Assembly (NCBI GenBank): GCA_018985235.1
Contig: JADGIG010000003.1
Span: forward strand, 1 to 64,000
Direction of reading: 5' to 3'
From: Sanchytrium tribonematis
Taxonomy: Eukaryota
Length of the DNA: 64,000 bases
A program made the position numbers and the translations under genes. Below are positions 1 through 64,000 of the stretch, in pieces. The notes below the pieces were generated by a model. It made no database searches. It was given only the letters and a program-made list of their open reading frames with translations, and was not told the DNA's origin. Position 1 is the stretch's first letter. Each line of letters begins with the position of its first letter.

Positions 1-823
1 GCAACTTGAGCAAATTTAATACAAATTGATGTAGATTAGGTAGAAACGCTTTGAGGAATATTGAGAAATTGTCCTTTTTCAAACTCAAAGTAGGCGCTGC
101 ATTGTTTTTGACAGATCTACCAAATTTTTCCATTTCCACATATTCTTTATACCAGCAATAGTCCTTATCTTCTATAGCCAGATAATTTGAGTACAAGTCG
201 ACCATTTCTTTAATGCTTTGTGGCAAAGGTTGCACATCTTTGAGTTCCGAAGAAAATACATTTTCTGACCTGAAATTTTTGAATGGCGGTGGTAAATTTG
301 GCAAAACATACTGGTATTTATCGAACAGATCAATCTGCAAGTTGTAATAATCTTCAACCTTAACCTTCATTTCTTTTTTTACAACAAGATTTTCGTTAGG
401 CCTCAGAAAATCAAAAATCATACTAATTAAAGCAACAGTATTTCTAACAAGTTGATGATTGAAATGGAGCGTCAATGTATTGAGTAGTTCCATAGTAATG
501 CTGATGTTTTTTAACATGATTGATTTTGCTAAAGATATGTCAAACCAACAATATAGATTTAAAATTAATATTGATGTGTAATACTCATTTGTGTGTACCG
601 AATCAAATAATCTAATAGAGGTTTTACAAATATCCAAAAAGTAGCAAAATTGGGATTCTTTTTTGTGATACATGGAAGACAATAACTTGCGAAGATTATC
701 GCTTGTAATTTTCATATCCGCTGTATCAAATGAAAGATCAGACACATCAGTACATTCACTGCTTAAAAATCGATCACAGCCAATTAAAAGCTCGTTGAAA
801 ATAAATTCTGGGCCCTGTTTCAT
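1..823 (-). CDS. Far11/STRIP-like STRIPAK subunit, 5' part (runs off the window's left edge; absent from the ORF track)
   Basis: Manual translation: open frame from ATG at 823 to the window edge. LPQSIKEMVDLY and FLPNLHQFVLNLLK resemble the Far11/STRIP DUF3402 region. Confidence 0.55.
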   Translation of the reverse strand, partial: MKQGPEFIFNELLIGCDRFLSSECTDVSDLSFDTADMKITSDNLRKLLSSMYHKKESQFCYFLDICKTSIRLFDSVHTNEYYTSILILNLYCWFDISLAKSIMLKNISITMELLNTLTLHFNHQLVRNTVALISMIFDFLRPNENLVVKKEMKVKVEDYYNLQIDLFDKYQYVLPNLPPPFKNFRSENVFSSELKDVQPLPQSIKEMVDLYSNYLAIEDKDYCWYKEYVEMEKFGRSVKNNAAPTLSLKKDNFSIFLKAFLPNLHQFVLNLLKL

Positions 824-876
824 AAGCTATTGGCAAAGAATCACACAAAATAAATTTATTGTTAAATTGATCAATA

Positions 877-2476
877 TTAATCATCTTCCGAAGAATCCGA
901 TTCTTGGACCTTGGATTCCTCTTCTTGAGCTGTTTCCAAATGAGTAAACTGTTTGGATTCATCCTGTTCCTCGTCCAAAAAGCTGACTCTTGTAGTAGGG
1001 ACATCGTCAATCTGTGAGCTTTCGATATCTCCTGTATGAATCTGTGATATATTCGCGCCGGGTTTCACTTCATTGCTAATATAAGGACTTTCTTCATGCC
1101 TTACAAAATCTTCCTCTGAGCTGAACTGCTGTTTTTCTAATATTTCTTCAGGACTTTCTGCAACTTGAATGACCTTTTCATTATCGTCATCTAAAAAAGT
1201 TGACTGCAGAATGTCTTCTTTGACGACTCCCAAGTGGTTTTCTTCACCAGAATAATCAGCAGGAGCTTGATTAGAGGCTATGTAATTTTGTGTTGAAAGT
1301 AAAGTGTCCTCCACAATTGGAGTAGCATTTTTGTGTACAACCACCGTACCATATTGAGAAGCAATTTCATTATCCGCTGATAAAGATGCTGTTCCTTTAA
1401 TATTTGATGGTTGAACTTCCTCCTTCATTTCAGTAGCTTTGACACTTGCTACATTGATCTTGTCTTTCTCGAGTTTCTTTCCTCGTTCGACTTTCTTAGC
1501 CCTACAGGTCCAATAAATTATGGAAGCCAAAACAAAAACTCCCAGTATACCTGCAGAAACTGACATAAGTATCACAGAGGCTTTTTTCTGTGCCTTTTTG
1601 TTGTATATATCGGCTACTCTCAAGTCCGAAGAGCCGTATGTAATTTTGGACCCTGCATATACGGGATCATTGCCATGCCGGTACTCAATGATAAGCTTTT
1701 TTGGTTTTTCGAATTGTAAATAAAATGGCGAATAGTAACTAAATTATTCTGAAATACCCATTTCCATAAAGAAAGTGAATTGTATTATAATAGCAACCCG
1801 AGTTAGAGGCCTCTTGGCTAGAAAAACATAAATTTGTGGTGTACACAGTTACTTGACAAATATCGTCTCTAGTATTCCAAACGCCAAAATATCGCAATTC
1901 GCAGATTTTGATTATTGTTGAATTAGATACTGTAGCATTAAAATTCAAATTAAATCTCCCATAATCATTATTAACAATATCAGCAGCGCTGAAATTAAGA
2001 TAATTAACTAAAGGCGTTCCAGAGGATCTAGGAATCTGATCGTTCACTAAAATTCCTGTCATGTTGAACTCTTCAGGATTTTCAGGATAGTCAATCTCGG
2101 TAGTATATCTTAACACATCGTAGGTAACTTTGGATTTATTCTGGACAAATTCGTCAAATTTATTCGGCGTTGTTGATGGTTTCAATGGGATAAATGAATT
2201 TTCAGTATATACTTCGGAGAAACTTTTGTCGGATACAAACGCCTTGGGTTCTTGATTACCAAAGTTGTTCTTACCGCCAGCTTGCCAGCTATCAACAATA
2301 ACTTGAAATTCATCAAGTCGCTGTTCCAACTCAGAAACTATTGAGGCACTAGAAATATAAAACTCTGCACCGATCACCATCATTGGAGTGCATATACCCG
2401 CGATAACAATAAGAGCTACTATGAAAAAGATTCCGTGAATAGAACATAATCTCTTTTTGGTTTTATCAAATTTCAT
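877..2476 (-). CDS. Uncharacterised membrane protein, 526 aa, with two hydrophobic segments around an Asn/Cys-rich loop and an acidic tail; exons 2476-1758 and 1738-877
   Basis: ORFs 1739..2476 and 877..1623 join in frame after removing the 19-nt intron at 1739-1757 (YGNG|YYSPFY). Confidence 0.7.
1739..1757 (-). other. 19-nt spliceosomal intron GTATTTCAGAATAATTTAG
   Basis: GT-AG ends and TNAYNYAG 3' end; removal fuses two ORFs in frame. Confidence 0.8.
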
Positions 2477-2613
2477 ATCGAAACTTATGGTGGCCTAGAA
2501 ATGTAGTTATTGGTTTTGAGTTGAGACCGTATTTAATATTTTATGGAATGAATTTATTACATCAACATAATTTAATAGGTATAATATTTTGCAGTTAGCT
2601 TGCTGTTCTCCTT

Positions 2614-3417
2614 ATGAAAGTTTTTCTCACAGGAAAGCAAACTTCACAAGTTTCTCAGATAATCAAAGAAGTCTCACAACATATTGAAAAATTTCATGAA
2701 ATCACTACGGACCCGACCAAATGCTCCCTAGCGCTTGTTTTTGGGGGTGATGGGTCCTTGCTTCGTGCAAATACCCTTTTCCCTATGAAAAGTCCTTTAG
2801 TCATGGGATTTAAGATGGGAACCTTGAATTTTATGATGCCTTTTGAGTTTGAGGACTACAAAAAACATTTATTGGATATTGATAATTTTGACATTTTGGA
2901 AAGAAACCGATTTAAGGTATCGATAAATGACAAAGAATGCGGTATAGCTCTCAACGATGTTGTGGTTAGCCGCAAGTCCACACAATTACTGGGCATGTCC
3001 ATATCTGTTGGATCGGGAACTAGAAAACCACATATTTTAAATCAAATGAATGCGGACGGAATGATCTGTTGTACTCCAAGCGGCTCTACTGCGTATAACT
3101 TGAGTGCTGGAGGACCACTTGTGCATCCCAGAATATCAGGAATAACAATAACTCCAATATGTCCCCAAACGCTCAGTTTTCGACCTTTATTGGTTCCATT
3201 TTATCGTAATAATGATCCAGTTTCTGTTAAAATTGTATGTAATGATCCTGCCAAATTGTCAATCGATGGAAATGAACTTGATCTTAATGCGGACGATTCC
3301 GTGTCCATTCAAGTTAGCAAATATCCCTTAAAATGTCTTTATCCGCATCAGACAAGTTGGATAAGTGACATCTCTAAAATAGTTGGATGGAATAGAGGTG
3401 GTTTCCCTCATACTTAA
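2614..3417 (+). CDS. NAD(+)/NADH kinase
   Basis: GGDGS, LNDVV, DG..CTPSGSTAYNLSAGGP and TPICP motifs. Confidence 0.93.
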   Translation: MKVFLTGKQTSQVSQIIKEVSQHIEKFHEITTDPTKCSLALVFGGDGSLLRANTLFPMKSPLVMGFKMGTLNFMMPFEFEDYKKHLLDIDNFDILERNRFKVSINDKECGIALNDVVVSRKSTQLLGMSISVGSGTRKPHILNQMNADGMICCTPSGSTAYNLSAGGPLVHPRISGITITPICPQTLSFRPLLVPFYRNNDPVSVKIVCNDPAKLSIDGNELDLNADDSVSIQVSKYPLKCLYPHQTSWISDISKIVGWNRGGFPHT

Positions 3418-3502
3418 AGTCACATTACTTTTTGTAATTTTTATAATTAAATAAAGTAATAAAACTCAAATTTCTTTTTTTCCATAAACAAGGGGATAGT
3501 TT

Positions 3503-3997
3503 ATGGATTATCTTTTTTTACTTTCACGTCAAGGTAAAGTTCGATTGGCGCAATGGTTTATCACTGCAAACCAGTCTGAAAAACAAAAAATTGTAAATGA
3601 TGTCGTCGCTATTGTACTGAGCAGAAAGCAAAAATTAGCTAACATTGTAGAGTACAAAAATATGAAAGTGATATACAAAAGATACGCATCGCTGTACTTT
3701 GTGATAGGCACATCTAATCAAGATTGCAACGAATTGTTAATAATGGAAGAAATACATAGATTTGTTGAAGTATTAGATAGATATTTTGGAAATGTGTGTG
3801 AATTAGATTTAATTTTTAATTTTCACAAGGCATATTACATATTAAACGATTTTCTTATGTCGGGACAACTCGTGGATACCAGCAAGAAAAGCATAGTCAA
3901 AACAGTCCAAAGTGCTGACCAAACTGCAGAACTTGGTGAGGAAATTACTGGAAGGCAAGCCTCTCAATATGGCGGAGATTGGTATAGTAATCGCTAA
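3503..3997 (+). CDS. APS1: AP-1 adaptor complex sigma subunit
   Basis: SRQGKVRL.W, YKRYASLYF and YFGNVCELDLIFNFHKAY motifs. Confidence 0.9.
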   Translation: MDYLFLLSRQGKVRLAQWFITANQSEKQKIVNDVVAIVLSRKQKLANIVEYKNMKVIYKRYASLYFVIGTSNQDCNELLIMEEIHRFVEVLDRYFGNVCELDLIFNFHKAYYILNDFLMSGQLVDTSKKSIVKTVQSADQTAELGEEITGRQASQYGGDWYSNR

Positions 3998-4001
3998 TAA
4001 A

Positions 4002-5523
4002 TCATTTACTCGAGTCTCTGATTTCCTGTAGAAGCACTTTTATTTCTCGAACTTCGATTTCAATATTTTGGAGAATACCGGTCTTGGTTGGACTTGGAGT
4101 GAAAATCAACTGGAAAAATAAAATTGAATTAAATGTTAACAGCAAGATTATTATCATTCTGCTAAGGTTGAGGTAATTATACATACCCGAGGCGATTGGC
4201 TGAATAGTTTCCAAAAAATTTGCTGGGCTAGTTTTCCGAAATTTCTCTTTTTTTTGTTTAACATGGCGGTTCTTGACTCGTTTTCGTTTGCCACCACCGT
4301 TGATTTTGTCACATATGGCTTCATCCAGAAGGACGTAGTGGGATTTTGTTCCATCTAGTGCGCCTCGCTCGATAGGGCCTTTGATAAACGAAGATTTTGA
4401 CCACTGTATGCAAGAAGAAACTCTAAATTTAATGGATTGCGGTCCACAAGATGTAATGCATATTTTCGTCTGGGTTAAAAAACTGGAGCCCGAAGGAACA
4501 TCGCTAAATAAATTAGTATTACGGTGTTGCGGTTGTTTGTGTTAAATGAATATGAGATCTCAAGTCTTTCTCGTCCACAACCTCGTCAACATATGTTTTA
4601 ACTTGTTTTGGCCCTAATGGATTTGTTAATGGCATTATGTATTCGACGTGTCTAGACTGCTTTTCAGTTTCATTCGCAGGTTTCCATTTGCCGGTATTCC
4701 ATTCTGTGATTCCTTTAGTCTGGGTATGAAATAAATGACTAAAGCCTCCATCGGAATAGCTTTCGTCAGAATATATTAGATCCCAACAAGCAGCAACTGT
4801 AAATGGCGAGTAAGTTGTTTCAAACACAATATTATCACTGTCACAAGGCTCTTTCGAGTCTCCGTTCGGAATTTTGATTAAATTATCGGTATATTGATTT
4901 GGCTTCTGTGTTGATAAATCTGGGTTTGAGGCTGATTCCGATACCTTTCGTGTGTGAACATTTAAATCGTTTTCAGAATGCGCTCTATGTCTCGTAGAAT
5001 TATCGACCGTCAAGGTGTCTTCATCCTCCGTATCGTCGCTTTCAATCAAAGCTGAATTTTCACTTGACAGTCCCAATGAAAAATCACTTTGATCTTCCAA
5101 ATAGCTCATATCGTTTCCAACTAGTATTCCACTAACTGCACTTCTCCACATTGATATCAAAATATTATAAGCTAAATCTCTAAAGACGAATGAAGCAAAA
5201 AAATATTTCTTATGCTGATTTGTGTACAGCATAAGAGCATTTGGTAAAACAAATGCGGAGTTTCTTTTTTCAACTTTTACAATATCAGAAAACTTGACCA
5301 TGATCGAAGTTGTCCAGCCTAAAATGTTGGAGTAGAAGCCTACAGCATTATGACTTATGTAAAGTCTTCCGTGAACCAGGATGTCTTTCTGAAGAGCACA
5401 TGAAAAATCTTCAACCAATTCGCTCTCGTCCCCCTCGAATATAGTATGGAATTCTTCATTTTTTCTTTTATTTGTAGGCAATAGCGGCGAAGTACTATTT
5501 GCAGGATCTGCATTGGATTGCAT
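4002..5523 (-). CDS. GRAM + VASt/StART-like sterol-transfer protein (Lam/GRAMD1 family) with C-terminal TM and coiled coil, about 500 aa; exons 5523-4523 and 4503-4002
   Basis: GRAM motif DFSCALQKDILVHGRLYIS. Splicing out 4504-4522 restores the VASt TPDVPSG motif and runs in frame into ORF 4002..4214. Confidence 0.88.
4504..4522 (-). other. 19-nt spliceosomal intron GTAATACTAATTTATTTAG
   Basis: Removal gives ...TATP-DVPSGSSF, a conserved VASt motif. Confidence 0.92.
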
Positions 5524-5719
5524 TTTTTCTTGTTTTAGTGATCTAAAGGGGGGAAATATATAAATGTGCGTTTTTGATCGATCTTGGTTTATAATAATTT
5601 GGATCATTATTTACAGCGATATCTCAGGAAGAAAATTTTAAACCAATTTTTAGGAAATTTGACACAAAATCGCAAATAAAATATTGAAAAACTAATTTTG
5701 ATTCCCCTTACAAAACCCG

Positions 5720-7030
5720 ATGACGGAACAGTCCATTTCTTCTGGATCAAGCAACGAACCCAAGCTCAGACCATTTATCAGAAAAGTTATACAATTACAG
5801 AGGCTAGGTAAGGATATATCTCCTATTAACACTGATTTTGATCTTCCCGAGGAAATTTTTGGAAATCCTGGTGTGGATGTAACCACCCATGATCCAATAC
5901 TAGAAGCTATTCATACTTCTTGCGAAATAACTATATTTGATTATGACAAAGAATCAATTTTATTGACTCACTGCGACAATGATAATATTTCAAGTTTTTT
6001 AAAAAACCATCCGAAAGACCCTGCTTCTTGTAGATGGTTACACGTAGATGGGATATCCTATGATATCATAAAATTACTTGGTGTGCAATACGATCTTCAC
6101 CCATTGGCATTGGAAGACATCATTCACATAAATCAAAGAATTAAGGTGGACAAGTACCCAGATTCATTGTTTGTGAGTTTACTAGCACTTTCAAACATAA
6201 GCAATCTACACGGATCCAAAAGCGTAAGACCGCCAAGTACAACTAGTAGTTTGCCGTTATTGAGATCCGATAAATTTGAGGAAGGAGTTAGTATAGACAT
6301 AAATGATATAGTCGATGGCTCATACAATGACGCTGACGTTCAACAATTAAGTTTATTTCTACTACCTAATAATGTTGTTATAAGCTTCATGACAGGAAAG
6401 TCGCTGCTATTTTTCCAAGATATTCACAATAGACTTCATGCAAAAAACACTCTCTTGAGACAAAGTGCAGATTCTAGCTTATTAGTCCATGCGATCATTG
6501 ACTGTATTGTTGATCATGCATTACCAATTATAAAGCATTACGGAAGACAAATATCCTTTTTAGAATCTTCAGTCTTTAAGAAGCCTCAAGTTATTTTCAC
6601 CAAAGCATTACACCGAATTCAGGTAGAGCTAAATATTCTGAGAAACACATTATTACCATTTCTAAATGTCATTTCTTCTATGAAGTCTGATAGCCAAATG
6701 GTGACACCGCTGACAAAAACTTATCTAAACGATGTTCAAGATCATATCAATACCATTACCGAAAATATCGATTTCTTGTCAGTTTGGAGCAAAAATTTAA
6801 TTGATTTATCATTTAATATGCTCAGCTATGAAATGAATGTTATTTTGAAGATATTAGCGATAGTAAGTTGCTTGTTTTTGCCGATTACTTTTCTAGCAGG
6901 TGTTTATGGTACGAATTTTGAGCAGCTGCCAGAATATAAATGGGAATTTGGCTATGTCTACTTTTGGGGACTACAAATTACAGTTGTCGTAATGATGATA
7001 TCATTTTTTAAATTCAAAAATTGGATTTGA
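5720..7030 (+). CDS. CorA-family Mg2+/divalent cation transporter (GTN variant)
   Basis: WLHVDG, LHPLALED, MN..LKIL and FLPITFLAGVYGTNF motifs; two C-terminal TM helices. Confidence 0.88.
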   Translation: MTEQSISSGSSNEPKLRPFIRKVIQLQRLGKDISPINTDFDLPEEIFGNPGVDVTTHDPILEAIHTSCEITIFDYDKESILLTHCDNDNISSFLKNHPKDPASCRWLHVDGISYDIIKLLGVQYDLHPLALEDIIHINQRIKVDKYPDSLFVSLLALSNISNLHGSKSVRPPSTTSSLPLLRSDKFEEGVSIDINDIVDGSYNDADVQQLSLFLLPNNVVISFMTGKSLLFFQDIHNRLHAKNTLLRQSADSSLLVHAIIDCIVDHALPIIKHYGRQISFLESSVFKKPQVIFTKALHRIQVELNILRNTLLPFLNVISSMKSDSQMVTPLTKTYLNDVQDHINTITENIDFLSVWSKNLIDLSFNMLSYEMNVILKILAIVSCLFLPITFLAGVYGTNFEQLPEYKWEFGYVYFWGLQITVVVMMISFFKFKNWI

Positions 7031-7035
7031 TGAAA

Positions 7036-7641
7036 TTACAAATAAATAATTCTGTCTTCGTCATTACAAGTAAAGCAATATAAAGCCCCATTTTGATTAA
7101 GTCTTCCAGTATCTACCAAAGGCATTTTGCATTGAGAACATTCAAATTTGGAGCACGATTTAAAAGGTGGCTGAATAAAAATCTGTAATTTGGGAATCGA
7201 TTTCATTTTTACAAAAAATTGAGACAAATTGATCAAGGATGATATGTAACCAAGTATTTCAGAGGCTTTGTCTCCATCCTCTATACTATAGGATCCAAAT
7301 AGGTTATCCAACGAGCAGATTTTAGACAATCCTTGTAAATTTAGAAGCCATAATAAATCGTCAATGATCGGGAATCTTGCCTGCATCACCCGACAAAGAA
7401 ATACCAAACTTGCAATTTTAAGAGATCCATGATAGGACTGCTTGACTTGCAGAAATTTCTCTCCCAACGTAGTATTAAATAAAATCACAAAGATTGAGTA
7501 ATATACTGCTGCAGAAAATTTTCCCAACTTATTATGAAGCAAAAAAATTACATATTTATCAACCCAAACCGCCGCTCGATATCTGAATGTCAAATTTCCC
7601 AGTAAAAACGGATCGAAAGAATCCATTGTATCAAAAAACAT
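7036..7641 (-). CDS. Divergent, short RING peroxin (Pex12-like)
   Basis: C-terminal PP..C..CK......NGALYCFTC...IIYL resembles the Pex12 RING end; hydrophobic N-terminal part. Confidence 0.4.
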   Translation of the reverse strand: MFFDTMDSFDPFLLGNLTFRYRAAVWVDKYVIFLLHNKLGKFSAAVYYSIFVILFNTTLGEKFLQVKQSYHGSLKIASLVFLCRVMQARFPIIDDLLWLLNLQGLSKICSLDNLFGSYSIEDGDKASEILGYISSLINLSQFFVKMKSIPKLQIFIQPPFKSCSKFECSQCKMPLVDTGRLNQNGALYCFTCNDEDRIIYL

Positions 7642-7646
7642 TACAT

Positions 7647-8462
7647 TTATTTTCTAAAATTAACAATAATGTCGAGATTAACTTTTTTGCCCAAGAGCTT
7701 TTCTATTTTGGAGGCAGCAAGAGTCTCCATTGTTCTAACAACTCGGCCTTTCTGGCCTTTAAGAATTTTAGATTGACTTAATCTTTCAACTTTCAACTCG
7801 TGGATCATACTGATGGCAGAGTCTGATTCTTGAAAGTGGACTGTCCTTTGCTCTGTCATATATGGTAAATATGAATATATATTTTGATAAAGCTGCTCTC
7901 TTATTGCCTCTTCAGATATTTGCTTTGAATCGTACTTTTGTACAACGTTTTTAGTTTTGATCGGAGCAATATGGTTTAATAAATCTAGTAGTGGTTCCAC
8001 TTTATTTTCTATCGCTGATATAGAGATACTTTTTTCAACCGGGACTGGAAATTCCATTAAGGTCTCATTGTTTTGAATCAAGTCCATTTTGTTGAAAACT
8101 GCAAAGATTGGTATCTTGACCTTTTGCAATTCTAAAATTATAATTGAATCTAATGATCTTTGTGTAGAATCCAAAATAAAAAAGAGATAATCTGCGTGTA
8201 TTTTCCATGGCAATTTTTTAATTTCCGACTCAACCCTTGAAGATTTCTTGACCAACCCAGGGCTATCGATATAAAATATGTTCCTCTTAGGGTCTTCATA
8301 GTACATTTGTTGTCTCGTGGTCTGCGCCAATTTGGACGTGCTACATATTGGTTGCTGAAGAATAGTGTTCAATATTGTGGATTTGCCTGAATTAGCAAGG
8401 CCCAGCATATATATTTTCTTAAAACTACTCAATCCTGTTTCTTTACTGATTAAATGTTGCAT
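7647..8462 (-). CDS. Era-family GTPase (ERAL1-like) with C-terminal KH-like domain
   Basis: GLANSGKS, QTTR, DSPG, NKMD, SA, E.IRE....LPY and ILKGQKG. First ATG is at 8462 (the track starts at GTG 8522). Confidence 0.8.
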   Translation of the reverse strand: MQHLISKETGLSSFKKIYMLGLANSGKSTILNTILQQPICSTSKLAQTTRQQMYYEDPKRNIFYIDSPGLVKKSSRVESEIKKLPWKIHADYLFFILDSTQRSLDSIIILELQKVKIPIFAVFNKMDLIQNNETLMEFPVPVEKSISISAIENKVEPLLDLLNHIAPIKTKNVVQKYDSKQISEEAIREQLYQNIYSYLPYMTEQRTVHFQESDSAISMIHELKVERLSQSKILKGQKGRVVRTMETLAASKIEKLLGKKVNLDIIVNFRK

Positions 8463-8522
8463 TTGAGAATAAAATATGGTGGGGAATCCCCTCAATTGTT
8501 GTCCTTGGGTTTTTTCTAACAC

Positions 8523-10238
8523 ATGAAAATTGCTCCAAATCTTACAGAGTCATTTTTGTTGTCAAAAGAATCTGCGACTTTAATGATTTCAAGGTTCAGA
8601 TATTGCGAACAAATTCCACAAGTAGAAGATTGGCATAACGCTTTTTACAATTTAAAATATCAAGAAATATTGGAATGTCATTTGACCGATTCTGAATTAG
8701 AAGTTTTGATTCAATATTGTACAAGCACTAATCTGGTAACTTTTAAATACATCGTTTTGCATCTTTTGATGAGAAACAAATTTGATAAAGGAGTTTTATA
8801 CTATTATGCTTTTAAAGCATTACATACAGATCGCAAGTTGGATCAATATTTCGTCGATAAGACTAAGAATATGCCGGTATTTGTAAAGGACAAATTAAAA
8901 CGTAGTGCAATGGACTTAAGATTTCCCAATTTAGAATTGGACCCTTCCCGCCAGATTCTTAAACGACCTATCTTGGACAACGATTACTTTGGACTCACAG
9001 TTGGTGTCCCAGATGATGGAAACAGAGTATTTCAATTTAGAAAAGATGTCGTTGAAGTAGGTAACATCTCACAAATTAGTTTCACATCTTTTAGGTATCA
9101 GGAAAATCAGAATGTCCACTTGACTCCTAAACGAAAAAGTTCTAGATCCTTAAGCAAATTTGTATCCCCCATCAAAAAGAAAGAGAGCGATATAATGAAA
9201 ACCCCCGACTTATACTCGATTTTAACAACAGACGAGCCGGTGACACCCAAGTCTCCTAAGCAACAGCGCCGAGGACTAGCGATGTCACCACGAGCTTCTT
9301 CTAGAATATCGGTTTCATCGAATTTTATTCCATTTGATAAAATACCCACTTCTCCAGCTAAGGAATACATCAAAGAATTTATAGACGAGAAACAAAGGTC
9401 AAGATCGACTTTTGCTTCTGATGCACAGGCTGTATCATTCAAGTCTGTAGAAATGAGAAAATCAACACCCAGACATCCAGTTGCTCGAGATGAAGTTGAC
9501 TTGCAACAAGCTGAACTAAAACTAGAACCAGATTCACCTTTGAAAATGAAAAGCAAATCAACTGAGAATCAAGGTAATTCTGTCAATCTGTCAATTAGTA
9601 GCTCTGGACTGGACTCTGATCGTTTAGAAGGATTAAAGCGGGATTCTCGTACTCTTGACAACCCACTAGCCACTTTCAAAAAATTCAAACTTGAACAACC
9701 GACGTCCGACATTCAATTGGGTTTGTCCTCTGATGCTGCCGAAAAAGCGCACTCTAAAACAAAGCCCACTATTACACCGTTCGCGTCAAGTGATGATGAA
9801 ATTTTAGAAGAACTAACATCAAAAATGGTACCCGTTATCCCAATCGTACCCCCGAAAGAAGATTCATTTTCAACCCAAAAAAACAAAATTGAAAGCGAAG
9901 CAGGCTCTGCTGCGACTCAGAAAAAGAAATCTGAGAGTGATATTGGCTCTGGTTTGGTAACTCCAAGAAGAAGCAAGCGGATTCAATCTAAATCTGAATT
10001 TAGCTCAGTCGCAACAAGTGCAGCAACATCTAGACCTGGTAGTCCGTTGCTCAATATATCTAGGAAAAAATCTAAAGCAAAGAAAGGCACTTCCACAAAT
10101 GTTGCTGGAAAGCGGGGATTGTCGAAAGATTTGAAAAATAGAGTTGAGGCAGCAATCAATGAAACTCCAAAGCGCAATATCCAGAAAGCATCTTCTTCAA
10201 GGTCTCGTAAAAAAAGTCAATCGGATCAACCAAAATAA
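8523..10238 (+). CDS. Uncharacterised protein with a helical N-terminus and long S/T-P and basic disordered C-terminus (weak ELYS-like impression)
   Basis: 571-aa ORF with many TP/SP sites and basic clusters. Confidence 0.6.
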   Translation: MKIAPNLTESFLLSKESATLMISRFRYCEQIPQVEDWHNAFYNLKYQEILECHLTDSELEVLIQYCTSTNLVTFKYIVLHLLMRNKFDKGVLYYYAFKALHTDRKLDQYFVDKTKNMPVFVKDKLKRSAMDLRFPNLELDPSRQILKRPILDNDYFGLTVGVPDDGNRVFQFRKDVVEVGNISQISFTSFRYQENQNVHLTPKRKSSRSLSKFVSPIKKKESDIMKTPDLYSILTTDEPVTPKSPKQQRRGLAMSPRASSRISVSSNFIPFDKIPTSPAKEYIKEFIDEKQRSRSTFASDAQAVSFKSVEMRKSTPRHPVARDEVDLQQAELKLEPDSPLKMKSKSTENQGNSVNLSISSSGLDSDRLEGLKRDSRTLDNPLATFKKFKLEQPTSDIQLGLSSDAAEKAHSKTKPTITPFASSDDEILEELTSKMVPVIPIVPPKEDSFSTQKNKIESEAGSAATQKKKSESDIGSGLVTPRRSKRIQSKSEFSSVATSAATSRPGSPLLNISRKKSKAKKGTSTNVAGKRGLSKDLKNRVEAAINETPKRNIQKASSSRSRKKSQSDQPK

Positions 10239-10276
10239 ATTGATTCAATTGGGGTTAAATTAGAAACCATCTTTAA

Positions 10277-12521
10277 ATGGACGAACTTATTCCACTTATA
10301 TTTAAAAGTGACTCAAGCAAACTCACTAAAGCGGTTGACATATATTTAGGTGAAGATGCAGAACTTCCTGACTTCTCGTTTTCATTAAATCCTCCCCCTT
10401 TGCAACTGATATCAAAAACAACTGCTGATGCCCAATCTTATTCTGAGCAACTTCAAGCCATCATTCAACCCATCCAACAGCTTCATAATACTAAGGAGCA
10501 CATCAAGCAAAGCATTGAATTTTTTACGTATTTGTATGCTTTTGTTGGTGACCTCAAATTGTTAGAGGTTGGGTACGAGCAAGGCAGCTTTCCATTAGAA
10601 CCTCTGAGGAACACCAAAAGACTCTCATTATATTTGAAAAAATACCAAGATATATCATTGATATCAAAGGGTTTGGCAGACTACAATGATCTTCAGGAGA
10701 AAATGTACAAACGTGCAAAATCCAGTTTATTTGAATCATTTAATCCGACTGGAGTCTTCATTGGAGAAAAAGAAAAAGTGAAACATTGTCTTTTGTTTAT
10801 TACGGAAATGAACGATCGTTACAATGAGATATCTGTAATCAGACATCAAATTATTTCCCTTCACCTAAAAGAATACGAGGGAATGTTTTCGCAGGATTTT
10901 ACTCTTGAAAATATTCCTAGAAGATTCGCTTGGTACAAGAAATTGCTCAAGCAAGTGGAACCTATTTTAGATATTTTCCCTGCATCTTGGGCAATGTCGA
11001 CATCTTTTGCAACCGAATTTTGCACTGTAACCAAGTATGCGATCGGTGAAATTCTTAAGAAAATCAATGCCAGTTTAAAAGTAGAAGAATTCGTTAAAAT
11101 GTTGCTTCTATCAATTGAATATGAAAACCAAATGGCAAAATTGCATAAAAATGAGTCATTTGTAAATTGTTTATCTAGTGCTTTTGAACCGTACATGTTC
11201 CATTACATAGAATATGAAAAGAAAAAGATTTCAGCTTTTTTAGAAGAAGTAAAGAAGTTGCCTCTTAAAATTACCGAAGAAGATAGATCAATATCTCTCA
11301 TTTCCAAAGTAGTAGCTTTTTTTCAAGAAATTAGAATTATAATGGCACAATGTTTGAAAATGACTAACGGCAAACCTTTTTTAGAAATAACAAAATTATT
11401 TGACGATAATATTCTCGCATTATCTGACATTTTGGTATTCAAACTGCCCAAATCTGATGTTTATGGGACAGACGACTATATTTATTCCGCTTATGTCATA
11501 AACACCTTGGATTTTATTTCAAACTCTACCGAGCAATTGCAAAAGAAATGTCAAGAGAGCATATCCCCAAAATTTTCTGAGCAAATAAGTCTGGAAAAAT
11601 CGAGCGAGCATGCGTTTAATAATATATCGAAAGTCTCAAAATTGTTACTCGACTTGATTTTGATATTCACTAAGTCTGAATTTGCAAAAGTTGACAAAAG
11701 AGTTTGGACCACTTTACAAAATACGGGTGATTCTAGCCCTTATGCAGTCAATGTTAGCAAGCATGTTTTGAATTTTGTACCACTCATACGTGAAAATATT
11801 TCCAAATCTCAATTTTTCAAATTTATATCAGATAAAGTCGTCATAGAATTTAGTTCATTAGTGCACGATCAAATTTGGAAGTGGAAGCCAGTCAGTCAAG
11901 TCGGTAATTTTTATTAATTTAGGGGCAGAACAGCTACTTCTGGACTTGCAGTCTCTTAAAAATTGTATGATGAGTGGAGTATATCCTCCTGGAAATGATT
12001 CAAACGCGGCAAAATTTCATCGCCAAACTGTATCCAAATGTTTTCAGAAATCTGAGGTTTTACTCAAAATTGCTATGAATCATTTACAAGTTGCAGATGT
12101 ATTGGTAAATACTTTTGTAATGATGACAGACACAAATACCGAAGGTAATGTCATTGCCTGCTCTACTGAGGAAATATTTAAAGAGAAATCCCGCAAAAGG
12201 TCATTACTAAAATTATTAGAATTTCGGGGTGCACAAAAGGCTGATATTACAAAGATCATGGACAAATACACGACTTTGTACAATGATACAGAGTCAGTGG
12301 ATCTGACATTAAAAGAAGAGGACAAATCTACGCAAGGTAACTGGAAAAAATTGTTTGCGACTCCACCTCCTGCACCAATTCAGCCAAACCCCCTATCACC
12401 AGTCAACACCAATCCGTCATCAGAACCAAAAGTGCAGCAATCTGGTACCATGCCGCCTTCTGTTGCTCCGACCGCCACCGCAGGATTTATGAATTACTTT
12501 AGCAGCTTCAATAAAAAATAG
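10277..12521 (+). CDS. VPS53: GARP complex subunit Vps53, 741 aa; exons 10277-11903 and 11923-12521
   Basis: LENIPRRFAWYK, IFPASW and FEPYM motifs; splicing restores VGAEQLLLD. Confidence 0.88.
11904..11922 (+). other. 19-nt spliceosomal intron GTAATTTTTATTAATTTAG
   Basis: Removal restores Vps53 SQVG|AEQLLLDLQSLK. Confidence 0.93.
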
Positions 12522-12522
12522 T

Positions 12523-15271
12523 TTACTTTTTTCTGCCTCTTCCTCGACGTTCCTCTTCGTTATAATATTCTTTTTGAACAATTGAAACAATAGTTGTAAC
12601 CCTTCGCTGAATTTCGAGCGAAGACCGGGACTTTAAAAACCAATCAAACCGCATCAAAGGGCTTGTTCGTATATCTTGTAATATTAAATCACTTACATTT
12701 TCAGTTCCATATCCGTGCTTTGTTAAAGACATTAGCTAAATGAGATCAAAATACAATGAATCGGTCTTCTTCCTCCGTAAAATTTTTTCTTCCGCTGGCT
12801 TGAGGAAGTTTAATTTGATACATAGGGTATTTATAAGACTCAACAATAGACTTCAATCTACTTTGAATTTCTTCACTTTTTCGCAGTTTCTCTTCACCTT
12901 TCTCGATTTGCTTGCTGATTTTTTCGAAATCAGACAATTCCGACCACCTTTCAAAAAATACCTCGTGATATCGTTTTACTTCGTCCTCGGCTTTTCCAAT
13001 TCTTTCCATGTCTGCGCAGATATCAACAATAGAACTTCTTCCATATTTTTCGCATGCTTTAATAAAGGCACGATAATCACGAACACCCCAATTCTTAAAG
13101 CCATAGTTTGAAAGATGTTCCAGCTCAGTTTTTTCTTCTGTAGTTAGATCTTCTGCATTATCTATCTTTTCTTGATCTCTCGCTTGGTCTGCTAAAAGCT
13201 GCTCTTCAGTAGTATCATCATCATCGACCAACTGCAATGGGACTCGATATCCCATCTCCTTTTGGTAAAAAAGGGTTTCCTTTTTCTGCAGCTCGTGTAC
13301 TCTGGTTGGATAAAACTGAAATTCTAGCAAAGATAATTGATTTGGAGGTCGAGGAGCCTGTTGCTGACGTCTACCCTTTTCGGAGTATATGTAGTTTTTA
13401 CGCTCTCTCTTAGAAGGTTCAATGTAACTCAGACCTGCGGCACCAGCTCCTCGCTTTGCTGCAAATTGAATAGCGTCAATAGAGCTTTCTAAACGTAATA
13501 AATCCTCTATGCGAACGTTTTCAAACTTATTGTTCAGTTTCAGAGTTTTTTCTTCACCTAATTTTAATATGTCATCAATATCTTCGTCTATGTTTATTGG
13601 ATCCTCCTCGTTGAATACCTCTGTAACACCATGTTGAATCATCGCCAAATAATCATTATCGCCTTCTTTTGCTTGGTGATTCAACTTTCCTTGCTGAATT
13701 ACCATTTTGTCAAGCTGCAATTTCTGCTGAGCTCGCTCTAAAATTTTTTCATCAATAGCGTTTTCAGTGACTAGTTTGTAAACAAAAACTTGCTTGGTTT
13801 GACCAATTCTATGAGCACGATCTTCAGCTTGCAAGTCGACTTGGGGGTTCCAATCACTGTCGTACATAATCACAACATTAGCGCTTGTCAAATTAATTCC
13901 TAATCCACCAGCTCTGGTCGTCAATAAGAATACAAATTTATCTTCCCCGTTGTCGTTGAATGCATCAATAGCATCAATACGATCTTCGTGGGCAGTTTGT
14001 CCATCTATACGACAGTATTGGAATTGTCTCCATAAGCAATAATCCTCTAGTATGTCTAACATTCTAGCCATTTGACTGAAAACCAAGACCTTTTGGCCGT
14101 TTGCTTTGAATTTTAATAAAAGCTTGTCTAGCAGCTTCATTTTGGCACAATTTTCTACCAAATGAATGTCAGTAGTGTATGGTGGCCCAGGTTCCGCTCC
14201 TTGAAATAAGTAAGGATGGTTCGTACACTTTCTCAACTGCATGACAATGTTTAAGAGTCGAGTCTTTTTTTCCTTTTTGGATCCCACAACCCCATTGACA
14301 GCATCGATATTTTTCTCTAATATCGCTCTATACCACTTTTTTTGCATTGGAACCATTTTTACGTATAGATTCATCCTTTTTTTGGGAGGAAGACTGTGTT
14401 CAACATCACTTTTTAATCTTCTTAACATAAATGGTCTCAAAATTTTATGAAGTTGCTGAATTTTACCATCTTCGTTGCCTTCGCCATTCAAAACCCATTG
14501 CTCAAATTTTTCAGAGTCATTGAAAATGTCATCCATCAAAAAATATAATAATGCCCACAGTTCTTTTAAATTGTTCTGGAGAGGAGTTCCGGTCAAAAGG
14601 AGCTTAAATTTCGCGCGAAATCCTCTTGTGATTGTTGAGAGTTGAGATTCAGCGTTTTTGATTCGATGAGCTTCATCAATTATGAGAGTGTGCCAAGGCA
14701 TTTTCCCGAATACTGATTTTTCTCTCAGAACAATTTCATATGATGTGATGCAGACATCAAAATTTTCTTCCTTAAGCCTATTTTCGATCAAATTCGCTCT
14801 AGTCTCCTTATCACCATGGAGCACAAAAACATCAATGTCACTAAATTTTTTAAATTCCTTTTGCCAATTATCAAGAGTAGATTTTGGGGCTATGACAAGA
14901 TGTATTCCATCAATCTCTTTAATATATTTTAAGTAGCCGATTAAAGAAATACTTTGAATGGTTTTACCTAAACCCATTTCGTCTGCTAAAATGCCATTAA
15001 TTTGGTGATTGTACAAATTAACAAGCCAATTGAGTCCGTGAACTTGATAGTCTTTTAAAGTACCTTTTATGTAAGCAGGCGATTCTTCCAAAAAATCCTC
15101 ATCAATTTCCGGGTCATTATTATCATAAGTTGCATTAAAACGGGCACCTTGTGTTTTTTGACCCTTTTTTTGAGTTGCCAATTGCTTAAGCTTCTCCTCT
15201 GGAATAAAGTCCTTAAACAACTCAGTTTGCCCTAGCAGATACCTATATTTTGTAAGTTTATCAGTGGACAT
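12523..15271 (-). CDS. ISWI-family chromatin-remodelling ATPase (SNF2 helicase + HAND-SANT-SLIDE), 909 aa; exons 15271-12755 and 12735-12523
   Basis: [28 protein letters not shown] and [16 protein letters not shown] region FTEEEDRFI|LMSL...FDWFLKSR. Confidence 0.95.
12736..12754 (-). other. 19-nt spliceosomal intron GTATTTTGATCTCATTTAG
   Basis: Phase 0; removal rejoins the SLIDE domain. Confidence 0.92.
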
Positions 15272-15304
15272 GTTTCACTCCTTTTGCCAAATTTATTTGA
15301 GAAA

Positions 15305-16120
15305 TTACACTTTTATTTTTTTATTTATGCTATCATCGTCGCTAGAAATCATTCTCTTTTTAGGAGATTTGACTTTATGAGGTGAATCTTCAGAATTTTC
15401 CTCATTATCCACGCTGGTTTCATCAGAATTATCAGAGCCTGAATTGTCGCTATTGGAATCAGAACGTGAAAATTTGGTACTTGCTGATGATCTTTTGGCT
15501 CTTTTACTGTTCATATCTACAGCCACATCAGCTGCTTGCAATTCTTCAACTTCGTTTCTCAGTTCCATTTCCTCTCCAACCTCTTTGCAAATATCCAGAG
15601 TCCATTTTCTGTCATCGCAATCATAAGCTTTTGAGGATGTTTTATTTTCTGTAGGCAATTCGAACCCACATTTCTTAAACCCTTCCAATAGGTTGCCAAC
15701 CAAGAGCCTATATTGGTCTTTATCAGACATAGCTTTTAATTTTTTGTAAGGAATAGGAATCTTCGCTGCTTTTAAATAAGGGTATAAAGAAGCAGGGCTC
15801 TTGGCATTTTTTGGAGTGCGAGTATTTTTCAAAGATTTTTTTCTTGGATTTTGACTTGTGGCTTTAGTTTTAGAACTTTTTGAACCAGTATCACTTTTTG
15901 ACCCTGAGCTTCGAACTTTAATTTCAGAGCTAATCGAAGGATCATTTTCGATATCTGATGCCGATTGTTTTTCAAAATTTTCAAGCGCTATTTGGATTGA
16001 CTCAACCAGCTTTTCTTTTGGTGGTATTTCCACGCCTCTTTCTGTCAAGTAGGATTTGACTTGCTTTAGTGATAGTGCTGTTCCCTCTTTTTTAAATAAT
16101 TGCTGCAAAAAATTGATCAT
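15305..16120 (-). CDS. Uncharacterised basic/acidic nuclear-type protein (weak HIRIP3/histone-chaperone-like impression)
   Basis: Long ORF. Start placed at ATG 16120 because AACAAGGGAG lies just upstream; ATG 16162 is an alternative. Confidence 0.55.
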   Translation of the reverse strand: MINFLQQLFKKEGTALSLKQVKSYLTERGVEIPPKEKLVESIQIALENFEKQSASDIENDPSISSEIKVRSSGSKSDTGSKSSKTKATSQNPRKKSLKNTRTPKNAKSPASLYPYLKAAKIPIPYKKLKAMSDKDQYRLLVGNLLEGFKKCGFELPTENKTSSKAYDCDDRKWTLDICKEVGEEMELRNEVEELQAADVAVDMNSKRAKRSSASTKFSRSDSNSDNSGSDNSDETSVDNEENSEDSPHKVKSPKKRMISSDDDSINKKIKV

Positions 16121-16169
16121 TAGAACTCCCTTGTTAGTAAATCTCAGAATAAACTGTGCCATAAGAAAT

Positions 16170-16679
16170 TTATTTTTGAAATATTTGGTTTTCCTGATTT
16201 TCAGAATCATTATTTTTGGCTATTCTTTTAGTGATGCTCAAATCAAGTGACGGGAAATCGTTTGCTTCAACATGGTCCCTGAGCTCTTTGACAAGTTCCT
16301 TTAGGCCCGTGTTTTTATCCATAAGCTCCTTTCTTTGCTGCTCTAATTCTCGGATTTTCAGATCATTGACATGTTGCATCTTTTGCATTTTCTGATTTTG
16401 ATCCTTCAAACCTTTGATTTCTTCTTCATATGCTGCGAGCTGATTTTGCAAGCAGTCGATTGCTTCATGAGATGTCTCTTGCAATTCCACTTCCACCGCT
16501 TCTAATTCTTTTTTAAATTCAGCCATTTCAGTAGTATACTGTCGATTGAGCTGAGAATAATGACGTTGCAATTGACTTAATACTTTGGTATAATGTTTTG
16601 GGTTGTTAGCTATTTCATTAACAGTAGCACCTTTAAGACATTCTTTTAGATTTAATGACGCTTGAGTTTTGGTTTTCAT
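16170..16679 (-). CDS. Uncharacterised coiled-coil protein
   Basis: 169-aa ORF with heptad-like E/K/Q/L pattern. Confidence 0.65.
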   Translation of the reverse strand: MKTKTQASLNLKECLKGATVNEIANNPKHYTKVLSQLQRHYSQLNRQYTTEMAEFKKELEAVEVELQETSHEAIDCLQNQLAAYEEEIKGLKDQNQKMQKMQHVNDLKIRELEQQRKELMDKNTGLKELVKELRDHVEANDFPSLDLSITKRIAKNNDSENQENQIFQK

Positions 16680-16725
16680 TTAGAAGGGGTTGTCTTTCGA
16701 AAAATAAATTGCCGTCATTGTCGAT

Positions 16726-17358
16726 ATGGAAGATCATTTTAATGAATTAAACACCAAAGAAACTAGATACTTTAATATTGAAGAGAATGAAGAAGACGAC
16801 AAGTGCAGAATTTGTCTTGCAATTGATCATGGTGAAGCAACCTGCCCATTTGCGAGATTGAAGAACTGCTTTAGATGCGGTAAGATGGGGCACGAATCCA
16901 ACTGCTGTGTATTTAGAAGCCAGGATATTGATCAGTTCCGATGTAGGAATAGGCTCTGTCGGGACTCGCCGCATTTTTTTGAAGAATGTCCATTAATTTG
17001 GCGATACTATGTAATCAATGATCAGCATATACGGCCCAAAGCAACAGCGTGTCTTCAGTGTGGCAGACTTGATCATCTATTCGAAGAATGTCCTAAATAT
17101 CCGATAAAAAATAACAGGACACCTTTCACAAGTGATATAAGATATTTTATTGAACATGCTGGAGTTCCTGTTCAGCTAACCCAAGATGTCTCAGTAAGAC
17201 CTTGGAATGACTTAAATGTCGCTAACTCGAAATGGCGCTCAAATAGGATCGATGATTTTAGTTTTAGTGGAGGAAAAGGTGGAAGAAAAAGTTATAATGT
17301 CGCAAAATCAAAGCAAGGAAAGGCAAACGTCCGAAATAATAAAAAACGCAAGTATTAA
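16726..17358 (+). CDS. Air1/Air2-like zinc-knuckle protein (TRAMP complex)
   Basis: Several CX2CX4HX4C knuckles plus the CP.IWR.Y motif. Confidence 0.78.
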   Translation: MEDHFNELNTKETRYFNIEENEEDDKCRICLAIDHGEATCPFARLKNCFRCGKMGHESNCCVFRSQDIDQFRCRNRLCRDSPHFFEECPLIWRYYVINDQHIRPKATACLQCGRLDHLFEECPKYPIKNNRTPFTSDIRYFIEHAGVPVQLTQDVSVRPWNDLNVANSKWRSNRIDDFSFSGGKGGRKSYNVAKSKQGKANVRNNKKRKY

Positions 17359-17373
17359 AATAACAGACTTTAC

Positions 17374-18937
17374 TTAATTTCTTCTCTTTCTGCGCTTGAC
17401 TACAACCATTTCATCATCCATATTGATTCTTCTAATGAATTCGTCCCCAAATTCATCAGCATCAATTGGGTTGACATTCATAGCTAAAAGACTATCAACA
17501 ACAAGTTGCTTTTCAGCCAATTCTGTTATTACATTGATAGCGTGTTCTGGTACACCAAACTTTTTGCACTCACTTTTGCACCATTTTATAAAATCTGCTG
17601 ATCTTTTTGAAGATTCGACGATGGCAGTAATAGAAGGTTGTTTCTTAATAGGAGTAGGATTATTATTGGCCGAGAATTGAGGCTTACGAGAAACTGGCAC
17701 AGCAACTTGAGATACAACTGGGGCAGGTGGTTTAACTACTTTACGGATTTGAGAACTTTGACCAACAACGGATGCCCAACCGTGTGAGACAGTCGGTTTT
17801 ACTTTTCTAATTTGCTCGGCCTCAATAGCAGTAATACTGGTAGGAGATGGTTGGTTCACTTTAGCCCAACCTTTCCAATCATTTCGAGTGGGAAGTGGCC
17901 CTTCTAATTGCTGTTGCAATTCAATATCACTGAAATCATCAATTTTATGTTCAGGTAACTGAGACCAATTTTTAGGTGAAGCTACATTGACTTCAATACT
18001 GGAATGACGTCCCCTAAATTCAGTTTGTTGAATAGGGGAGCTAGAGTTAGAGCGCAGGGGCGAGCTCTCGTTGAAAGTAGGTGATTTTTCACGCGCATTA
18101 ATGCCCATATTAGTCAGCATATTTAGAACGTCTTGGTTTTCAGATCCATTCGGCGACTTTTTTGATGTTTGCTGGCTTAGCTGCTGTTCAAGATCAGATA
18201 CTGTCATTGTTTTGTTTAGTATATTCAATAAAGATGAACCCCCAATAGAAGGTGATGAATCATAATTTCCTAATATACTGCCAATATGTCCAGGTGATGA
18301 CGCCTCTGATCTTAAGCCGATTGCATCTTTCAATGCAGTATTTTTGTCAAGTTTTTCTGATTTGGATAGCATGGGTGAGTACTGAGGAGCGGAGGACGAT
18401 ATTGGAGATTCTTCCAAAGCACCCCCCAAAAGCTCTTCATTGTTGACATTAAAGTCAAATGAATTACCGTTTTGTTGCACAAAGTCAAAAGGATTGTCAG
18501 TACTTAGACCTAATAGAAGAGTATATTTGTCTAAACGGATCCAGTCAACTTGGTTTTCACTAACATCAAGCGATAGATCAAAATACTTGTTACTAAACCA
18601 TTTTTGCATTTGGTCTGTGGTAAAAGGACCTTGTATTTTCCCTACATTAGTTATATATACCACTAGGATCTTTGTAATAAAACGTTTGGAAAGGTGATTT
18701 AGGAATGTAGATGTCCAGATTTAATTCAGTTTTCGAATTGTCTCTTCGAGCCGGTTGTGGATTTTGAAATTTTTTCTTAGGTTTTTTACGTAGCTTACTA
18801 ATGTAATCAAGATATGACATGTCATCACCGAGAAGTTCCGGATCTTGCGGATCAAGAAAGAGTACTAAGTCATTGTTTAGTGGTATTTCCGGATTGCCAG
18901 GTTTTGTTAATTTCGCAGTAGGAAATGTTTGTAACAT
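17374..18937 (-). CDS. GYF-domain protein (Smy2/GIGYF-like), 514 aa; exons 18937-18661 and 18641-17374
   Basis: Splicing restores FYYKDPSG|KIQGPF...MQKWF..KYF; C-terminal F..WC...F..EF..R pattern. Confidence 0.82.
18642..18660 (-). other. 19-nt spliceosomal intron GTATATATAACTAATGTAG
   Basis: Removal rebuilds the GYF domain; contains ACTAAT with the A at -6. Confidence 0.92.
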
Positions 18938-18994
18938 CAAACAAGGAAAATTAAATTTTTTATAAAATATTCTTTCGTGTAAAGATTTATTTTA

Positions 18995-20377
18995 TTAGCC
19001 GAAAAAGAATTCAAATTGCCCACCCTGGTTCGGAAATTCAAAATTAGGAAAACCGCCACCTTGTGTGAAAACAAATTGATTTCCGCCGCCGCCACGCCCA
19101 CCACCAAAGAACATATCAAATGGAAATCCTCCACCATGTGCATGTCCACCAGCATTTGCGTGTGGATCGTTAGGATCTACACCTTGGTCAAACATTCGTC
19201 GCTTTTCCTTATCTTTCAAGACTTCATAAGCTTCATTAATTTCTTGCATTTTTTTCTCAATAGACTCTTTTGTATCACCCTCTTGCTTGACATATAAATC
19301 CGGATGCATTCTTCTAGCCAGTTTTCTGTAAGCGCTTTTAATTTCTTTATCTGAAGCAGAAGGTTCAACGCCAAGTATTTTGTAATAATCTTTGGTAGGC
19401 TTTTTCCTGTTTTGTCCACCGAAACCACCATGATGACCATGTCCACCATGACCTCTATGTCCTCCTTGTTGTCTTCTACCAGCTTGTTGGAGTTGCTGAA
19501 GTATTTGTTGTAAAAGACGAAAACTTTTCATTCTTTGAAGTTTCTCTGATGGTGCAAGTCTTTCAATTTGAATCAAATTTATAACTTTTTCTGCCTTGTT
19601 TTTTTTAGAGGTGAGCTTTTGAAGCTTTGGTTCGAGAATGGCAACGTAGATTTTTTGTAAGGAAAAAAGAATGTCTGGTCTGGTTGTAGGGATGGATTCA
19701 TACAAAGCTAAATAATGGTAACAAGCTGCTGAGCTAGGATCTCTTTCGCATTCTCTTGGGAGGGTGTATGACCAAAGAGCGGCGGCCCAAAGTGTTCGTT
19801 CTGGCCATTTTTTTAACGCGAAATTTTCTTTTTCAACAGTTACTTGCAACAAATTCACCCTGTGTGTAGCTAGTGCTATGAAGGTTTTTAATTGTTCAAA
19901 ATGTGATAGTTTTTTAAATTTAGAGAATAGCATTAAATTCTCAATGGGTTTTATATCTTGAATTTCATTGTGGTGGCATCTCATCAAAGGCATGTGTGGA
20001 AGATTCTTCTTAAACAGATCGAGAGATCTTTTCCAAAAAGAACACCATTTATGCTCAGGAGCTGCTTTTAAGCACCTTCGGACAAGTTGAATGGATTGCC
20101 CAATATAGGCTTCCCACAGCATTTCATTATCCACTACATCTTCTTCGATAATTTGCAAAGTGACCATTTTTGAATTAAAACCAGAATATATGGACCTTTT
20201 GCCGGATAGATTACATTCAAATTTCAACATTTGAAGCAATCTTTGTGGTGAAGAATCTTTATATGCAATTCCTCCAAGTTTTGTTAAAGCCGCAAATTCA
20301 AGAACTTCAGGCAGGCGATGATTTGATAATTCTCTCATTGGCAAAAATGCCAATATGAATACATCGAATAACAACAT
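18995..20377 (-). CDS. DNAJC3/P58IPK-like ER co-chaperone (degenerate TPR + J domain)
   Basis: Hydrophobic N-terminus, [15 protein letters not shown] domain with HPD, and a G/F-rich tail. Confidence 0.8.
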
Positions 20378-20593
20378 CCTTGTTTCAAAAAATCTGATGG
20401 ACGGAGAGCGACATTATGCATATCTGAATATCTGTTTGTTGTGTTTAGTGTAAGATAGTTGATCATTATGAATTGACATTTATGTAGTTATATTTCTCGT
20501 TAGATAATTTTTAAATTTTTTAACCAATTGTATTCGCTCAGGCCCCCCTGAAAATATGCCGTACCGACTTGTATTGTTATGCTCCTTTAAACA

Positions 20594-21269
20594 ATGACAG
20601 CTGGAAATCTTAGAATCGGTTCTACAGTTCCGAACTTTGACGCAGAAAGTACTAAAGGAAGGATCAACTTTCATCAATTTCTTGACAACAAATGGACTAT
20701 TTTCTTTAGTCATCCTCAAGATTTCACTCCAGTCTGCACAACTGAGCTTGCTGAAGTTGCCAAATTGACACCAGAGTTCGAAACCAGAAACGTTCAATTG
20801 ATTGGGTTGAGTTGTGACTCTATTGAAAATCATCATAAATGGATTAAAGACGTTGAAGAATATGGAAAGGCTGCAGTTAAATATCCTATCATTGCTGACT
20901 ATGATAGAAAAGTTGCTCTTCTCTTTGATATGTTAGATGAACAAGATGCCACCAATGTCGACGAAAAAGGATTACCATTAACTGTGCGTTCAGTTTTCTT
21001 CATTGATCCAAAAAAAATCATCCGAGCAATTATCACTTACCCTGCAGCAGTAGGAAGAAATGCGCAAGAATTATTGAGAGTAATTGACAGCTTTTTGCAA
21101 ACTGAGAAAATTCCAAGCGCAACGTAATATTTTGTAACGTAGTCCTGTTAATTGGAATAAAGGTGACAAGATCATCATACCACCCACAGTAAAATCTGAG
21201 GATTCTTTAAAAAAGTACAAGAACATCCAGTCTATTAAGCCTTATTTAAGATTTGCTGACCCTCAATAA
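20594..21269 (+). CDS. 1-Cys peroxiredoxin (Prx6 family), 218 aa; exons 20594-21123 and 21143-21269
   Basis: FSHP.DFTPVCTTE; splicing restores ATPVNWNKGD and the C-terminal KPYLRF. Confidence 0.95.
21124..21142 (+). other. 19-nt spliceosomal intron GTAATATTTTGTAACGTAG
   Basis: Removal restores the conserved AT|PVNW. Confidence 0.94.
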
Positions 21270-21399
21270 ATCTTTTTTAGTCTAAATCTTACACCTGTGG
21301 TCCAACGTGAATTGGCTTGTGTGGAACAAATCAACTCTTAAGATTTACAAACTCGATATTTCATTCAAGTAAGCGACGTTCACAATTTGGTTTTATTAG

Positions 21400-22470
21400 A
21401 TGATTTTATATCTTCGTTCTAATGATCTTCGAAAATATGTAATAGGGAATGCTGTCTCAATCTCTAAATATCCTAATCAACCCCTACCTCAATTTATTAT
21501 TTTCGCTGGTGAAAATTTATTTACCTATCCTAAATCAAATGATTCTAGTGTTTTACTAAATGTTTTATATAAGAACAAAACCAGTGAGTTGCTTGAATTG
21601 GTCATTGATAATCGTCCAATTCCAAATGCCAAAGGGACTACTACGTTGATTTTTACAAATGATTTGGTTCAAAATTATGATAATATACTAAATAATTTAT
21701 TCAACGAAACTGCGTTACAATATTCACTTATCACCAATGATTCAGGTCTGGAAATACAAGGTTCTAGCATCTATGGAAGCGCGATAAATTACACAGGAAA
21801 ACTGGAAATCGCGGCCACTAATCGGAATAATGCCACTGGATTTGCAAGCATCGGCTTTGTCAGAGTAGATCAGTATTATGCAAATGAGTGGATGATTCTA
21901 TTCGTATATTTAATGGTGGTTGCATTGATTAGCTGGATAACAGTGTATTTTATGGGAAAACCAAATCACAAAATAGAGCTAACAACATATGACACTAAAA
22001 GAACAAGACAAACATCTTCAGGAGATGATAGAGACTCTGGATTTGACATTCCACCAGAAAGTACTAAAGCTATTAAATCAGAAGAGCCAAGTGTCTCAGA
22101 TGAAATTAATGAATTGACAACAGATGCTCATCATACAATGCTTGACCTTGAATCTCAAGATGATGACCAAATCAAAGTTGAAAATATAAAAATCACTCCA
22201 CTTTCAAAGTACGAGACAATTATTGGCTATGAAATTAAAAGTGAGGATATTTCAGTCTCAATGGTGGATGGTAATGAATTGCCACCATGGATGTATCTTG
22301 ACCATTCTAATTTGTTGCTTTTGTGTCCTTCAATGGATGATTTAGGAACTTTTATTGTGGTAGTTCGCAAACAGAAAATTGTAGTTCAGGTTCTACAGAT
22401 TGTGGTTGAATACAATTTTTTTGACAAATATCAATCTGGTGTGTCAGATCTTTCTTATACAGAAATATAA
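21400..22470 (+). CDS. Single-pass membrane protein with dystroglycan-type cadherin-like (CADG/Axl2-like) segments
   Basis: PLPQFI and DGNELPPWMYLD motifs; TM segment WMILFVYLMVVALISWITVYF. Confidence 0.5.
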   Translation: MILYLRSNDLRKYVIGNAVSISKYPNQPLPQFIIFAGENLFTYPKSNDSSVLLNVLYKNKTSELLELVIDNRPIPNAKGTTTLIFTNDLVQNYDNILNNLFNETALQYSLITNDSGLEIQGSSIYGSAINYTGKLEIAATNRNNATGFASIGFVRVDQYYANEWMILFVYLMVVALISWITVYFMGKPNHKIELTTYDTKRTRQTSSGDDRDSGFDIPPESTKAIKSEEPSVSDEINELTTDAHHTMLDLESQDDDQIKVENIKITPLSKYETIIGYEIKSEDISVSMVDGNELPPWMYLDHSNLLLLCPSMDDLGTFIVVVRKQKIVVQVLQIVVEYNFFDKYQSGVSDLSYTEI

Positions 22471-22521
22471 TGAAATCAATAAATTGTGTCTTATATCATA
22501 TTTCATATCTCCTCAAGTTAC

Positions 22522-22962
22522 ATGAATAAGTTGGAAAGAGTAGCAGATGTATTAGGTTTGAAAGACGAGTTCAAGGACCTAATTGTACCCTATATTGATC
22601 CCAAGATTATACCGTTTCAATTAAAAGAAATGGAAAGAGTACCAGGGAATCTGCTACCAGAATATAAGATAAAATATCAATCTTCGAAGTTTTTTAGAGA
22701 TGTGATGATCAAAGAACCCCCAAAAATTGAGAAATTTGATAAACTAAACGTTAATGTTTTACCAGATGACCTGGTGCCTTCAAAATTAAGGACCGAAAAT
22801 TTTGTGAAGCCCATTGTACAAGCAGTTATTTCCGAAAAACAAGAGGTTGACGAAAAACCACTGCCCAGTGAAAGTAAAGATTCAAAAAAGCCTCCAAATT
22901 CGGCGACCCCGCTCAAAAGAAAAGCTTCAGCAACCACAAAAGCCAAAAAGAAAAGAAAATAA
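22522..22962 (+). CDS. Possible Mediator subunit Med19/Rox3-like protein
   Basis: LGL...F, VPG and PP pattern with a basic KKKRK tail. Confidence 0.4.
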   Translation: MNKLERVADVLGLKDEFKDLIVPYIDPKIIPFQLKEMERVPGNLLPEYKIKYQSSKFFRDVMIKEPPKIEKFDKLNVNVLPDDLVPSKLRTENFVKPIVQAVISEKQEVDEKPLPSESKDSKKPPNSATPLKRKASATTKAKKKRK

Positions 22963-22980
22963 ATTTCTCCTTGGTGACTG

Positions 22981-24546
22981 ATGAAGCAAGAAACTTCTAA
23001 AACGCTTGTTGTTCGCGACAATTGCTCAAATAGCACAATTTCTGTTGATCTCTCAGTAGACGAAACATTTATTTACACAGATAATCCTAAAAAGGTTGTT
23101 GTGGGAAAGATTTTGCCATTAAATAGTATGGGAGTGGGTGATTTGATGAGACACTTAGACACATCAGCTATCATCAAATCAGATTTTATATTTTTAGACT
23201 CTAATCTTGTTCACGAACTTGACTTCCTCAAACTATATGATATCCATATTGAAAAGAAAAAGACTAAGCCCCAATTGGTGATGACGCTAATTTTAGTACC
23301 TGGAAATCACGGTAAATACATTATTAAAGATGAAGTTGAACTTGTCGGTTTCTATCCAACATCGCACAATATTCCCTTACCTTCTCAAATTCAAAATTTT
23401 ACCATCAAAGCAAATTGCGAGTACGTTATGGGGATGATATGTTCGCCTGATGTACCACTTCTGTTTTCAGAAAATTTTGATTATCAAACAATGGACGATT
23501 TTATCAAAGGAATACTTGAAAGTGAGCTGATAGACAAACAATTTGAAGTTGCTTTTGCTACCGAATTTTGTGTACAACAAGACAGTCTCTTAAAAAGCAA
23601 AGAAATATCGAAACATGCTCGCTTTCAAGAGGCTAAAAGTCTAAGGGAACTTATGTGCTCCAATATACAAAATTCCAGCATCTCAAAATCAGCCAAAATC
23701 AATTGGAATTCTGAAATTATAGATTCTAAAATCGGAGATGGTTGTGAGATCATAGATTCTATATTGCGAAATACTTCAGTGGCGGAGGGCGCAATTATTA
23801 GAAATTCAGTCTTAGTGGATTCTTCTGTATCAAATTTTGTAAGAGTTGAAAACAGTTTAATTGAAAAGTCGACAGTTGAAGCTCCTGTTTCTAATGAAAA
23901 ACTTTCAGGATCAGTGATTAGTGAGTCCATATTAAGTGTTGATAGAGAATTGGACATTTTCAAGTCTGCAAATTTTAAATCACAACAAAACAATGCCACA
24001 TTTAAAAACACTCAGGATGATATTCAAGAAATCAAAGACACTATAAATCGCGTTCTACTTGAAGCTCATTCTTTAGATGTAGTCAAAATCGAGCTCAAAA
24101 CCCTCCGAATGTCATTAAATGCAAGTTTTGAAAAAATGAGAAGTGGTATTATTGGATCTATAAGCCCTAAATGTTTCACAACAACCAAGGAAAACTTAAA
24201 TCTTCTTTGTCTCTTGAAAGATTTCACTCACTCTTTACTTGATGAATTTCATGTTATTTACATTATATTGTCTGAGATGGAAAAAAATGAAATCCCAAGC
24301 AGCTTGTTTAGAGCAATATTAGAATTGATGTGGGAAGAAGACGTTCTCAATAATTCTTTGTTTGAGTGGTTAGAGTTAAAGCCTTCGAAAATTGACGAAT
24401 ACACAAGGAAAGTAATTGACTTGACAGATACAAATGCATATTACAAAGCGGCTTTTAATATACTTAAAGAATGGGAAAAAGAAGAAAGCTCCTCCGACTC
24501 CTCTGACTCTTCAAGTCAATCTTCTTCAGGGTCATCTTCTGAATAA
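22981..24546 (+). CDS. GCD6: eIF2B epsilon subunit (shortened)
   Basis: GDLMR.LD, ICSPDV..LFSENFDYQ, left-handed beta-helix repeats and a W2-like end. Confidence 0.8.
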   Translation: MKQETSKTLVVRDNCSNSTISVDLSVDETFIYTDNPKKVVVGKILPLNSMGVGDLMRHLDTSAIIKSDFIFLDSNLVHELDFLKLYDIHIEKKKTKPQLVMTLILVPGNHGKYIIKDEVELVGFYPTSHNIPLPSQIQNFTIKANCEYVMGMICSPDVPLLFSENFDYQTMDDFIKGILESELIDKQFEVAFATEFCVQQDSLLKSKEISKHARFQEAKSLRELMCSNIQNSSISKSAKINWNSEIIDSKIGDGCEIIDSILRNTSVAEGAIIRNSVLVDSSVSNFVRVENSLIEKSTVEAPVSNEKLSGSVISESILSVDRELDIFKSANFKSQQNNATFKNTQDDIQEIKDTINRVLLEAHSLDVVKIELKTLRMSLNASFEKMRSGIIGSISPKCFTTTKENLNLLCLLKDFTHSLLDEFHVIYIILSEMEKNEIPSSLFRAILELMWEEDVLNNSLFEWLELKPSKIDEYTRKVIDLTDTNAYYKAAFNILKEWEKEESSSDSSDSSSQSSSGSSSE

Positions 24547-24593
24547 AATCATTTTTGAAAATATTGTGCATCTGAAACTTTGAGTCAATACGA

Positions 24594-25665
24594 ATGGATG
24601 CAAATTTTATTAATAAAACTAGAGATTTTATAATGGCCTCAATGTATTCCAGAAGATGGAATCAAGTCAAAGAAATGTTTACACATTATTCCGATGTAAA
24701 TGGCTCGTACTGGATTTTAGGAGTCCATTATGAGAACCAAACTTTTTTGGATGACTTAAGAACAAGGCCATGGTTTACTTACAGGTACGGATTTCCGCCG
24801 GTCTCAGGGTACTCAACCGATTCTGGCTGGGGCTGCATGGTAAGAGTTGGACAATCATTATTGGCGAATGCATGGATAACATTAAAATTGGGCAGGCAAT
24901 GGAGGTTGCAAAATGACCAAGAGTATATAAATATTATGACGCAATTTTTGGATACAGAAGGTCAGCAATTATCGCTTCACAATATAGTAACCACCGGTCA
25001 AAGTATATGTTCTAAGCCAATTGGAGAGTGGTTTGGAACCCACACCATTGCGATGACCATGAAGCATTTGGTGAATGGACTTCCGAAAAAACCATTTTCC
25101 ATCTACGTCGCAACTGATGGCACGATATATGACCACGAGATTAATCAGTTCCCTTTACTTTTATTAATTCCTTTAAGATTGGGTTTACGTGAAATACCCC
25201 CCGAAAATTACGAGCACATTAAAGGTTGCTTAAAATTACCGTGGTGTAATGGTATAGCTGGTGGAAAGCCAAATTCCGCTCTCTTTTTTGTTGGATTTCA
25301 AGACGATAACTTGATATATCTGGACCCACACATTTCTCAAGAAGTTGTTCCAATAGACAATATTAATTTTGATTCATTCAATAGCTATCATGTTGATGTA
25401 AACAGGCCGAGTCATAAAATTCCATTGTCTCATCTTGATCCAAATATTTTGCTCTCATTTACTGTTCACACTAGAGCCGACTATGAAGAACTGTTAAAAG
25501 CATTTTCTGATCTGGTATAATTTTTTAATATAGAAACTTGGATCAATTGGTACAAGACCATCTTCGGTCCCAAGTATCTTTTTTGTTGACAAATCTGGTA
25601 GCCGGATAGAGGATGAGAATATACACTTTGATGACTCAAGTGATATAGAGGATTCCACAATATGA
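24594..25665 (+). CDS. ATG4: Atg4 cysteine protease (peptidase C54), 350 aa; exons 24594-25514 and 25534-25665
   Basis: WFTYR, DSGWGCM.R.GQ, GGKPNSA and YLDPH; splicing adds an acidic C-terminal tail. Confidence 0.93.
25515..25533 (+). other. 19-nt spliceosomal intron GTATAATTTTTTAATATAG
   Basis: Matches the intron consensus, contains the apparent stop, and leads to an in-frame 43-codon acidic last exon. Confidence 0.8.
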
Positions 25666-25863
25666 AAGCAGTAAATTGCTTACTGTCCGCAATAAATGAT
25701 AGCATAGATTTTTTCTTCTTAACAAATGTTTAGATTTAATAAATTTAACTATAATAAGTATTATCACTGGGTCTGATTACCGGCAGTCAACAATCAGGAA
25801 GTTTTTGCAATCTTTTTCAATGTATACGAATATATACACGCAGCATCCCCCTAAAACTCTTTG

Positions 25864-26109
25864 ATGAATAGCAATGCAGCCTTGGAACGATTTCTTTCCA
25901 GTCGTAGGGAGCAACTCATTCAACAAACCAAATTAAAATTGACAGAAAAGAATTTTTGTCAAAATGCAAAAACTCTAATTAGGTCCAAGATTGATGAGAA
26001 TCCAAAAGCATCAGTTCAACAAATTATCGATGCGTGCTTGCCATTACTGGTGGAAAAGGTTCCGAAAGACATTAAAAGCTTTATATTGACTGAAATAAAA
26101 AAAATGTAA
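25864..26109 (+). CDS. SUS1: Sus1/ENY2 (SAGA/TREX-2 subunit)
   Basis: Small helical protein with ...P....VP.DIK..IL.EIK pattern. Confidence 0.7.
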   Translation: MNSNAALERFLSSRREQLIQQTKLKLTEKNFCQNAKTLIRSKIDENPKASVQQIIDACLPLLVEKVPKDIKSFILTEIKKM

Positions 26110-26138
26110 TATTTAATTATTTCTGACGGATAAAACAA

Positions 26139-26897
26139 ATGCAAGTACCACTAAAGCAAAATGAAATTCTCAAAGGCCGTATTCAATACCAGGAGTCTTT
26201 GACACCTGTAACCGCACAAGCAGCAGGATCTATTCTAGTTACAGCCGCACAAACAATGCAAGCTATTTCATTTGAACCTTTTTGTCTAAATCAACCAGCA
26301 TTAGGATCTGTGATTCTTACAATTGTTCAGCAACCAGGATTTGTGGAAGATGGCTATGACTGGAAAGAAAGTGAAAAATCTGAGCGTGTCAGTCTTGACA
26401 GCATGAGGGCGGTCGAGGTAATCGAGAATGTGAGTGGTCGCATTCCGGGTGAGTCCTTAGCTACAATTGGCAGAAGGCGCTTTAAATACCATATGAATAA
26501 TCAGAGTTCTTATCTGCAATTGCTGCAGTACTTTCCAATTGGTGATAATGTTCAAAAAGCAATGATACCAGCTTACAAAAAACCCGAGCCCAAAAGAATT
26601 CACCGCATTCCATATGAAGCATCTCATACCAAATATTCAAGAGTGCCCAAGTCCTACATGGTCAAGAATAAACTTCCAGAAAGAAAAGCTTTGCGTGAAA
26701 TTGCTCTCGAAAGATACAATGAAAATTACAAATTGATGCATAATGTATTTTATCCACAGCATTCAAGCGGAGACGTGGTGGATTTTGAAGGAATTTTTAC
26801 TAAAATGTTAAAAGGTGACGAGACTGAAGACGACGTTGCAACAATTTTGCAACAAAGAATTGAAAATCTACAGCAGCAGCTCAATAAAGTGAATTAA
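26139..26897 (+). CDS. Ssr4-like SWI/SNF-RSC subunit (fungal DUF1750-like)
   Basis: DGYDW..SE and RRRF...LQLLQY pattern. Confidence 0.5.
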   Translation: MQVPLKQNEILKGRIQYQESLTPVTAQAAGSILVTAAQTMQAISFEPFCLNQPALGSVILTIVQQPGFVEDGYDWKESEKSERVSLDSMRAVEVIENVSGRIPGESLATIGRRRFKYHMNNQSSYLQLLQYFPIGDNVQKAMIPAYKKPEPKRIHRIPYEASHTKYSRVPKSYMVKNKLPERKALREIALERYNENYKLMHNVFYPQHSSGDVVDFEGIFTKMLKGDETEDDVATILQQRIENLQQQLNKVN

Positions 26898-26986
26898 ATC
26901 AAGAGTCAATTTGGCATTTAAACTTATTATATTAATTGCCTGTAAATCTATGTCACTTCACTCATGAAAATCAAACTGACCATGTG

Positions 26987-27061
26987 ATTTGATATCATCG
27001 ATCGTGATATCAAATTTGCACCATCAAAAGTCTACCAAATTAGACAGATAATTGAGATAAG
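26987..27061. promoter_or_regulatory. GATA-site cluster and 11-bp inverted repeat upstream of the ammonium transporter
   Basis: ATTTGATATCA-tcgatcg-TGATATCAAAT at 26987-27015; GATAAT at 27047; GATAAG at 27056. Confidence 0.55.
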
Positions 27062-27114
27062 GATCATGTGAGATTGATTTAGTACATAAAAGAATTCCTG
27101 CGAATGCCCTATTA

Positions 27115-28440
27115 ATGTCTTCTACAGACCAGCAAATATCTGATTTAAAAACGGCAAATAATACTAGCTTTTTGCTCATATCTGCAGCACTTGTATTTCT
27201 TATGATACCAGCTCTAGGTTTTTTCTACTCAGGATTATCACGTGAGAAATCAGGTCTTTCTTTTTTGCTACTATGCTTTCTGTCAGTAGGTGTTGTATTC
27301 GTGGAATGGTATATTTGGGGATATTCTTTGGTTTTTGGCTCGAATTCGGGTCCGTTTATAGGAAATTTAAATAATGCTTTTCTGATGGATGTTGGAGAAG
27401 GAGTTACAGGTGGTGTATACGATCTTGCATACGTTTTATTTCAAGGAATGTTTGCCGCAATTACACCTGCGCTTATGTTGGGGGCAGCTGCAGAACGTTG
27501 TAGAATTCTCCCAAAGATAGTATTTGTTTTCATTTGGAGCACTTTAGTTTACAATCCAATCGCCCACTGGGTTTGGAGCACTGAGGGTTGGTTATTTAAA
27601 CTAAGATGTTTGGATTTTGCTGGAGGACTAGTAGTTCATATTGCATCTGGTATATCTGGGTTATCTTGCAGTATATTTATTGGCAGGAGGAAAGACATGC
27701 TAGATAGGCCACATTCAGTCAGTTCCGTTGTTTTAGGCACAGCATTGCTGTGGTTTGGTTGGTGTGGTTTCAATGGTGGAAGTGCTCTTGCTCCAAACGG
27801 TGTCGCTGCTTTGGCTTTTTTTAACACAAATTTGGCTGCTTGTTCTGGTGCACTTGCCTTCATGCTTTTAGATTATATTAAGCATAAGAAATGGTCAGCT
27901 ATCGCTTTTTGTAGTGGAGCCGTTGCTGGTCTCGTTGGCATCACCCCTGCTGCAGGATTAGTATCTCCATCAGCTGGACTTCTAATTGGAGCTGTTAGCG
28001 GCTTAGGCACTAATATAGGGGTTGGATTAAAACATAAACTCAGATATGATGACACTCTTGATGTTTTTGGCATTCATGCGATTGGTGGTATAATCGGCTC
28101 TTTATTTACAGGAATTTTTGCACAGGGCTATTACATGACCTTGGGAGCTCCTGATCCAAGCATCGTAGGTGGAGTTATTGATGGAAATGGTATACAATTT
28201 GCATACCAATTAGCTGCAACAGTTACAGTTATCGGATACTGCTTTATTGTGACATATGCTATTCTGTTTGTGATGGACAAGATTCCTAGAATGAGCTTAA
28301 GGATGACAGAGGAAAATGAAGAAGATGGCATTGACAAGTGCGAGATTGGAGAATACACCTACGAGTACATCGGGGATCGCATCAATTTACAGAAGAGAAA
28401 ATTAAACCACGTTGATTCCTATCATATGTCGGAAGAATAA
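27115..28440 (+). CDS. Ammonium transporter (Amt/Mep)
   Basis: FQGMFAAIT, DFAGG.VVH, LWFGW.GFNGGS and DD.LDVFGIH motifs. Confidence 0.97.
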   Translation: MSSTDQQISDLKTANNTSFLLISAALVFLMIPALGFFYSGLSREKSGLSFLLLCFLSVGVVFVEWYIWGYSLVFGSNSGPFIGNLNNAFLMDVGEGVTGGVYDLAYVLFQGMFAAITPALMLGAAAERCRILPKIVFVFIWSTLVYNPIAHWVWSTEGWLFKLRCLDFAGGLVVHIASGISGLSCSIFIGRRKDMLDRPHSVSSVVLGTALLWFGWCGFNGGSALAPNGVAALAFFNTNLAACSGALAFMLLDYIKHKKWSAIAFCSGAVAGLVGITPAAGLVSPSAGLLIGAVSGLGTNIGVGLKHKLRYDDTLDVFGIHAIGGIIGSLFTGIFAQGYYMTLGAPDPSIVGGVIDGNGIQFAYQLAATVTVIGYCFIVTYAILFVMDKIPRMSLRMTEENEEDGIDKCEIGEYTYEYIGDRINLQKRKLNHVDSYHMSEE

Positions 28441-28463
28441 ATGATTTTATTATGTTGAAATGA

Positions 28464-29759
28464 CTAGTCACTCCATTCTTCCTCTTCTTGAGCATCCTCA
28501 TCACTAGTTTCCGCAGCCAAAACTTTGTTTCTGTCCATCAATGCAGCAGCAAGAGAAGATGCAAGATCGCCTCCGCCAGCCATGGAAGACTGTACTTTTT
28601 TAGGAGTTTCATCAACTTCCACCTTTTTCAAAGCTTTTGGACCTGCCTTTCTAATTTCAGAAAGCAAGTCTCCTCTATCTAGTGGAACGATCTGTTTTGG
28701 CTTAGGTGAACTAGTTTTAATCTCATTAGAAGTAGCCAATGGAGGTGGGGAGAATGGAGGTGGGGGTGGGGGACCACCAGAAGGCGGAAGTGGGACTCCA
28801 TTGTTGTTTTTGATAAACGTATTTTCTACATTGACATCAGGTGAAATTTGAGCTGGAACTTGAGAAGTAATTGGGCTTCTCTCAGATTTTGGAATTGGTG
28901 GTGGAATAACCTCAGGTGGGCTGTTTAGGACCGATTTTTCGTTTTTGGGGACAGGTGGTGGAGATGAGGGTGCTTTTTTCTGTTCCAAATTCCGCTTTTT
29001 AGGAGGATCCGGTTTTTTTATTATAGGTTGAGTTTCTTTTTGAGTTTCGATTGCAGATTCTTTGCTAGATCTTCGAGGCAAGTCTGGACCTGGATTTGCT
29101 ATAACAGATGGCTGTGAAATTTGCTCCTCAACAAACGACTTTCTCTGGGGCAACTGGGGAGGAGAAGGTTTATTTTCTTCCGACGGCACCTGAGGTGGCT
29201 TCCTCCGACTCGGAGGCGGAGGCGGAGGTCTTTTTTTAGGGGTAGTAGAGGTTGAAGTGTCATTTGTGTGCTCCTGCATAAATTTCATAACAAATTTGGC
29301 AGTTTTAGGGTCTTGCAACTGTTCTGTAGTAAGCCCTGCCTTCTTGAATGTCTCTAGCCACTCGGGTGGCACGTTATTGACATCGAGGCCTTTTCCTTTC
29401 GCATATCCAACATGGCTCACATGCTGAAATCCAGATGGGCCAGAAATCATGGACTTATCTATCCCTTTTTTTGCCTTCGGTTTCTTTTTCTGTTTAGTCA
29501 AAGTACTCAATGTATCTTTAAACAAATCGTCTGGGTTTTCTGTCACTTCAAAAGAAATTCCTACCAAAAATTCCATTGTTGCAAAAGCATAGAATTGCTT
29601 GGCCAATTGGCTACATTTAATAATCTCATGTTCAAAAACTAATTCCCCGCTCATATCTCTAACCTGAAGAGTGGAACCGTATGATATTCTTCCATATATT
29701 CCTGTGTATTTCCAATTAGGTGAAGGAGTCAGAGGACTAACATAGAGTTTACAAATCAT
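28464..29759 (-). CDS. WASP-family actin nucleation-promoting factor (WH1-basic-CRIB-polyPro-WH2-acidic)
   Basis: ISGPSGFQHVSHVG CRIB motif, polyproline runs, RGDLLSEIR..LKKV WH2 and terminal EEEEWSD. Confidence 0.93.
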   Translation of the reverse strand: MICKLYVSPLTPSPNWKYTGIYGRISYGSTLQVRDMSGELVFEHEIIKCSQLAKQFYAFATMEFLVGISFEVTENPDDLFKDTLSTLTKQKKKPKAKKGIDKSMISGPSGFQHVSHVGYAKGKGLDVNNVPPEWLETFKKAGLTTEQLQDPKTAKFVMKFMQEHTNDTSTSTTPKKRPPPPPPSRRKPPQVPSEENKPSPPQLPQRKSFVEEQISQPSVIANPGPDLPRRSSKESAIETQKETQPIIKKPDPPKKRNLEQKKAPSSPPPVPKNEKSVLNSPPEVIPPPIPKSERSPITSQVPAQISPDVNVENTFIKNNNGVPLPPSGGPPPPPPFSPPPLATSNEIKTSSPKPKQIVPLDRGDLLSEIRKAGPKALKKVEVDETPKKVQSSMAGGGDLASSLAAALMDRNKVLAAETSDEDAQEEEEWSD

Positions 29760-29912
29760 TGCAAACTTAAAACAAAGGGTTTACAATCATTTGAATTTAA
29801 ATGCTAAGCCCAATTATAATATCATAAATTCAGATATCCCGAGTATACAGAGTTTGGCGTTTGAACTATTTTAAGAAAATTTTAATCGCGCTTCCTCATA
29901 CTCGGAGACATA

Positions 29913-31948
29913 ATGGGTTTGCTTTCTACAGGTACACCGTTAGAGTGGGATCAGGCAGCTAAATACGCTGATTTTATTAGGAGAAACGGTATTGAACAAC
30001 TTATTAATAATTACCATCATCAAAAAGGAAAGACCAATGACTCTTTGAAGTGGGGTGACGAAATTGAAAGTATCTTGGTCCGTTGGGTAGAAATTGATGG
30101 GAAACAGACAGCTCTGTTAAGCATGAGAGGATATGAATGTTATGAGGCATTATTGGAGAAGGAATTGGTGTCTATCAAAAATGGTGAAGAAATTCCAGTC
30201 TTGTGGAGGCCCGAATACGGCAAGCATATGATGGAATCCCTGCCTGGTAAACCCTATGGAAGTACAATCAAAGACTTGCTTTTTGTTGAAGAAAACATGT
30301 GCAAACGCAGAGCTGTGTTACAAAGCGTATTGCGCCCTAATGAATATCTGTTGAATGTCACGAATTTTCCATTGATGGGCTCATTGACCCATAAGTGGCT
30401 TGATGCAGACATCGATATGAATGCAAACGACTTGGTAGGTCACGGTGGTGAACATGTTCAATTTTCAAGAAGTCTGTTTATACCAGACGAGTTAATTAAC
30501 CCTCACCCGAGATTTCGAACACTAACTGCAAATATACGTAATAGGAGAGGCCATAAAGTTGGTATCAATCTTCCTATTTTTAAGGACAAAAACACTTCTT
30601 CGCCATTTTTAGAGAATTTGCCAAGGCCACAGGGTTATCAACATCCTTATGACACCAACGAAGCATTACCAGATCATGTCTATCTTGACTGCATGTGTTT
30701 TGGGATGGGTTGTTGTTGCCTACAATTAACATTTCAATGTTCAAATATAGATGAAGGGAGACGATTATTTGATCAGCTCGCACCCCTGGCCCCACTAGTC
30801 ATGGCTCTATCTGCTGCTTCTCCAATATTCAAAGGCTACCTAACTGACCGAGATTGTAGATGGGAAGTGATTTCTGCAAGTGTGGATGATCGAAATCCAT
30901 TTGAAAGAGGAAACCTAAATTCGAAAGATTCGATTCACATTCCTAAATCGAGGTATGGTCCTATTAGTACTTATATATCAAATTATCACGACTTTGACGA
31001 TAGATACAATGATACGGAGCTCGTTGTTGATGCCGATGTGTTTAAGAGACTAATGGAAAGTGGAATGGATTACAGGTTAAGCAGGCATTTTGCACATTTG
31101 TTTACTAGAGATCCACTTGTAATTTACAAAGAATTGTTAAAGCAAGACAATACAAAAGTGACTGATCACTTCGAAAATATAAATAGCACAAATTGGCAAA
31201 CTATGAGATTCAAGCCTCCTCCTGATTTTACTTCTGACATTGGCTGGAGAGTTGAATTTCGATCAATGGAAGTTCAACCTAGTGACTTTGGAAACGCCGC
31301 ATTCTCAATTTTCATAATTTTATTAACGCGTGCTATTATTAGCTTTAATCTAAATTTTTACATACCTATTAGTAAAAATGACGAAAATTTAGAGCGAGCT
31401 CATATCCGAGATGCTGTGAATCTTCAGAAATTTTGGTTCAGGAATCAGGTGCAAAATTACAATGACACACATGAAGAAAATGATTCTAATATTTGCATGG
31501 ACATGAATGATTGCTGTACTATTGAGTATAAAAAGAAAGGTTTTGGCAGATTTGGTAAATTAAAATGTACAAGTGAATTTGAAGAAGAATTGTGGTCAGA
31601 AATGACTCTGGATGAGATTTTTAACGGCAAAGTATATTTTTATTAATACAGAAAGGTGGATTTAAAGGTTTAATTGCAGTGGTCGAAAGTTATCTCAATT
31701 TTCAAAAGATTGGAGTAACAGAAAGGTGCCAGCTTCAAACATATATCAGCCACATACGTGATATTGCCAGTGGTAAAACACCAACTGTTGCAAGTAGTAT
31801 TCGTGAATTTGTACAATCTCATAAAAGTTACAAAGGTGATTCAATCATCAATGAAGAGATTACTAGTGACCTTTTAAAGATGTATAACAAATCTCTGGAT
31901 AGCAACAGTCCATTTTTTGACACTTTGAAAGATTGTGGGTGCATTTAA
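29913..31948 (+). CDS. GSH1: Glutamate-cysteine ligase catalytic subunit, 671 aa; exons 29913-31631 and 31652-31948
   Basis: MGLLS.GTPL, WGDE.E, FGMGCCCLQ, PKSRY and GWRVEFRSME; spliced join reads NGK|KGGFKGLI. Confidence 0.96.
31632..31651 (+). other. 20-nt spliceosomal intron GTATATTTTTATTAATACAG
   Basis: Phase 0; the only 20-nt intron and the only CAG acceptor; removal restores NGK..F.GLI. Confidence 0.9.
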
Positions 31949-31975
31949 TAAACAAGCAATACTCCAAGGTTTCAC

Positions 31976-33026
31976 ATGTTTCTCTGTCAGTTGACCAAAG
32001 AAAACACAATATCACCAGTTTGTACCAAATACGGTACCATATATGACTACCATTCCATTATGCAATATATCCAACAACATCACAAGGATCCTCAAACACA
32101 AAAAGAATTGAACGAATCAGATTTGACAAAGATAGATATTTCGTATCTAACATCTACTTATACAAATGATTTTAGTGATGATAAAGAAAAACTACTTTCG
32201 AGGTTGCTATACGAAAGAGATGCTATGATTCGATTAGTCGCTAAAGTTATGCAAGATTATCAAACTGAGGAACAGCCGCTTAAGCGAAAAAAAATAGAAC
32301 CAACTTATTCCTTTCATGACTTCAAAGAAGAGATAGAAAAATCTAATGTTATGAAGTATAGAAAACAAAAAAATAAGCAGCTTTCTGACTTTGTGGTGAA
32401 TTTTGCGCAGACTGACGTTTCTGAATTTCCTGATTTAGCTCAACATCCCTTAAAAAAAGTTACTCTTGCTGTAAAGAACAAGATATACTTAATGCATAAT
32501 GACAAAGCAATCCACGAATATATTGCGCATACCAAAAAAGAGCCCAAATTTGTGTTTTGGCATTGCGATCTGAAAATATTTTTTGTTGTATATTCCACAT
32601 TTCTAGACCTTTATAGCTGGGAGTCAGGCTATGTTAATACCTGGCATATAAAACATGAAATTATAGATGCAAAATGTTGTGCCAATGGATACTTGGTCGG
32701 AATACAAAACTCAAATTCTCAAATAGATATTTTTGATCTGCGAAAAATTAATGAAGACAGCAGGGGATTTGTTAAAAGTATTGATGTTGAGAACAACTCA
32801 TCATTTGGTTTCGCAAAAAATCACAATTTATTTGTTTTTGGGCAGGAAACAAGGTAATTTTATCTTACATAGTTGCTTTCAATATAAAACTTGGAATAAA
32901 CTTGAAAATGATATTGAAATTAAAGGCATCTCAAAGGTGGTACATAGCTGGATATCAGAGGGTGACTGGTTTGGATTTTACGACATGATTGTACAATTAA
33001 ATGATAAAATAATAAAATTGTCTTAA
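31976..33026 (+). CDS. PRP19: Divergent, shortened Prp19-like splicing factor (U-box + degenerate WD40), 343 aa; exons 31976-32853 and 32873-33026
   Basis: U-box C.LT...PV....G.IY...I..YI.....DP.T...L...DL; LS.LLYERDA..RLVA coiled coil; IFDLRK; YKTW. Confidence 0.8.
32854..32872 (+). other. 19-nt spliceosomal intron GTAATTTTATCTTACATAG
   Basis: Joins ORFs 31976..32857 and 32733..33026 in frame (ETS|CFQYKTW). Confidence 0.87.
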
Positions 33027-33049
33027 ATTTTTAAAACAAGTTTATCAAT

Positions 33050-34039
33050 ATGCCAACTGCATCTGAAAATTCCTTCTTGGCCAAATTACAGCAACCGGCC
33101 GTGGAAGAAGTACAGAATAGTGTATCATATTCATTTGAAGATAAGATTACGGCCTTGAGATCAACTGTAAAAGAAGCCAAATTGCAATTGCGATCTGTTC
33201 AAGGACATTTGAATGCTTTAGAGGATGCATCAAAGCAACTTAAAGATAAATATTTGGATCACCAGCACTCCTACATAGAACTTAATAACATTTTAAATTG
33301 GTTTGACATTCTTGATGAGTTGATTATTATGTTGAGAAGTGGCACTCCATTACTTCAGCTTGTCAACCATAGTTTTGACCACATGTTTAAAGAGGTAGAT
33401 CAATGCAACATCTATCTGCATAATCATCCGGATTACAAATTATCAGCGGAATATTCGCAAACAACTCGAACAATAATTACTAAAGCACTTACTTTGTACT
33501 CAATGACGTTTGGAGAATACCTACAAACAATCGTCAAGGACGTTAAAAGTATTCCAACTGCACAATCAAATTTCGAAAACCATTTGGAAAGCCTCTGTTT
33601 CTATACCAAACCATTTCATGACAAATTGGAGGACGTGGAATTTAGGCAGATCTTTGAGGATGCGATTGATATATTTCTAGAACATAGAAATGCGTCTTTA
33701 CGTCCGTTATTTGTAAATTTGACGTTGGATAAAATCTCACAGCTAAATTGTGTCAGCGACTATTCTCGAACTATAAAATCGTTTTTAGTTCAAGAAACAA
33801 ATCTTTTTGTCAACATATTTGGCTCAAATTTTATATCATATAGCCAGCTTTACACAAACCTAATTCAAATATCAACAAAACACATACTTGAATATATTGC
33901 AGAAAGCGATGATGGTGCTTTGCTTGAAATAAGACTATTGCTTAACAGCGAGCTTATTGCAAGCGATTTAGATTCCAAAGCAAAACTTATTTTATTGGAG
34001 GGATTCTCGGACCTGAGCAATTTTTTAAATAAAAATTAA
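33050..34039 (+). CDS. COG3/Sec34-like protein (N-terminal domain only)
   Basis: LNWFDILD..., F..MF.EVDQC..YL.NHPDYK...Y......TKAL pattern. Confidence 0.68.
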   Translation: MPTASENSFLAKLQQPAVEEVQNSVSYSFEDKITALRSTVKEAKLQLRSVQGHLNALEDASKQLKDKYLDHQHSYIELNNILNWFDILDELIIMLRSGTPLLQLVNHSFDHMFKEVDQCNIYLHNHPDYKLSAEYSQTTRTIITKALTLYSMTFGEYLQTIVKDVKSIPTAQSNFENHLESLCFYTKPFHDKLEDVEFRQIFEDAIDIFLEHRNASLRPLFVNLTLDKISQLNCVSDYSRTIKSFLVQETNLFVNIFGSNFISYSQLYTNLIQISTKHILEYIAESDDGALLEIRLLLNSELIASDLDSKAKLILLEGFSDLSNFLNKN

Positions 34040-35013
34040 TTAAACCTTCTTCGAATGGCATCAGGACTTTCGAAATTCTCTGTTGTCGGTGATCTAGGTC
34101 TTTTTCTACCTGGGATACTTTGAAGAGAAACAACGAAATCTCTTAGACTAATTGGTGTCATTCCGTGTTTATTTTGAATTTGCCAATTTGCAGGTGCTTC
34201 GAATTTTCTGAAGCAAAATTTCTGGGACTTTGAATATTCGTAATAATCATGAAGAGGCGTGTTACCGTCTACATCTTGTCGGTCTAGTGTAATCCCTGCT
34301 TGAGTTAACATATCCACATACCACAAATCATTTTCCTTGATTGCAAAGTGTAAAAGGGTCTTTCCTCTTTCATCTGTAACATCTAAATTAAAACCTTTCT
34401 CGGTATATAGCTTAAAAATTTCCTTTCGTTCTCGGGGCTCATTTTCTACACAAAATACTTGTATTATGGGATATGTTCCATATTTTCTAATATTTACAAG
34501 GTTGGGTTCTAATTCTACCATCCGGGATATTAACTTCAGCGATCTCTCATCGATTTTTCTGCTCAATATTGCATTGAGACAACTTCCCATCTCGCCGATT
34601 ATTGGCATCGAAAGAATTGAAGGATCACCTTCAATCAAATATTCAACAATGTCGTAATGTCCATTTTCACATGCCAACATTGTAGGGTGGACACCGTCAT
34701 TGTCGCAACTTTTCAAAAGATCTGTTTGATAATGCAACAACATTTTTACCATTTCCAAATACCCAAACTTACAAGCATTATGAAGCAAGTTATAACCATA
34801 TTCGTCTGTGATAGAGTAGTTTCTTGGCAATAGATCCATCATTTCTAGCCTACCCAGTTCGCTACAGGCAAATAAATATTGACAAAGATTAAAATGTGGA
34901 ATATTTGGAGGCATTTGTCTCTTAAACTCATTCATATCATTGTTAATAATGCAGTATCCCAAAAAATCACCCTCTTGAAAGCGATAAAACTCATCCACAA
35001 AATATTGTTCCAT
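34036..35013 (-). CDS. Ankyrin-repeat protein
   Basis: G.NLLH.AC..G, GKTLLHFA, GNTPLH and GMTP repeats. Confidence 0.88.
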   Translation of the reverse strand: MEQYFVDEFYRFQEGDFLGYCIINNDMNEFKRQMPPNIPHFNLCQYLFACSELGRLEMMDLLPRNYSITDEYGYNLLHNACKFGYLEMVKMLLHYQTDLLKSCDNDGVHPTMLACENGHYDIVEYLIEGDPSILSMPIIGEMGSCLNAILSRKIDERSLKLISRMVELEPNLVNIRKYGTYPIIQVFCVENEPRERKEIFKLYTEKGFNLDVTDERGKTLLHFAIKENDLWYVDMLTQAGITLDRQDVDGNTPLHDYYEYSKSQKFCFRKFEAPANWQIQNKHGMTPISLRDFVVSLQSIPGRKRPRSPTTENFESPDAIRRRFN

Positions 35014-35037
35014 CAGGAGATTGTCAAAATAAAAGTT

Positions 35038-38000
35038 TTATTGAAAATGAATCCAAACAGGTTTCGAGGCTAATGCGGGAAAATCCAGCGGTTTCGTAAC
35101 GCTAATAGAATATTCTACCAGGTCTTGCTTAGAAACAGAGTTGCTTCTACCCAGAACTGTCATTTGCTTTGAAAAGAAAGAATGATCAAATGTTGCTTTT
35201 GCATCATGTAATGTCTCATATAATGAGTAGATTTGTTTATAAAGATCAAATGCTTCGCCAAAATTGTATGATAAAAATAATTGTGTATGTAGATGTTGAT
35301 ATTCCACTAATTTTTCATTAAAAGAATTGACGATATAGATAAATTCGTTGATGAGATAAACTTCCTGATAAATAGTTCCCTTTCTACGACCACTTTGTTG
35401 CTTTTTGTCAGACTTTCGCTTGGATTTAACAGTTTTGCCTGTTTTGAAAGTTAATCGGGACAAACCAGTAACTTGAGAAACTAAAGTAGATCTACTTGTT
35501 TCCATTGTCTTCACAGAGTTAATATCATCAATTTCGAAAAATTCTTCGTTTTCTAAATCTTTTAATTTCGATTCCATTTCTGCTCGACAATGCTTGATTT
35601 CGTTTGCAAGGCTCTCGACCTTCGAAAGATAATTGTTCAATTCGATCAATAAAGCATTATACTTTTCAATCAATAGTAATGTGTCATTAGCTACGACGTA
35701 ATTGATAAAAGGCTCTGTAGTCCCAACCAGTTGCATATCTGTCGGAGTTAATTTGTTGATGCACAAAACATTATAAATACCAATATGATCTCCAAATATT
35801 TCCAACAACTCTATCAAATCATTAGAATTATTTCTCCCTGATAATTTGATGCAGGCAAAGCTTTCATTATAATATTTTTGTTCAGCGAACAACTCCATGG
35901 CCGAGTCAAATTTTTTTGCCAGAAAAAAGCAGATGGCAGCGGCAATTCTCTGCTTCTTCGATTGCAAATAAAAAGCGTAAAGTTCCCAAATAGCACTCCA
36001 ACAGGAATGAGCAAACTGCTTGTTTTTAATTAGGTGATGTATTGGTATTTTATAGCAATTAAAATGAGAGATGTGAGAACAAATTTTTTCAATGTCTTCG
36101 CTATTATCTATTAGATGCACAGCTGCCTTGCCATAATTTTCAACCTCAATATCAATTAAAAACCTTTGCTCATGAGGAGATAGTAATTTGACACGATCGA
36201 TGAAGCTCAAATATTCCTTTGGATCGATGTCACAGTATCGAGCAACAAATTGCACAAATTCCAAATCATAAGTCTCAAATGCGCTTTTATACAAAATGCT
36301 TTTGTCTGTTAGAAATATGCAATATTTCAAAAGATCTAAGGCCTTCTTTTTATCTGAATATATCTCTTTGATGATATGTATTGCTGATTGTATATTGTTG
36401 GAATCTCGTATGAAAGCCGTAACCAATGCCTGCAAATCATCAATTCTCCATTCTAAAAGACTATTTCCATTTTTCTTATAAATAAATTCTCTGAAAATAC
36501 CACATATACATTTAACCTTATTCTTCATTGATTCATGGTCAATTTGCAGCAGGACAGACTCTTCTTTATAAAATTTCAAAAAGGAGTTCGAGTTGCTCAA
36601 CGCGGTCAAAATTAAATTAATACGTTCAGGAGAACAGTGTTGCACGATATTTTCAATTTTCTCTTGGACGTCCCCTTTAATATCAAATATAATATTAAAA
36701 TCTATTCTATGTTTTCTACATAATTCTACAGCTAGAAACATATTTAATCTTTTCATTTCGTCAATAATTGACAAGATTATAAATGGCCTTGGATAAAATA
36801 TCTCAATATTTCCTCTAGGTAGGTGAATAATGATTTTATCACCACACATTGTAACAATAGACGCACCAAACTCCACTTCCCTGAACCAATTCAAGTTAAT
36901 GTTGACTAGGGAACTTATTTCGAGGGTGTCATCGAATTTGGTAGTAATCAAATAATCACCGTAAACAATAAATGATCTAACATTTGGAGAAATGAGCTCA
37001 ACCGAAAGAGAATCAAGCGAGATTTTGGACAGACTTCGATCTTCCGAAAGGTAAATAAGACTACTATCATACAATGTCGACAATATTGGTGTTGATGTTT
37101 TGAGTTCAAAATCATTTTTAAATATCGTACTACCTGAAATGAATGTTTTGGCTTGCGCATGCAATAGCTGATTAAAATTAGAAGAAATAATACTAAATAT
37201 CTTACCTGTGCTCGATAAAGTTTTTCCTTCTAGTGAAGGTGAAATTAGAGAAATTAAAATTTCATTTTCATAAGTGATATTACCAATTAAAATGGCTTCA
37301 GGTAATTCGTAAGCCATATCAAATTTTCTTTTAATATTAAGTCCTTTGTCAAACTCAAGTTTAGTTTCGTAATACGCATGTCGAGATAAAGAATACAACG
37401 TGCTATTATACAACACGCAATCCAAAATCTCTTCTGGGAAATTGATAATTAAATGTGCATAAGGCGGTGGCACACAGGCTAGATTCATATTTGTGACAAA
37501 TATTTCATTTCCATTAATCATAGCGACAATGCCCTCATTCGAAACAGTTGTTAAAATAGGGAATAAAGCTATTTTGTTAGTGTTTGAGTAAATATTGATT
37601 GTGTTTTCATACAAATACCATTTTAAATTTTGAACCGAAATTGTGTTCAAAATGTACCATTTGTCATTCATACATTGATAAATTAATATTTTGTTTTCTG
37701 AGCAATTTAAAGACTGAACCTCTACGTAAAGCATATTTTGGTCCTCATTTGTTCTCATTTTTGTTACATACAAATTATTGTTATGGAAGTTAAAGGCTCC
37801 ATGCTCCAATCCATTGGGTTCCACAAAAACGGCAACCAGTTTTTCTCTTCTCCTTTGAATAGTGACTACACGATGTTTGTACCAGCAAATGGAATTGGAT
37901 ATTTTATGTGCGTGCTTGCTAAATAAATCCCCATCCTCATTATAAATATAAAGTTGTTGGTTTTTTTGGATTGCAAAATATTCCTCGTCTGACCTCCAAC

Positions 38001-38241
38001 AATGTGTGGTTTGTCCGATTTCTTCAACCTTTAAATCATCGGTCACAATTTTTGAGTGCTTACCTATTGTTTGGACTTGAGTTGACTCTTTTCCCCAATT
38101 TGGAGTTTGAAATTTGTGTGTTTCTGTGCCATCGATATCAAATTGTTCATCGTCCAAAGTGAAGCAGTCGTCTTTAATGACAAGTCGGTCATTTATTAAT
38201 TCAGAATGCACAACACTCGGATTCCATTTCAACACATTCAT
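35038..38241 (-). CDS. ELP1: Elongator subunit Elp1/IKI3 (shortened)
   Basis: WRSD.EYFA, E.NGLEHG.F, VPPP, R.VEFGA, PRGN.E..YPR, RKHRIDFN, DPKEYL and RKGTIYQE.YL. Confidence 0.9.
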   Translation of the reverse strand: MNVLKWNPSVVHSELINDRLVIKDDCFTLDDEQFDIDGTETHKFQTPNWGKESTQVQTIGKHSKIVTDDLKVEEIGQTTHCWRSDEEYFAIQKNQQLYIYNEDGDLFSKHAHKISNSICWYKHRVVTIQRRREKLVAVFVEPNGLEHGAFNFHNNNLYVTKMRTNEDQNMLYVEVQSLNCSENKILIYQCMNDKWYILNTISVQNLKWYLYENTINIYSNTNKIALFPILTTVSNEGIVAMINGNEIFVTNMNLACVPPPYAHLIINFPEEILDCVLYNSTLYSLSRHAYYETKLEFDKGLNIKRKFDMAYELPEAILIGNITYENEILISLISPSLEGKTLSSTGKIFSIISSNFNQLLHAQAKTFISGSTIFKNDFELKTSTPILSTLYDSSLIYLSEDRSLSKISLDSLSVELISPNVRSFIVYGDYLITTKFDDTLEISSLVNINLNWFREVEFGASIVTMCGDKIIIHLPRGNIEIFYPRPFIILSIIDEMKRLNMFLAVELCRKHRIDFNIIFDIKGDVQEKIENIVQHCSPERINLILTALSNSNSFLKFYKEESVLLQIDHESMKNKVKCICGIFREFIYKKNGNSLLEWRIDDLQALVTAFIRDSNNIQSAIHIIKEIYSDKKKALDLLKYCIFLTDKSILYKSAFETYDLEFVQFVARYCDIDPKEYLSFIDRVKLLSPHEQRFLIDIEVENYGKAAVHLIDNSEDIEKICSHISHFNCYKIPIHHLIKNKQFAHSCWSAIWELYAFYLQSKKQRIAAAICFFLAKKFDSAMELFAEQKYYNESFACIKLSGRNNSNDLIELLEIFGDHIGIYNVLCINKLTPTDMQLVGTTEPFINYVVANDTLLLIEKYNALLIELNNYLSKVESLANEIKHCRAEMESKLKDLENEEFFEIDDINSVKTMETSRSTLVSQVTGLSRLTFKTGKTVKSKRKSDKKQQSGRRKGTIYQEVYLINEFIYIVNSFNEKLVEYQHLHTQLFLSYNFGEAFDLYKQIYSLYETLHDAKATFDHSFFSKQMTVLGRSNSVSKQDLVEYSISVTKPLDFPALASKPVWIHFQ

Positions 38242-38434
38242 TGGTTTTACAGATACTCCTTAAATTATTTATTGGCCTATTTTTTAATTATTTCCATCAA
38301 GTCGATATATTGCATAACAGTCTCCTCAATCTCATCTTTCTTTACTAAATCCATAAAATCCTTTTGAATTTTTTCAATATGAAAATATTTTTGCATCTCG
38401 TTTCAATAATTTTTCTAACTTTCAATTTTTGACA

Positions 38435-39199
38435 ATGACACTCGAGGCATTTGGATTTAAAAGGGTTGCAATAGAAGACCGAGAAGCTAAAAGGACTAAA
38501 CTAGAAAGTGATAACCAGGAAAACGACTTGGTTGAAACTTTTATCCCAACATCATGGAAATTGGTATTGCAAAAAGAATTTCGAAAGGATTATTTTTTGA
38601 AATTGGAAAAGCTTGTGGATGAAGACAGAAAAAAGTTTGAGGTTTACCCGCCTCCTGAGAAGGTTTTTGCATCTCTTGCCGTCAAATTTGAAGATGTTAA
38701 AGTCGTCATCCTGGGGCAAGACCCCTATCATGGACCTAATCAGGCTATGGGACTTTCATTTAGTGTCCAGAAAGAAATTTCAATTCCTCCCTCCCTTCGC
38801 AACATATACCTAGAATTGAAATCCGATTTAGGAATTGAAATTGCGAAGCATGGGGATTTAACGGCTTGGTCAAAGGAGGGTGTATTACTCCTAAATGCTT
38901 CTTTGACTGTCAGAAAAAATTCGCCTAATAGTCATAAAGACTTTGGATGGTATAAATTCACCGATGTAATAATTAAGGAAATTAATTCCAAGAGGGAAAA
39001 TGTTGTTTTTATGTTATGGGGCAGTTTCGCACAACAGAAGGCTAAAATGATTGACTCCAAAAGACATTTAGTATTGAAATCTCCCCATCCTTCTCCATTT
39101 TCTGCCCATAAAGGATTTCTAGGCAATAAGCATTTCTCGAAAGCAAATGACTACTTAAAAGCGAAGAGTAAGGAACCCGTTAATTGGAAAATTGAGTAA
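38435..39199 (+). CDS. UNG1: Uracil-DNA glycosylase family 1
   Basis: GQDPYH, PPSL.NIY, GVLLLN and HPSP.S motifs. Confidence 0.96.
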   Translation: MTLEAFGFKRVAIEDREAKRTKLESDNQENDLVETFIPTSWKLVLQKEFRKDYFLKLEKLVDEDRKKFEVYPPPEKVFASLAVKFEDVKVVILGQDPYHGPNQAMGLSFSVQKEISIPPSLRNIYLELKSDLGIEIAKHGDLTAWSKEGVLLLNASLTVRKNSPNSHKDFGWYKFTDVIIKEINSKRENVVFMLWGSFAQQKAKMIDSKRHLVLKSPHPSPFSAHKGFLGNKHFSKANDYLKAKSKEPVNWKIE

Positions 39200-39218
39200 A
39201 TGTAGATTTTATTTGTAA

Positions 39219-40151
39219 ATGCGGATGAAACGCACAATGGATGGAATTGAATTCTTTTCTGGCATCGGAGCTTGGAATTTGGTCTTCGCCAATTCTCAGT
39301 TCTTATCGTACGAAATAAATTCCAAAGCAAACCACGTCTTTCAATCAAATATAAAATCAAAACCCATTGCCAAAAATTTGGCAACCATAAAGCACCTTCC
39401 TGTAGCTCAAATATGGTGTATGTCCCCGCCTTGCCAACCTTTTACCTCTCAGAAATCATCCAAACAACTCGATTTATCCGATAAAAGAAATGACGCTTTC
39501 TTACATATTATTTTAAATTTTTTAGGAAAATTAAGGCCCAACTATATCTTTATTGAAAATGTGTCTAATTTTAAAGACAGCCAAACCGAAAAAATTCTAC
39601 TTCAGAAGCTACGCGAGCTACAATATGCTTTTGACTTTATAATTTTAAGTCCCACAGACTTTGGAATACCAAATCAACGAAACAGATACTTTTTGTTTGC
39701 CACTTTTGAGAAACCAGAATTCAAATTTGAAATACCACCAAGAATTGAGCTCGGTCCAATATCCTCGTATCTAGATGACCCAAAAATCGTTCCGCAAGAA
39801 TGTTTTCTAACAATCTCTGAAATTGAAAAATATTTTCAAATTTTTGACATTAAGCGTCCTTCAGATAAAACTACGAATTGTTTTACCAAAAATTACTACA
39901 GAATGTTTGAAGGAACTGGAAGTATTCTTCAAACGGAAGGATTTCAACATTTAATCAATGATGAGAACAAACATTATTTAGGTCTTCGTAGATTTACTCC
40001 AACAGAAATTTGCAAGTTATTTGGATTCCCCACATCTTTCAAATTTGATCTTCCTCTGAAGGACCAGTATAAGTTGCTTGGTAATTCTATTAATCTCGTG
40101 GTTTTAAAATATGTGTATCAACAAGCATTTGGTACTGAAAATACTCCTTGA
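39219..40151 (+). CDS. DNMT2: DNMT2/TRDMT1 tRNA cytosine-C5 methyltransferase
   Basis: FFSGIG, MSPPCQPF, ENV, PNQR.R, the DNMT2 signature CFTK.Y...EGTGS, and LGNS.N. Confidence 0.92.
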   Translation: MRMKRTMDGIEFFSGIGAWNLVFANSQFLSYEINSKANHVFQSNIKSKPIAKNLATIKHLPVAQIWCMSPPCQPFTSQKSSKQLDLSDKRNDAFLHIILNFLGKLRPNYIFIENVSNFKDSQTEKILLQKLRELQYAFDFIILSPTDFGIPNQRNRYFLFATFEKPEFKFEIPPRIELGPISSYLDDPKIVPQECFLTISEIEKYFQIFDIKRPSDKTTNCFTKNYYRMFEGTGSILQTEGFQHLINDENKHYLGLRRFTPTEICKLFGFPTSFKFDLPLKDQYKLLGNSINLVVLKYVYQQAFGTENTP

Positions 40152-40161
40152 AATTGTAAAT

Positions 40162-41004
40162 ATGCTACAACTGGATTGTAAGCCATTGATACCCTTAATC
40201 AATTGTCTAGTTAAAATAAATACTGAATTTAGCTGTCAGATAACAGAAGAAGGCTGTAAATTTACTGCTTGTAATAAATCAAGGACTGTTTATAGTGAAT
40301 GCAAAGTCTCTCCCAATGTTATGACAATCATTGAAGCTACAAATGTCAGTACATTCATTGTGAATTCTATTTCGTTTTCACAGGTCATTCAGCATTTCGA
40401 CAGCCTTTATTTAATTGTAGAAGAAGATTACATTAATTTCAAAAATACGACACTCGATACAATATTTAGTTTACCACAAATCACAGAAATAGAGACTGTC
40501 GAATTGGAATATAGCAAATTCGACTTGCTTGGTCTTGTTCGAATATTGCCACATATGAATTGGAATGTGCTATTAAATTCACCAATTTTGCACTTTGTTT
40601 CTAATGGCAACTCTATCGAACTGTCTACTGACACTCATGGAATGGAAACCAAAATCAACATATACCCTCATGACTGTGATTCCTTTGAATCTATTGATTT
40701 GAATTGCTTAATGCCTTTTCCTATCATGAATCATTTGTTACATCTAGCGCAAATGATCAAAAAACCAATTAATTGGTATTTTCAAAGTGGAGATCCTATG
40801 GTAGTTTCTGTGGATATGGCGGATTGCTTTGATTTGGACGTAGTGATTTCCATTAACGAAGAAATGGAGCAAAATATCGTATATGAAGACTGTCCAGACG
40901 TAAAAGAAGAATCCACCATTGACGATGAGATAACGACTTTAATGAGAGAGTCTAACCAGGTCGGAGTAATTCCTAGGCCACTTAAGAAAATGAAATACAA
41001 ATAA
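40162..41004 (+). CDS. Rad9-like subunit of the 9-1-1 checkpoint clamp
   Basis: N-terminal INCL.KI...ACNKSRT.Y and C-terminal F.SG.P with an acidic/basic tail. Confidence 0.65.
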   Translation: MLQLDCKPLIPLINCLVKINTEFSCQITEEGCKFTACNKSRTVYSECKVSPNVMTIIEATNVSTFIVNSISFSQVIQHFDSLYLIVEEDYINFKNTTLDTIFSLPQITEIETVELEYSKFDLLGLVRILPHMNWNVLLNSPILHFVSNGNSIELSTDTHGMETKINIYPHDCDSFESIDLNCLMPFPIMNHLLHLAQMIKKPINWYFQSGDPMVVSVDMADCFDLDVVISINEEMEQNIVYEDCPDVKEESTIDDEITTLMRESNQVGVIPRPLKKMKYK

Positions 41005-41164
41005 AAATGCCATGCGGAATATGATTTCATCTTTAAAAAAGACAAAGATTAGTGAAAAATACATTGACTGACCTTCATTTAATTTGTCAAAAATTTCAAC
41101 TTTAAAATCTTTTGTGTCCATCAAAACTTAAAACATTTTATGGGAGAAAATTAGAAACATTGAA

Positions 41165-41623
41165 ATGTCTCACCGAAAAACTGATGATAAAGCTAATAAA
41201 GCCCTTGATGCTCAAATCGATTCTGGCGAAGACGAAGAATTAGAATCCCAAGTTGCAATAAATCAGGCAGAAATGCAAAATAGCGCAGCCAAGCTTAAAC
41301 AAGAAGTACAGTCATTTTTACAAAGAGGAAGCGCCGAAGATGCCATGAAAGCAGCTTGCAAAATCTCTTCTAAAGAAGTGATTGAAATTTTAGTTCCAGT
41401 GTTTAACGACATTGTAGCAGGTGGAAAATTGGCAAGTGATAAGTTTGTAAATTCTTTAAATGCAAATGAATTAGACGTTTGCATGAAGTATATTTATAAG
41501 AGCATGGAGCTGTTAACAAAAGGAACTTCTGTCAATATATCCAACGTTTTGGCACTTCATGAAAAAGTCGTACAAGCAGCCGGTGTTGGTGCAATTGTGC
41601 GTGTCATTTCAGATACAAATTAA
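41165..41623 (+). CDS. ARPC5: Arp2/3 complex subunit ARPC5 (p16)
   Basis: LD..MKYIYK.M and L..HEK....AGVG.IVRV.SD motifs. Confidence 0.9.
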   Translation: MSHRKTDDKANKALDAQIDSGEDEELESQVAINQAEMQNSAAKLKQEVQSFLQRGSAEDAMKAACKISSKEVIEILVPVFNDIVAGGKLASDKFVNSLNANELDVCMKYIYKSMELLTKGTSVNISNVLALHEKVVQAAGVGAIVRVISDTN

Positions 41624-41637
41624 ATAAAAATTTACTG

Positions 41638-44600
41638 CTATTCGGAATCTTCCGCAAAAGAGGATTCATCAGAGTCTATTATTACAAGACGAGGCTCTGG
41701 TTCTTGAACAGACTGAGTCGACTCTGTAAATTCTGATAATTGTTCATCAACCAACTTTTGCGCGTTTTCGTCTGCAATTTCTGTTTCCATCAACGCCTTC
41801 AACTCCACGATTTTCTCTTGAGTGAGTATTTCTAAAAAATTTGCGTCGTCATATACTTGAGATCCTTCAATATTAAAAATTCGCGCATTATCAAACATAA
41901 GCTTTAAATCCTTCGCTACATCATCGAGAGAAATATAAGCAAATCTACCTATTCGTTTTTTAATCTCAGCGATGGAAATTGGTCTTTTAATTTGGATATA
42001 ATAGGTAGGGTAATCCACTCGTGATGGTAGACTTAAAAACAAATACGCTCTCTGTCTATCATAATCCTCAGAATTATCCATTTCTGATTCTATTGCATCA
42101 ATTAAATCTAAAGCAAACCTAGAAATATGATTGTTTTCTAGTTTTTGCTTCTTCAGCGGCTGAGTGGCTCTTGCAGCTGCTCTTCGCTTAGGCGTCATTG
42201 GATTTGAATCATCTTCAATCATTTTATCGACGTACTCTTCTTCCGTCATTGTGTCGTCGTAATTGACTTGACGCTTTTTCGCAGCACGACCAAAAACATC
42301 GGGATCATCTGTTCTATTCAAAGACAGCGGATTGAATTCAGATTTATATGCTTCTGGCAGCTCTTCAAACGTCATAAGCCGACTAGGCATAGATCCTTGG
42401 TTACCATTTCGCTGCCATTCTTCATCATCCTTTGATTGCCTCTCGTGATCCATTTTTCTAAAAAAGTCTAATTCGTGTTCATTTCTAGCAAGCATTTCAT
42501 TCAATTCTTCGTCATCTTGAGTGTCTCCAACATTGTCTTGTTTCCTATCCAGTTCTAACAAACCTCTCAAGAATGTCTCTCTTTCTTCAGCAGTGCTTCT
42601 ATTGTCAAACTTACCAGCCTGAATAATCTTTCCGTCCATGTCTAATTTAAATTGCGCACGTTCCAATATTTTTTCTTCAACACTATTGCTACTAATCAAT
42701 CGAAAAATTCTGACTTCGTGCTTTTGGCCAATTCTGTGAGCACGATCTTGAGCTTGAAGATCCTGATGAGGATTCCAATCGGAATCAAATATGATGACCG
42801 TGTCAGCAGATTGTCTAAATTAATTAAAATTACAAATTCAAGCCAAGACCACCGGCACGAGTACTTAATATGAATAGTTGATATGGTGAGTTTTCTTCAT
42901 TGAATTTTTTTAATAATTCTCCTCGATCCTCTGACTTAGTTGAGCCGTCCAATCTCAGGTAATTGAAGCCACGATACAAGCAAAGATCTTCCATGATAGT
43001 CATTACTTGTGTCATTTGAAAAAACATCAAAACTCGATGCTTAGTGTTAAAAAGTTTTGGCAAAATTCTGTCCAATAGTTCGAATTTTCCAGAACTTCTG
43101 TAAATCAGATTATTTGTCATTTTCGAGGGATTTATGGTCATTTCGACCTCTTGGAAAACAAACGGGTGATTGCAAATTTTTCGCAATTGCATAATTGTAT
43201 TATTTAGACCCTTTATACCGGTAAAACCTTTTCCTTGTTCGTCTTTTGCAGTGAACAGACAATTGTGTAGTCTCATTTGTTCGTACAATTTGTCTTGGAT
43301 AGCGCTAAAGGGTGTTTTGATGACTCTTTCAATTTTGTCTGGCAATTCGCTTTCAACATCTTTCTTCAAACGTCTCAATAAAAATGGCCGAAGAACTTTG
43401 TGCAATCTCTTGATAATCAAAAGAGACTCTTCTTCGCTCAGTTCAATATTACTAACCCCAAATGGAGCTGAAAACCATTCATCAAAGCTCTTATCGCTAT
43501 TGAATATTTTTGGTAGAATAAAATTTAAAATACTCCAAAGTTCTTGCAAATTGTTTTGTAATGGTGTTCCAGTTAATATCAATCTGAATCTAGATGAATA
43601 TTGGGAATTTAAAGTTATAGCTAATTTGGAATTACTATTTTTCATTCTGTGTCCCTCGTCTATGATGGTATATAGCCATTTAACAGGTTTAAGAATATGT
43701 TTATCCTTGATAATATATTCAAATGTAGTCAACAAGACTACAAATTGTCGTTGCTTTATTTGATACTGCAACTGTTTTCTGGCATTCGGAGAGCCTTTAT
43801 ACCCTATAACGGTAATACTAGGAGCCCATTTAGCAAATTCATTTGTCCAATTGCTTAATGTGCTAAGTGGGACAATTATTAAATAGGGACCCATTTGTTG
43901 CTTCACGGATATTAAATAACTGATAAGAGCTATACTTTGAATAGTTTTACCCAGACCCATTTCATCAGCTAATATTCCGTTAAGCCTATTGTTATAAAGA
44001 CTCACCATCCACTCCAAACCTCTAACTTGATAATCCTTTAAAGTGCCACCAATTAAATTGGAAGGTTGCATAACGTTTTCTTTAACATAATGAGCCGTAT
44101 CATAGTAGTCTTGATCTGGTATTTCTTCCTCATCATCCTCATTATCAGTAACGGTTGTTTGTTTGGCCTTCAAAATAAAATTCTTCTGAATTCTCATTTT
44201 TACCATCAGTTCTTCAATAAACGTGTTTGTCTGTTTAAGAAGCTTAGAAATACGATTGTCTTTTGTTTTACTGACTAACTTCAAATATTCTTCCTCATTG
44301 TCCTGCTTTAATGCATTCAGACGCTGCTGTTTAATAACTTGTTGCTGTTCTTTGTAAATTTTGATTAAATTGGAATGTTGATTTAAAATATGTTTATGTA
44401 ATTTTTGCTTTCCGGTATCAGTGGTAATTTTTTGTCCATGTAATAAAATTGAATTCAAATATTGTTTTTGCACCTGCTTTTGCTGAAATTCAATGGATTG
44501 TTCATATTGCTGATGATATGCTAAGACTTCTTCAATAGTATGATTAACAGGAATGTGCTGTGTGTAGTCAACATAATCGACTAAAAGTGGGTCATATCCA

Positions 44601-44761
44601 TTTTCATATGGATAGTAGGGAATGGCATTGTCCAATATCGCATAGCTTAGATTGTTTTGATATAATATAAATCTGACTAGAGCATTGCTTTGATCCATTA
44701 GGTGGTAGTCATTTGGGAAGTGCTTGTCCAAATAAAAAAAAGCTTGGGTGTTTGAACTCAT
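41638..44761 (-). CDS. SNF2/Sth1/Brahma-type remodelling ATPase with HSA remnant, SnAC and bromodomain, 1034 aa; exons 44761-42834 and 42814-41638
   Basis: DEGHRMKN; splicing restores [29 protein letters not shown]; bromodomain YP.YY..I..P...N..GS.VY.DA. Confidence 0.95.
42815..42833 (-). other. 19-nt spliceosomal intron GTAATTTTAATTAATTTAG
   Basis: Interrupts the invariant helicase motif GLNL|QSADTV. Confidence 0.95.
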
Positions 44762-44907
44762 ATTTTAAAATCTGTTAGAAGGAGAAAAGTTCAAGCTTTT
44801 ACAAATTTTTCTTGTCCTGTTACTTGATAGCGGTAATATAAAATACATGAAGCGACAAGTAGAAAAAGAGAAAGTCTTTTACTTTCAATTTTATTAATTA
44901 CAAAGTT

Positions 44908-45807
44908 TCACCTCAGAAATAGCATTTGCTCGATCTCATCCTCGTAATCGTCCACTTCAATCTCTATAATCTCAAGATAATCTAATTTTGAGCCTTTTGG
45001 TTTGTCCAAGGTTATAAACTGCGTGAAGGATTCATGTTCAATAACATTTTGATCAAGCAAATCTGTATTAATATTTAACTGTTGATTTCCAACTTTACAG
45101 GAAAATTTATAATGCATATGGGACGAGACCCAGAATTTGGGACGAAATTTTTGAATCAGCTTTAATGTATAAGGACTGCCTAATTTAAAATTATCTATGT
45201 CTTCTTTAAACCAAGGGCGATCATTTACAATTCTATTTTTGTCGCCATAAAATGCAATATTTGCAGGCCAGTCATGGCTCAATCCTATGTCAAAGCTGCC
45301 TGAAAAATTATTAAGCAATTCATATTCTTCTTTTCTTGTGTGGTAAATTTTGCGCATGGTGTCATTATTTAAGGGAGCCTTTTCGTTTCTTGGCAGATTA
45401 AAATCCTGTTCTTTATAGATACCCGACCAACCACAGATCCCAACACCCTTAGCTTTAATTATATTACAATAACCCATATAATAAAAATTTGGAATTAGAA
45501 AACCTCCCTTGGAAAAGTCCATTAAATATTCAGAACATTCGTGATTTCCTCCTATTGCAATTGTTAGTATTGGGATTGGATCTCCATGGTAATAGTGATG
45601 AAAATCACCTAGCTTTTTATATTTTTCTGGCACAGCCATACTGCTTAAATCGTTTTTATTTCTTGCCGTTTGCAAATCTCCCGTCAATAAGACTACATCA
45701 ATTTTTCGCCCAACACGTTCCTCAAATTGCTGCAGGGTGTTGTAAATTCTATGCAGTTCACCGTGTACACATCCTACCAATGCTACCATTTTTGTACTTT
45801 TAGCCAT
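44908..45807 (-). CDS. DBR1: RNA lariat debranching enzyme (catalytic domain, 299 aa)
   Basis: GC.HG, GD.Q..RN..DL..MAVP.KY, IGGNHE, SHDWP, H.H and LDK motifs. Confidence 0.9.
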   Translation of the reverse strand: MAKSTKMVALVGCVHGELHRIYNTLQQFEERVGRKIDVVLLTGDLQTARNKNDLSSMAVPEKYKKLGDFHHYYHGDPIPILTIAIGGNHECSEYLMDFSKGGFLIPNFYYMGYCNIIKAKGVGICGWSGIYKEQDFNLPRNEKAPLNNDTMRKIYHTRKEEYELLNNFSGSFDIGLSHDWPANIAFYGDKNRIVNDRPWFKEDIDNFKLGSPYTLKLIQKFRPKFWVSSHMHYKFSCKVGNQQLNINTDLLDQNVIEHESFTQFITLDKPKGSKLDYLEIIEIEVDDYEDEIEQMLFLR

Positions 45808-45834
45808 TTCACTTCCGTGTTTTGATATTTTGAA

Positions 45835-48675
45835 ATGAGTGATTCATTTTTTGATGATAGCGAATTTGATAGACTGGCTGAGACTGAAATGAAGAAAAAA
45901 AAGAAAACTCATCATTTATTTTGGAGTAGGTTGCATCAGATGAAAGTTTTATCTGTGAAAATTCAAGCCTCAGAAACTATTTTAATTTGCAGCGAGAATC
46001 AAATTATATTTCTGACGCATCAGTGGAAGAATTGTAAATTTAAACCCGGTCAGCAATTAAATGTCATTGGAAAAGGATATTACAATAATGATAAAACGGA
46101 ATTTCATATTAATAACGAACAAGGATTAATTATTGTAGAACCGCAAATACTTATAAATGTGACAGATATTACCTCTTCATTATTTTGCACTCGTCAAGGA
46201 ATTCTTAATAATTTATTTCTAAAAAATGGGCTTCTACCTTTCGGGAAAAAAGACTATTCAATCAAGATGATAGAAGGCACAGTTATACATAAAATATTAC
46301 AAGAATGTCTGCAGAAAAAAGACTTCAGTCTTAATTTAGTCGCCGAAATTTTAGACCGCGCAATCGTCGAGCTTATACCCACGTTTTATCAAATGAAAGT
46401 TGAGGAATCAACTTTTAGGCAAAAAATTTTGAACATATTTTACACATCAGACCAACTCAAATTGATAACAAATGGAACAGATATTATAAATAGAGCAGTT
46501 GCTTTAATACCGGACAGAGAAAATTCAACTGTGAACCTTTCAAACGAAAGATCACATTTGTCAGCTCCAACCTTGATTCAAACATTAGTGGTTGATGAGG
46601 TGATAGATATTGAGCAGGATATGTCCTCAATAATCTTTGGAATGCGAGCCAAAGCAGATGTAGTGGGCCACGTCAGAATTCATCAATCGTCGGATGAATA
46701 CGGTGATCTTACCTCTCCTTCTATAGTAGCTCCCGTGGAGATCAAAACCGGAAAATGTAGACAATCAGACTGTGCTCAATTGTCTCTTTATCTATTACTA
46801 ATGAGTGAAAAGTATTGCTCTGAAATTGACAATGGTTGCCTTTTGTATATTGATGAGAAGATTCTTTTGGTTCCGTTAAAAGTCGACGAATTAAGGTCAT
46901 TGCTGATTCAACGTCACTTGATAGTTGAAGCTCTAGAAATGGGAACATATAATCACATTTTAGGCCAGGAAAGTTGTATAAAGTGTAGTATGAACATTGC
47001 ATGTGCTTCGATTTATACAAGCGTTGAAAACAAGCCAATCTCGAGTTTTGGTGTTGAGGAATTTAAATCAAAATTCCCACTTAACTCTGTATTGTTAAAG
47101 GTGTTCAATCAATTCATAGATGCATTCAACTTGATCAACTGTGATGATTACAAGCAAAGAAATTGTATAGCCAATGTTGACGAGAAGCTGCTAGACTCGG
47201 GTAAAAAATGTATTATAACTTTAGTAGAACCATACTTAGACGATAGGGTGAAGACCGTTAACATATATATAAATAGATTATTGCGTGGGCACGGTTATGT
47301 GCAGTCTTACGATCCATTCATTGTAGATATCGTCAGCGGTGATTTCACAAATGATATAGATTCTAATGTTGAAATCGAAAAGTGTACGAATCACTATTTT
47401 GATCTAAAACTTTATCGAACGTATGTCTTGAATTTTTTAACTCATGGGAAACCAGAACTTAAGAATATATTATTTGGGAAATCTACACATCCAAAGTATT
47501 TAAAAAAATATTCCTACTCGTCAAAAGAATTGAATTTAGAGCAAAATGAAGCCGTTGGAAGAATCTTGAACTGTCAGGACTGCACTCTTGTTGAAGGTTT
47601 TCCTGGAACAGGCAAAAGTAAAGTTATTTGTGAATCTATCAAAGCCATCAAGACAAACATATTGCTTGTGTGTTTAACAAATAACGCGCTGGATAATATC
47701 TTGCTAAGACTTTTAGATTCAAGCACTCCTTTCTTTCGTGTATATGCTAAGGCTGAGTCTGTTCATCCCAAAATTGTCGATTACATGACAAAAATCACAA
47801 AAGATGTCAAAACAACTCACGACTACGCAGAACTAATCAAAGGCATTCATGTATTTGCAACTACGTCGCACAAAATCAGTTCTCCGTTTTTGGAACATAC
47901 AGAATTTGACCTATGCATTATTGACGAGGCTACTCAAATTTCTTTTCCATTGATATTAGGCCCGTTAAGCATGTGTAAGCGTTTCGTGTTAGTCGGAGAT
48001 TCTCACCAGCTTCCTCCAATATTACAACTTCGTGGGTTCCAGCCAAGTGTTTTCGAGCATCTCAGAGTAAAATTTCCTGACAATGCAACTCGACTTACTA
48101 CACAATATCGTATGAATCCCCAGATAATGGACTTTGCAAATGCTTTAGTATACAATAGTCTTTTGAAATTGGGTAAAAAGATCGAAAAGCTTCAATTATA
48201 TATGCAAAATGATATTTTATTTTACAATACTGACTCCCACCATTTCAAAGAGAATCAGGTTGGAGATGCAGTACACAATCATGGTTCTGCACTAGCTTGT
48301 GTCAATATTTGTCGCCTTCTTTCCATTAATCTAGAAAGTCATCAATACTCTATCATTTCACCATATCGTGGACAAATTGAATATCTAAAGACTCAAATTT
48401 CTGATGTGGAGCTTGCCACGATAGATCGCTGGCAAGGTAGGGAAAAGCAAGTTATCATATTTGACACTGTAAAAACGAAAGATTCGAATATTGGAAAATT
48501 ATTACTGGAATGGAGGAGGATCAATGTCGCATTTACTAGAGCAAGGGTAAAATTAATTATTATTGGTAGTGTGGAGTTGCTCTCAGGAGAAAATAGCAAT
48601 GCTTTTTGGAAAGATTGCATCAAATATTTGACTAACTTTGGTTTTATTGAGCCGCTTCCGTCTAATCTTGTGTAA
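45835..48675 (+). CDS. DNA2: Dna2 nuclease/helicase
   Basis: C.R..., G..IH, EIKTG, Cys cluster, GFPGTGKS, IIDEA.Q, VGD..QLPP, TID.WQG and RINVA.TRA. Confidence 0.9.
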   Translation: MSDSFFDDSEFDRLAETEMKKKKKTHHLFWSRLHQMKVLSVKIQASETILICSENQIIFLTHQWKNCKFKPGQQLNVIGKGYYNNDKTEFHINNEQGLIIVEPQILINVTDITSSLFCTRQGILNNLFLKNGLLPFGKKDYSIKMIEGTVIHKILQECLQKKDFSLNLVAEILDRAIVELIPTFYQMKVEESTFRQKILNIFYTSDQLKLITNGTDIINRAVALIPDRENSTVNLSNERSHLSAPTLIQTLVVDEVIDIEQDMSSIIFGMRAKADVVGHVRIHQSSDEYGDLTSPSIVAPVEIKTGKCRQSDCAQLSLYLLLMSEKYCSEIDNGCLLYIDEKILLVPLKVDELRSLLIQRHLIVEALEMGTYNHILGQESCIKCSMNIACASIYTSVENKPISSFGVEEFKSKFPLNSVLLKVFNQFIDAFNLINCDDYKQRNCIANVDEKLLDSGKKCIITLVEPYLDDRVKTVNIYINRLLRGHGYVQSYDPFIVDIVSGDFTNDIDSNVEIEKCTNHYFDLKLYRTYVLNFLTHGKPELKNILFGKSTHPKYLKKYSYSSKELNLEQNEAVGRILNCQDCTLVEGFPGTGKSKVICESIKAIKTNILLVCLTNNALDNILLRLLDSSTPFFRVYAKAESVHPKIVDYMTKITKDVKTTHDYAELIKGIHVFATTSHKISSPFLEHTEFDLCIIDEATQISFPLILGPLSMCKRFVLVGDSHQLPPILQLRGFQPSVFEHLRVKFPDNATRLTTQYRMNPQIMDFANALVYNSLLKLGKKIEKLQLYMQNDILFYNTDSHHFKENQVGDAVHNHGSALACVNICRLLSINLESHQYSIISPYRGQIEYLKTQISDVELATIDRWQGREKQVIIFDTVKTKDSNIGKLLLEWRRINVAFTRARVKLIIIGSVELLSGENSNAFWKDCIKYLTNFGFIEPLPSNLV

Positions 48676-48684
48676 AGAAATTAT

Positions 48685-50280
48685 TCAGCCTTTGAAAACT
48701 ACAAGAGACTGGTCTGAATATGGCAGTATTTTTACATTTGAAGGAAACTTCATGCGCTCAACCAAATTAAATCTAGACATTGGGATTATCTTAACATTTT
48801 GCCCAGGATTAGCTGAAGAAAGCGCCTTTTTTCCTGAAATAAAAATTGATTTCGGTTGATCAGGATGCGAGATAGATTCTTGAGTTTCTATTACAATTTC
48901 CGTGTCTGATAAAATTCTCTCAATAGACACTCCGCAATGCTTAACTGGAGAGGCTTCCAAAACTATTTGGGTTTCTTCAGCTTCAAATTTGGATTTTTTC
49001 GATACACTCTCTAGGGACTGATCTAGATCTTTTCTTTTTTGAAGGCGCCTTTTAATTTCCTCTGGTGTAATGCCAAACGTCTGGGAAAGGCTCGACTTTT
49101 GGCTGTTATTTTGTCGATTTTTTAAAAGCGACTGTGTGAATGCTCTCTGAGATTCAATAAAAGACCTATGATTAGAATGAGATTGTGGTTGTGATAATGA
49201 TGACAATAGTTGTGATTGAGTTGGGTTTTTAGGCGATTGAGTCATGTTCATTATAACGCTGGTAGTCTCATTCAACTTTGGCAAATCCCCGTCTTCAGAG
49301 GAAGAGTAGGTTTGCGTTTGTAGGTCTGTATTATTATAGTTGGAAGCTTTGTTTGACAAAAAGAAGGCCATAAAATCAGTACCTTGTTGATAAGTTGGTT
49401 GTGATCTCTTCTTCATGGCATTTTTCGCTTCCAGCTCTTCTATTGTGTTAGATATAATATGGTTGTAAACTGTCTCAAATGTATAAGCATTTAAATTTTG
49501 TAGCTCTACGTTTGAAACAATAACAATTGTTCGGCCATAATATTTTTGCTTTATCTCAATGATTTGTTTGTTTTGATCGATGCAAAGGACATGGGTGGAA
49601 TCAAAGACTTCCGCAAGTGCATCCATGACTTCAATTTCAAATTCACTGAGGTTAACGCCCACAAAAACTACTTCTAAAAGATTGATTCTATCTAAGTCAA
49701 TTGTAGAAATTTCAGGTCTATTTTTTTTATAAAAGTTATTAAAATCTCTCCCATTCGTACTTGTGATATATTTCTCCATATTAACGGCTCTGTTGGGTAT
49801 ATTAAATGTTTCCCTTAGTTGCGAAATGGATATTATTGGCTTTTCTGCTCTTAAAGCTACGAGCTTAAGCAATTTGCAATTTTCTTGTGTTATAAATTCA
49901 CATTCTTTTAATTTGGATACTTTTTGCCAATTCCATTCGCTGTACAAAGCTTCTCCAAAATATTTGGGTCTCAATAAAATTACCCTGAAATAAGGGACCT
50001 TATTGAGGCAAAGTTCATCCCCATGATTGATTTTACAATGCCTTCTTTTTTGCTTTCCGTTCAATAAGCAATTTTTCATTTCGACGTAGCCACAATCTTC
50101 TTTGTATTGAATTTTCATTTCATTTTTACTCACTTGAATTTTAGTTGACATTCTTTCTGAGCCTATAATATTTCTATCAAGAACCAAAGTATCTTCATGT
50201 TTTATGAAATAATCATTTCCTTCAAAATTGTCGTGTCCAATTAAAAAAAGCATTTCAAACGGGGAGTTTTGTATATTCAT
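48685..50280 (-). CDS. FHA-like N-terminal domain protein with S/TQ-rich tail (possibly Nbs1-like); the start may be ATG 50253
   Basis: LNG......INHGDEL resembles an FHA end; clustered SQ/TQ sites. Confidence 0.45.
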   Translation of the reverse strand: MNIQNSPFEMLFLIGHDNFEGNDYFIKHEDTLVLDRNIIGSERMSTKIQVSKNEMKIQYKEDCGYVEMKNCLLNGKQKRRHCKINHGDELCLNKVPYFRVILLRPKYFGEALYSEWNWQKVSKLKECEFITQENCKLLKLVALRAEKPIISISQLRETFNIPNRAVNMEKYITSTNGRDFNNFYKKNRPEISTIDLDRINLLEVVFVGVNLSEFEIEVMDALAEVFDSTHVLCIDQNKQIIEIKQKYYGRTIVIVSNVELQNLNAYTFETVYNHIISNTIEELEAKNAMKKRSQPTYQQGTDFMAFFLSNKASNYNNTDLQTQTYSSSEDGDLPKLNETTSVIMNMTQSPKNPTQSQLLSSLSQPQSHSNHRSFIESQRAFTQSLLKNRQNNSQKSSLSQTFGITPEEIKRRLQKRKDLDQSLESVSKKSKFEAEETQIVLEASPVKHCGVSIERILSDTEIVIETQESISHPDQPKSIFISGKKALSSANPGQNVKIIPMSRFNLVERMKFPSNVKILPYSDQSLVVFKG

Positions 50281-51876
50281 TTATTTAGCCGCGCAGATCG
50301 TCTAAGCGGTGCTGGTTTCACCTCGATCTCTTCATAAATATCTTCCTTAGAATCTGATTTGAATTTGAGTGGCATACCAGGCTTCCATGAGTCTTTTTTA
50401 GTTTTTTGCTCGCCTACTTTCTAAGTGAGTAAAAATTACTTTCCATAAATTATCCACTTCTTCCTCAATTTGCTGTGCTTTTAAAAGGTTCATCGCAATA
50501 TCTTCTTTAACCGCACAAATTGAACTTTCAGCTGTGGTGACACTGTGCTCAAATCCAACCACAAACTCTTCTAAACCCTCCAATATAGGTAGCCAATTAT
50601 CTTTAAAAAATTTATCCATGGCGTCAGTCAAATTTCTGTTTGTTGCTTTGGTTTTTACTAAAATAGATACAAGTCCCTTCTCATTATCTACTGCGTCCAT
50701 CTTATTAATAATCTCTTCGCCTTTTTTCATTATATTTACGAGGGGCTCAAATTTCTTATTGACGGCATCAGAAAGTTGATTTCTAAGTGTTTTCACTTTT
50801 TCTAAAGTATCCTGAACATCTTTAATTGTTAATTGAGTCATCATTTGTTGTAGCTGGTCCTCGTAATTAGAAGATTTAAATTTTTGAAATATTTGATAGT
50901 CAGAACCTTGTAGTAGGTTCAATTCTAATATGCTTTTTGAGCGTTGTAGGAGATTATCCAAATGGTATTTTCTGGGATCAATTTGTTCCTTTTTCATGTC
51001 TTTATAAAGTTTCAAATGTTCCAAAATGTCAAACGGCAATACGGTCGAAAACAGTGGATCGACTTGAGGCAAAAAATCTGTGTTCAATTCTGAAGATATA
51101 ACATCTTCAGGGACAATTCCTGCAATTTCTTCTGGTACAATTTGGAGATAAATCATGTCATTATCTTGTTTTGCAGATTTTAAAGATTCTTCAACTGAAT
51201 TATACAACTCAGTGAATTCTTGTGAATTGATCCAAAATGACTTTAAGCAGGTAATGCAATCTTCTAGTCGCTTGATCTGCAGACCATATTTAGTCTGACT
51301 TTGCAAGTCTTTCGATGAATAAAAATATGCTAAAGCCTGGTTGTAAGCGTACAATTCAGTGTTTCCGGACTTCTTGAAATAAATCGCAGCCTGTTGAGCT
51401 ATTTTGCATGAAAGGGAAAATGACTTGTTTTGTTGGATCAATTTTTCAAGAGCCAGAGAATGAAGCTTTCCTTTAATATAGAAAAGAAATCTACTTGTAA
51501 ATGGGTTATCAAATTGGTATTTCTTAATTATGTTAATATTGTTGGCTTCATTTGCCAAAGCAAGGGCTTTTTTTAAAACGTTTACATCATATTCACCCAG
51601 CAACTCAGCGGCCTTAATAAGGGTACACATTCTTTCAAATTCAATATGATTTACAGATAAAGCAGAACCTTCAATATTCCAGGTAAAGTATAGTTCGTCG
51701 AGTTTAAACTTCGCCAAATTTTCTAGTTGCACCAAATATTCTAAAACGTCTGGCAAGTTGTCTGACATTCTCAATTTCAAAATCTTGTTAAAGTCATGAT
51801 GAGGAACTGATAAATCTAGGTTCTGCAATTGCAAGATTAACGGTTTAAAACTAACTAGTTCAGGATTCACTAACAT
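50277..51876 (-). CDS. BRO1-domain protein, PalA/Rim20-like, 526 aa; exons 51876-50440 and 50420-50277
   Basis: F.W, FER, YG..I.RL and KQDNDMIYLQ.VP; the spliced tail contains WKPGMPLKF, like the PalA C-terminal W.P...I.F. Confidence 0.78.
50421..50439 (-). other. 19-nt spliceosomal intron GTAATTTTTACTCACTTAG
   Basis: Hidden inside the track's ORF; removal opens a 47-codon exon that fills the apparent intergenic gap. Confidence 0.85.
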
Positions 51877-52029
51877 CAAAATGTGTTACAAGGAGTGTCC
51901 GCCAATGGACCCAACTCTAGCGTTTTTCTGTACAATTCTGATATGACCTTTTTTCTATGTGGAGTTAACGCCGTTAAAGAATTTTAAATATTATTGATTT
52001 TTGAAACACTTGATTAAAATTATTAGAAT

Positions 52030-52665
52030 ATGATCACTCTTTCACAAATGATTTACAACAAATATACTCAACTAGATGCCTACAATATACTTATTATCGG
52101 ATTAGACAATTCTGGTAAATCCACCTTGGTAGAATGCATTAAACGGCTCTACACGAAGCAGAGGGTTATGCATACCTTAGTCCCAACAGTAGGGCTCAAC
52201 ACCTGTAAATTTCAATATAGTTTGCCACTAAGGAGTGATTATTGCTTGGCATTACTACCTCAAAAATTGTCAATTTTAATTTGGGATCTAGGTGGGCAAT
52301 CTGAACTTCAAGCTTTGTGGTCAACTTACTATCCAGATTGCCATGCAATTTTATACCTTATAGATTCTACAGATCATAACAGATTAGCAAGCAACGTTCA
52401 AATCTTAAAGTCTGTCTTGTCAAATCAAGACGCCGATGTTCCACTTTTACTATTAGCCAACAAGCAAGATTTAGAACAGGCTTGGCCCATTCATCAAATT
52501 AAAGAAGTTGTTCAAAATCCGTTGGCTGAGTATCTTGATGTAAAAGAAGCCCAAACATTGGGTATATCCGCTCTTGAAGGTGATGGAGTAAAGGAAGCCA
52601 TGAGCTGGATAGTAAATAGAATGCAGCTTAACAGTAATAATCGTCCACCCAATAAATCTAAATAA
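52030..52665 (+). CDS. ARF-related GTPase ARFRP1 (yeast Arl3-like)
   Basis: GLDNSGKST, PTVGLN, WDLGGQ.ELQ.LW..YY, ANKQD and SAL; no Gly2. Confidence 0.85.
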   Translation: MITLSQMIYNKYTQLDAYNILIIGLDNSGKSTLVECIKRLYTKQRVMHTLVPTVGLNTCKFQYSLPLRSDYCLALLPQKLSILIWDLGGQSELQALWSTYYPDCHAILYLIDSTDHNRLASNVQILKSVLSNQDADVPLLLLANKQDLEQAWPIHQIKEVVQNPLAEYLDVKEAQTLGISALEGDGVKEAMSWIVNRMQLNSNNRPPNKSK

Positions 52666-52717
52666 ATTTCATTAGCAACCTATTTATTCAAAACAATCGT
52701 AGGCCTTTTCCCGGTGA

Positions 52718-53704
52718 ATGAAATCATTCATTTTAGAAATTTCAAACCTAAAGGAAAAAGACAATAAATTCGAGAGAATTTCAATTACAGAACAAGAACT
52801 AGATGATAAAATTATACTGCTGCTACTCGAATTATTAAATGGTAAATCTCCAAACCAAACTTTACCAGGCTTGGTTTATTATCTATCATCCCAGAAAAGT
52901 ATATTATTGATAGTTCTATCTGTTTACTACCAATTTATAAAAAGCAAGGTAAATTATGACGTTTTGTTAGATACCTGTTTATTAGTTTACGGTAAGTATT
53001 CCCAGCTACCCTTTGCAGAAAAAAATCAATTTGCTGCTACCATTTCATATTGGGCAAGGCAATTGCGCATATCTAGAAAAGTGAAATGGTTTTGGCAACT
53101 TTTACCATTTCGTTCAGTTGATCGATCTTTATTTGATAAGATTGTGGAAATTGAACCCATAGTTCCTAGAAGCACATCAACATTAATAGATAAAAAAGCC
53201 GATATATCATACGAAAAAGTTATACCTCAATTTCTTAATATTCCATCCAAATCCCAAATAATTGGCTCGGATAAACAAGAAGTAGATTCGAAAAATAATT
53301 TATGCGGAGACTCAGAAGAGGTGAGTTTAACCACAGAACCCACGAACGGTTACGAACCCAGTTTAGACCAAGTTGCGAATAAGAAAATTCGACCTACAAC
53401 GGGGCTTCCTGTAGATGTACTATTTTTAACTAAATCGAAAATGGCAAAATATGGTAAATGGATAAGAGCTACTGTCGTCTTAAACGAATTTGGCAAAGAA
53501 ATAAAATTAAATTTCGAGAATGGGCATGTTGTCCCACTTGTAGTAGAAAATGGCTACTATACCTGGAAAAATTCATGGGTTCAGTTCAAGCTTATCAATG
53601 GATTGAGAGTTATCTTGAGATTTAAGGGCTTTTTCGAAATTGATAATAGGCTAGAAGTAGTACAATTTGCTATGGACTGCAAATGCCAATATTTTGATGA
53701 TTGA
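52718..53704 (+). CDS. Uncharacterised protein
   Basis: 328-aa ORF with no recognised motif. Confidence 0.6.
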   Translation: MKSFILEISNLKEKDNKFERISITEQELDDKIILLLLELLNGKSPNQTLPGLVYYLSSQKSILLIVLSVYYQFIKSKVNYDVLLDTCLLVYGKYSQLPFAEKNQFAATISYWARQLRISRKVKWFWQLLPFRSVDRSLFDKIVEIEPIVPRSTSTLIDKKADISYEKVIPQFLNIPSKSQIIGSDKQEVDSKNNLCGDSEEVSLTTEPTNGYEPSLDQVANKKIRPTTGLPVDVLFLTKSKMAKYGKWIRATVVLNEFGKEIKLNFENGHVVPLVVENGYYTWKNSWVQFKLINGLRVILRFKGFFEIDNRLEVVQFAMDCKCQYFDD

Positions 53705-53741
53705 AGTCATAAATAAAGCAGTGATTTATGGATTACAATAT

Positions 53742-54317
53742 TTATTGATCTACAAATATATATTTGATCAAATCTTTGACTTCATGGCTACAATTCAACC
53801 GATCGAGTCTCTCTTCTAATTTTAAATTCGCAACTCGTAAAGATAGGTATCCATTTTCTAAAAATTGATTTTCTGCGGCTGAAAGAAATGATTGTAAATC
53901 ATCTGTCCAACCAAATTCATTAGCCAATGAATACATTGTTGGCCGGTTAAGTTTTGTAATTGTGCAATAATTAAGCAAAATGAAAAACGGATCTACAGTT
54001 TGCCGAAAAGAAATGAATCCATTGCCATCACCATAATTTTTTGTAGCAATAGTTTTCTTGACTTCTATGGAAAGTACTGTAAAGTAACTCGTTCCATCAT
54101 TGTAAAGTTTAAGTTGTAATGTAGAAGATGGCATGGGGACTTCCACAGAATTTCTAATAATTTGATTTCTTATAAAACAGTCTAATGTAGTGGTATGGGA
54201 GAATTTTTCTGTTGCAGATAAGTTCGCTGAACAACTAACTTTGTCATCTTCCGAAACTATCTTTGGATTCTTCTTGCTTTGACTTTTGGTAGATAACTTT
54301 CTTTTGCGGGTGAGCAT
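53742..54317 (-). CDS. Possible RNase H2 subunit B-like protein
   Basis: G.G......TVDPFFILL resembles the RNASEH2B DG...TP.DP.F.LL motif. Confidence 0.4.
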   Translation of the reverse strand: MLTRKRKLSTKSQSKKNPKIVSEDDKVSCSANLSATEKFSHTTTLDCFIRNQIIRNSVEVPMPSSTLQLKLYNDGTSYFTVLSIEVKKTIATKNYGDGNGFISFRQTVDPFFILLNYCTITKLNRPTMYSLANEFGWTDDLQSFLSAAENQFLENGYLSLRVANLKLEERLDRLNCSHEVKDLIKYIFVDQ

Positions 54318-54330
54318 GTAAGAAAATTTA

Positions 54331-55887
54331 TTAAAGACCGCGAAGTAAAACTCTGTTTGTAGATGCCATCCTTATGCGCAAATCTTCTCGTTTTTCCCTA
54401 TTGTGGAGCCACCATATTGTTGCTAATCCAATAATTGAAGAGGCGATCAGAACAGCTATAACAATGAACGCATCATTCATTTTCATGTACAATAAAATTT
54501 GAGAAGAAAAATAAAATAAATGAGAATTAGGCGTGATTCCTTCAACGGGTATAATTTCATGGGTTCCAATGTATAATTGAGAGATATAATTTGTATTGCT
54601 GCCAAGGCCAATCCAATTATAATTTAAACCAACTTGAACATTTGAATGCCCTAATGATATGCTATGCTTGTTTCCGTATTCGTCACTTAAGTAGAATTTC
54701 CAATTTAGACGCGTACTGGGTGGTAATTTATCTGGACAATTGTCACAATCAACCAGTCCGGACAATTTCAAAAAATAATTTTGAACCTGTTTCTTATTTT
54801 CCAGCACACTAATGCTTCCCTCTGCGATTGTGATCAGATTAAAAAATCCGTTATGTTTATAATCAAAGCAACTTAGTTGAGAAATAGATTTAGGTGTTTC
54901 CAGTTCAACATTTATATTCTTAAATGACAAAGAAGTGCCCTGGTTTTCTAAAATGTAAATTTTGCTTCCAGAAAGATAGACAATATCTAAAAAAGAATCC
55001 AAGTTGTAATCTCCAATGCAGATATTTTCATTGCTTTTCAAATTCGCTAGCTCAGTGTTGTCACCAGTGATAGCAATATCCGATGATTTGAAATAATTTC
55101 CATCGAAAGTACCTTCGCAAGACGTGGTTTCTATTAAGGTATTTTTCAAAAGCTTAAGAGAGCTTCCATCGTTGTAAAGAATATCCATAGATCCGTTACG
55201 ATCAAAGTCTCCCACGCCAATAAGAGAATTAAAATTAGTGATACTGCCAGAATCAATTTTTTTCAAAATACTAGAAATTAAAAGCTCTTTGGAGGAACCC
55301 AAATCGTTTTGATAGTTGAAAGAATATACTTCGTACTTTCCAGTAGAATCAATTAGAAACAAATCGGAAATGCAATCTCCATTTACATCAAACACGAATA
55401 CATTTTGAGCGCTGATGGAGATTTCCAACTTGAGAATTTTGTAATTTAAGTTTTTTTCAATGGGATTGCTAAGATAAATTGTTGTTTTTCCAGCAGAGAT
55501 TTCAATTACATCGATAATCCCATCAAAGTTAAGATCCCATAGTAACACGTTTGAATCAGAAGAACGATCGATTGAATATGTAGACGAGTAATTATTTTCA
55601 GACGACCCTTCATAAAATGTTAGTTTCGATTTTCCGACAGTAACAATGTCAACATGCTCATCCGAGTTAATGGACGTAGCGTACAGTTTATCGATATCAG
55701 TTAAGTCTATTTTTGTATCAATAGATTCAAAGTTTACGGTGTTGCTGGTTTGCTCTTTCTGATAAATTGCTTGCAATTTGTTATTCGAATCTCTGATTAG
55801 AATGTCTACATATTTATCTCCATTAAGGTCAGCAATAAAAACAATCTTGTCGGCATTTAGTGATAAATCATTAACAGACCAAGTCAT
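54331..55887 (-). CDS. ITFG1/TIP/LINKIN-like FG-GAP/VCBS repeat membrane protein
   Basis: Repeated D.N.DG..D motifs, GLG.NTNY, C-terminal TM and LH.REK.ED. Confidence 0.82.
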   Translation of the reverse strand: MTWSVNDLSLNADKIVFIADLNGDKYVDILIRDSNNKLQAIYQKEQTSNTVNFESIDTKIDLTDIDKLYATSINSDEHVDIVTVGKSKLTFYEGSSENNYSSTYSIDRSSDSNVLLWDLNFDGIIDVIEISAGKTTIYLSNPIEKNLNYKILKLEISISAQNVFVFDVNGDCISDLFLIDSTGKYEVYSFNYQNDLGSSKELLISSILKKIDSGSITNFNSLIGVGDFDRNGSMDILYNDGSSLKLLKNTLIETTSCEGTFDGNYFKSSDIAITGDNTELANLKSNENICIGDYNLDSFLDIVYLSGSKIYILENQGTSLSFKNINVELETPKSISQLSCFDYKHNGFFNLITIAEGSISVLENKKQVQNYFLKLSGLVDCDNCPDKLPPSTRLNWKFYLSDEYGNKHSISLGHSNVQVGLNYNWIGLGSNTNYISQLYIGTHEIIPVEGITPNSHLFYFSSQILLYMKMNDAFIVIAVLIASSIIGLATIWWLHNREKREDLRIRMASTNRVLLRGL

Positions 55888-55915
55888 GAAAAAGTTTCAG
55901 AAATATTGTAGGAGA

Positions 55916-57937
55916 ATGCAAGTTTTGCCGATTGCCACAACTTGTCTTAACGTACACGCTCTGGATGTCAAAAATAACGGAGATTTAATATTAGATTCGA
56001 TAAATATTGCACATTCGCAAGGCGCAAAAATCCGTTGCGGTGCCGAATTGGAATTGAGCGGCTACAGTTGCCTCGATCATTTCTATGAGCCAGATTTGAT
56101 TCAGGTTTGTGTACTGCAGCTGGAAGATATAATAAAAAATTCACCAGACAATATATTGTGCTGTGTTGGAACACCGCTAGAAATTCAAAACAAATTATAC
56201 AACTGCTTAGTAATTTTCATTAATAAGCAAATCAAACTTATCCGACCGAAAGGTATGCTTTGTGACGACGGAAATTATAGAGAATCTAGATATTTTACTG
56301 CTTGGAATCAAGGACAGATCACACAGATACAGGGTTCTACAATATCTACACATTGGAACTATGAAATTTCTTTTGGTGACTGTTTAATCGAAACACAAGA
56401 TTTTTGTTTAGGAATTGAGATGTGCGAAGAGCTTTTTATTGCGAGACCATTCCACACTGACATGTATCTTAATGGAGCTGATGTAATTTTAAATCCCAGT
56501 GGATCTCATCATCAATTAAGGAAATTAAATCAAAGAGTTAAGCTTGTAGAGAACGCATCAACTCATGGAATTTATGTCTACAACAATCTTAGAGGATGCG
56601 ACGGAGAAAGAGTGTATTTTGATGGTACGAATATGATTTTCATGGCAGGTAGACCATATTTTATTGGCCAGCAATTTAATCTTCGCAACATAGATGTTCA
56701 AACAATCAATTTGCCTTTGAAGCAATCCAAGTGGATCAGTAGACAACAGCCCAGTCGGGTACGGCAATCAGCCACTTTAATCTATCAGCGATTATTTTTG
56801 TCTTTTGAATTATCTAGCTCGATGCCACCTTCAAAAGTCGCAAGACCAGTAGAAATTACATATTCCCTACCAGAAGAAGAAATAATGTATGGACCAGCAT
56901 GCTATCTGTGGGACTATTTACGAAAAAGTGGATTAAAGGGGGTTTTCGTACCGCTTAGTGGTGGAATTGACAGCTGCACAATAGTTTTGCTCGTATTTTC
57001 CATGTGCAAGATTGTTTGCAATGCAGTAAGCGAAGGCAATAAAGCTGTAATCAGTGATTTGTTAAATATGGTGGAGGCTCTACCAGAAGATGAATTCGAC
57101 CTTTGCAACAAAATTCTTCATACTGCTTACATGTCGACTGAATACAGTTCAATTGAGACAAGAAAAAGGGCGGCCCAATTAGCTTCATTTGTTGGCGCCT
57201 ATCATTTAGAAGCGGATATCACAAGTATTGTTAATAGCTTTATAGCAGTTATTAGCTCTGTACTTAAAGAACCTAACATAGGCAATTCTTACTCTGAGAA
57301 TATAGCCTTGCAAAATATCCAAGCGAGATCCAGAATGGTTCTTTCCTACTGCTTTTCCATTCTGGTACCTTGGTTTAGAAATACAAATGGCAACTTGTTA
57401 GTGTTGGGTACAGCAAACGTAGATGAATCTTTGCGGGGGTACTTTACCAAATACGATTGCAGTAGTGCAGACTTAAATCTCATTGGTTCAATTTCCAAAA
57501 CGGATCTAAAAGCTTTTGTTTCTTTTTGCAAAGACAAATTTGAAATGCCATTTCTTTCAGAATTTATAAAAGCAACTCCAACTGCGGAATTAAGACCTGG
57601 AGAGGATCTTCAATCAGATGAAGTAGAAATGAAAATGACTTACGAAGAATTATCGATATATGGACGGTTGAGAAAAATATTCAAATGTGGTCCGATTTCA
57701 ATGTACAATCACCTGCTATTAGAGTGGAGTCCTATGCCACCAAAGGAAGTTCTCGATAAAGTTAAAACATTTTTTCATTACTATGGTATCAATAGACACA
57801 AAATGGCTGTCATCACCCCATCATACCATGCAGAATCCTATTCACCCGATGACAATCGATATGACTTGCGCCCATTGCTGTACAAAAAATGGGATAGTTT
57901 TTATTCTGTAATAGAAGAGCATATCGAAATGCTTTAA
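55916..57937 (+). CDS. QNS1: Glutamine-dependent NAD+ synthetase
   Basis: ELE.SGY.C.DH, RPK..L..DGNYRE.R.F, CEE, PLSGG.DS, QN.QAR.RM and TKYDCSSAD. Start at ATG 55916. Confidence 0.96.
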   Translation: MQVLPIATTCLNVHALDVKNNGDLILDSINIAHSQGAKIRCGAELELSGYSCLDHFYEPDLIQVCVLQLEDIIKNSPDNILCCVGTPLEIQNKLYNCLVIFINKQIKLIRPKGMLCDDGNYRESRYFTAWNQGQITQIQGSTISTHWNYEISFGDCLIETQDFCLGIEMCEELFIARPFHTDMYLNGADVILNPSGSHHQLRKLNQRVKLVENASTHGIYVYNNLRGCDGERVYFDGTNMIFMAGRPYFIGQQFNLRNIDVQTINLPLKQSKWISRQQPSRVRQSATLIYQRLFLSFELSSSMPPSKVARPVEITYSLPEEEIMYGPACYLWDYLRKSGLKGVFVPLSGGIDSCTIVLLVFSMCKIVCNAVSEGNKAVISDLLNMVEALPEDEFDLCNKILHTAYMSTEYSSIETRKRAAQLASFVGAYHLEADITSIVNSFIAVISSVLKEPNIGNSYSENIALQNIQARSRMVLSYCFSILVPWFRNTNGNLLVLGTANVDESLRGYFTKYDCSSADLNLIGSISKTDLKAFVSFCKDKFEMPFLSEFIKATPTAELRPGEDLQSDEVEMKMTYEELSIYGRLRKIFKCGPISMYNHLLLEWSPMPPKEVLDKVKTFFHYYGINRHKMAVITPSYHAESYSPDDNRYDLRPLLYKKWDSFYSVIEEHIEML

Positions 57938-58542
57938 AAATCTTCATTGGTAACATTACCAGATGAATCTAATAAACTGGGTAACCTAAAAACATCCAAA
58001 GTTAATTGATCGTTGCATTCCAATATAAACAAATCAGTCGTGTACGGCTTTTCAATCTTCACAAATCCTCTGTATTCGGTTTTTTTCAAAATTTCAGTCG
58101 AATATTCCGTAATATAACAAAAGTCGTAAAAGCTTAAATCAAGAAATTCGTCGCAAATAATAATACAAGTCATTTTGGTTTTTCTCATTTGATAAAGCTC
58201 TTCTGCTGTTGGATTAGAAACAAATACCAGTAAGCCATTGTTGAGAACTTCAAACTTTTTTAGATTTTTGACTTGATAATTTTGATGATTTAAATTCATA
58301 ATTCCTTCCTTCAATGGCTCTAGGTGCTCAACAATCTGTTCTATTTTATCGTGTTCGTATTGATAAGCGATGTTAAATTTAACTTTGGATAATTTAGTTT
58401 CAATTTTAGGAAGATACAGCTCGATATCGTGTGGATTGTATACATACAATTCAGGTTCTTTAAGAAGTAGCAAGCTACATAAAAGATTGCCAAAAGGACC
58501 AGTTATCCCGTGAATTTTATTAGCGGATAATTTAATTGTCAT
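57934..58542 (-). CDS. Possible highly reduced Elongator subunit Elp4-like protein
   Basis: LLL.E, Y.G...I.K and F.LP C-terminal pattern. Confidence 0.35.
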   Translation of the reverse strand: MTIKLSANKIHGITGPFGNLLCSLLLLKEPELYVYNPHDIELYLPKIETKLSKVKFNIAYQYEHDKIEQIVEHLEPLKEGIMNLNHQNYQVKNLKKFEVLNNGLLVFVSNPTAEELYQMRKTKMTCIIICDEFLDLSFYDFCYITEYSTEILKKTEYRGFVKIEKPYTTDLFILECNDQLTLDVFRLPSLLDSSGNVTNEDF

Positions 58543-58569
58543 CAAGTATTTCGATCAAGGAGATAACTT

Positions 58570-59703
58570 TTATTTCAAAGCATATAAAATATGACAACGC
58601 GGGCTGCTTTCTGGAAACAATTTGTATAGTTCACATTTATGACCTTGTTCAATTATATATTGCTGTTTATCCAAAAGGAAAAAATATTCGAGTAATCTAC
58701 CTGCACATATAAATCGTTTAAGTAAGGAAATTTTTAAATGATGCAATAAATTTTGGTCAAACTCAATATCAGAAATAGGATTTAAGCTCAGGGACTCGAT
58801 GAAATACTTTTTGTAGCTTTGGTAGTTTTCAAATTTCAAATACTTCAATTTTCCACTGATGGGATGAAAAACTTCATTAGAATAGTCGTAGCCTGATTTA
58901 TGACACTCTGCTTTAAATCTTGTTCTATATTCTAATTTTTTAAGCCATTCTAGTACATCTTTGTTATCTTTCCAAGTAATTGTAGAATGACTTGCAATGT
59001 TTTTACTGGACAGTAACTGAATTACGTCTAGAAATTGGTATCGCATGAGAATATCAAATCCTTTTTTGGAAAGTGGTATATATTGGTTGTCAGTTTTATG
59101 ATAGCAGCAAGGAGCGTGAAGTAATCCTTTAATTTTTTTGTTGGTGCAGAATTCTTTCATAATGAATACGCTTAAATCACCACAAGTGTGCAAAGCCGAC
59201 AATATACAATTTTCCGAAATCAATTTTCCAAGTGAATTTTCAATTACGTAGTGATTTAATACAGCTATGCCTCGCTGTTCAGCAACCTCACAAAGCTTTT
59301 TCTGTCCCTCCACAACAACGCAGTTTCGGTACCCGTATATAGAGCGAAGCAAAAGACACAGATTCCCTTTGCCACCTCCTACATCCACTATTTCACTGCA
59401 ATTTGTTTGTTCGACCATGCCTTTGATAACTGGCATATATAATTCGCACTCATTTTTCTTCTTCAGACCAATCCCAGTGGTCTGCCATCTGTTTAAATCT
59501 AACGGAGTGACCTTGAATTGAGGTATTGTCACCTCAAACTTTCTATTTTGTAAAAGGTTAGCGAATTCATAATAACTATGATTTGAACAGAATTGAATTT
59601 CTAATTTTGTGAGAGAATCCGCCCAAGATAGATCAATCAGCCAGTCATTTGGGTGGTAAAGCAAGTTTTTGTATGTCAATAGCTCTTGTAGAATGACTTC
59701 CAT
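58570..59703 (-). CDS. METTL25/RRNAD1-like SAM-dependent methyltransferase
   Basis: KK.E, VDVGGGKG.L, LHTCGDLS, PCCYH and SPR motifs. Confidence 0.85.
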   Translation of the reverse strand: MEVILQELLTYKNLLYHPNDWLIDLSWADSLTKLEIQFCSNHSYYEFANLLQNRKFEVTIPQFKVTPLDLNRWQTTGIGLKKKNECELYMPVIKGMVEQTNCSEIVDVGGGKGNLCLLLRSIYGYRNCVVVEGQKKLCEVAEQRGIAVLNHYVIENSLGKLISENCILSALHTCGDLSVFIMKEFCTNKKIKGLLHAPCCYHKTDNQYIPLSKKGFDILMRYQFLDVIQLLSSKNIASHSTITWKDNKDVLEWLKKLEYRTRFKAECHKSGYDYSNEVFHPISGKLKYLKFENYQSYKKYFIESLSLNPISDIEFDQNLLHHLKISLLKRFICAGRLLEYFFLLDKQQYIIEQGHKCELYKLFPESSPRCHILYALK

Positions 59704-59739
59704 GGAATTCAAGTGAGGAGAAAACACATTTATCAAATT

Positions 59740-59985
59740 ATGTCTTCTGCAATTTACGACGAAATAGAATTTGAGGATTTCATTTATGACTCTGTTTCTA
59801 AAATATTTACATATCCGTGTCCTTGTGGCGACAATTTTGTTATTTCTCTTAATGATTTACTTGAGGGAGAGGACATTGCCAAATGCCCTAGTTGCACCTT
59901 ACAAATCAAAGTTATTTATGAAATAGAAGACGTTGAAGACTTTGAGGAAGCTGAAATCAATGAAGTTAGTGTGAAAGCCTGCTGA
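59740..59985 (+). CDS. DPH3: Dph3/Kti11 CSL zinc-finger protein
   Basis: YDEIE.ED, YPCPCGD.F and CPSC.L motifs. Confidence 0.93.
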   Translation: MSSAIYDEIEFEDFIYDSVSKIFTYPCPCGDNFVISLNDLLEGEDIAKCPSCTLQIKVIYEIEDVEDFEEAEINEVSVKAC

Positions 59986-60027
59986 GACTAAAATTATGCA
60001 AAATTTAATAAATCTCCTTTTAATTTT

Positions 60028-60372
60028 ATGTCTTCCAGATTAAAAGAATATCTCGAGCAATCATCATTCAGTATGTATTCTTCGTTTGGTCAGGCTGATT
60101 ACAGTTCCCTTTTTGAGCCTCGGAAAGGACAAAAGCTTACTGGTGACAATTTTACACCTTTAGATGATTCTGCAAAAGATTTTGGAAATAAAAGTAAGAA
60201 TCACAAAGCAATACCCAAAAAGCCAAGTGTGATGGAAGCGCAGCCAAAAAATGAATTGTTCAGAGTACGCAAAATTTCATCCAATGAGCAAGAGTCTACA
60301 CCAGATGAATTCGATACACAAAATCAGAATGATGACATGCAAATAAGTAATTCAGAAAGCCCACAGCAATAA
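60028..60372 (+). CDS. Uncharacterised small disordered protein
   Basis: 114-aa ORF with an upstream CTCCTT motif and a stop fused to AATAAA. Confidence 0.6.
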   Translation: MSSRLKEYLEQSSFSMYSSFGQADYSSLFEPRKGQKLTGDNFTPLDDSAKDFGNKSKNHKAIPKKPSVMEAQPKNELFRVRKISSNEQESTPDEFDTQNQNDDMQISNSESPQQ

Positions 60373-60609
60373 ATACGAATGCAAGAACTCTTTATTAAGT
60401 CTGTTTCTAACATCATTCCATGGGTTATACTTCCGTTCTTCGTTGTAAAATAAGTATCCAAGAAAAGCTGGAAAAAGAACTGCTCTGGTTAAAACATAGC
60501 GAGCATTATATGAGTTCCATCGAAAATAGTGGTCATAGCCATCTCTAAATGCAACCCATCTTTCAATTGCTGTATCAGGGACAAAATTAGTGAGGAATTT
60601 ATGACCCAT
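60352..60609 (-). CDS. Complex I accessory subunit NDUFB4 (B15)-like
   Basis: D.AIERW...R.....YFRW....AR followed by one TM helix. Confidence 0.65.
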   Translation of the reverse strand: MGHKFLTNFVPDTAIERWVAFRDGYDHYFRWNSYNARYVLTRAVLFPAFLGYLFYNEERKYNPWNDVRNRLNKEFLHSYLLLWAF

Positions 60610-60638
60610 TAAGTAACAAGGAGCATAAAAGTTTTATT

Positions 60639-61412
60639 TCAAAACATAAGCAATGCAAGTATATAAACAATACTCAAAGGAAGACTCACACGCTTACCAC
60701 TAGGGCTATCCTTCGGTTTGACACTGTATTGGAATGTGTAATTTGTACAAGAATTTGAAATGCCAGAGAAATTTTTCATAAGAAAATTACTTACGTCTTG
60801 CATTTCTGTAACGGTCATGGTATGCCCTGAATCGTGTTCACAGCGATACAAATTTGCATTGGAATATCTCACGGAATCTATAAATATATTGGTCGACGAT
60901 GTAAAGCTGATAATCGATAAAATATCTTTCGATCCGCCACTATAAGCCATGATTTTTGGAACATCATGAACATTATTATAATCTTCTGAATAAACAAATC
61001 CGCCTGACATGGAAACAACCAACTGAATTTTATCTGCTCTCAGGAAAGCTAAATGAGAACACATAATAGCTCCAGCAGAGAATCCTGCAACATACACTGT
61101 AGCAATTTGCACTTCTTTGAGTATAGCATCAAATAGATTAACATCAGTCATTGTCTCAGAATTTACAAGGTACCACTCGAATTGATTAGGGCCTATCACA
61201 CTCTTAGGGGACGCAACAACAATATCTGTCATTTGTTGATACCAAGTCTGATCAACATATTCGGTAGGATCGCCGCCTGTTCTGTGAAAATAAACTACTA
61301 GAACATTGGCCAATCCTTTTTGCGTGGCATAATATTGCCTTGCTTCACCATTCACTGTAATGCTATTCAACTGCCCCCCAACAAATGCAGAAATAAGTAA
61401 AATGTGAATCAT
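60639..61412 (-). CDS. Secreted alpha/beta-hydrolase (PHB-depolymerase/LpqC-like esterase), paralog 1
   Basis: Signal-like N-terminus, GFSAGA nucleophile elbow, GG..D, H..GH and a hydrophobic C-terminus. Confidence 0.75.
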   Translation of the reverse strand: MIHILLISAFVGGQLNSITVNGEARQYYATQKGLANVLVVYFHRTGGDPTEYVDQTWYQQMTDIVVASPKSVIGPNQFEWYLVNSETMTDVNLFDAILKEVQIATVYVAGFSAGAIMCSHLAFLRADKIQLVVSMSGGFVYSEDYNNVHDVPKIMAYSGGSKDILSIISFTSSTNIFIDSVRYSNANLYRCEHDSGHTMTVTEMQDVSNFLMKNFSGISNSCTNYTFQYSVKPKDSPSGKRVSLPLSIVYILALLMF

Positions 61413-61462
61413 CAATTATGAAGAGGTGTTTCAAATTGGGAAATCCTATATTTTTCGGAAAA

Positions 61463-62287
61463 TTAACTACCAGATAAAAAATAGAGGAGCCAGAAGAAAT
61501 TACAGCCGTGAATTATGAGACTTGAACTGTCAACATCTTTGAGTAAATTTTCATTCTGTGCGATGGTACTTTGTTTGAAAAGACAGTCTTTCGGTTTGGT
61601 ATAATTAGCAAAATTCGTAATCTTTAAAAAATTAATGGCACTAGCCTGCTCGAGTTCGGTTATTTTGTGTCCCTTATTGTGCTCACAAACAAATAAAATC
61701 GAATTCTTATTCATCGCTTCCGAAATATACCTGTTTGTCGCAGTTTGGAAGGACACCAGTGCTACTGAATCCAAATGTCCACCATTGTATATCATCGTTG
61801 GGGGCACTATGGTATTATTGTAGCTATTTTCTATAAGGAAGCCGCCACTAAATATAACGGAAGACGCAATCATATTTTGCCTAAGGAATGTCATATGGGC
61901 TACATGTATGCCTCCTGCAGAAAATCCCATAAGATGAATTTTTTTCCTATCGATTTGTGTTCCTAAAGCTGTAATCAAGTTATCCGAAAGTTCAATATCA
62001 TCTAAATCGTCACTCAGAACAATGTGCCATTCAAATTCTGAAGGGCCAATATCGCTCTTCGGTGCACATATTATCGTATTGTTAGGAACGTGTTTATACC
62101 AGTAAGATTTTTGGTACTTAAGAACGTCCTCGCTTGTGCCATGGAAATATAAAATTAACGAATTGTTCTCATCTTTTTCGCCTCGCTTTGAGCAGTAGAC
62201 TTCCCTGGTTTTACTTCCTATCTGAAATTGATTGAACTGACTAAAAATGATTTCTTTTGACAACAACAGTGACAAAAAAATTATCAT
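61463..62287 (-). CDS. Secreted alpha/beta-hydrolase, paralog 2
   Basis: YFHGT, PKS.IGP..FEW, GFSAGG, GG..D, CEH..GH and a hydrophobic C-terminus. Confidence 0.75.
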   Translation of the reverse strand: MIIFLSLLLSKEIIFSQFNQFQIGSKTREVYCSKRGEKDENNSLILYFHGTSEDVLKYQKSYWYKHVPNNTIICAPKSDIGPSEFEWHIVLSDDLDDIELSDNLITALGTQIDRKKIHLMGFSAGGIHVAHMTFLRQNMIASSVIFSGGFLIENSYNNTIVPPTMIYNGGHLDSVALVSFQTATNRYISEAMNKNSILFVCEHNKGHKITELEQASAINFLKITNFANYTKPKDCLFKQSTIAQNENLLKDVDSSSLIIHGCNFFWLLYFLSGS

Positions 62288-62331
62288 GTGATACAAAGGA
62301 TACAAACAATTTAAAAAAAATGCACAGTGAT

Positions 62332-63129
62332 TTATTCATCCGAAAACTCATCAGAATAATTTTCTCGAAATTCTTGCCTTCTCGCCCTTCGTCTAGGTCT
62401 ATTAGTGTTACCTCTACGAGATTCATCATCTACCGGCCTGGTGACTTCATCGTCAGAGTATATGTCTTCTCTTTCTACTATCCTTTCTCGCCTTGGTCTT
62501 TTATTTGTCCTCTTTGGTTTCTCTGGCTTATAAGTTACATGATTTCGCATAATATTAATGTCATAATCAACTTCGCTAGGTTTCAATTTCTCGCCAGGTC
62601 TACCCAGAGGCTTCTTTTTCGAATTCGCAAGTCTTTCCAGTATTTCTTCCGGAGTTTCACTATCATTAAGTATCATCTTAGAATACGGCATATTTGTGTC
62701 ATTAGATATTTTGCCTGGGTCTTTCCGGCCAAAGCTGGTTACAGAATTTTGATTTCGGTCAGTTTCAATTATTTTTTTGCGTTCATTCAGGACTTCCATG
62801 AAATTTCCAAAAATGGAATCGGATATTCTGATAAAATCAGCTTCTATGTAATCTTTCATGTTTGTGGCTGTTTTTACAGCTTCTTCTGATATGTTTTTAA
62901 ATGTTTCCTCCGATTCTCGTATCTGGTCTATTCTATTCTTGTCTAGAAGTTTTTCATAATATTGTAGCAAAGGGTGCTGTTTTTGTGTAATTTGCTCCAA
63001 CTCCTTTTCTAGCATGCGAATTTGTTTTTTGTGAGGGTCTTCATGCTTTAGCTTTTTTACTTCTTCAGAAATATGCCAATATCTTTTTTCTGCGTCGCTT
63101 ATCCCAATTTCTTCACTGAGACTTCCCAT
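62332..63129 (-). CDS. Sds3/BRMS1-like Sin3-HDAC subunit
   Basis: LE.ELE.I....HP......L...R and L...E...D...M patterns. Confidence 0.6.
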   Translation of the reverse strand: MGSLSEEIGISDAEKRYWHISEEVKKLKHEDPHKKQIRMLEKELEQITQKQHPLLQYYEKLLDKNRIDQIRESEETFKNISEEAVKTATNMKDYIEADFIRISDSIFGNFMEVLNERKKIIETDRNQNSVTSFGRKDPGKISNDTNMPYSKMILNDSETPEEILERLANSKKKPLGRPGEKLKPSEVDYDINIMRNHVTYKPEKPKRTNKRPRRERIVEREDIYSDDEVTRPVDDESRRGNTNRPRRRARRQEFRENYSDEFSDE

Positions 63130-63282
63130 AATGTAACAAGGAGACACGTGTCTGATTGGTTTTGCAAAATAGGCTTGTCCAAAAATAAACCGAATAGTTG
63201 CATAAATTTTACTTATTAATATTCAACTGAATATTTGAATAGGGTTGGAATAAAATATAGAACTGTGTCCAAATTTGTACTC

Positions 63283-64000
63283 TCAAGATGATTTTGGGTG
63301 AGTCACATCCTCTCCCATAAGACTAGATAAACTAGATGAATATCGCTTATAATGTTGCTTTTTGGTAGTGTGAAATGAAAGTATAGCTGCCACAATGCTA
63401 GCAAACAAGGCGCCGAAAACCAAGAATAAATAATTATAATCGAAAGGAGTATCATTAGCGTCGATGTCTTTTGAATTCTCAGAATTTTTGTCTAAATGAA
63501 AATGAATTACATGATGATAGTAAAGAGTAAACATTGAAACAATTTTGCAGTGGTGACGAGATTACTAAATTAGAATCTGTGAAAGTGACTGAAGCTCCAA
63601 ATCCACTGTTTGGAGACCCATACAATTGATCTAATTTATAATACGGGAGTCCACTATTTGGTTTCAAAAATCTAGATTCGTCGGAAAAAGCTTGCCCAGG
63701 TAAGTTTCTACTTAAAATTGAAACAAAAGGCTCGATTGGATCCGTGACTATTACGAAAAGACCATTTTTCATTGAACTTATTCTTGAGCCATTAATTGAC
63801 ATTGAACTATTGTATTTTAATGAATCTCTTTCATAAAAATTAATCTTGTCGTTATTTTGGGTAATCAAATAAAAGTCATTCAGAACTGCATTTATGATAG
63901 AGGAGCTTTGCTCTACTATCCTGACCTGTTTAAGCTTGAGATTTTCAATTTTAAATTGGGTAATTTCGTTTCCGAAAGTAAATATGTCAGAGTCATCGCA
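63283..64000 (-). CDS. 3' part of an FG-GAP-like repeat single-pass membrane protein (continues beyond the window); exons >64000-63511 and 63491-63283
   Basis: Open frame to the window edge; LYG..NSGFGASV....LVISSP; the spliced last exon encodes a TM helix and short tail. Confidence 0.65.
63492..63510 (-). other. 19-nt spliceosomal intron GTAATTCATTTTCATTTAG
   Basis: Joins ORFs 63479..63868 and 63283..63534 in frame (LLSSY|KNSEN). Confidence 0.85.

What the first reader, a model, noticed from the sequence alone, without database searches (positions are those of the whole stretch)
1739..63510. Near-uniform 19-nt spliceosomal introns in a fungus-like nuclear genome
Seen in sequence: all 12 frame breaks I found are repaired by one GT-AG intron. 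Eleven are exactly 19 nt (1739, 4504, 11904, 12736, 18642, 21124, 25515, 32854, 42815, 50421, 63492) and one is 20 nt (31632). Removal restores conserved motifs (TPDVPSG, VGAEQLLLD, GLNLQSADTV, ATPVNW, YKDPSGKIQGPF, EDRFILM), and every complete spliced CDS is a multiple of 3. Established: introns this small are known from Stentor and relatives (15-16 nt) and chlorarachniophyte nucleomorphs (18-21 nt), while microsporidian introns start in the low 20s. Inference: this is an independent origin of fixed-length micro-introns in the fungal/holomycotan lineage, needing a remodelled spliceosome. Gene finders with a 20-nt or larger minimum intron length would miss them.
Basis: partly seen in the sequence, partly recalled or inferred. 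Interest (0 to 1): 0.93.

Follow-up and report, generated by a model that had tools for sequence, protein, structure and literature searches.

The report
19-base introns in sanchytrid fungi
Twelve genes in this DNA from a sanchytrid fungus (a little-known group of algal parasites) are each broken by a 19- or 20-base GT...AG insert that is most likely a spliced-out intron, which would be shorter than the fungal and animal introns in the papers checked and would mean that published sanchytrid proteins are often cut short.

Summary
Observation confirmed. All 12 inserts lie at the stated places (11 x 19 nt, 1 x 20 nt), read GTA[A/T]...T-N-A-Y-N-Y-AG, and are 10% GC inside. In three genes tested blind to length and ends, homologues pick exactly 19, 19 and 20 nt. 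Pfam/PDB numbering runs on across the joints of VASt, SLIDE, Prx6, GCS and Helicase_C. The DNA is a sanchytrid: its GCS groups with Amoeboradix gromovi (83% identical), sister to Blastocladiomycota. Eight of ten close orthologues stop at the same sites, two of them published A. gromovi proteins. All four read-through tails long enough to test decode as 19 nt with the same branch motif (about 1% chance each); the four short tails exclude a strict 19. No RNA was available, so splicing is inferred. The sanchytrid genome paper called ORFs with TransDecoder and mentions no introns; no report was found in the searches. Introns lie mostly near 3' ends, unlike microsporidia. A. gromovi keeps U1, U2AF, SF3B1 and Prp8, so a stripped spliceosome is not supported. 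Verdict: a new, likely independent fungal case of a known kind (Stentor, Mikrocytos, nucleomorphs). The scan's index held no sanchytrid finding.

The parts
1739..1757 (-). 19-nt intron, phase 2, in a gene of unknown family (877-2476, 526 aa spliced)
   Evidence: Frame repair 245+287 aa and motif; no family found
4504..4522 (-). 19-nt intron, phase 2, in a GRAM-VASt lipid-transfer gene (4002-5607)
   Evidence: VASt profile 7-100 in exon 1 and 101-152 in exon 2
11904..11922 (+). 19-nt intron, phase 1, in Vps53 (10277-12521)
   Evidence: Vps53_N in exon 1, VPS53_C in exon 2; frame repair
12736..12754 (-). 19-nt intron, phase 0, in ISWI (12523-15271)
   Evidence: SLIDE 1-60 then 60-116; length-blind optimum 19 nt; relative P0002 breaks here and decodes as 19 nt; P0004 reads through
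18642..18660 (-). 19-nt intron, phase 1, in a GYF-domain gene (17374-18937)
   Evidence: Splicing joins YYKDPS to GKIQGPF; exon 2 starts at GYF profile position 9
21124..21142 (+). 19-nt intron, phase 2, in a 1-Cys peroxiredoxin (Prx6-like; 20594-21269)
   Evidence: Exon 1 residue 172 aligns to 168 and exon 2 residue 1 to 174 of PDB 5ykj, five residues apart in both, so no gap
25515..25533 (+). 19-nt intron, phase 0, in Atg4 (24594-25665)
   Evidence: 3 of 3 relatives, including A. gromovi P0246, stop at the same site; P0248 decodes as 19 nt with an x-L-G frame after it, matching the window's K-L-G
31632..31651 (+). 20-nt intron, phase 0, in glutamate-cysteine ligase (29913-31948)
   Evidence: GCS profile 1-291 then 291-370; optimum 20 nt; A. 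gromovi P0241 breaks here and decodes as 19 nt; P0123 reads through as the spliced form
32854..32872 (+). 19-nt intron, phase 2, in a divergent Prp19 spliceosome gene (31976-33026, 343 aa)
   Evidence: Frame repair; U-box and Prp19 domains; nine of ten Atlas rows named Prp19, all ten carrying PF08606
42815..42833 (-). 19-nt intron, phase 2, in Sth1/Snf2 (41638-44761)
   Evidence: Helicase_C 2-81 then 83-110 with the joining residue between; optimum 19 nt; 80 of 80 distant loci are unbroken at this site
50421..50439 (-). 19-nt intron, phase 0, in a BRO1-domain gene (50277-51876)
   Evidence: Relative P0249 (60% identical) stops at the same site and its tail decodes as 19 nt
63492..63510 (-). 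19-nt intron, phase 1, in a gene of unknown family that runs off the window end
   Evidence: Frame repair 163+69 aa and motif only
44908..45807 (-). Dbr1 lariat debranching enzyme (context: lariat turnover is encoded)
   Evidence: PDB match E 1e-57 to RNA lariat debranching enzyme

Best explanation
The twelve 19-20-nt GT-AG inserts break conserved genes of a sanchytrid fungus and are most likely U2-type spliceosomal introns shrunk to a near-fixed minimal size that is likely shared across Sanchytriomycota. Shown: length, ends, the invariant T-N-A-Y at -8..-5, frame and domain repair, and the same break sites in relatives. Inferred mechanism: the 5' GUA(A/U) is read by U1/U6; U2 pairs loosely with an AU-rich (U/C)UNAY so that the A at -6 (position 14, or 15 in the 20-mer) branches; the lariat loop is only 14 nt; and the 3' AG is taken a fixed 5 nt after the branch A, leaving no room for a pyrimidine tract. 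Deletion bias in a compact parasite genome would push lengths down to a steric floor set by 5'-site-to-branch plus branch-to-AG spacing. Because 19 and 20 are not multiples of 3, and 10 of 12 carry an in-frame stop, unspliced messages would give no full protein.
For: Sequence anatomy. Length-blind homology optimum in 3 of 3 genes. Continuous Pfam/PDB numbering over the joints of VASt, SLIDE, GCS, Helicase_C and Prx6. The broken genes include Prp19, Sth1 and ISWI, which argues against decay (their essentiality is recalled, not tested). 8 of 10 close orthologues end at the same sites with different tail letters. 4 of 4 long tails fit 19 nt on all six 3' motif letters, against 23 of 2,283 random tails. 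P0123 carries the spliced GCS sequence unbroken. Prp19 and Dbr1 lie in the window, and core snRNP proteins are annotated in A. gromovi. Same branch-to-end spacing as Stentor (A at 10 of 15 and 11 of 16; PMC9505925).
Against: No transcript or lariat was observed, so splicing and its efficiency are inferred. Only 12 introns in one 64-kb window were seen; no whole genome was held. The four short tails exclude 19 nt under the strict motif: P0246 and P0247 fit 20 nt on two letters; P0122 fits 17 nt or 20 and longer; P0242 excludes 14-22 nt unless the motif is relaxed. So the clade's range may be wider than 19-20. Two close orthologues (P0123, P0004) have no break. The branch A is inferred from invariance alone. 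The placement rests on one quick SH-aLRT tree with a long branch plus 76-83% identity to named A. gromovi proteins; the ISWI tree had no sanchytrid name or outgroup.
Confidence: 0.9

Rival explanations
1. The introns are real, but 19-20 nt is only the mode of a wider distribution (for example 17-30 nt, or a minority of long introns) that one window does not show.
For: n = 12; two short tails of relatives (P0122, P0242) do not fit 19 or 20 cleanly; microsporidia keep a few long introns beside short ones (PMC6349667; 22-76 nt in E. cuniculi).
Against: The motif scan over 14-60 nt found no other length more than twice; no hidden 3n intron was seen in GCS or ISWI exon 1; all four fully testable tails give 19 nt.
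Confidence: 0.25
2. The inserts are removed by a non-spliceosomal route (Ire1/tRNA-ligase type cleavage, as recalled for the roughly 20-nt hacA intron of filamentous fungi) or are excised from DNA.
For: The size matches the recalled Ire1-type intron; 19 nt is below the fungal spliceosomal sizes found in the papers read.
Against: GT-AG ends and an invariant branch-like A in 12 of 12 unrelated genes, with AT-rich cores and no shared exon sequence; spliceosome and Dbr1 genes are present. Hairpin structure at the joints was not tested.
Confidence: 0.03
3. The breaks are assembly errors, pseudogene frameshifts or sites of translational recoding, and the GT-AG look is chance in AT-rich DNA.
For: The loose motif alone is only weakly enriched at 19 nt (15 vs 8.2); two genes have no homology check.
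Against: Short deletions score clearly worse than 19/20 nt (GCS 90.7 at 2 nt vs 103.1 at 20 nt); the same sites are broken in 8 orthologues from other genomes; X1 contigs show no indel there (not independent).
Confidence: 0.02

Closest known systems
Heterotrich ciliate (Stentor coeruleus) 15-16-nt introns (PMC9505925, passages)
   Same: GUA start, AG end, AU-rich, branch A sixth from the 3' end, two adjacent lengths, most core spliceosome proteins kept
   Different: 19-20 nt with a 14-nt lariat loop instead of 10; invariant T two bases before the branch A; about 0.24 introns per gene in a compact parasitic fungus rather than thousands in a large free-living ciliate
Mikrocytos mackini / Paramikrocytos 16-17-nt introns (PMC10245619, section read)
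   Same: Parasite with a narrow two-length class (217 x 16 nt, 7 x 17 nt) and conserved intron sequence
   Different: Rhizarian; spliceosome cut to 17-19 proteins and no introns in metabolic genes, whereas here GCS and Prx6 carry introns and A. gromovi keeps U1, U2AF and SF1 proteins
Chlorarachniophyte nucleomorph 18-21-nt introns (as described in PMC10245619 and PMC2483917)
   Same: Same size class; 19 nt typical
   Different: Relic endosymbiont nucleus with over 800 introns in about 300 genes; the range includes 18 and 21 nt, which were not seen here
Microsporidian introns (E. cuniculi 22-76 nt, PMC3629993; PMC6349667)
   Same: Fungal-related parasites with short GT-AG introns
   Different: Longer, few, extreme 5' bias, U1 snRNA not identified; here shorter and mostly in the 3' half of genes
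Myxobolid myxozoans and Dicyema (median 22-27 nt; PMC13644364, first third read)
   Same: Ultra-short introns in parasitic opisthokonts
   Different: Longer medians, not one fixed length as far as read; animals

Membership tests
U2-type spliceosomal introns | GT...AG ends | tested here: met
   12 of 12
U2-type spliceosomal introns | Branch-point adenosine motif near the 3' end | tested here: met
   T at -8, A at -6, Y at -5 in 12 of 12; the motif also fits 4 of 4 long tails of relatives; use as branch point is inferred
U2-type spliceosomal introns | Removal restores the conserved protein | tested here: met
   not testable for 1739 and 63492
U2-type spliceosomal introns | Excision from mRNA through a lariat | not testable with these tools
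   Needs RNA from the organism
U2-type spliceosomal introns | Spliceosome encoded in the lineage | tested here: met
   Prp19 and Dbr1 in the window; U1-70K, SF1, U2AF65/35, SF3B1, Prp8, Brr2 in the A. gromovi supplement; snRNA genes not seen in this window
Fixed-length micro-introns (Stentor / Mikrocytos / nucleomorph type) | Under about 22 nt with one or two lengths | tested here: met
   11 x 19 nt and 1 x 20 nt in the window
Fixed-length micro-introns (Stentor / Mikrocytos / nucleomorph type) | Holds genome-wide | tested here: inconclusive
   No genome held; 4 tails fit 19, 2 fit 20 weakly, 2 ambiguous
Reduced spliceosome (microsporidian / mikrocytid type) | Loss of most factors, including U1 components | tested here: not met
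   A. gromovi annotation holds U1-70K, U1A/U2B, Prp40, U2AF and 61 occurrences of K128xx codes, of which 2 rows were read; U1C (K11095) and Prp19 (K10599) had 0 hits in a file cut at 4 million characters
Sanchytriomycota | Clade with Amoeboradix gromovi, sister to Blastocladiomycota, on a long branch | tested here: met
   GCS tree: 100 for the clade, 98 with Blastocladiomycota (quick tree, SH-aLRT); 82.6% (GCS) and 76% (Atg4) identity to EukProt A. gromovi proteins; species not determined
Ire1-type (hacA/XBP1) unconventional intron | Stem-loop cleavage sites without GT-AG or branch point (recalled) | tested here: not met
   GT-AG and branch motif in all 12; folding not run

The most novel reading that the evidence does not exclude
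The whole fungal phylum Sanchytriomycota has converged on 19-20-nt introns, the shortest standard intron size in any opisthokont. They are spliced by a largely complete, U1-containing spliceosome across a 14-nt lariat loop and sit mainly near gene 3' ends, the reverse of other intron-poor fungi. On the window's rate, about a quarter of the genes in published sanchytrid proteomes are truncated or split.
Probability: 0.6. Interest if true: 0.85.

Novelty: new member of a known kind. Interest (0 to 1): 0.76.

Why it matters
The lower size limit of spliceosomal introns is an open question, so far approached in ciliates, mikrocytids and nucleomorphs, all far from yeast. A true fungus with 19-nt introns and recognisable fungal spliceosome proteins allows direct comparison with yeast structures, and swap tests in yeast. 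It adds a likely independent origin of fixed-length micro-introns, below the 22 nt reported for E. cuniculi and myxozoans. The 3' position bias runs against the usual pattern of intron-poor fungi and bears on how introns are lost or gained. In practice, published sanchytrid proteomes were called without an intron model: two A. gromovi proteins checked end at an intron, and 12 of about 50 genes in this window would be cut. Gene-loss claims for the group therefore need re-checking.

Tried and rejected
No whole genome is held, so no genome-wide scan was possible. Run search: one DNA holder (X1, flagged as a possible source) and no RNA holder listed; its contigs were laid on 1-40000 only, not on 40001-64000. 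A broad GT/GC-AG join search gave 961 candidates and was too noisy. The loose motif count was weak. The metagenome scan with Sth1 exon 2 kept 80 of 447 relatives, all distant and none broken at the window's site, so no relative's intron DNA was seen directly. Extra candidates rejected: 2579-2598 and 59792-59810 (no upstream ATG frame or no branch motif), 29766-29784 (no branch motif), 52799-52817 (antisense to an intact ORF), 3206-3220 (in frame, no matching insertion against NAD kinases). Hidden 3n introns: none among the 14-60-nt motif hits looked credible, and alignments of GCS and ISWI exon 1 showed two small insertions without GT-AG; other genes were not aligned. Rfam found no snRNA in the window. 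The careful GCS tree did not finish; the quick tree was used. The short Prp19 (343 aa against 472-542 in 9 of 10 Atlas rows) was not taken as spliceosome remodelling, because other proteins here also look short, such as the 334-codon COG3 ORF (normal length recalled as about 800). A 23-nt difference at 20492 between X1 and the window is not GT-AG. Whether intron positions are ancestral was not resolved.
Full report
1. Observation. The window is gene-dense, 35.3% GC and uses the standard code, with about 50 genes by my count from the ORF list and Pfam scan. All 12 inserts are at the stated places: 11 of 19 nt and 1 of 20 nt. Removing each joins two open frames (for example 643+392 aa in Sth1, 582+98 in GCS), while the unspliced frame stops within 1-13 codons. 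All start GTA[A/T]; counted from the 3' end, -8 is T, -6 is A, -5 and -3 are pyrimidines in 12 of 12; core GC is 10.5%. Ten of 12 contain an in-frame stop and none is a multiple of 3.

2. Is it chance? A loose motif without the branch term gave 15 hits at 19 nt against 8.2 +/- 2.6 in 50 shuffles (max 15), which is weak. With the branch term, 12 of 34 hits between 14 and 60 nt were 19 nt, against 0.6 expected (max 4 in 200 shuffles); no other length had more than two hits. That motif was learned on the same set, so I ran two non-circular tests. First, every frame-restoring deletion of any length and ends around three joints was scored against 30 homologues each (of 43, 55 and 76 available): the best length was 20 nt for GCS (1,942 candidates), 19 nt for ISWI (1,328) and 19 nt for Sth1 (1,334). 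The called insert ranked 2nd, 6th and 2nd overall, within 1 point of the maximum, and first among GT..AG choices. Second, domain numbering is continuous over the joints: VASt 100|101, SLIDE 60|60, GCS 291|291, Helicase_C 81|83 with the joining residue between, GYF resuming at 9, and Prx6 without a gap against PDB 5ykj. The inserts at 1739 and 63492 have no homology check.

3. Organism. The best named hits are Blastocladiomycota (Paraphysoderma for ISWI and GCS, then Sorochytrium for GCS). Much closer unnamed ENA proteins exist at 70-85%. The cluster of one of them holds EukProt EP00835 Amoeboradix gromovi P004475, and the closest Atg4 hit is A. gromovi P000543. In a 42-row GCS tree (quick method, SH-aLRT only) the window, A. 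gromovi and three ENA rows form a clade at 100 on a long branch, sister to five Blastocladiomycota at 98. This matches the placement and the roughly 35% GC reported for sanchytrids (PMC8371127, first part of Results). A 26-row ISWI tree groups the window with two ENA rows at 100 but had no outgroup or named sanchytrid. At 82.6% (GCS) and 76% (Atg4) the window is a sanchytrid other than that A. gromovi record; the species was not determined.

4. Relatives. Of 10 close orthologues seen, 8 end at exactly the window's intron sites, each continuing with V (a GT codon) and a different short tail: GCS P0241 (A. gromovi), P0122, P0242; ISWI P0002; Atg4 P0246 (A. gromovi), P0247, P0248; BRO1 P0249. Such tails are intron read-through, so their letters constrain the DNA. 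The four tails long enough to test all six 3' motif letters (P0241, P0002, P0248, P0249) fit 19 nt and exclude every other length from 14 to 31; 23 of 2,283 random GT-started tails would fit. After 19 nt, P0241 can continue x-G-G-F, as in the full-length relative, and P0248 x-L-G, as in the window. Against a strict rule: the four short tails exclude 19 nt under the full motif. P0246 and P0247 fit 20 nt on two letters, exactly as the window's true 20-mer does; P0122 fits 17 nt or 20 and longer; P0242 excludes 14-22 nt unless the motif is relaxed. P0123 (GCS, contigs up to 13 kb) and P0004 (ISWI) read straight through in the spliced form: either precise intron absence or transcript-derived records. 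Eighty distant Sth1 loci are all unbroken at the window's site.

5. Position. In 9 of the 11 complete genes the intron lies in the 3' half (median 0.81; KS p = 0.019; sign test p = 0.065; first ATG taken as start), and the twelfth is at 0.70 or later. The motif scan was blind to ORF position and a search at ORF starts found no credible 5' intron, so this is unlikely to be a detection bias, but n is small. Microsporidian introns show an extreme 5' bias (PMC6349667, passage).

6. Mechanism. Shown: anatomy and frame repair. Inferred: ordinary two-step U2-type splicing with the branch at -6, a 14-nt lariat loop and a 3' site fixed 5 nt after the branch A. The branch-to-end spacing equals Stentor's (A at 10 of 15 and 11 of 16; PMC9505925, passages); the extra four bases lie between the 5' site and the branch. 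The window itself encodes a divergent Prp19, which carries one of the introns, and Dbr1. The A. gromovi eggNOG table (supplement file 4 of PMC8371127, cut at 4 million characters, searched by term) has U1-70K, U1A/U2B, SmB, SF1/BBP, Brr2, SF3b4, Snu13 and U5-40K rows, and one occurrence each of the codes for U2AF65, U2AF35, SF3B1, Prp8 and Prp40 (counts only). U1C and Prp19 codes had none. SF1/BBP appears as two adjacent ORFs on one contig, as an unrecognised intron would produce. So the spliceosome is not stripped as in mikrocytids (17-19 proteins) or E. cuniculi (30 ORFs, no U1 snRNA found). Finer remodelling near the lariat, as proposed for Stentor, is plausible and untested. A deletion bias meeting a functional floor is the model offered in PMC10245619 (section read); I adopt it as inference.

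7. Comparison and novelty. Known fixed micro-introns: heterotrichs 15-16 nt, mikrocytids 16-17 nt, nucleomorphs 18-21 nt. Shortest opisthokont values found: E. cuniculi 22-76 nt (PMC3629993, passages) and myxozoan medians of 22-27 nt (PMC13644364, first third). The sister phylum is intron-rich (PMC9730499, passage; Allomyces 1.30 introns per kb in PMC8476143, passage), against roughly 0.24 per gene here. The sanchytrid genome paper predicted ORFs from contigs with TransDecoder; 'intron' occurs once, in a reference title, and 'splic' not at all; the preprint has neither; the TPPP paper has it only in a reference. Searches for sanchytrid+intron (2 papers), Amoeboradix+intron (9), Sanchytrium+genome annotation+introns (3) and Sanchytri+intron (9) listed nothing on sanchytrid nuclear introns; three of those papers were opened, the rest were seen as listings only. 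Wider searches listed no fungal 19-nt case. Subscription journals, the paper's main supplementary PDF, its orthologue table and one scanned file were not readable and could hold a mention. Also seen as passages: PMC5381614, PMC2483917, PMC4435813. The scan's own index had no sanchytrid finding and none for this genome; it notes 26-29-nt introns in Rozella (e1-7125510), which I did not check.

8. Verdict. A real feature; spliceosomal introns with about 0.9 confidence, pending RNA. It is a new, likely independent member of the fixed-length micro-intron kind, apparently the first below 22 nt in fungi among the papers searched, with a 3' bias and a largely kept spliceosome as points of difference. 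Interest 0.76.

Noticed in passing
window 31976-33026 (+): Divergent Prp19 of only 343 aa (Atlas relatives mostly 472-542 aa) that carries one of the 19-nt introns; the Prp19 code was not found in the stored part of the A. gromovi annotation, so it may have been missed there rather than lost.
   Followed up: partly
window 44908-45807 (-): Dbr1 lariat debranching enzyme of 299 aa.
   Followed up: partly
all 12 introns: Strong 3' position bias (9 of 11 complete genes; KS p = 0.019) and never two introns in one gene.
   Followed up: partly
P0123 (GCS) and P0004 (ISWI), ENA: Close sanchytrid-like relatives lack the break: a lineage with precise intron loss, or transcript-derived records.
   Followed up: no
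window 22647-22883, 34346-34408, 39923-39949, 5735-5788, 19435, 20492: X1 contigs differ from the window by clustered SNPs and by 9-nt and 23-nt indels, none in introns; suggests heterozygosity or mixed strains.
   Followed up: no
window 33035-34039 (+): COG3-like ORF of 334 codons holds only the N-terminal domain and ends against the next gene; much shorter than recalled for COG3.
   Followed up: no
window 39219-40151 (+): C-5 cytosine methyltransferase (Pfam DNA_methylase), possibly Dnmt2-like; its ORF overlaps the next, Rad9-like, ORF.
   Followed up: no
window 60639-62335 (-): Two tandem alpha/beta-hydrolase (Abhydrolase_2) genes.
   Followed up: no
PMC8371127 supplement file 4, rows 1135-1136: A. 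gromovi SF1/BBP is annotated as two adjacent ORFs on one contig, as expected from an unrecognised intron.
   Followed up: no
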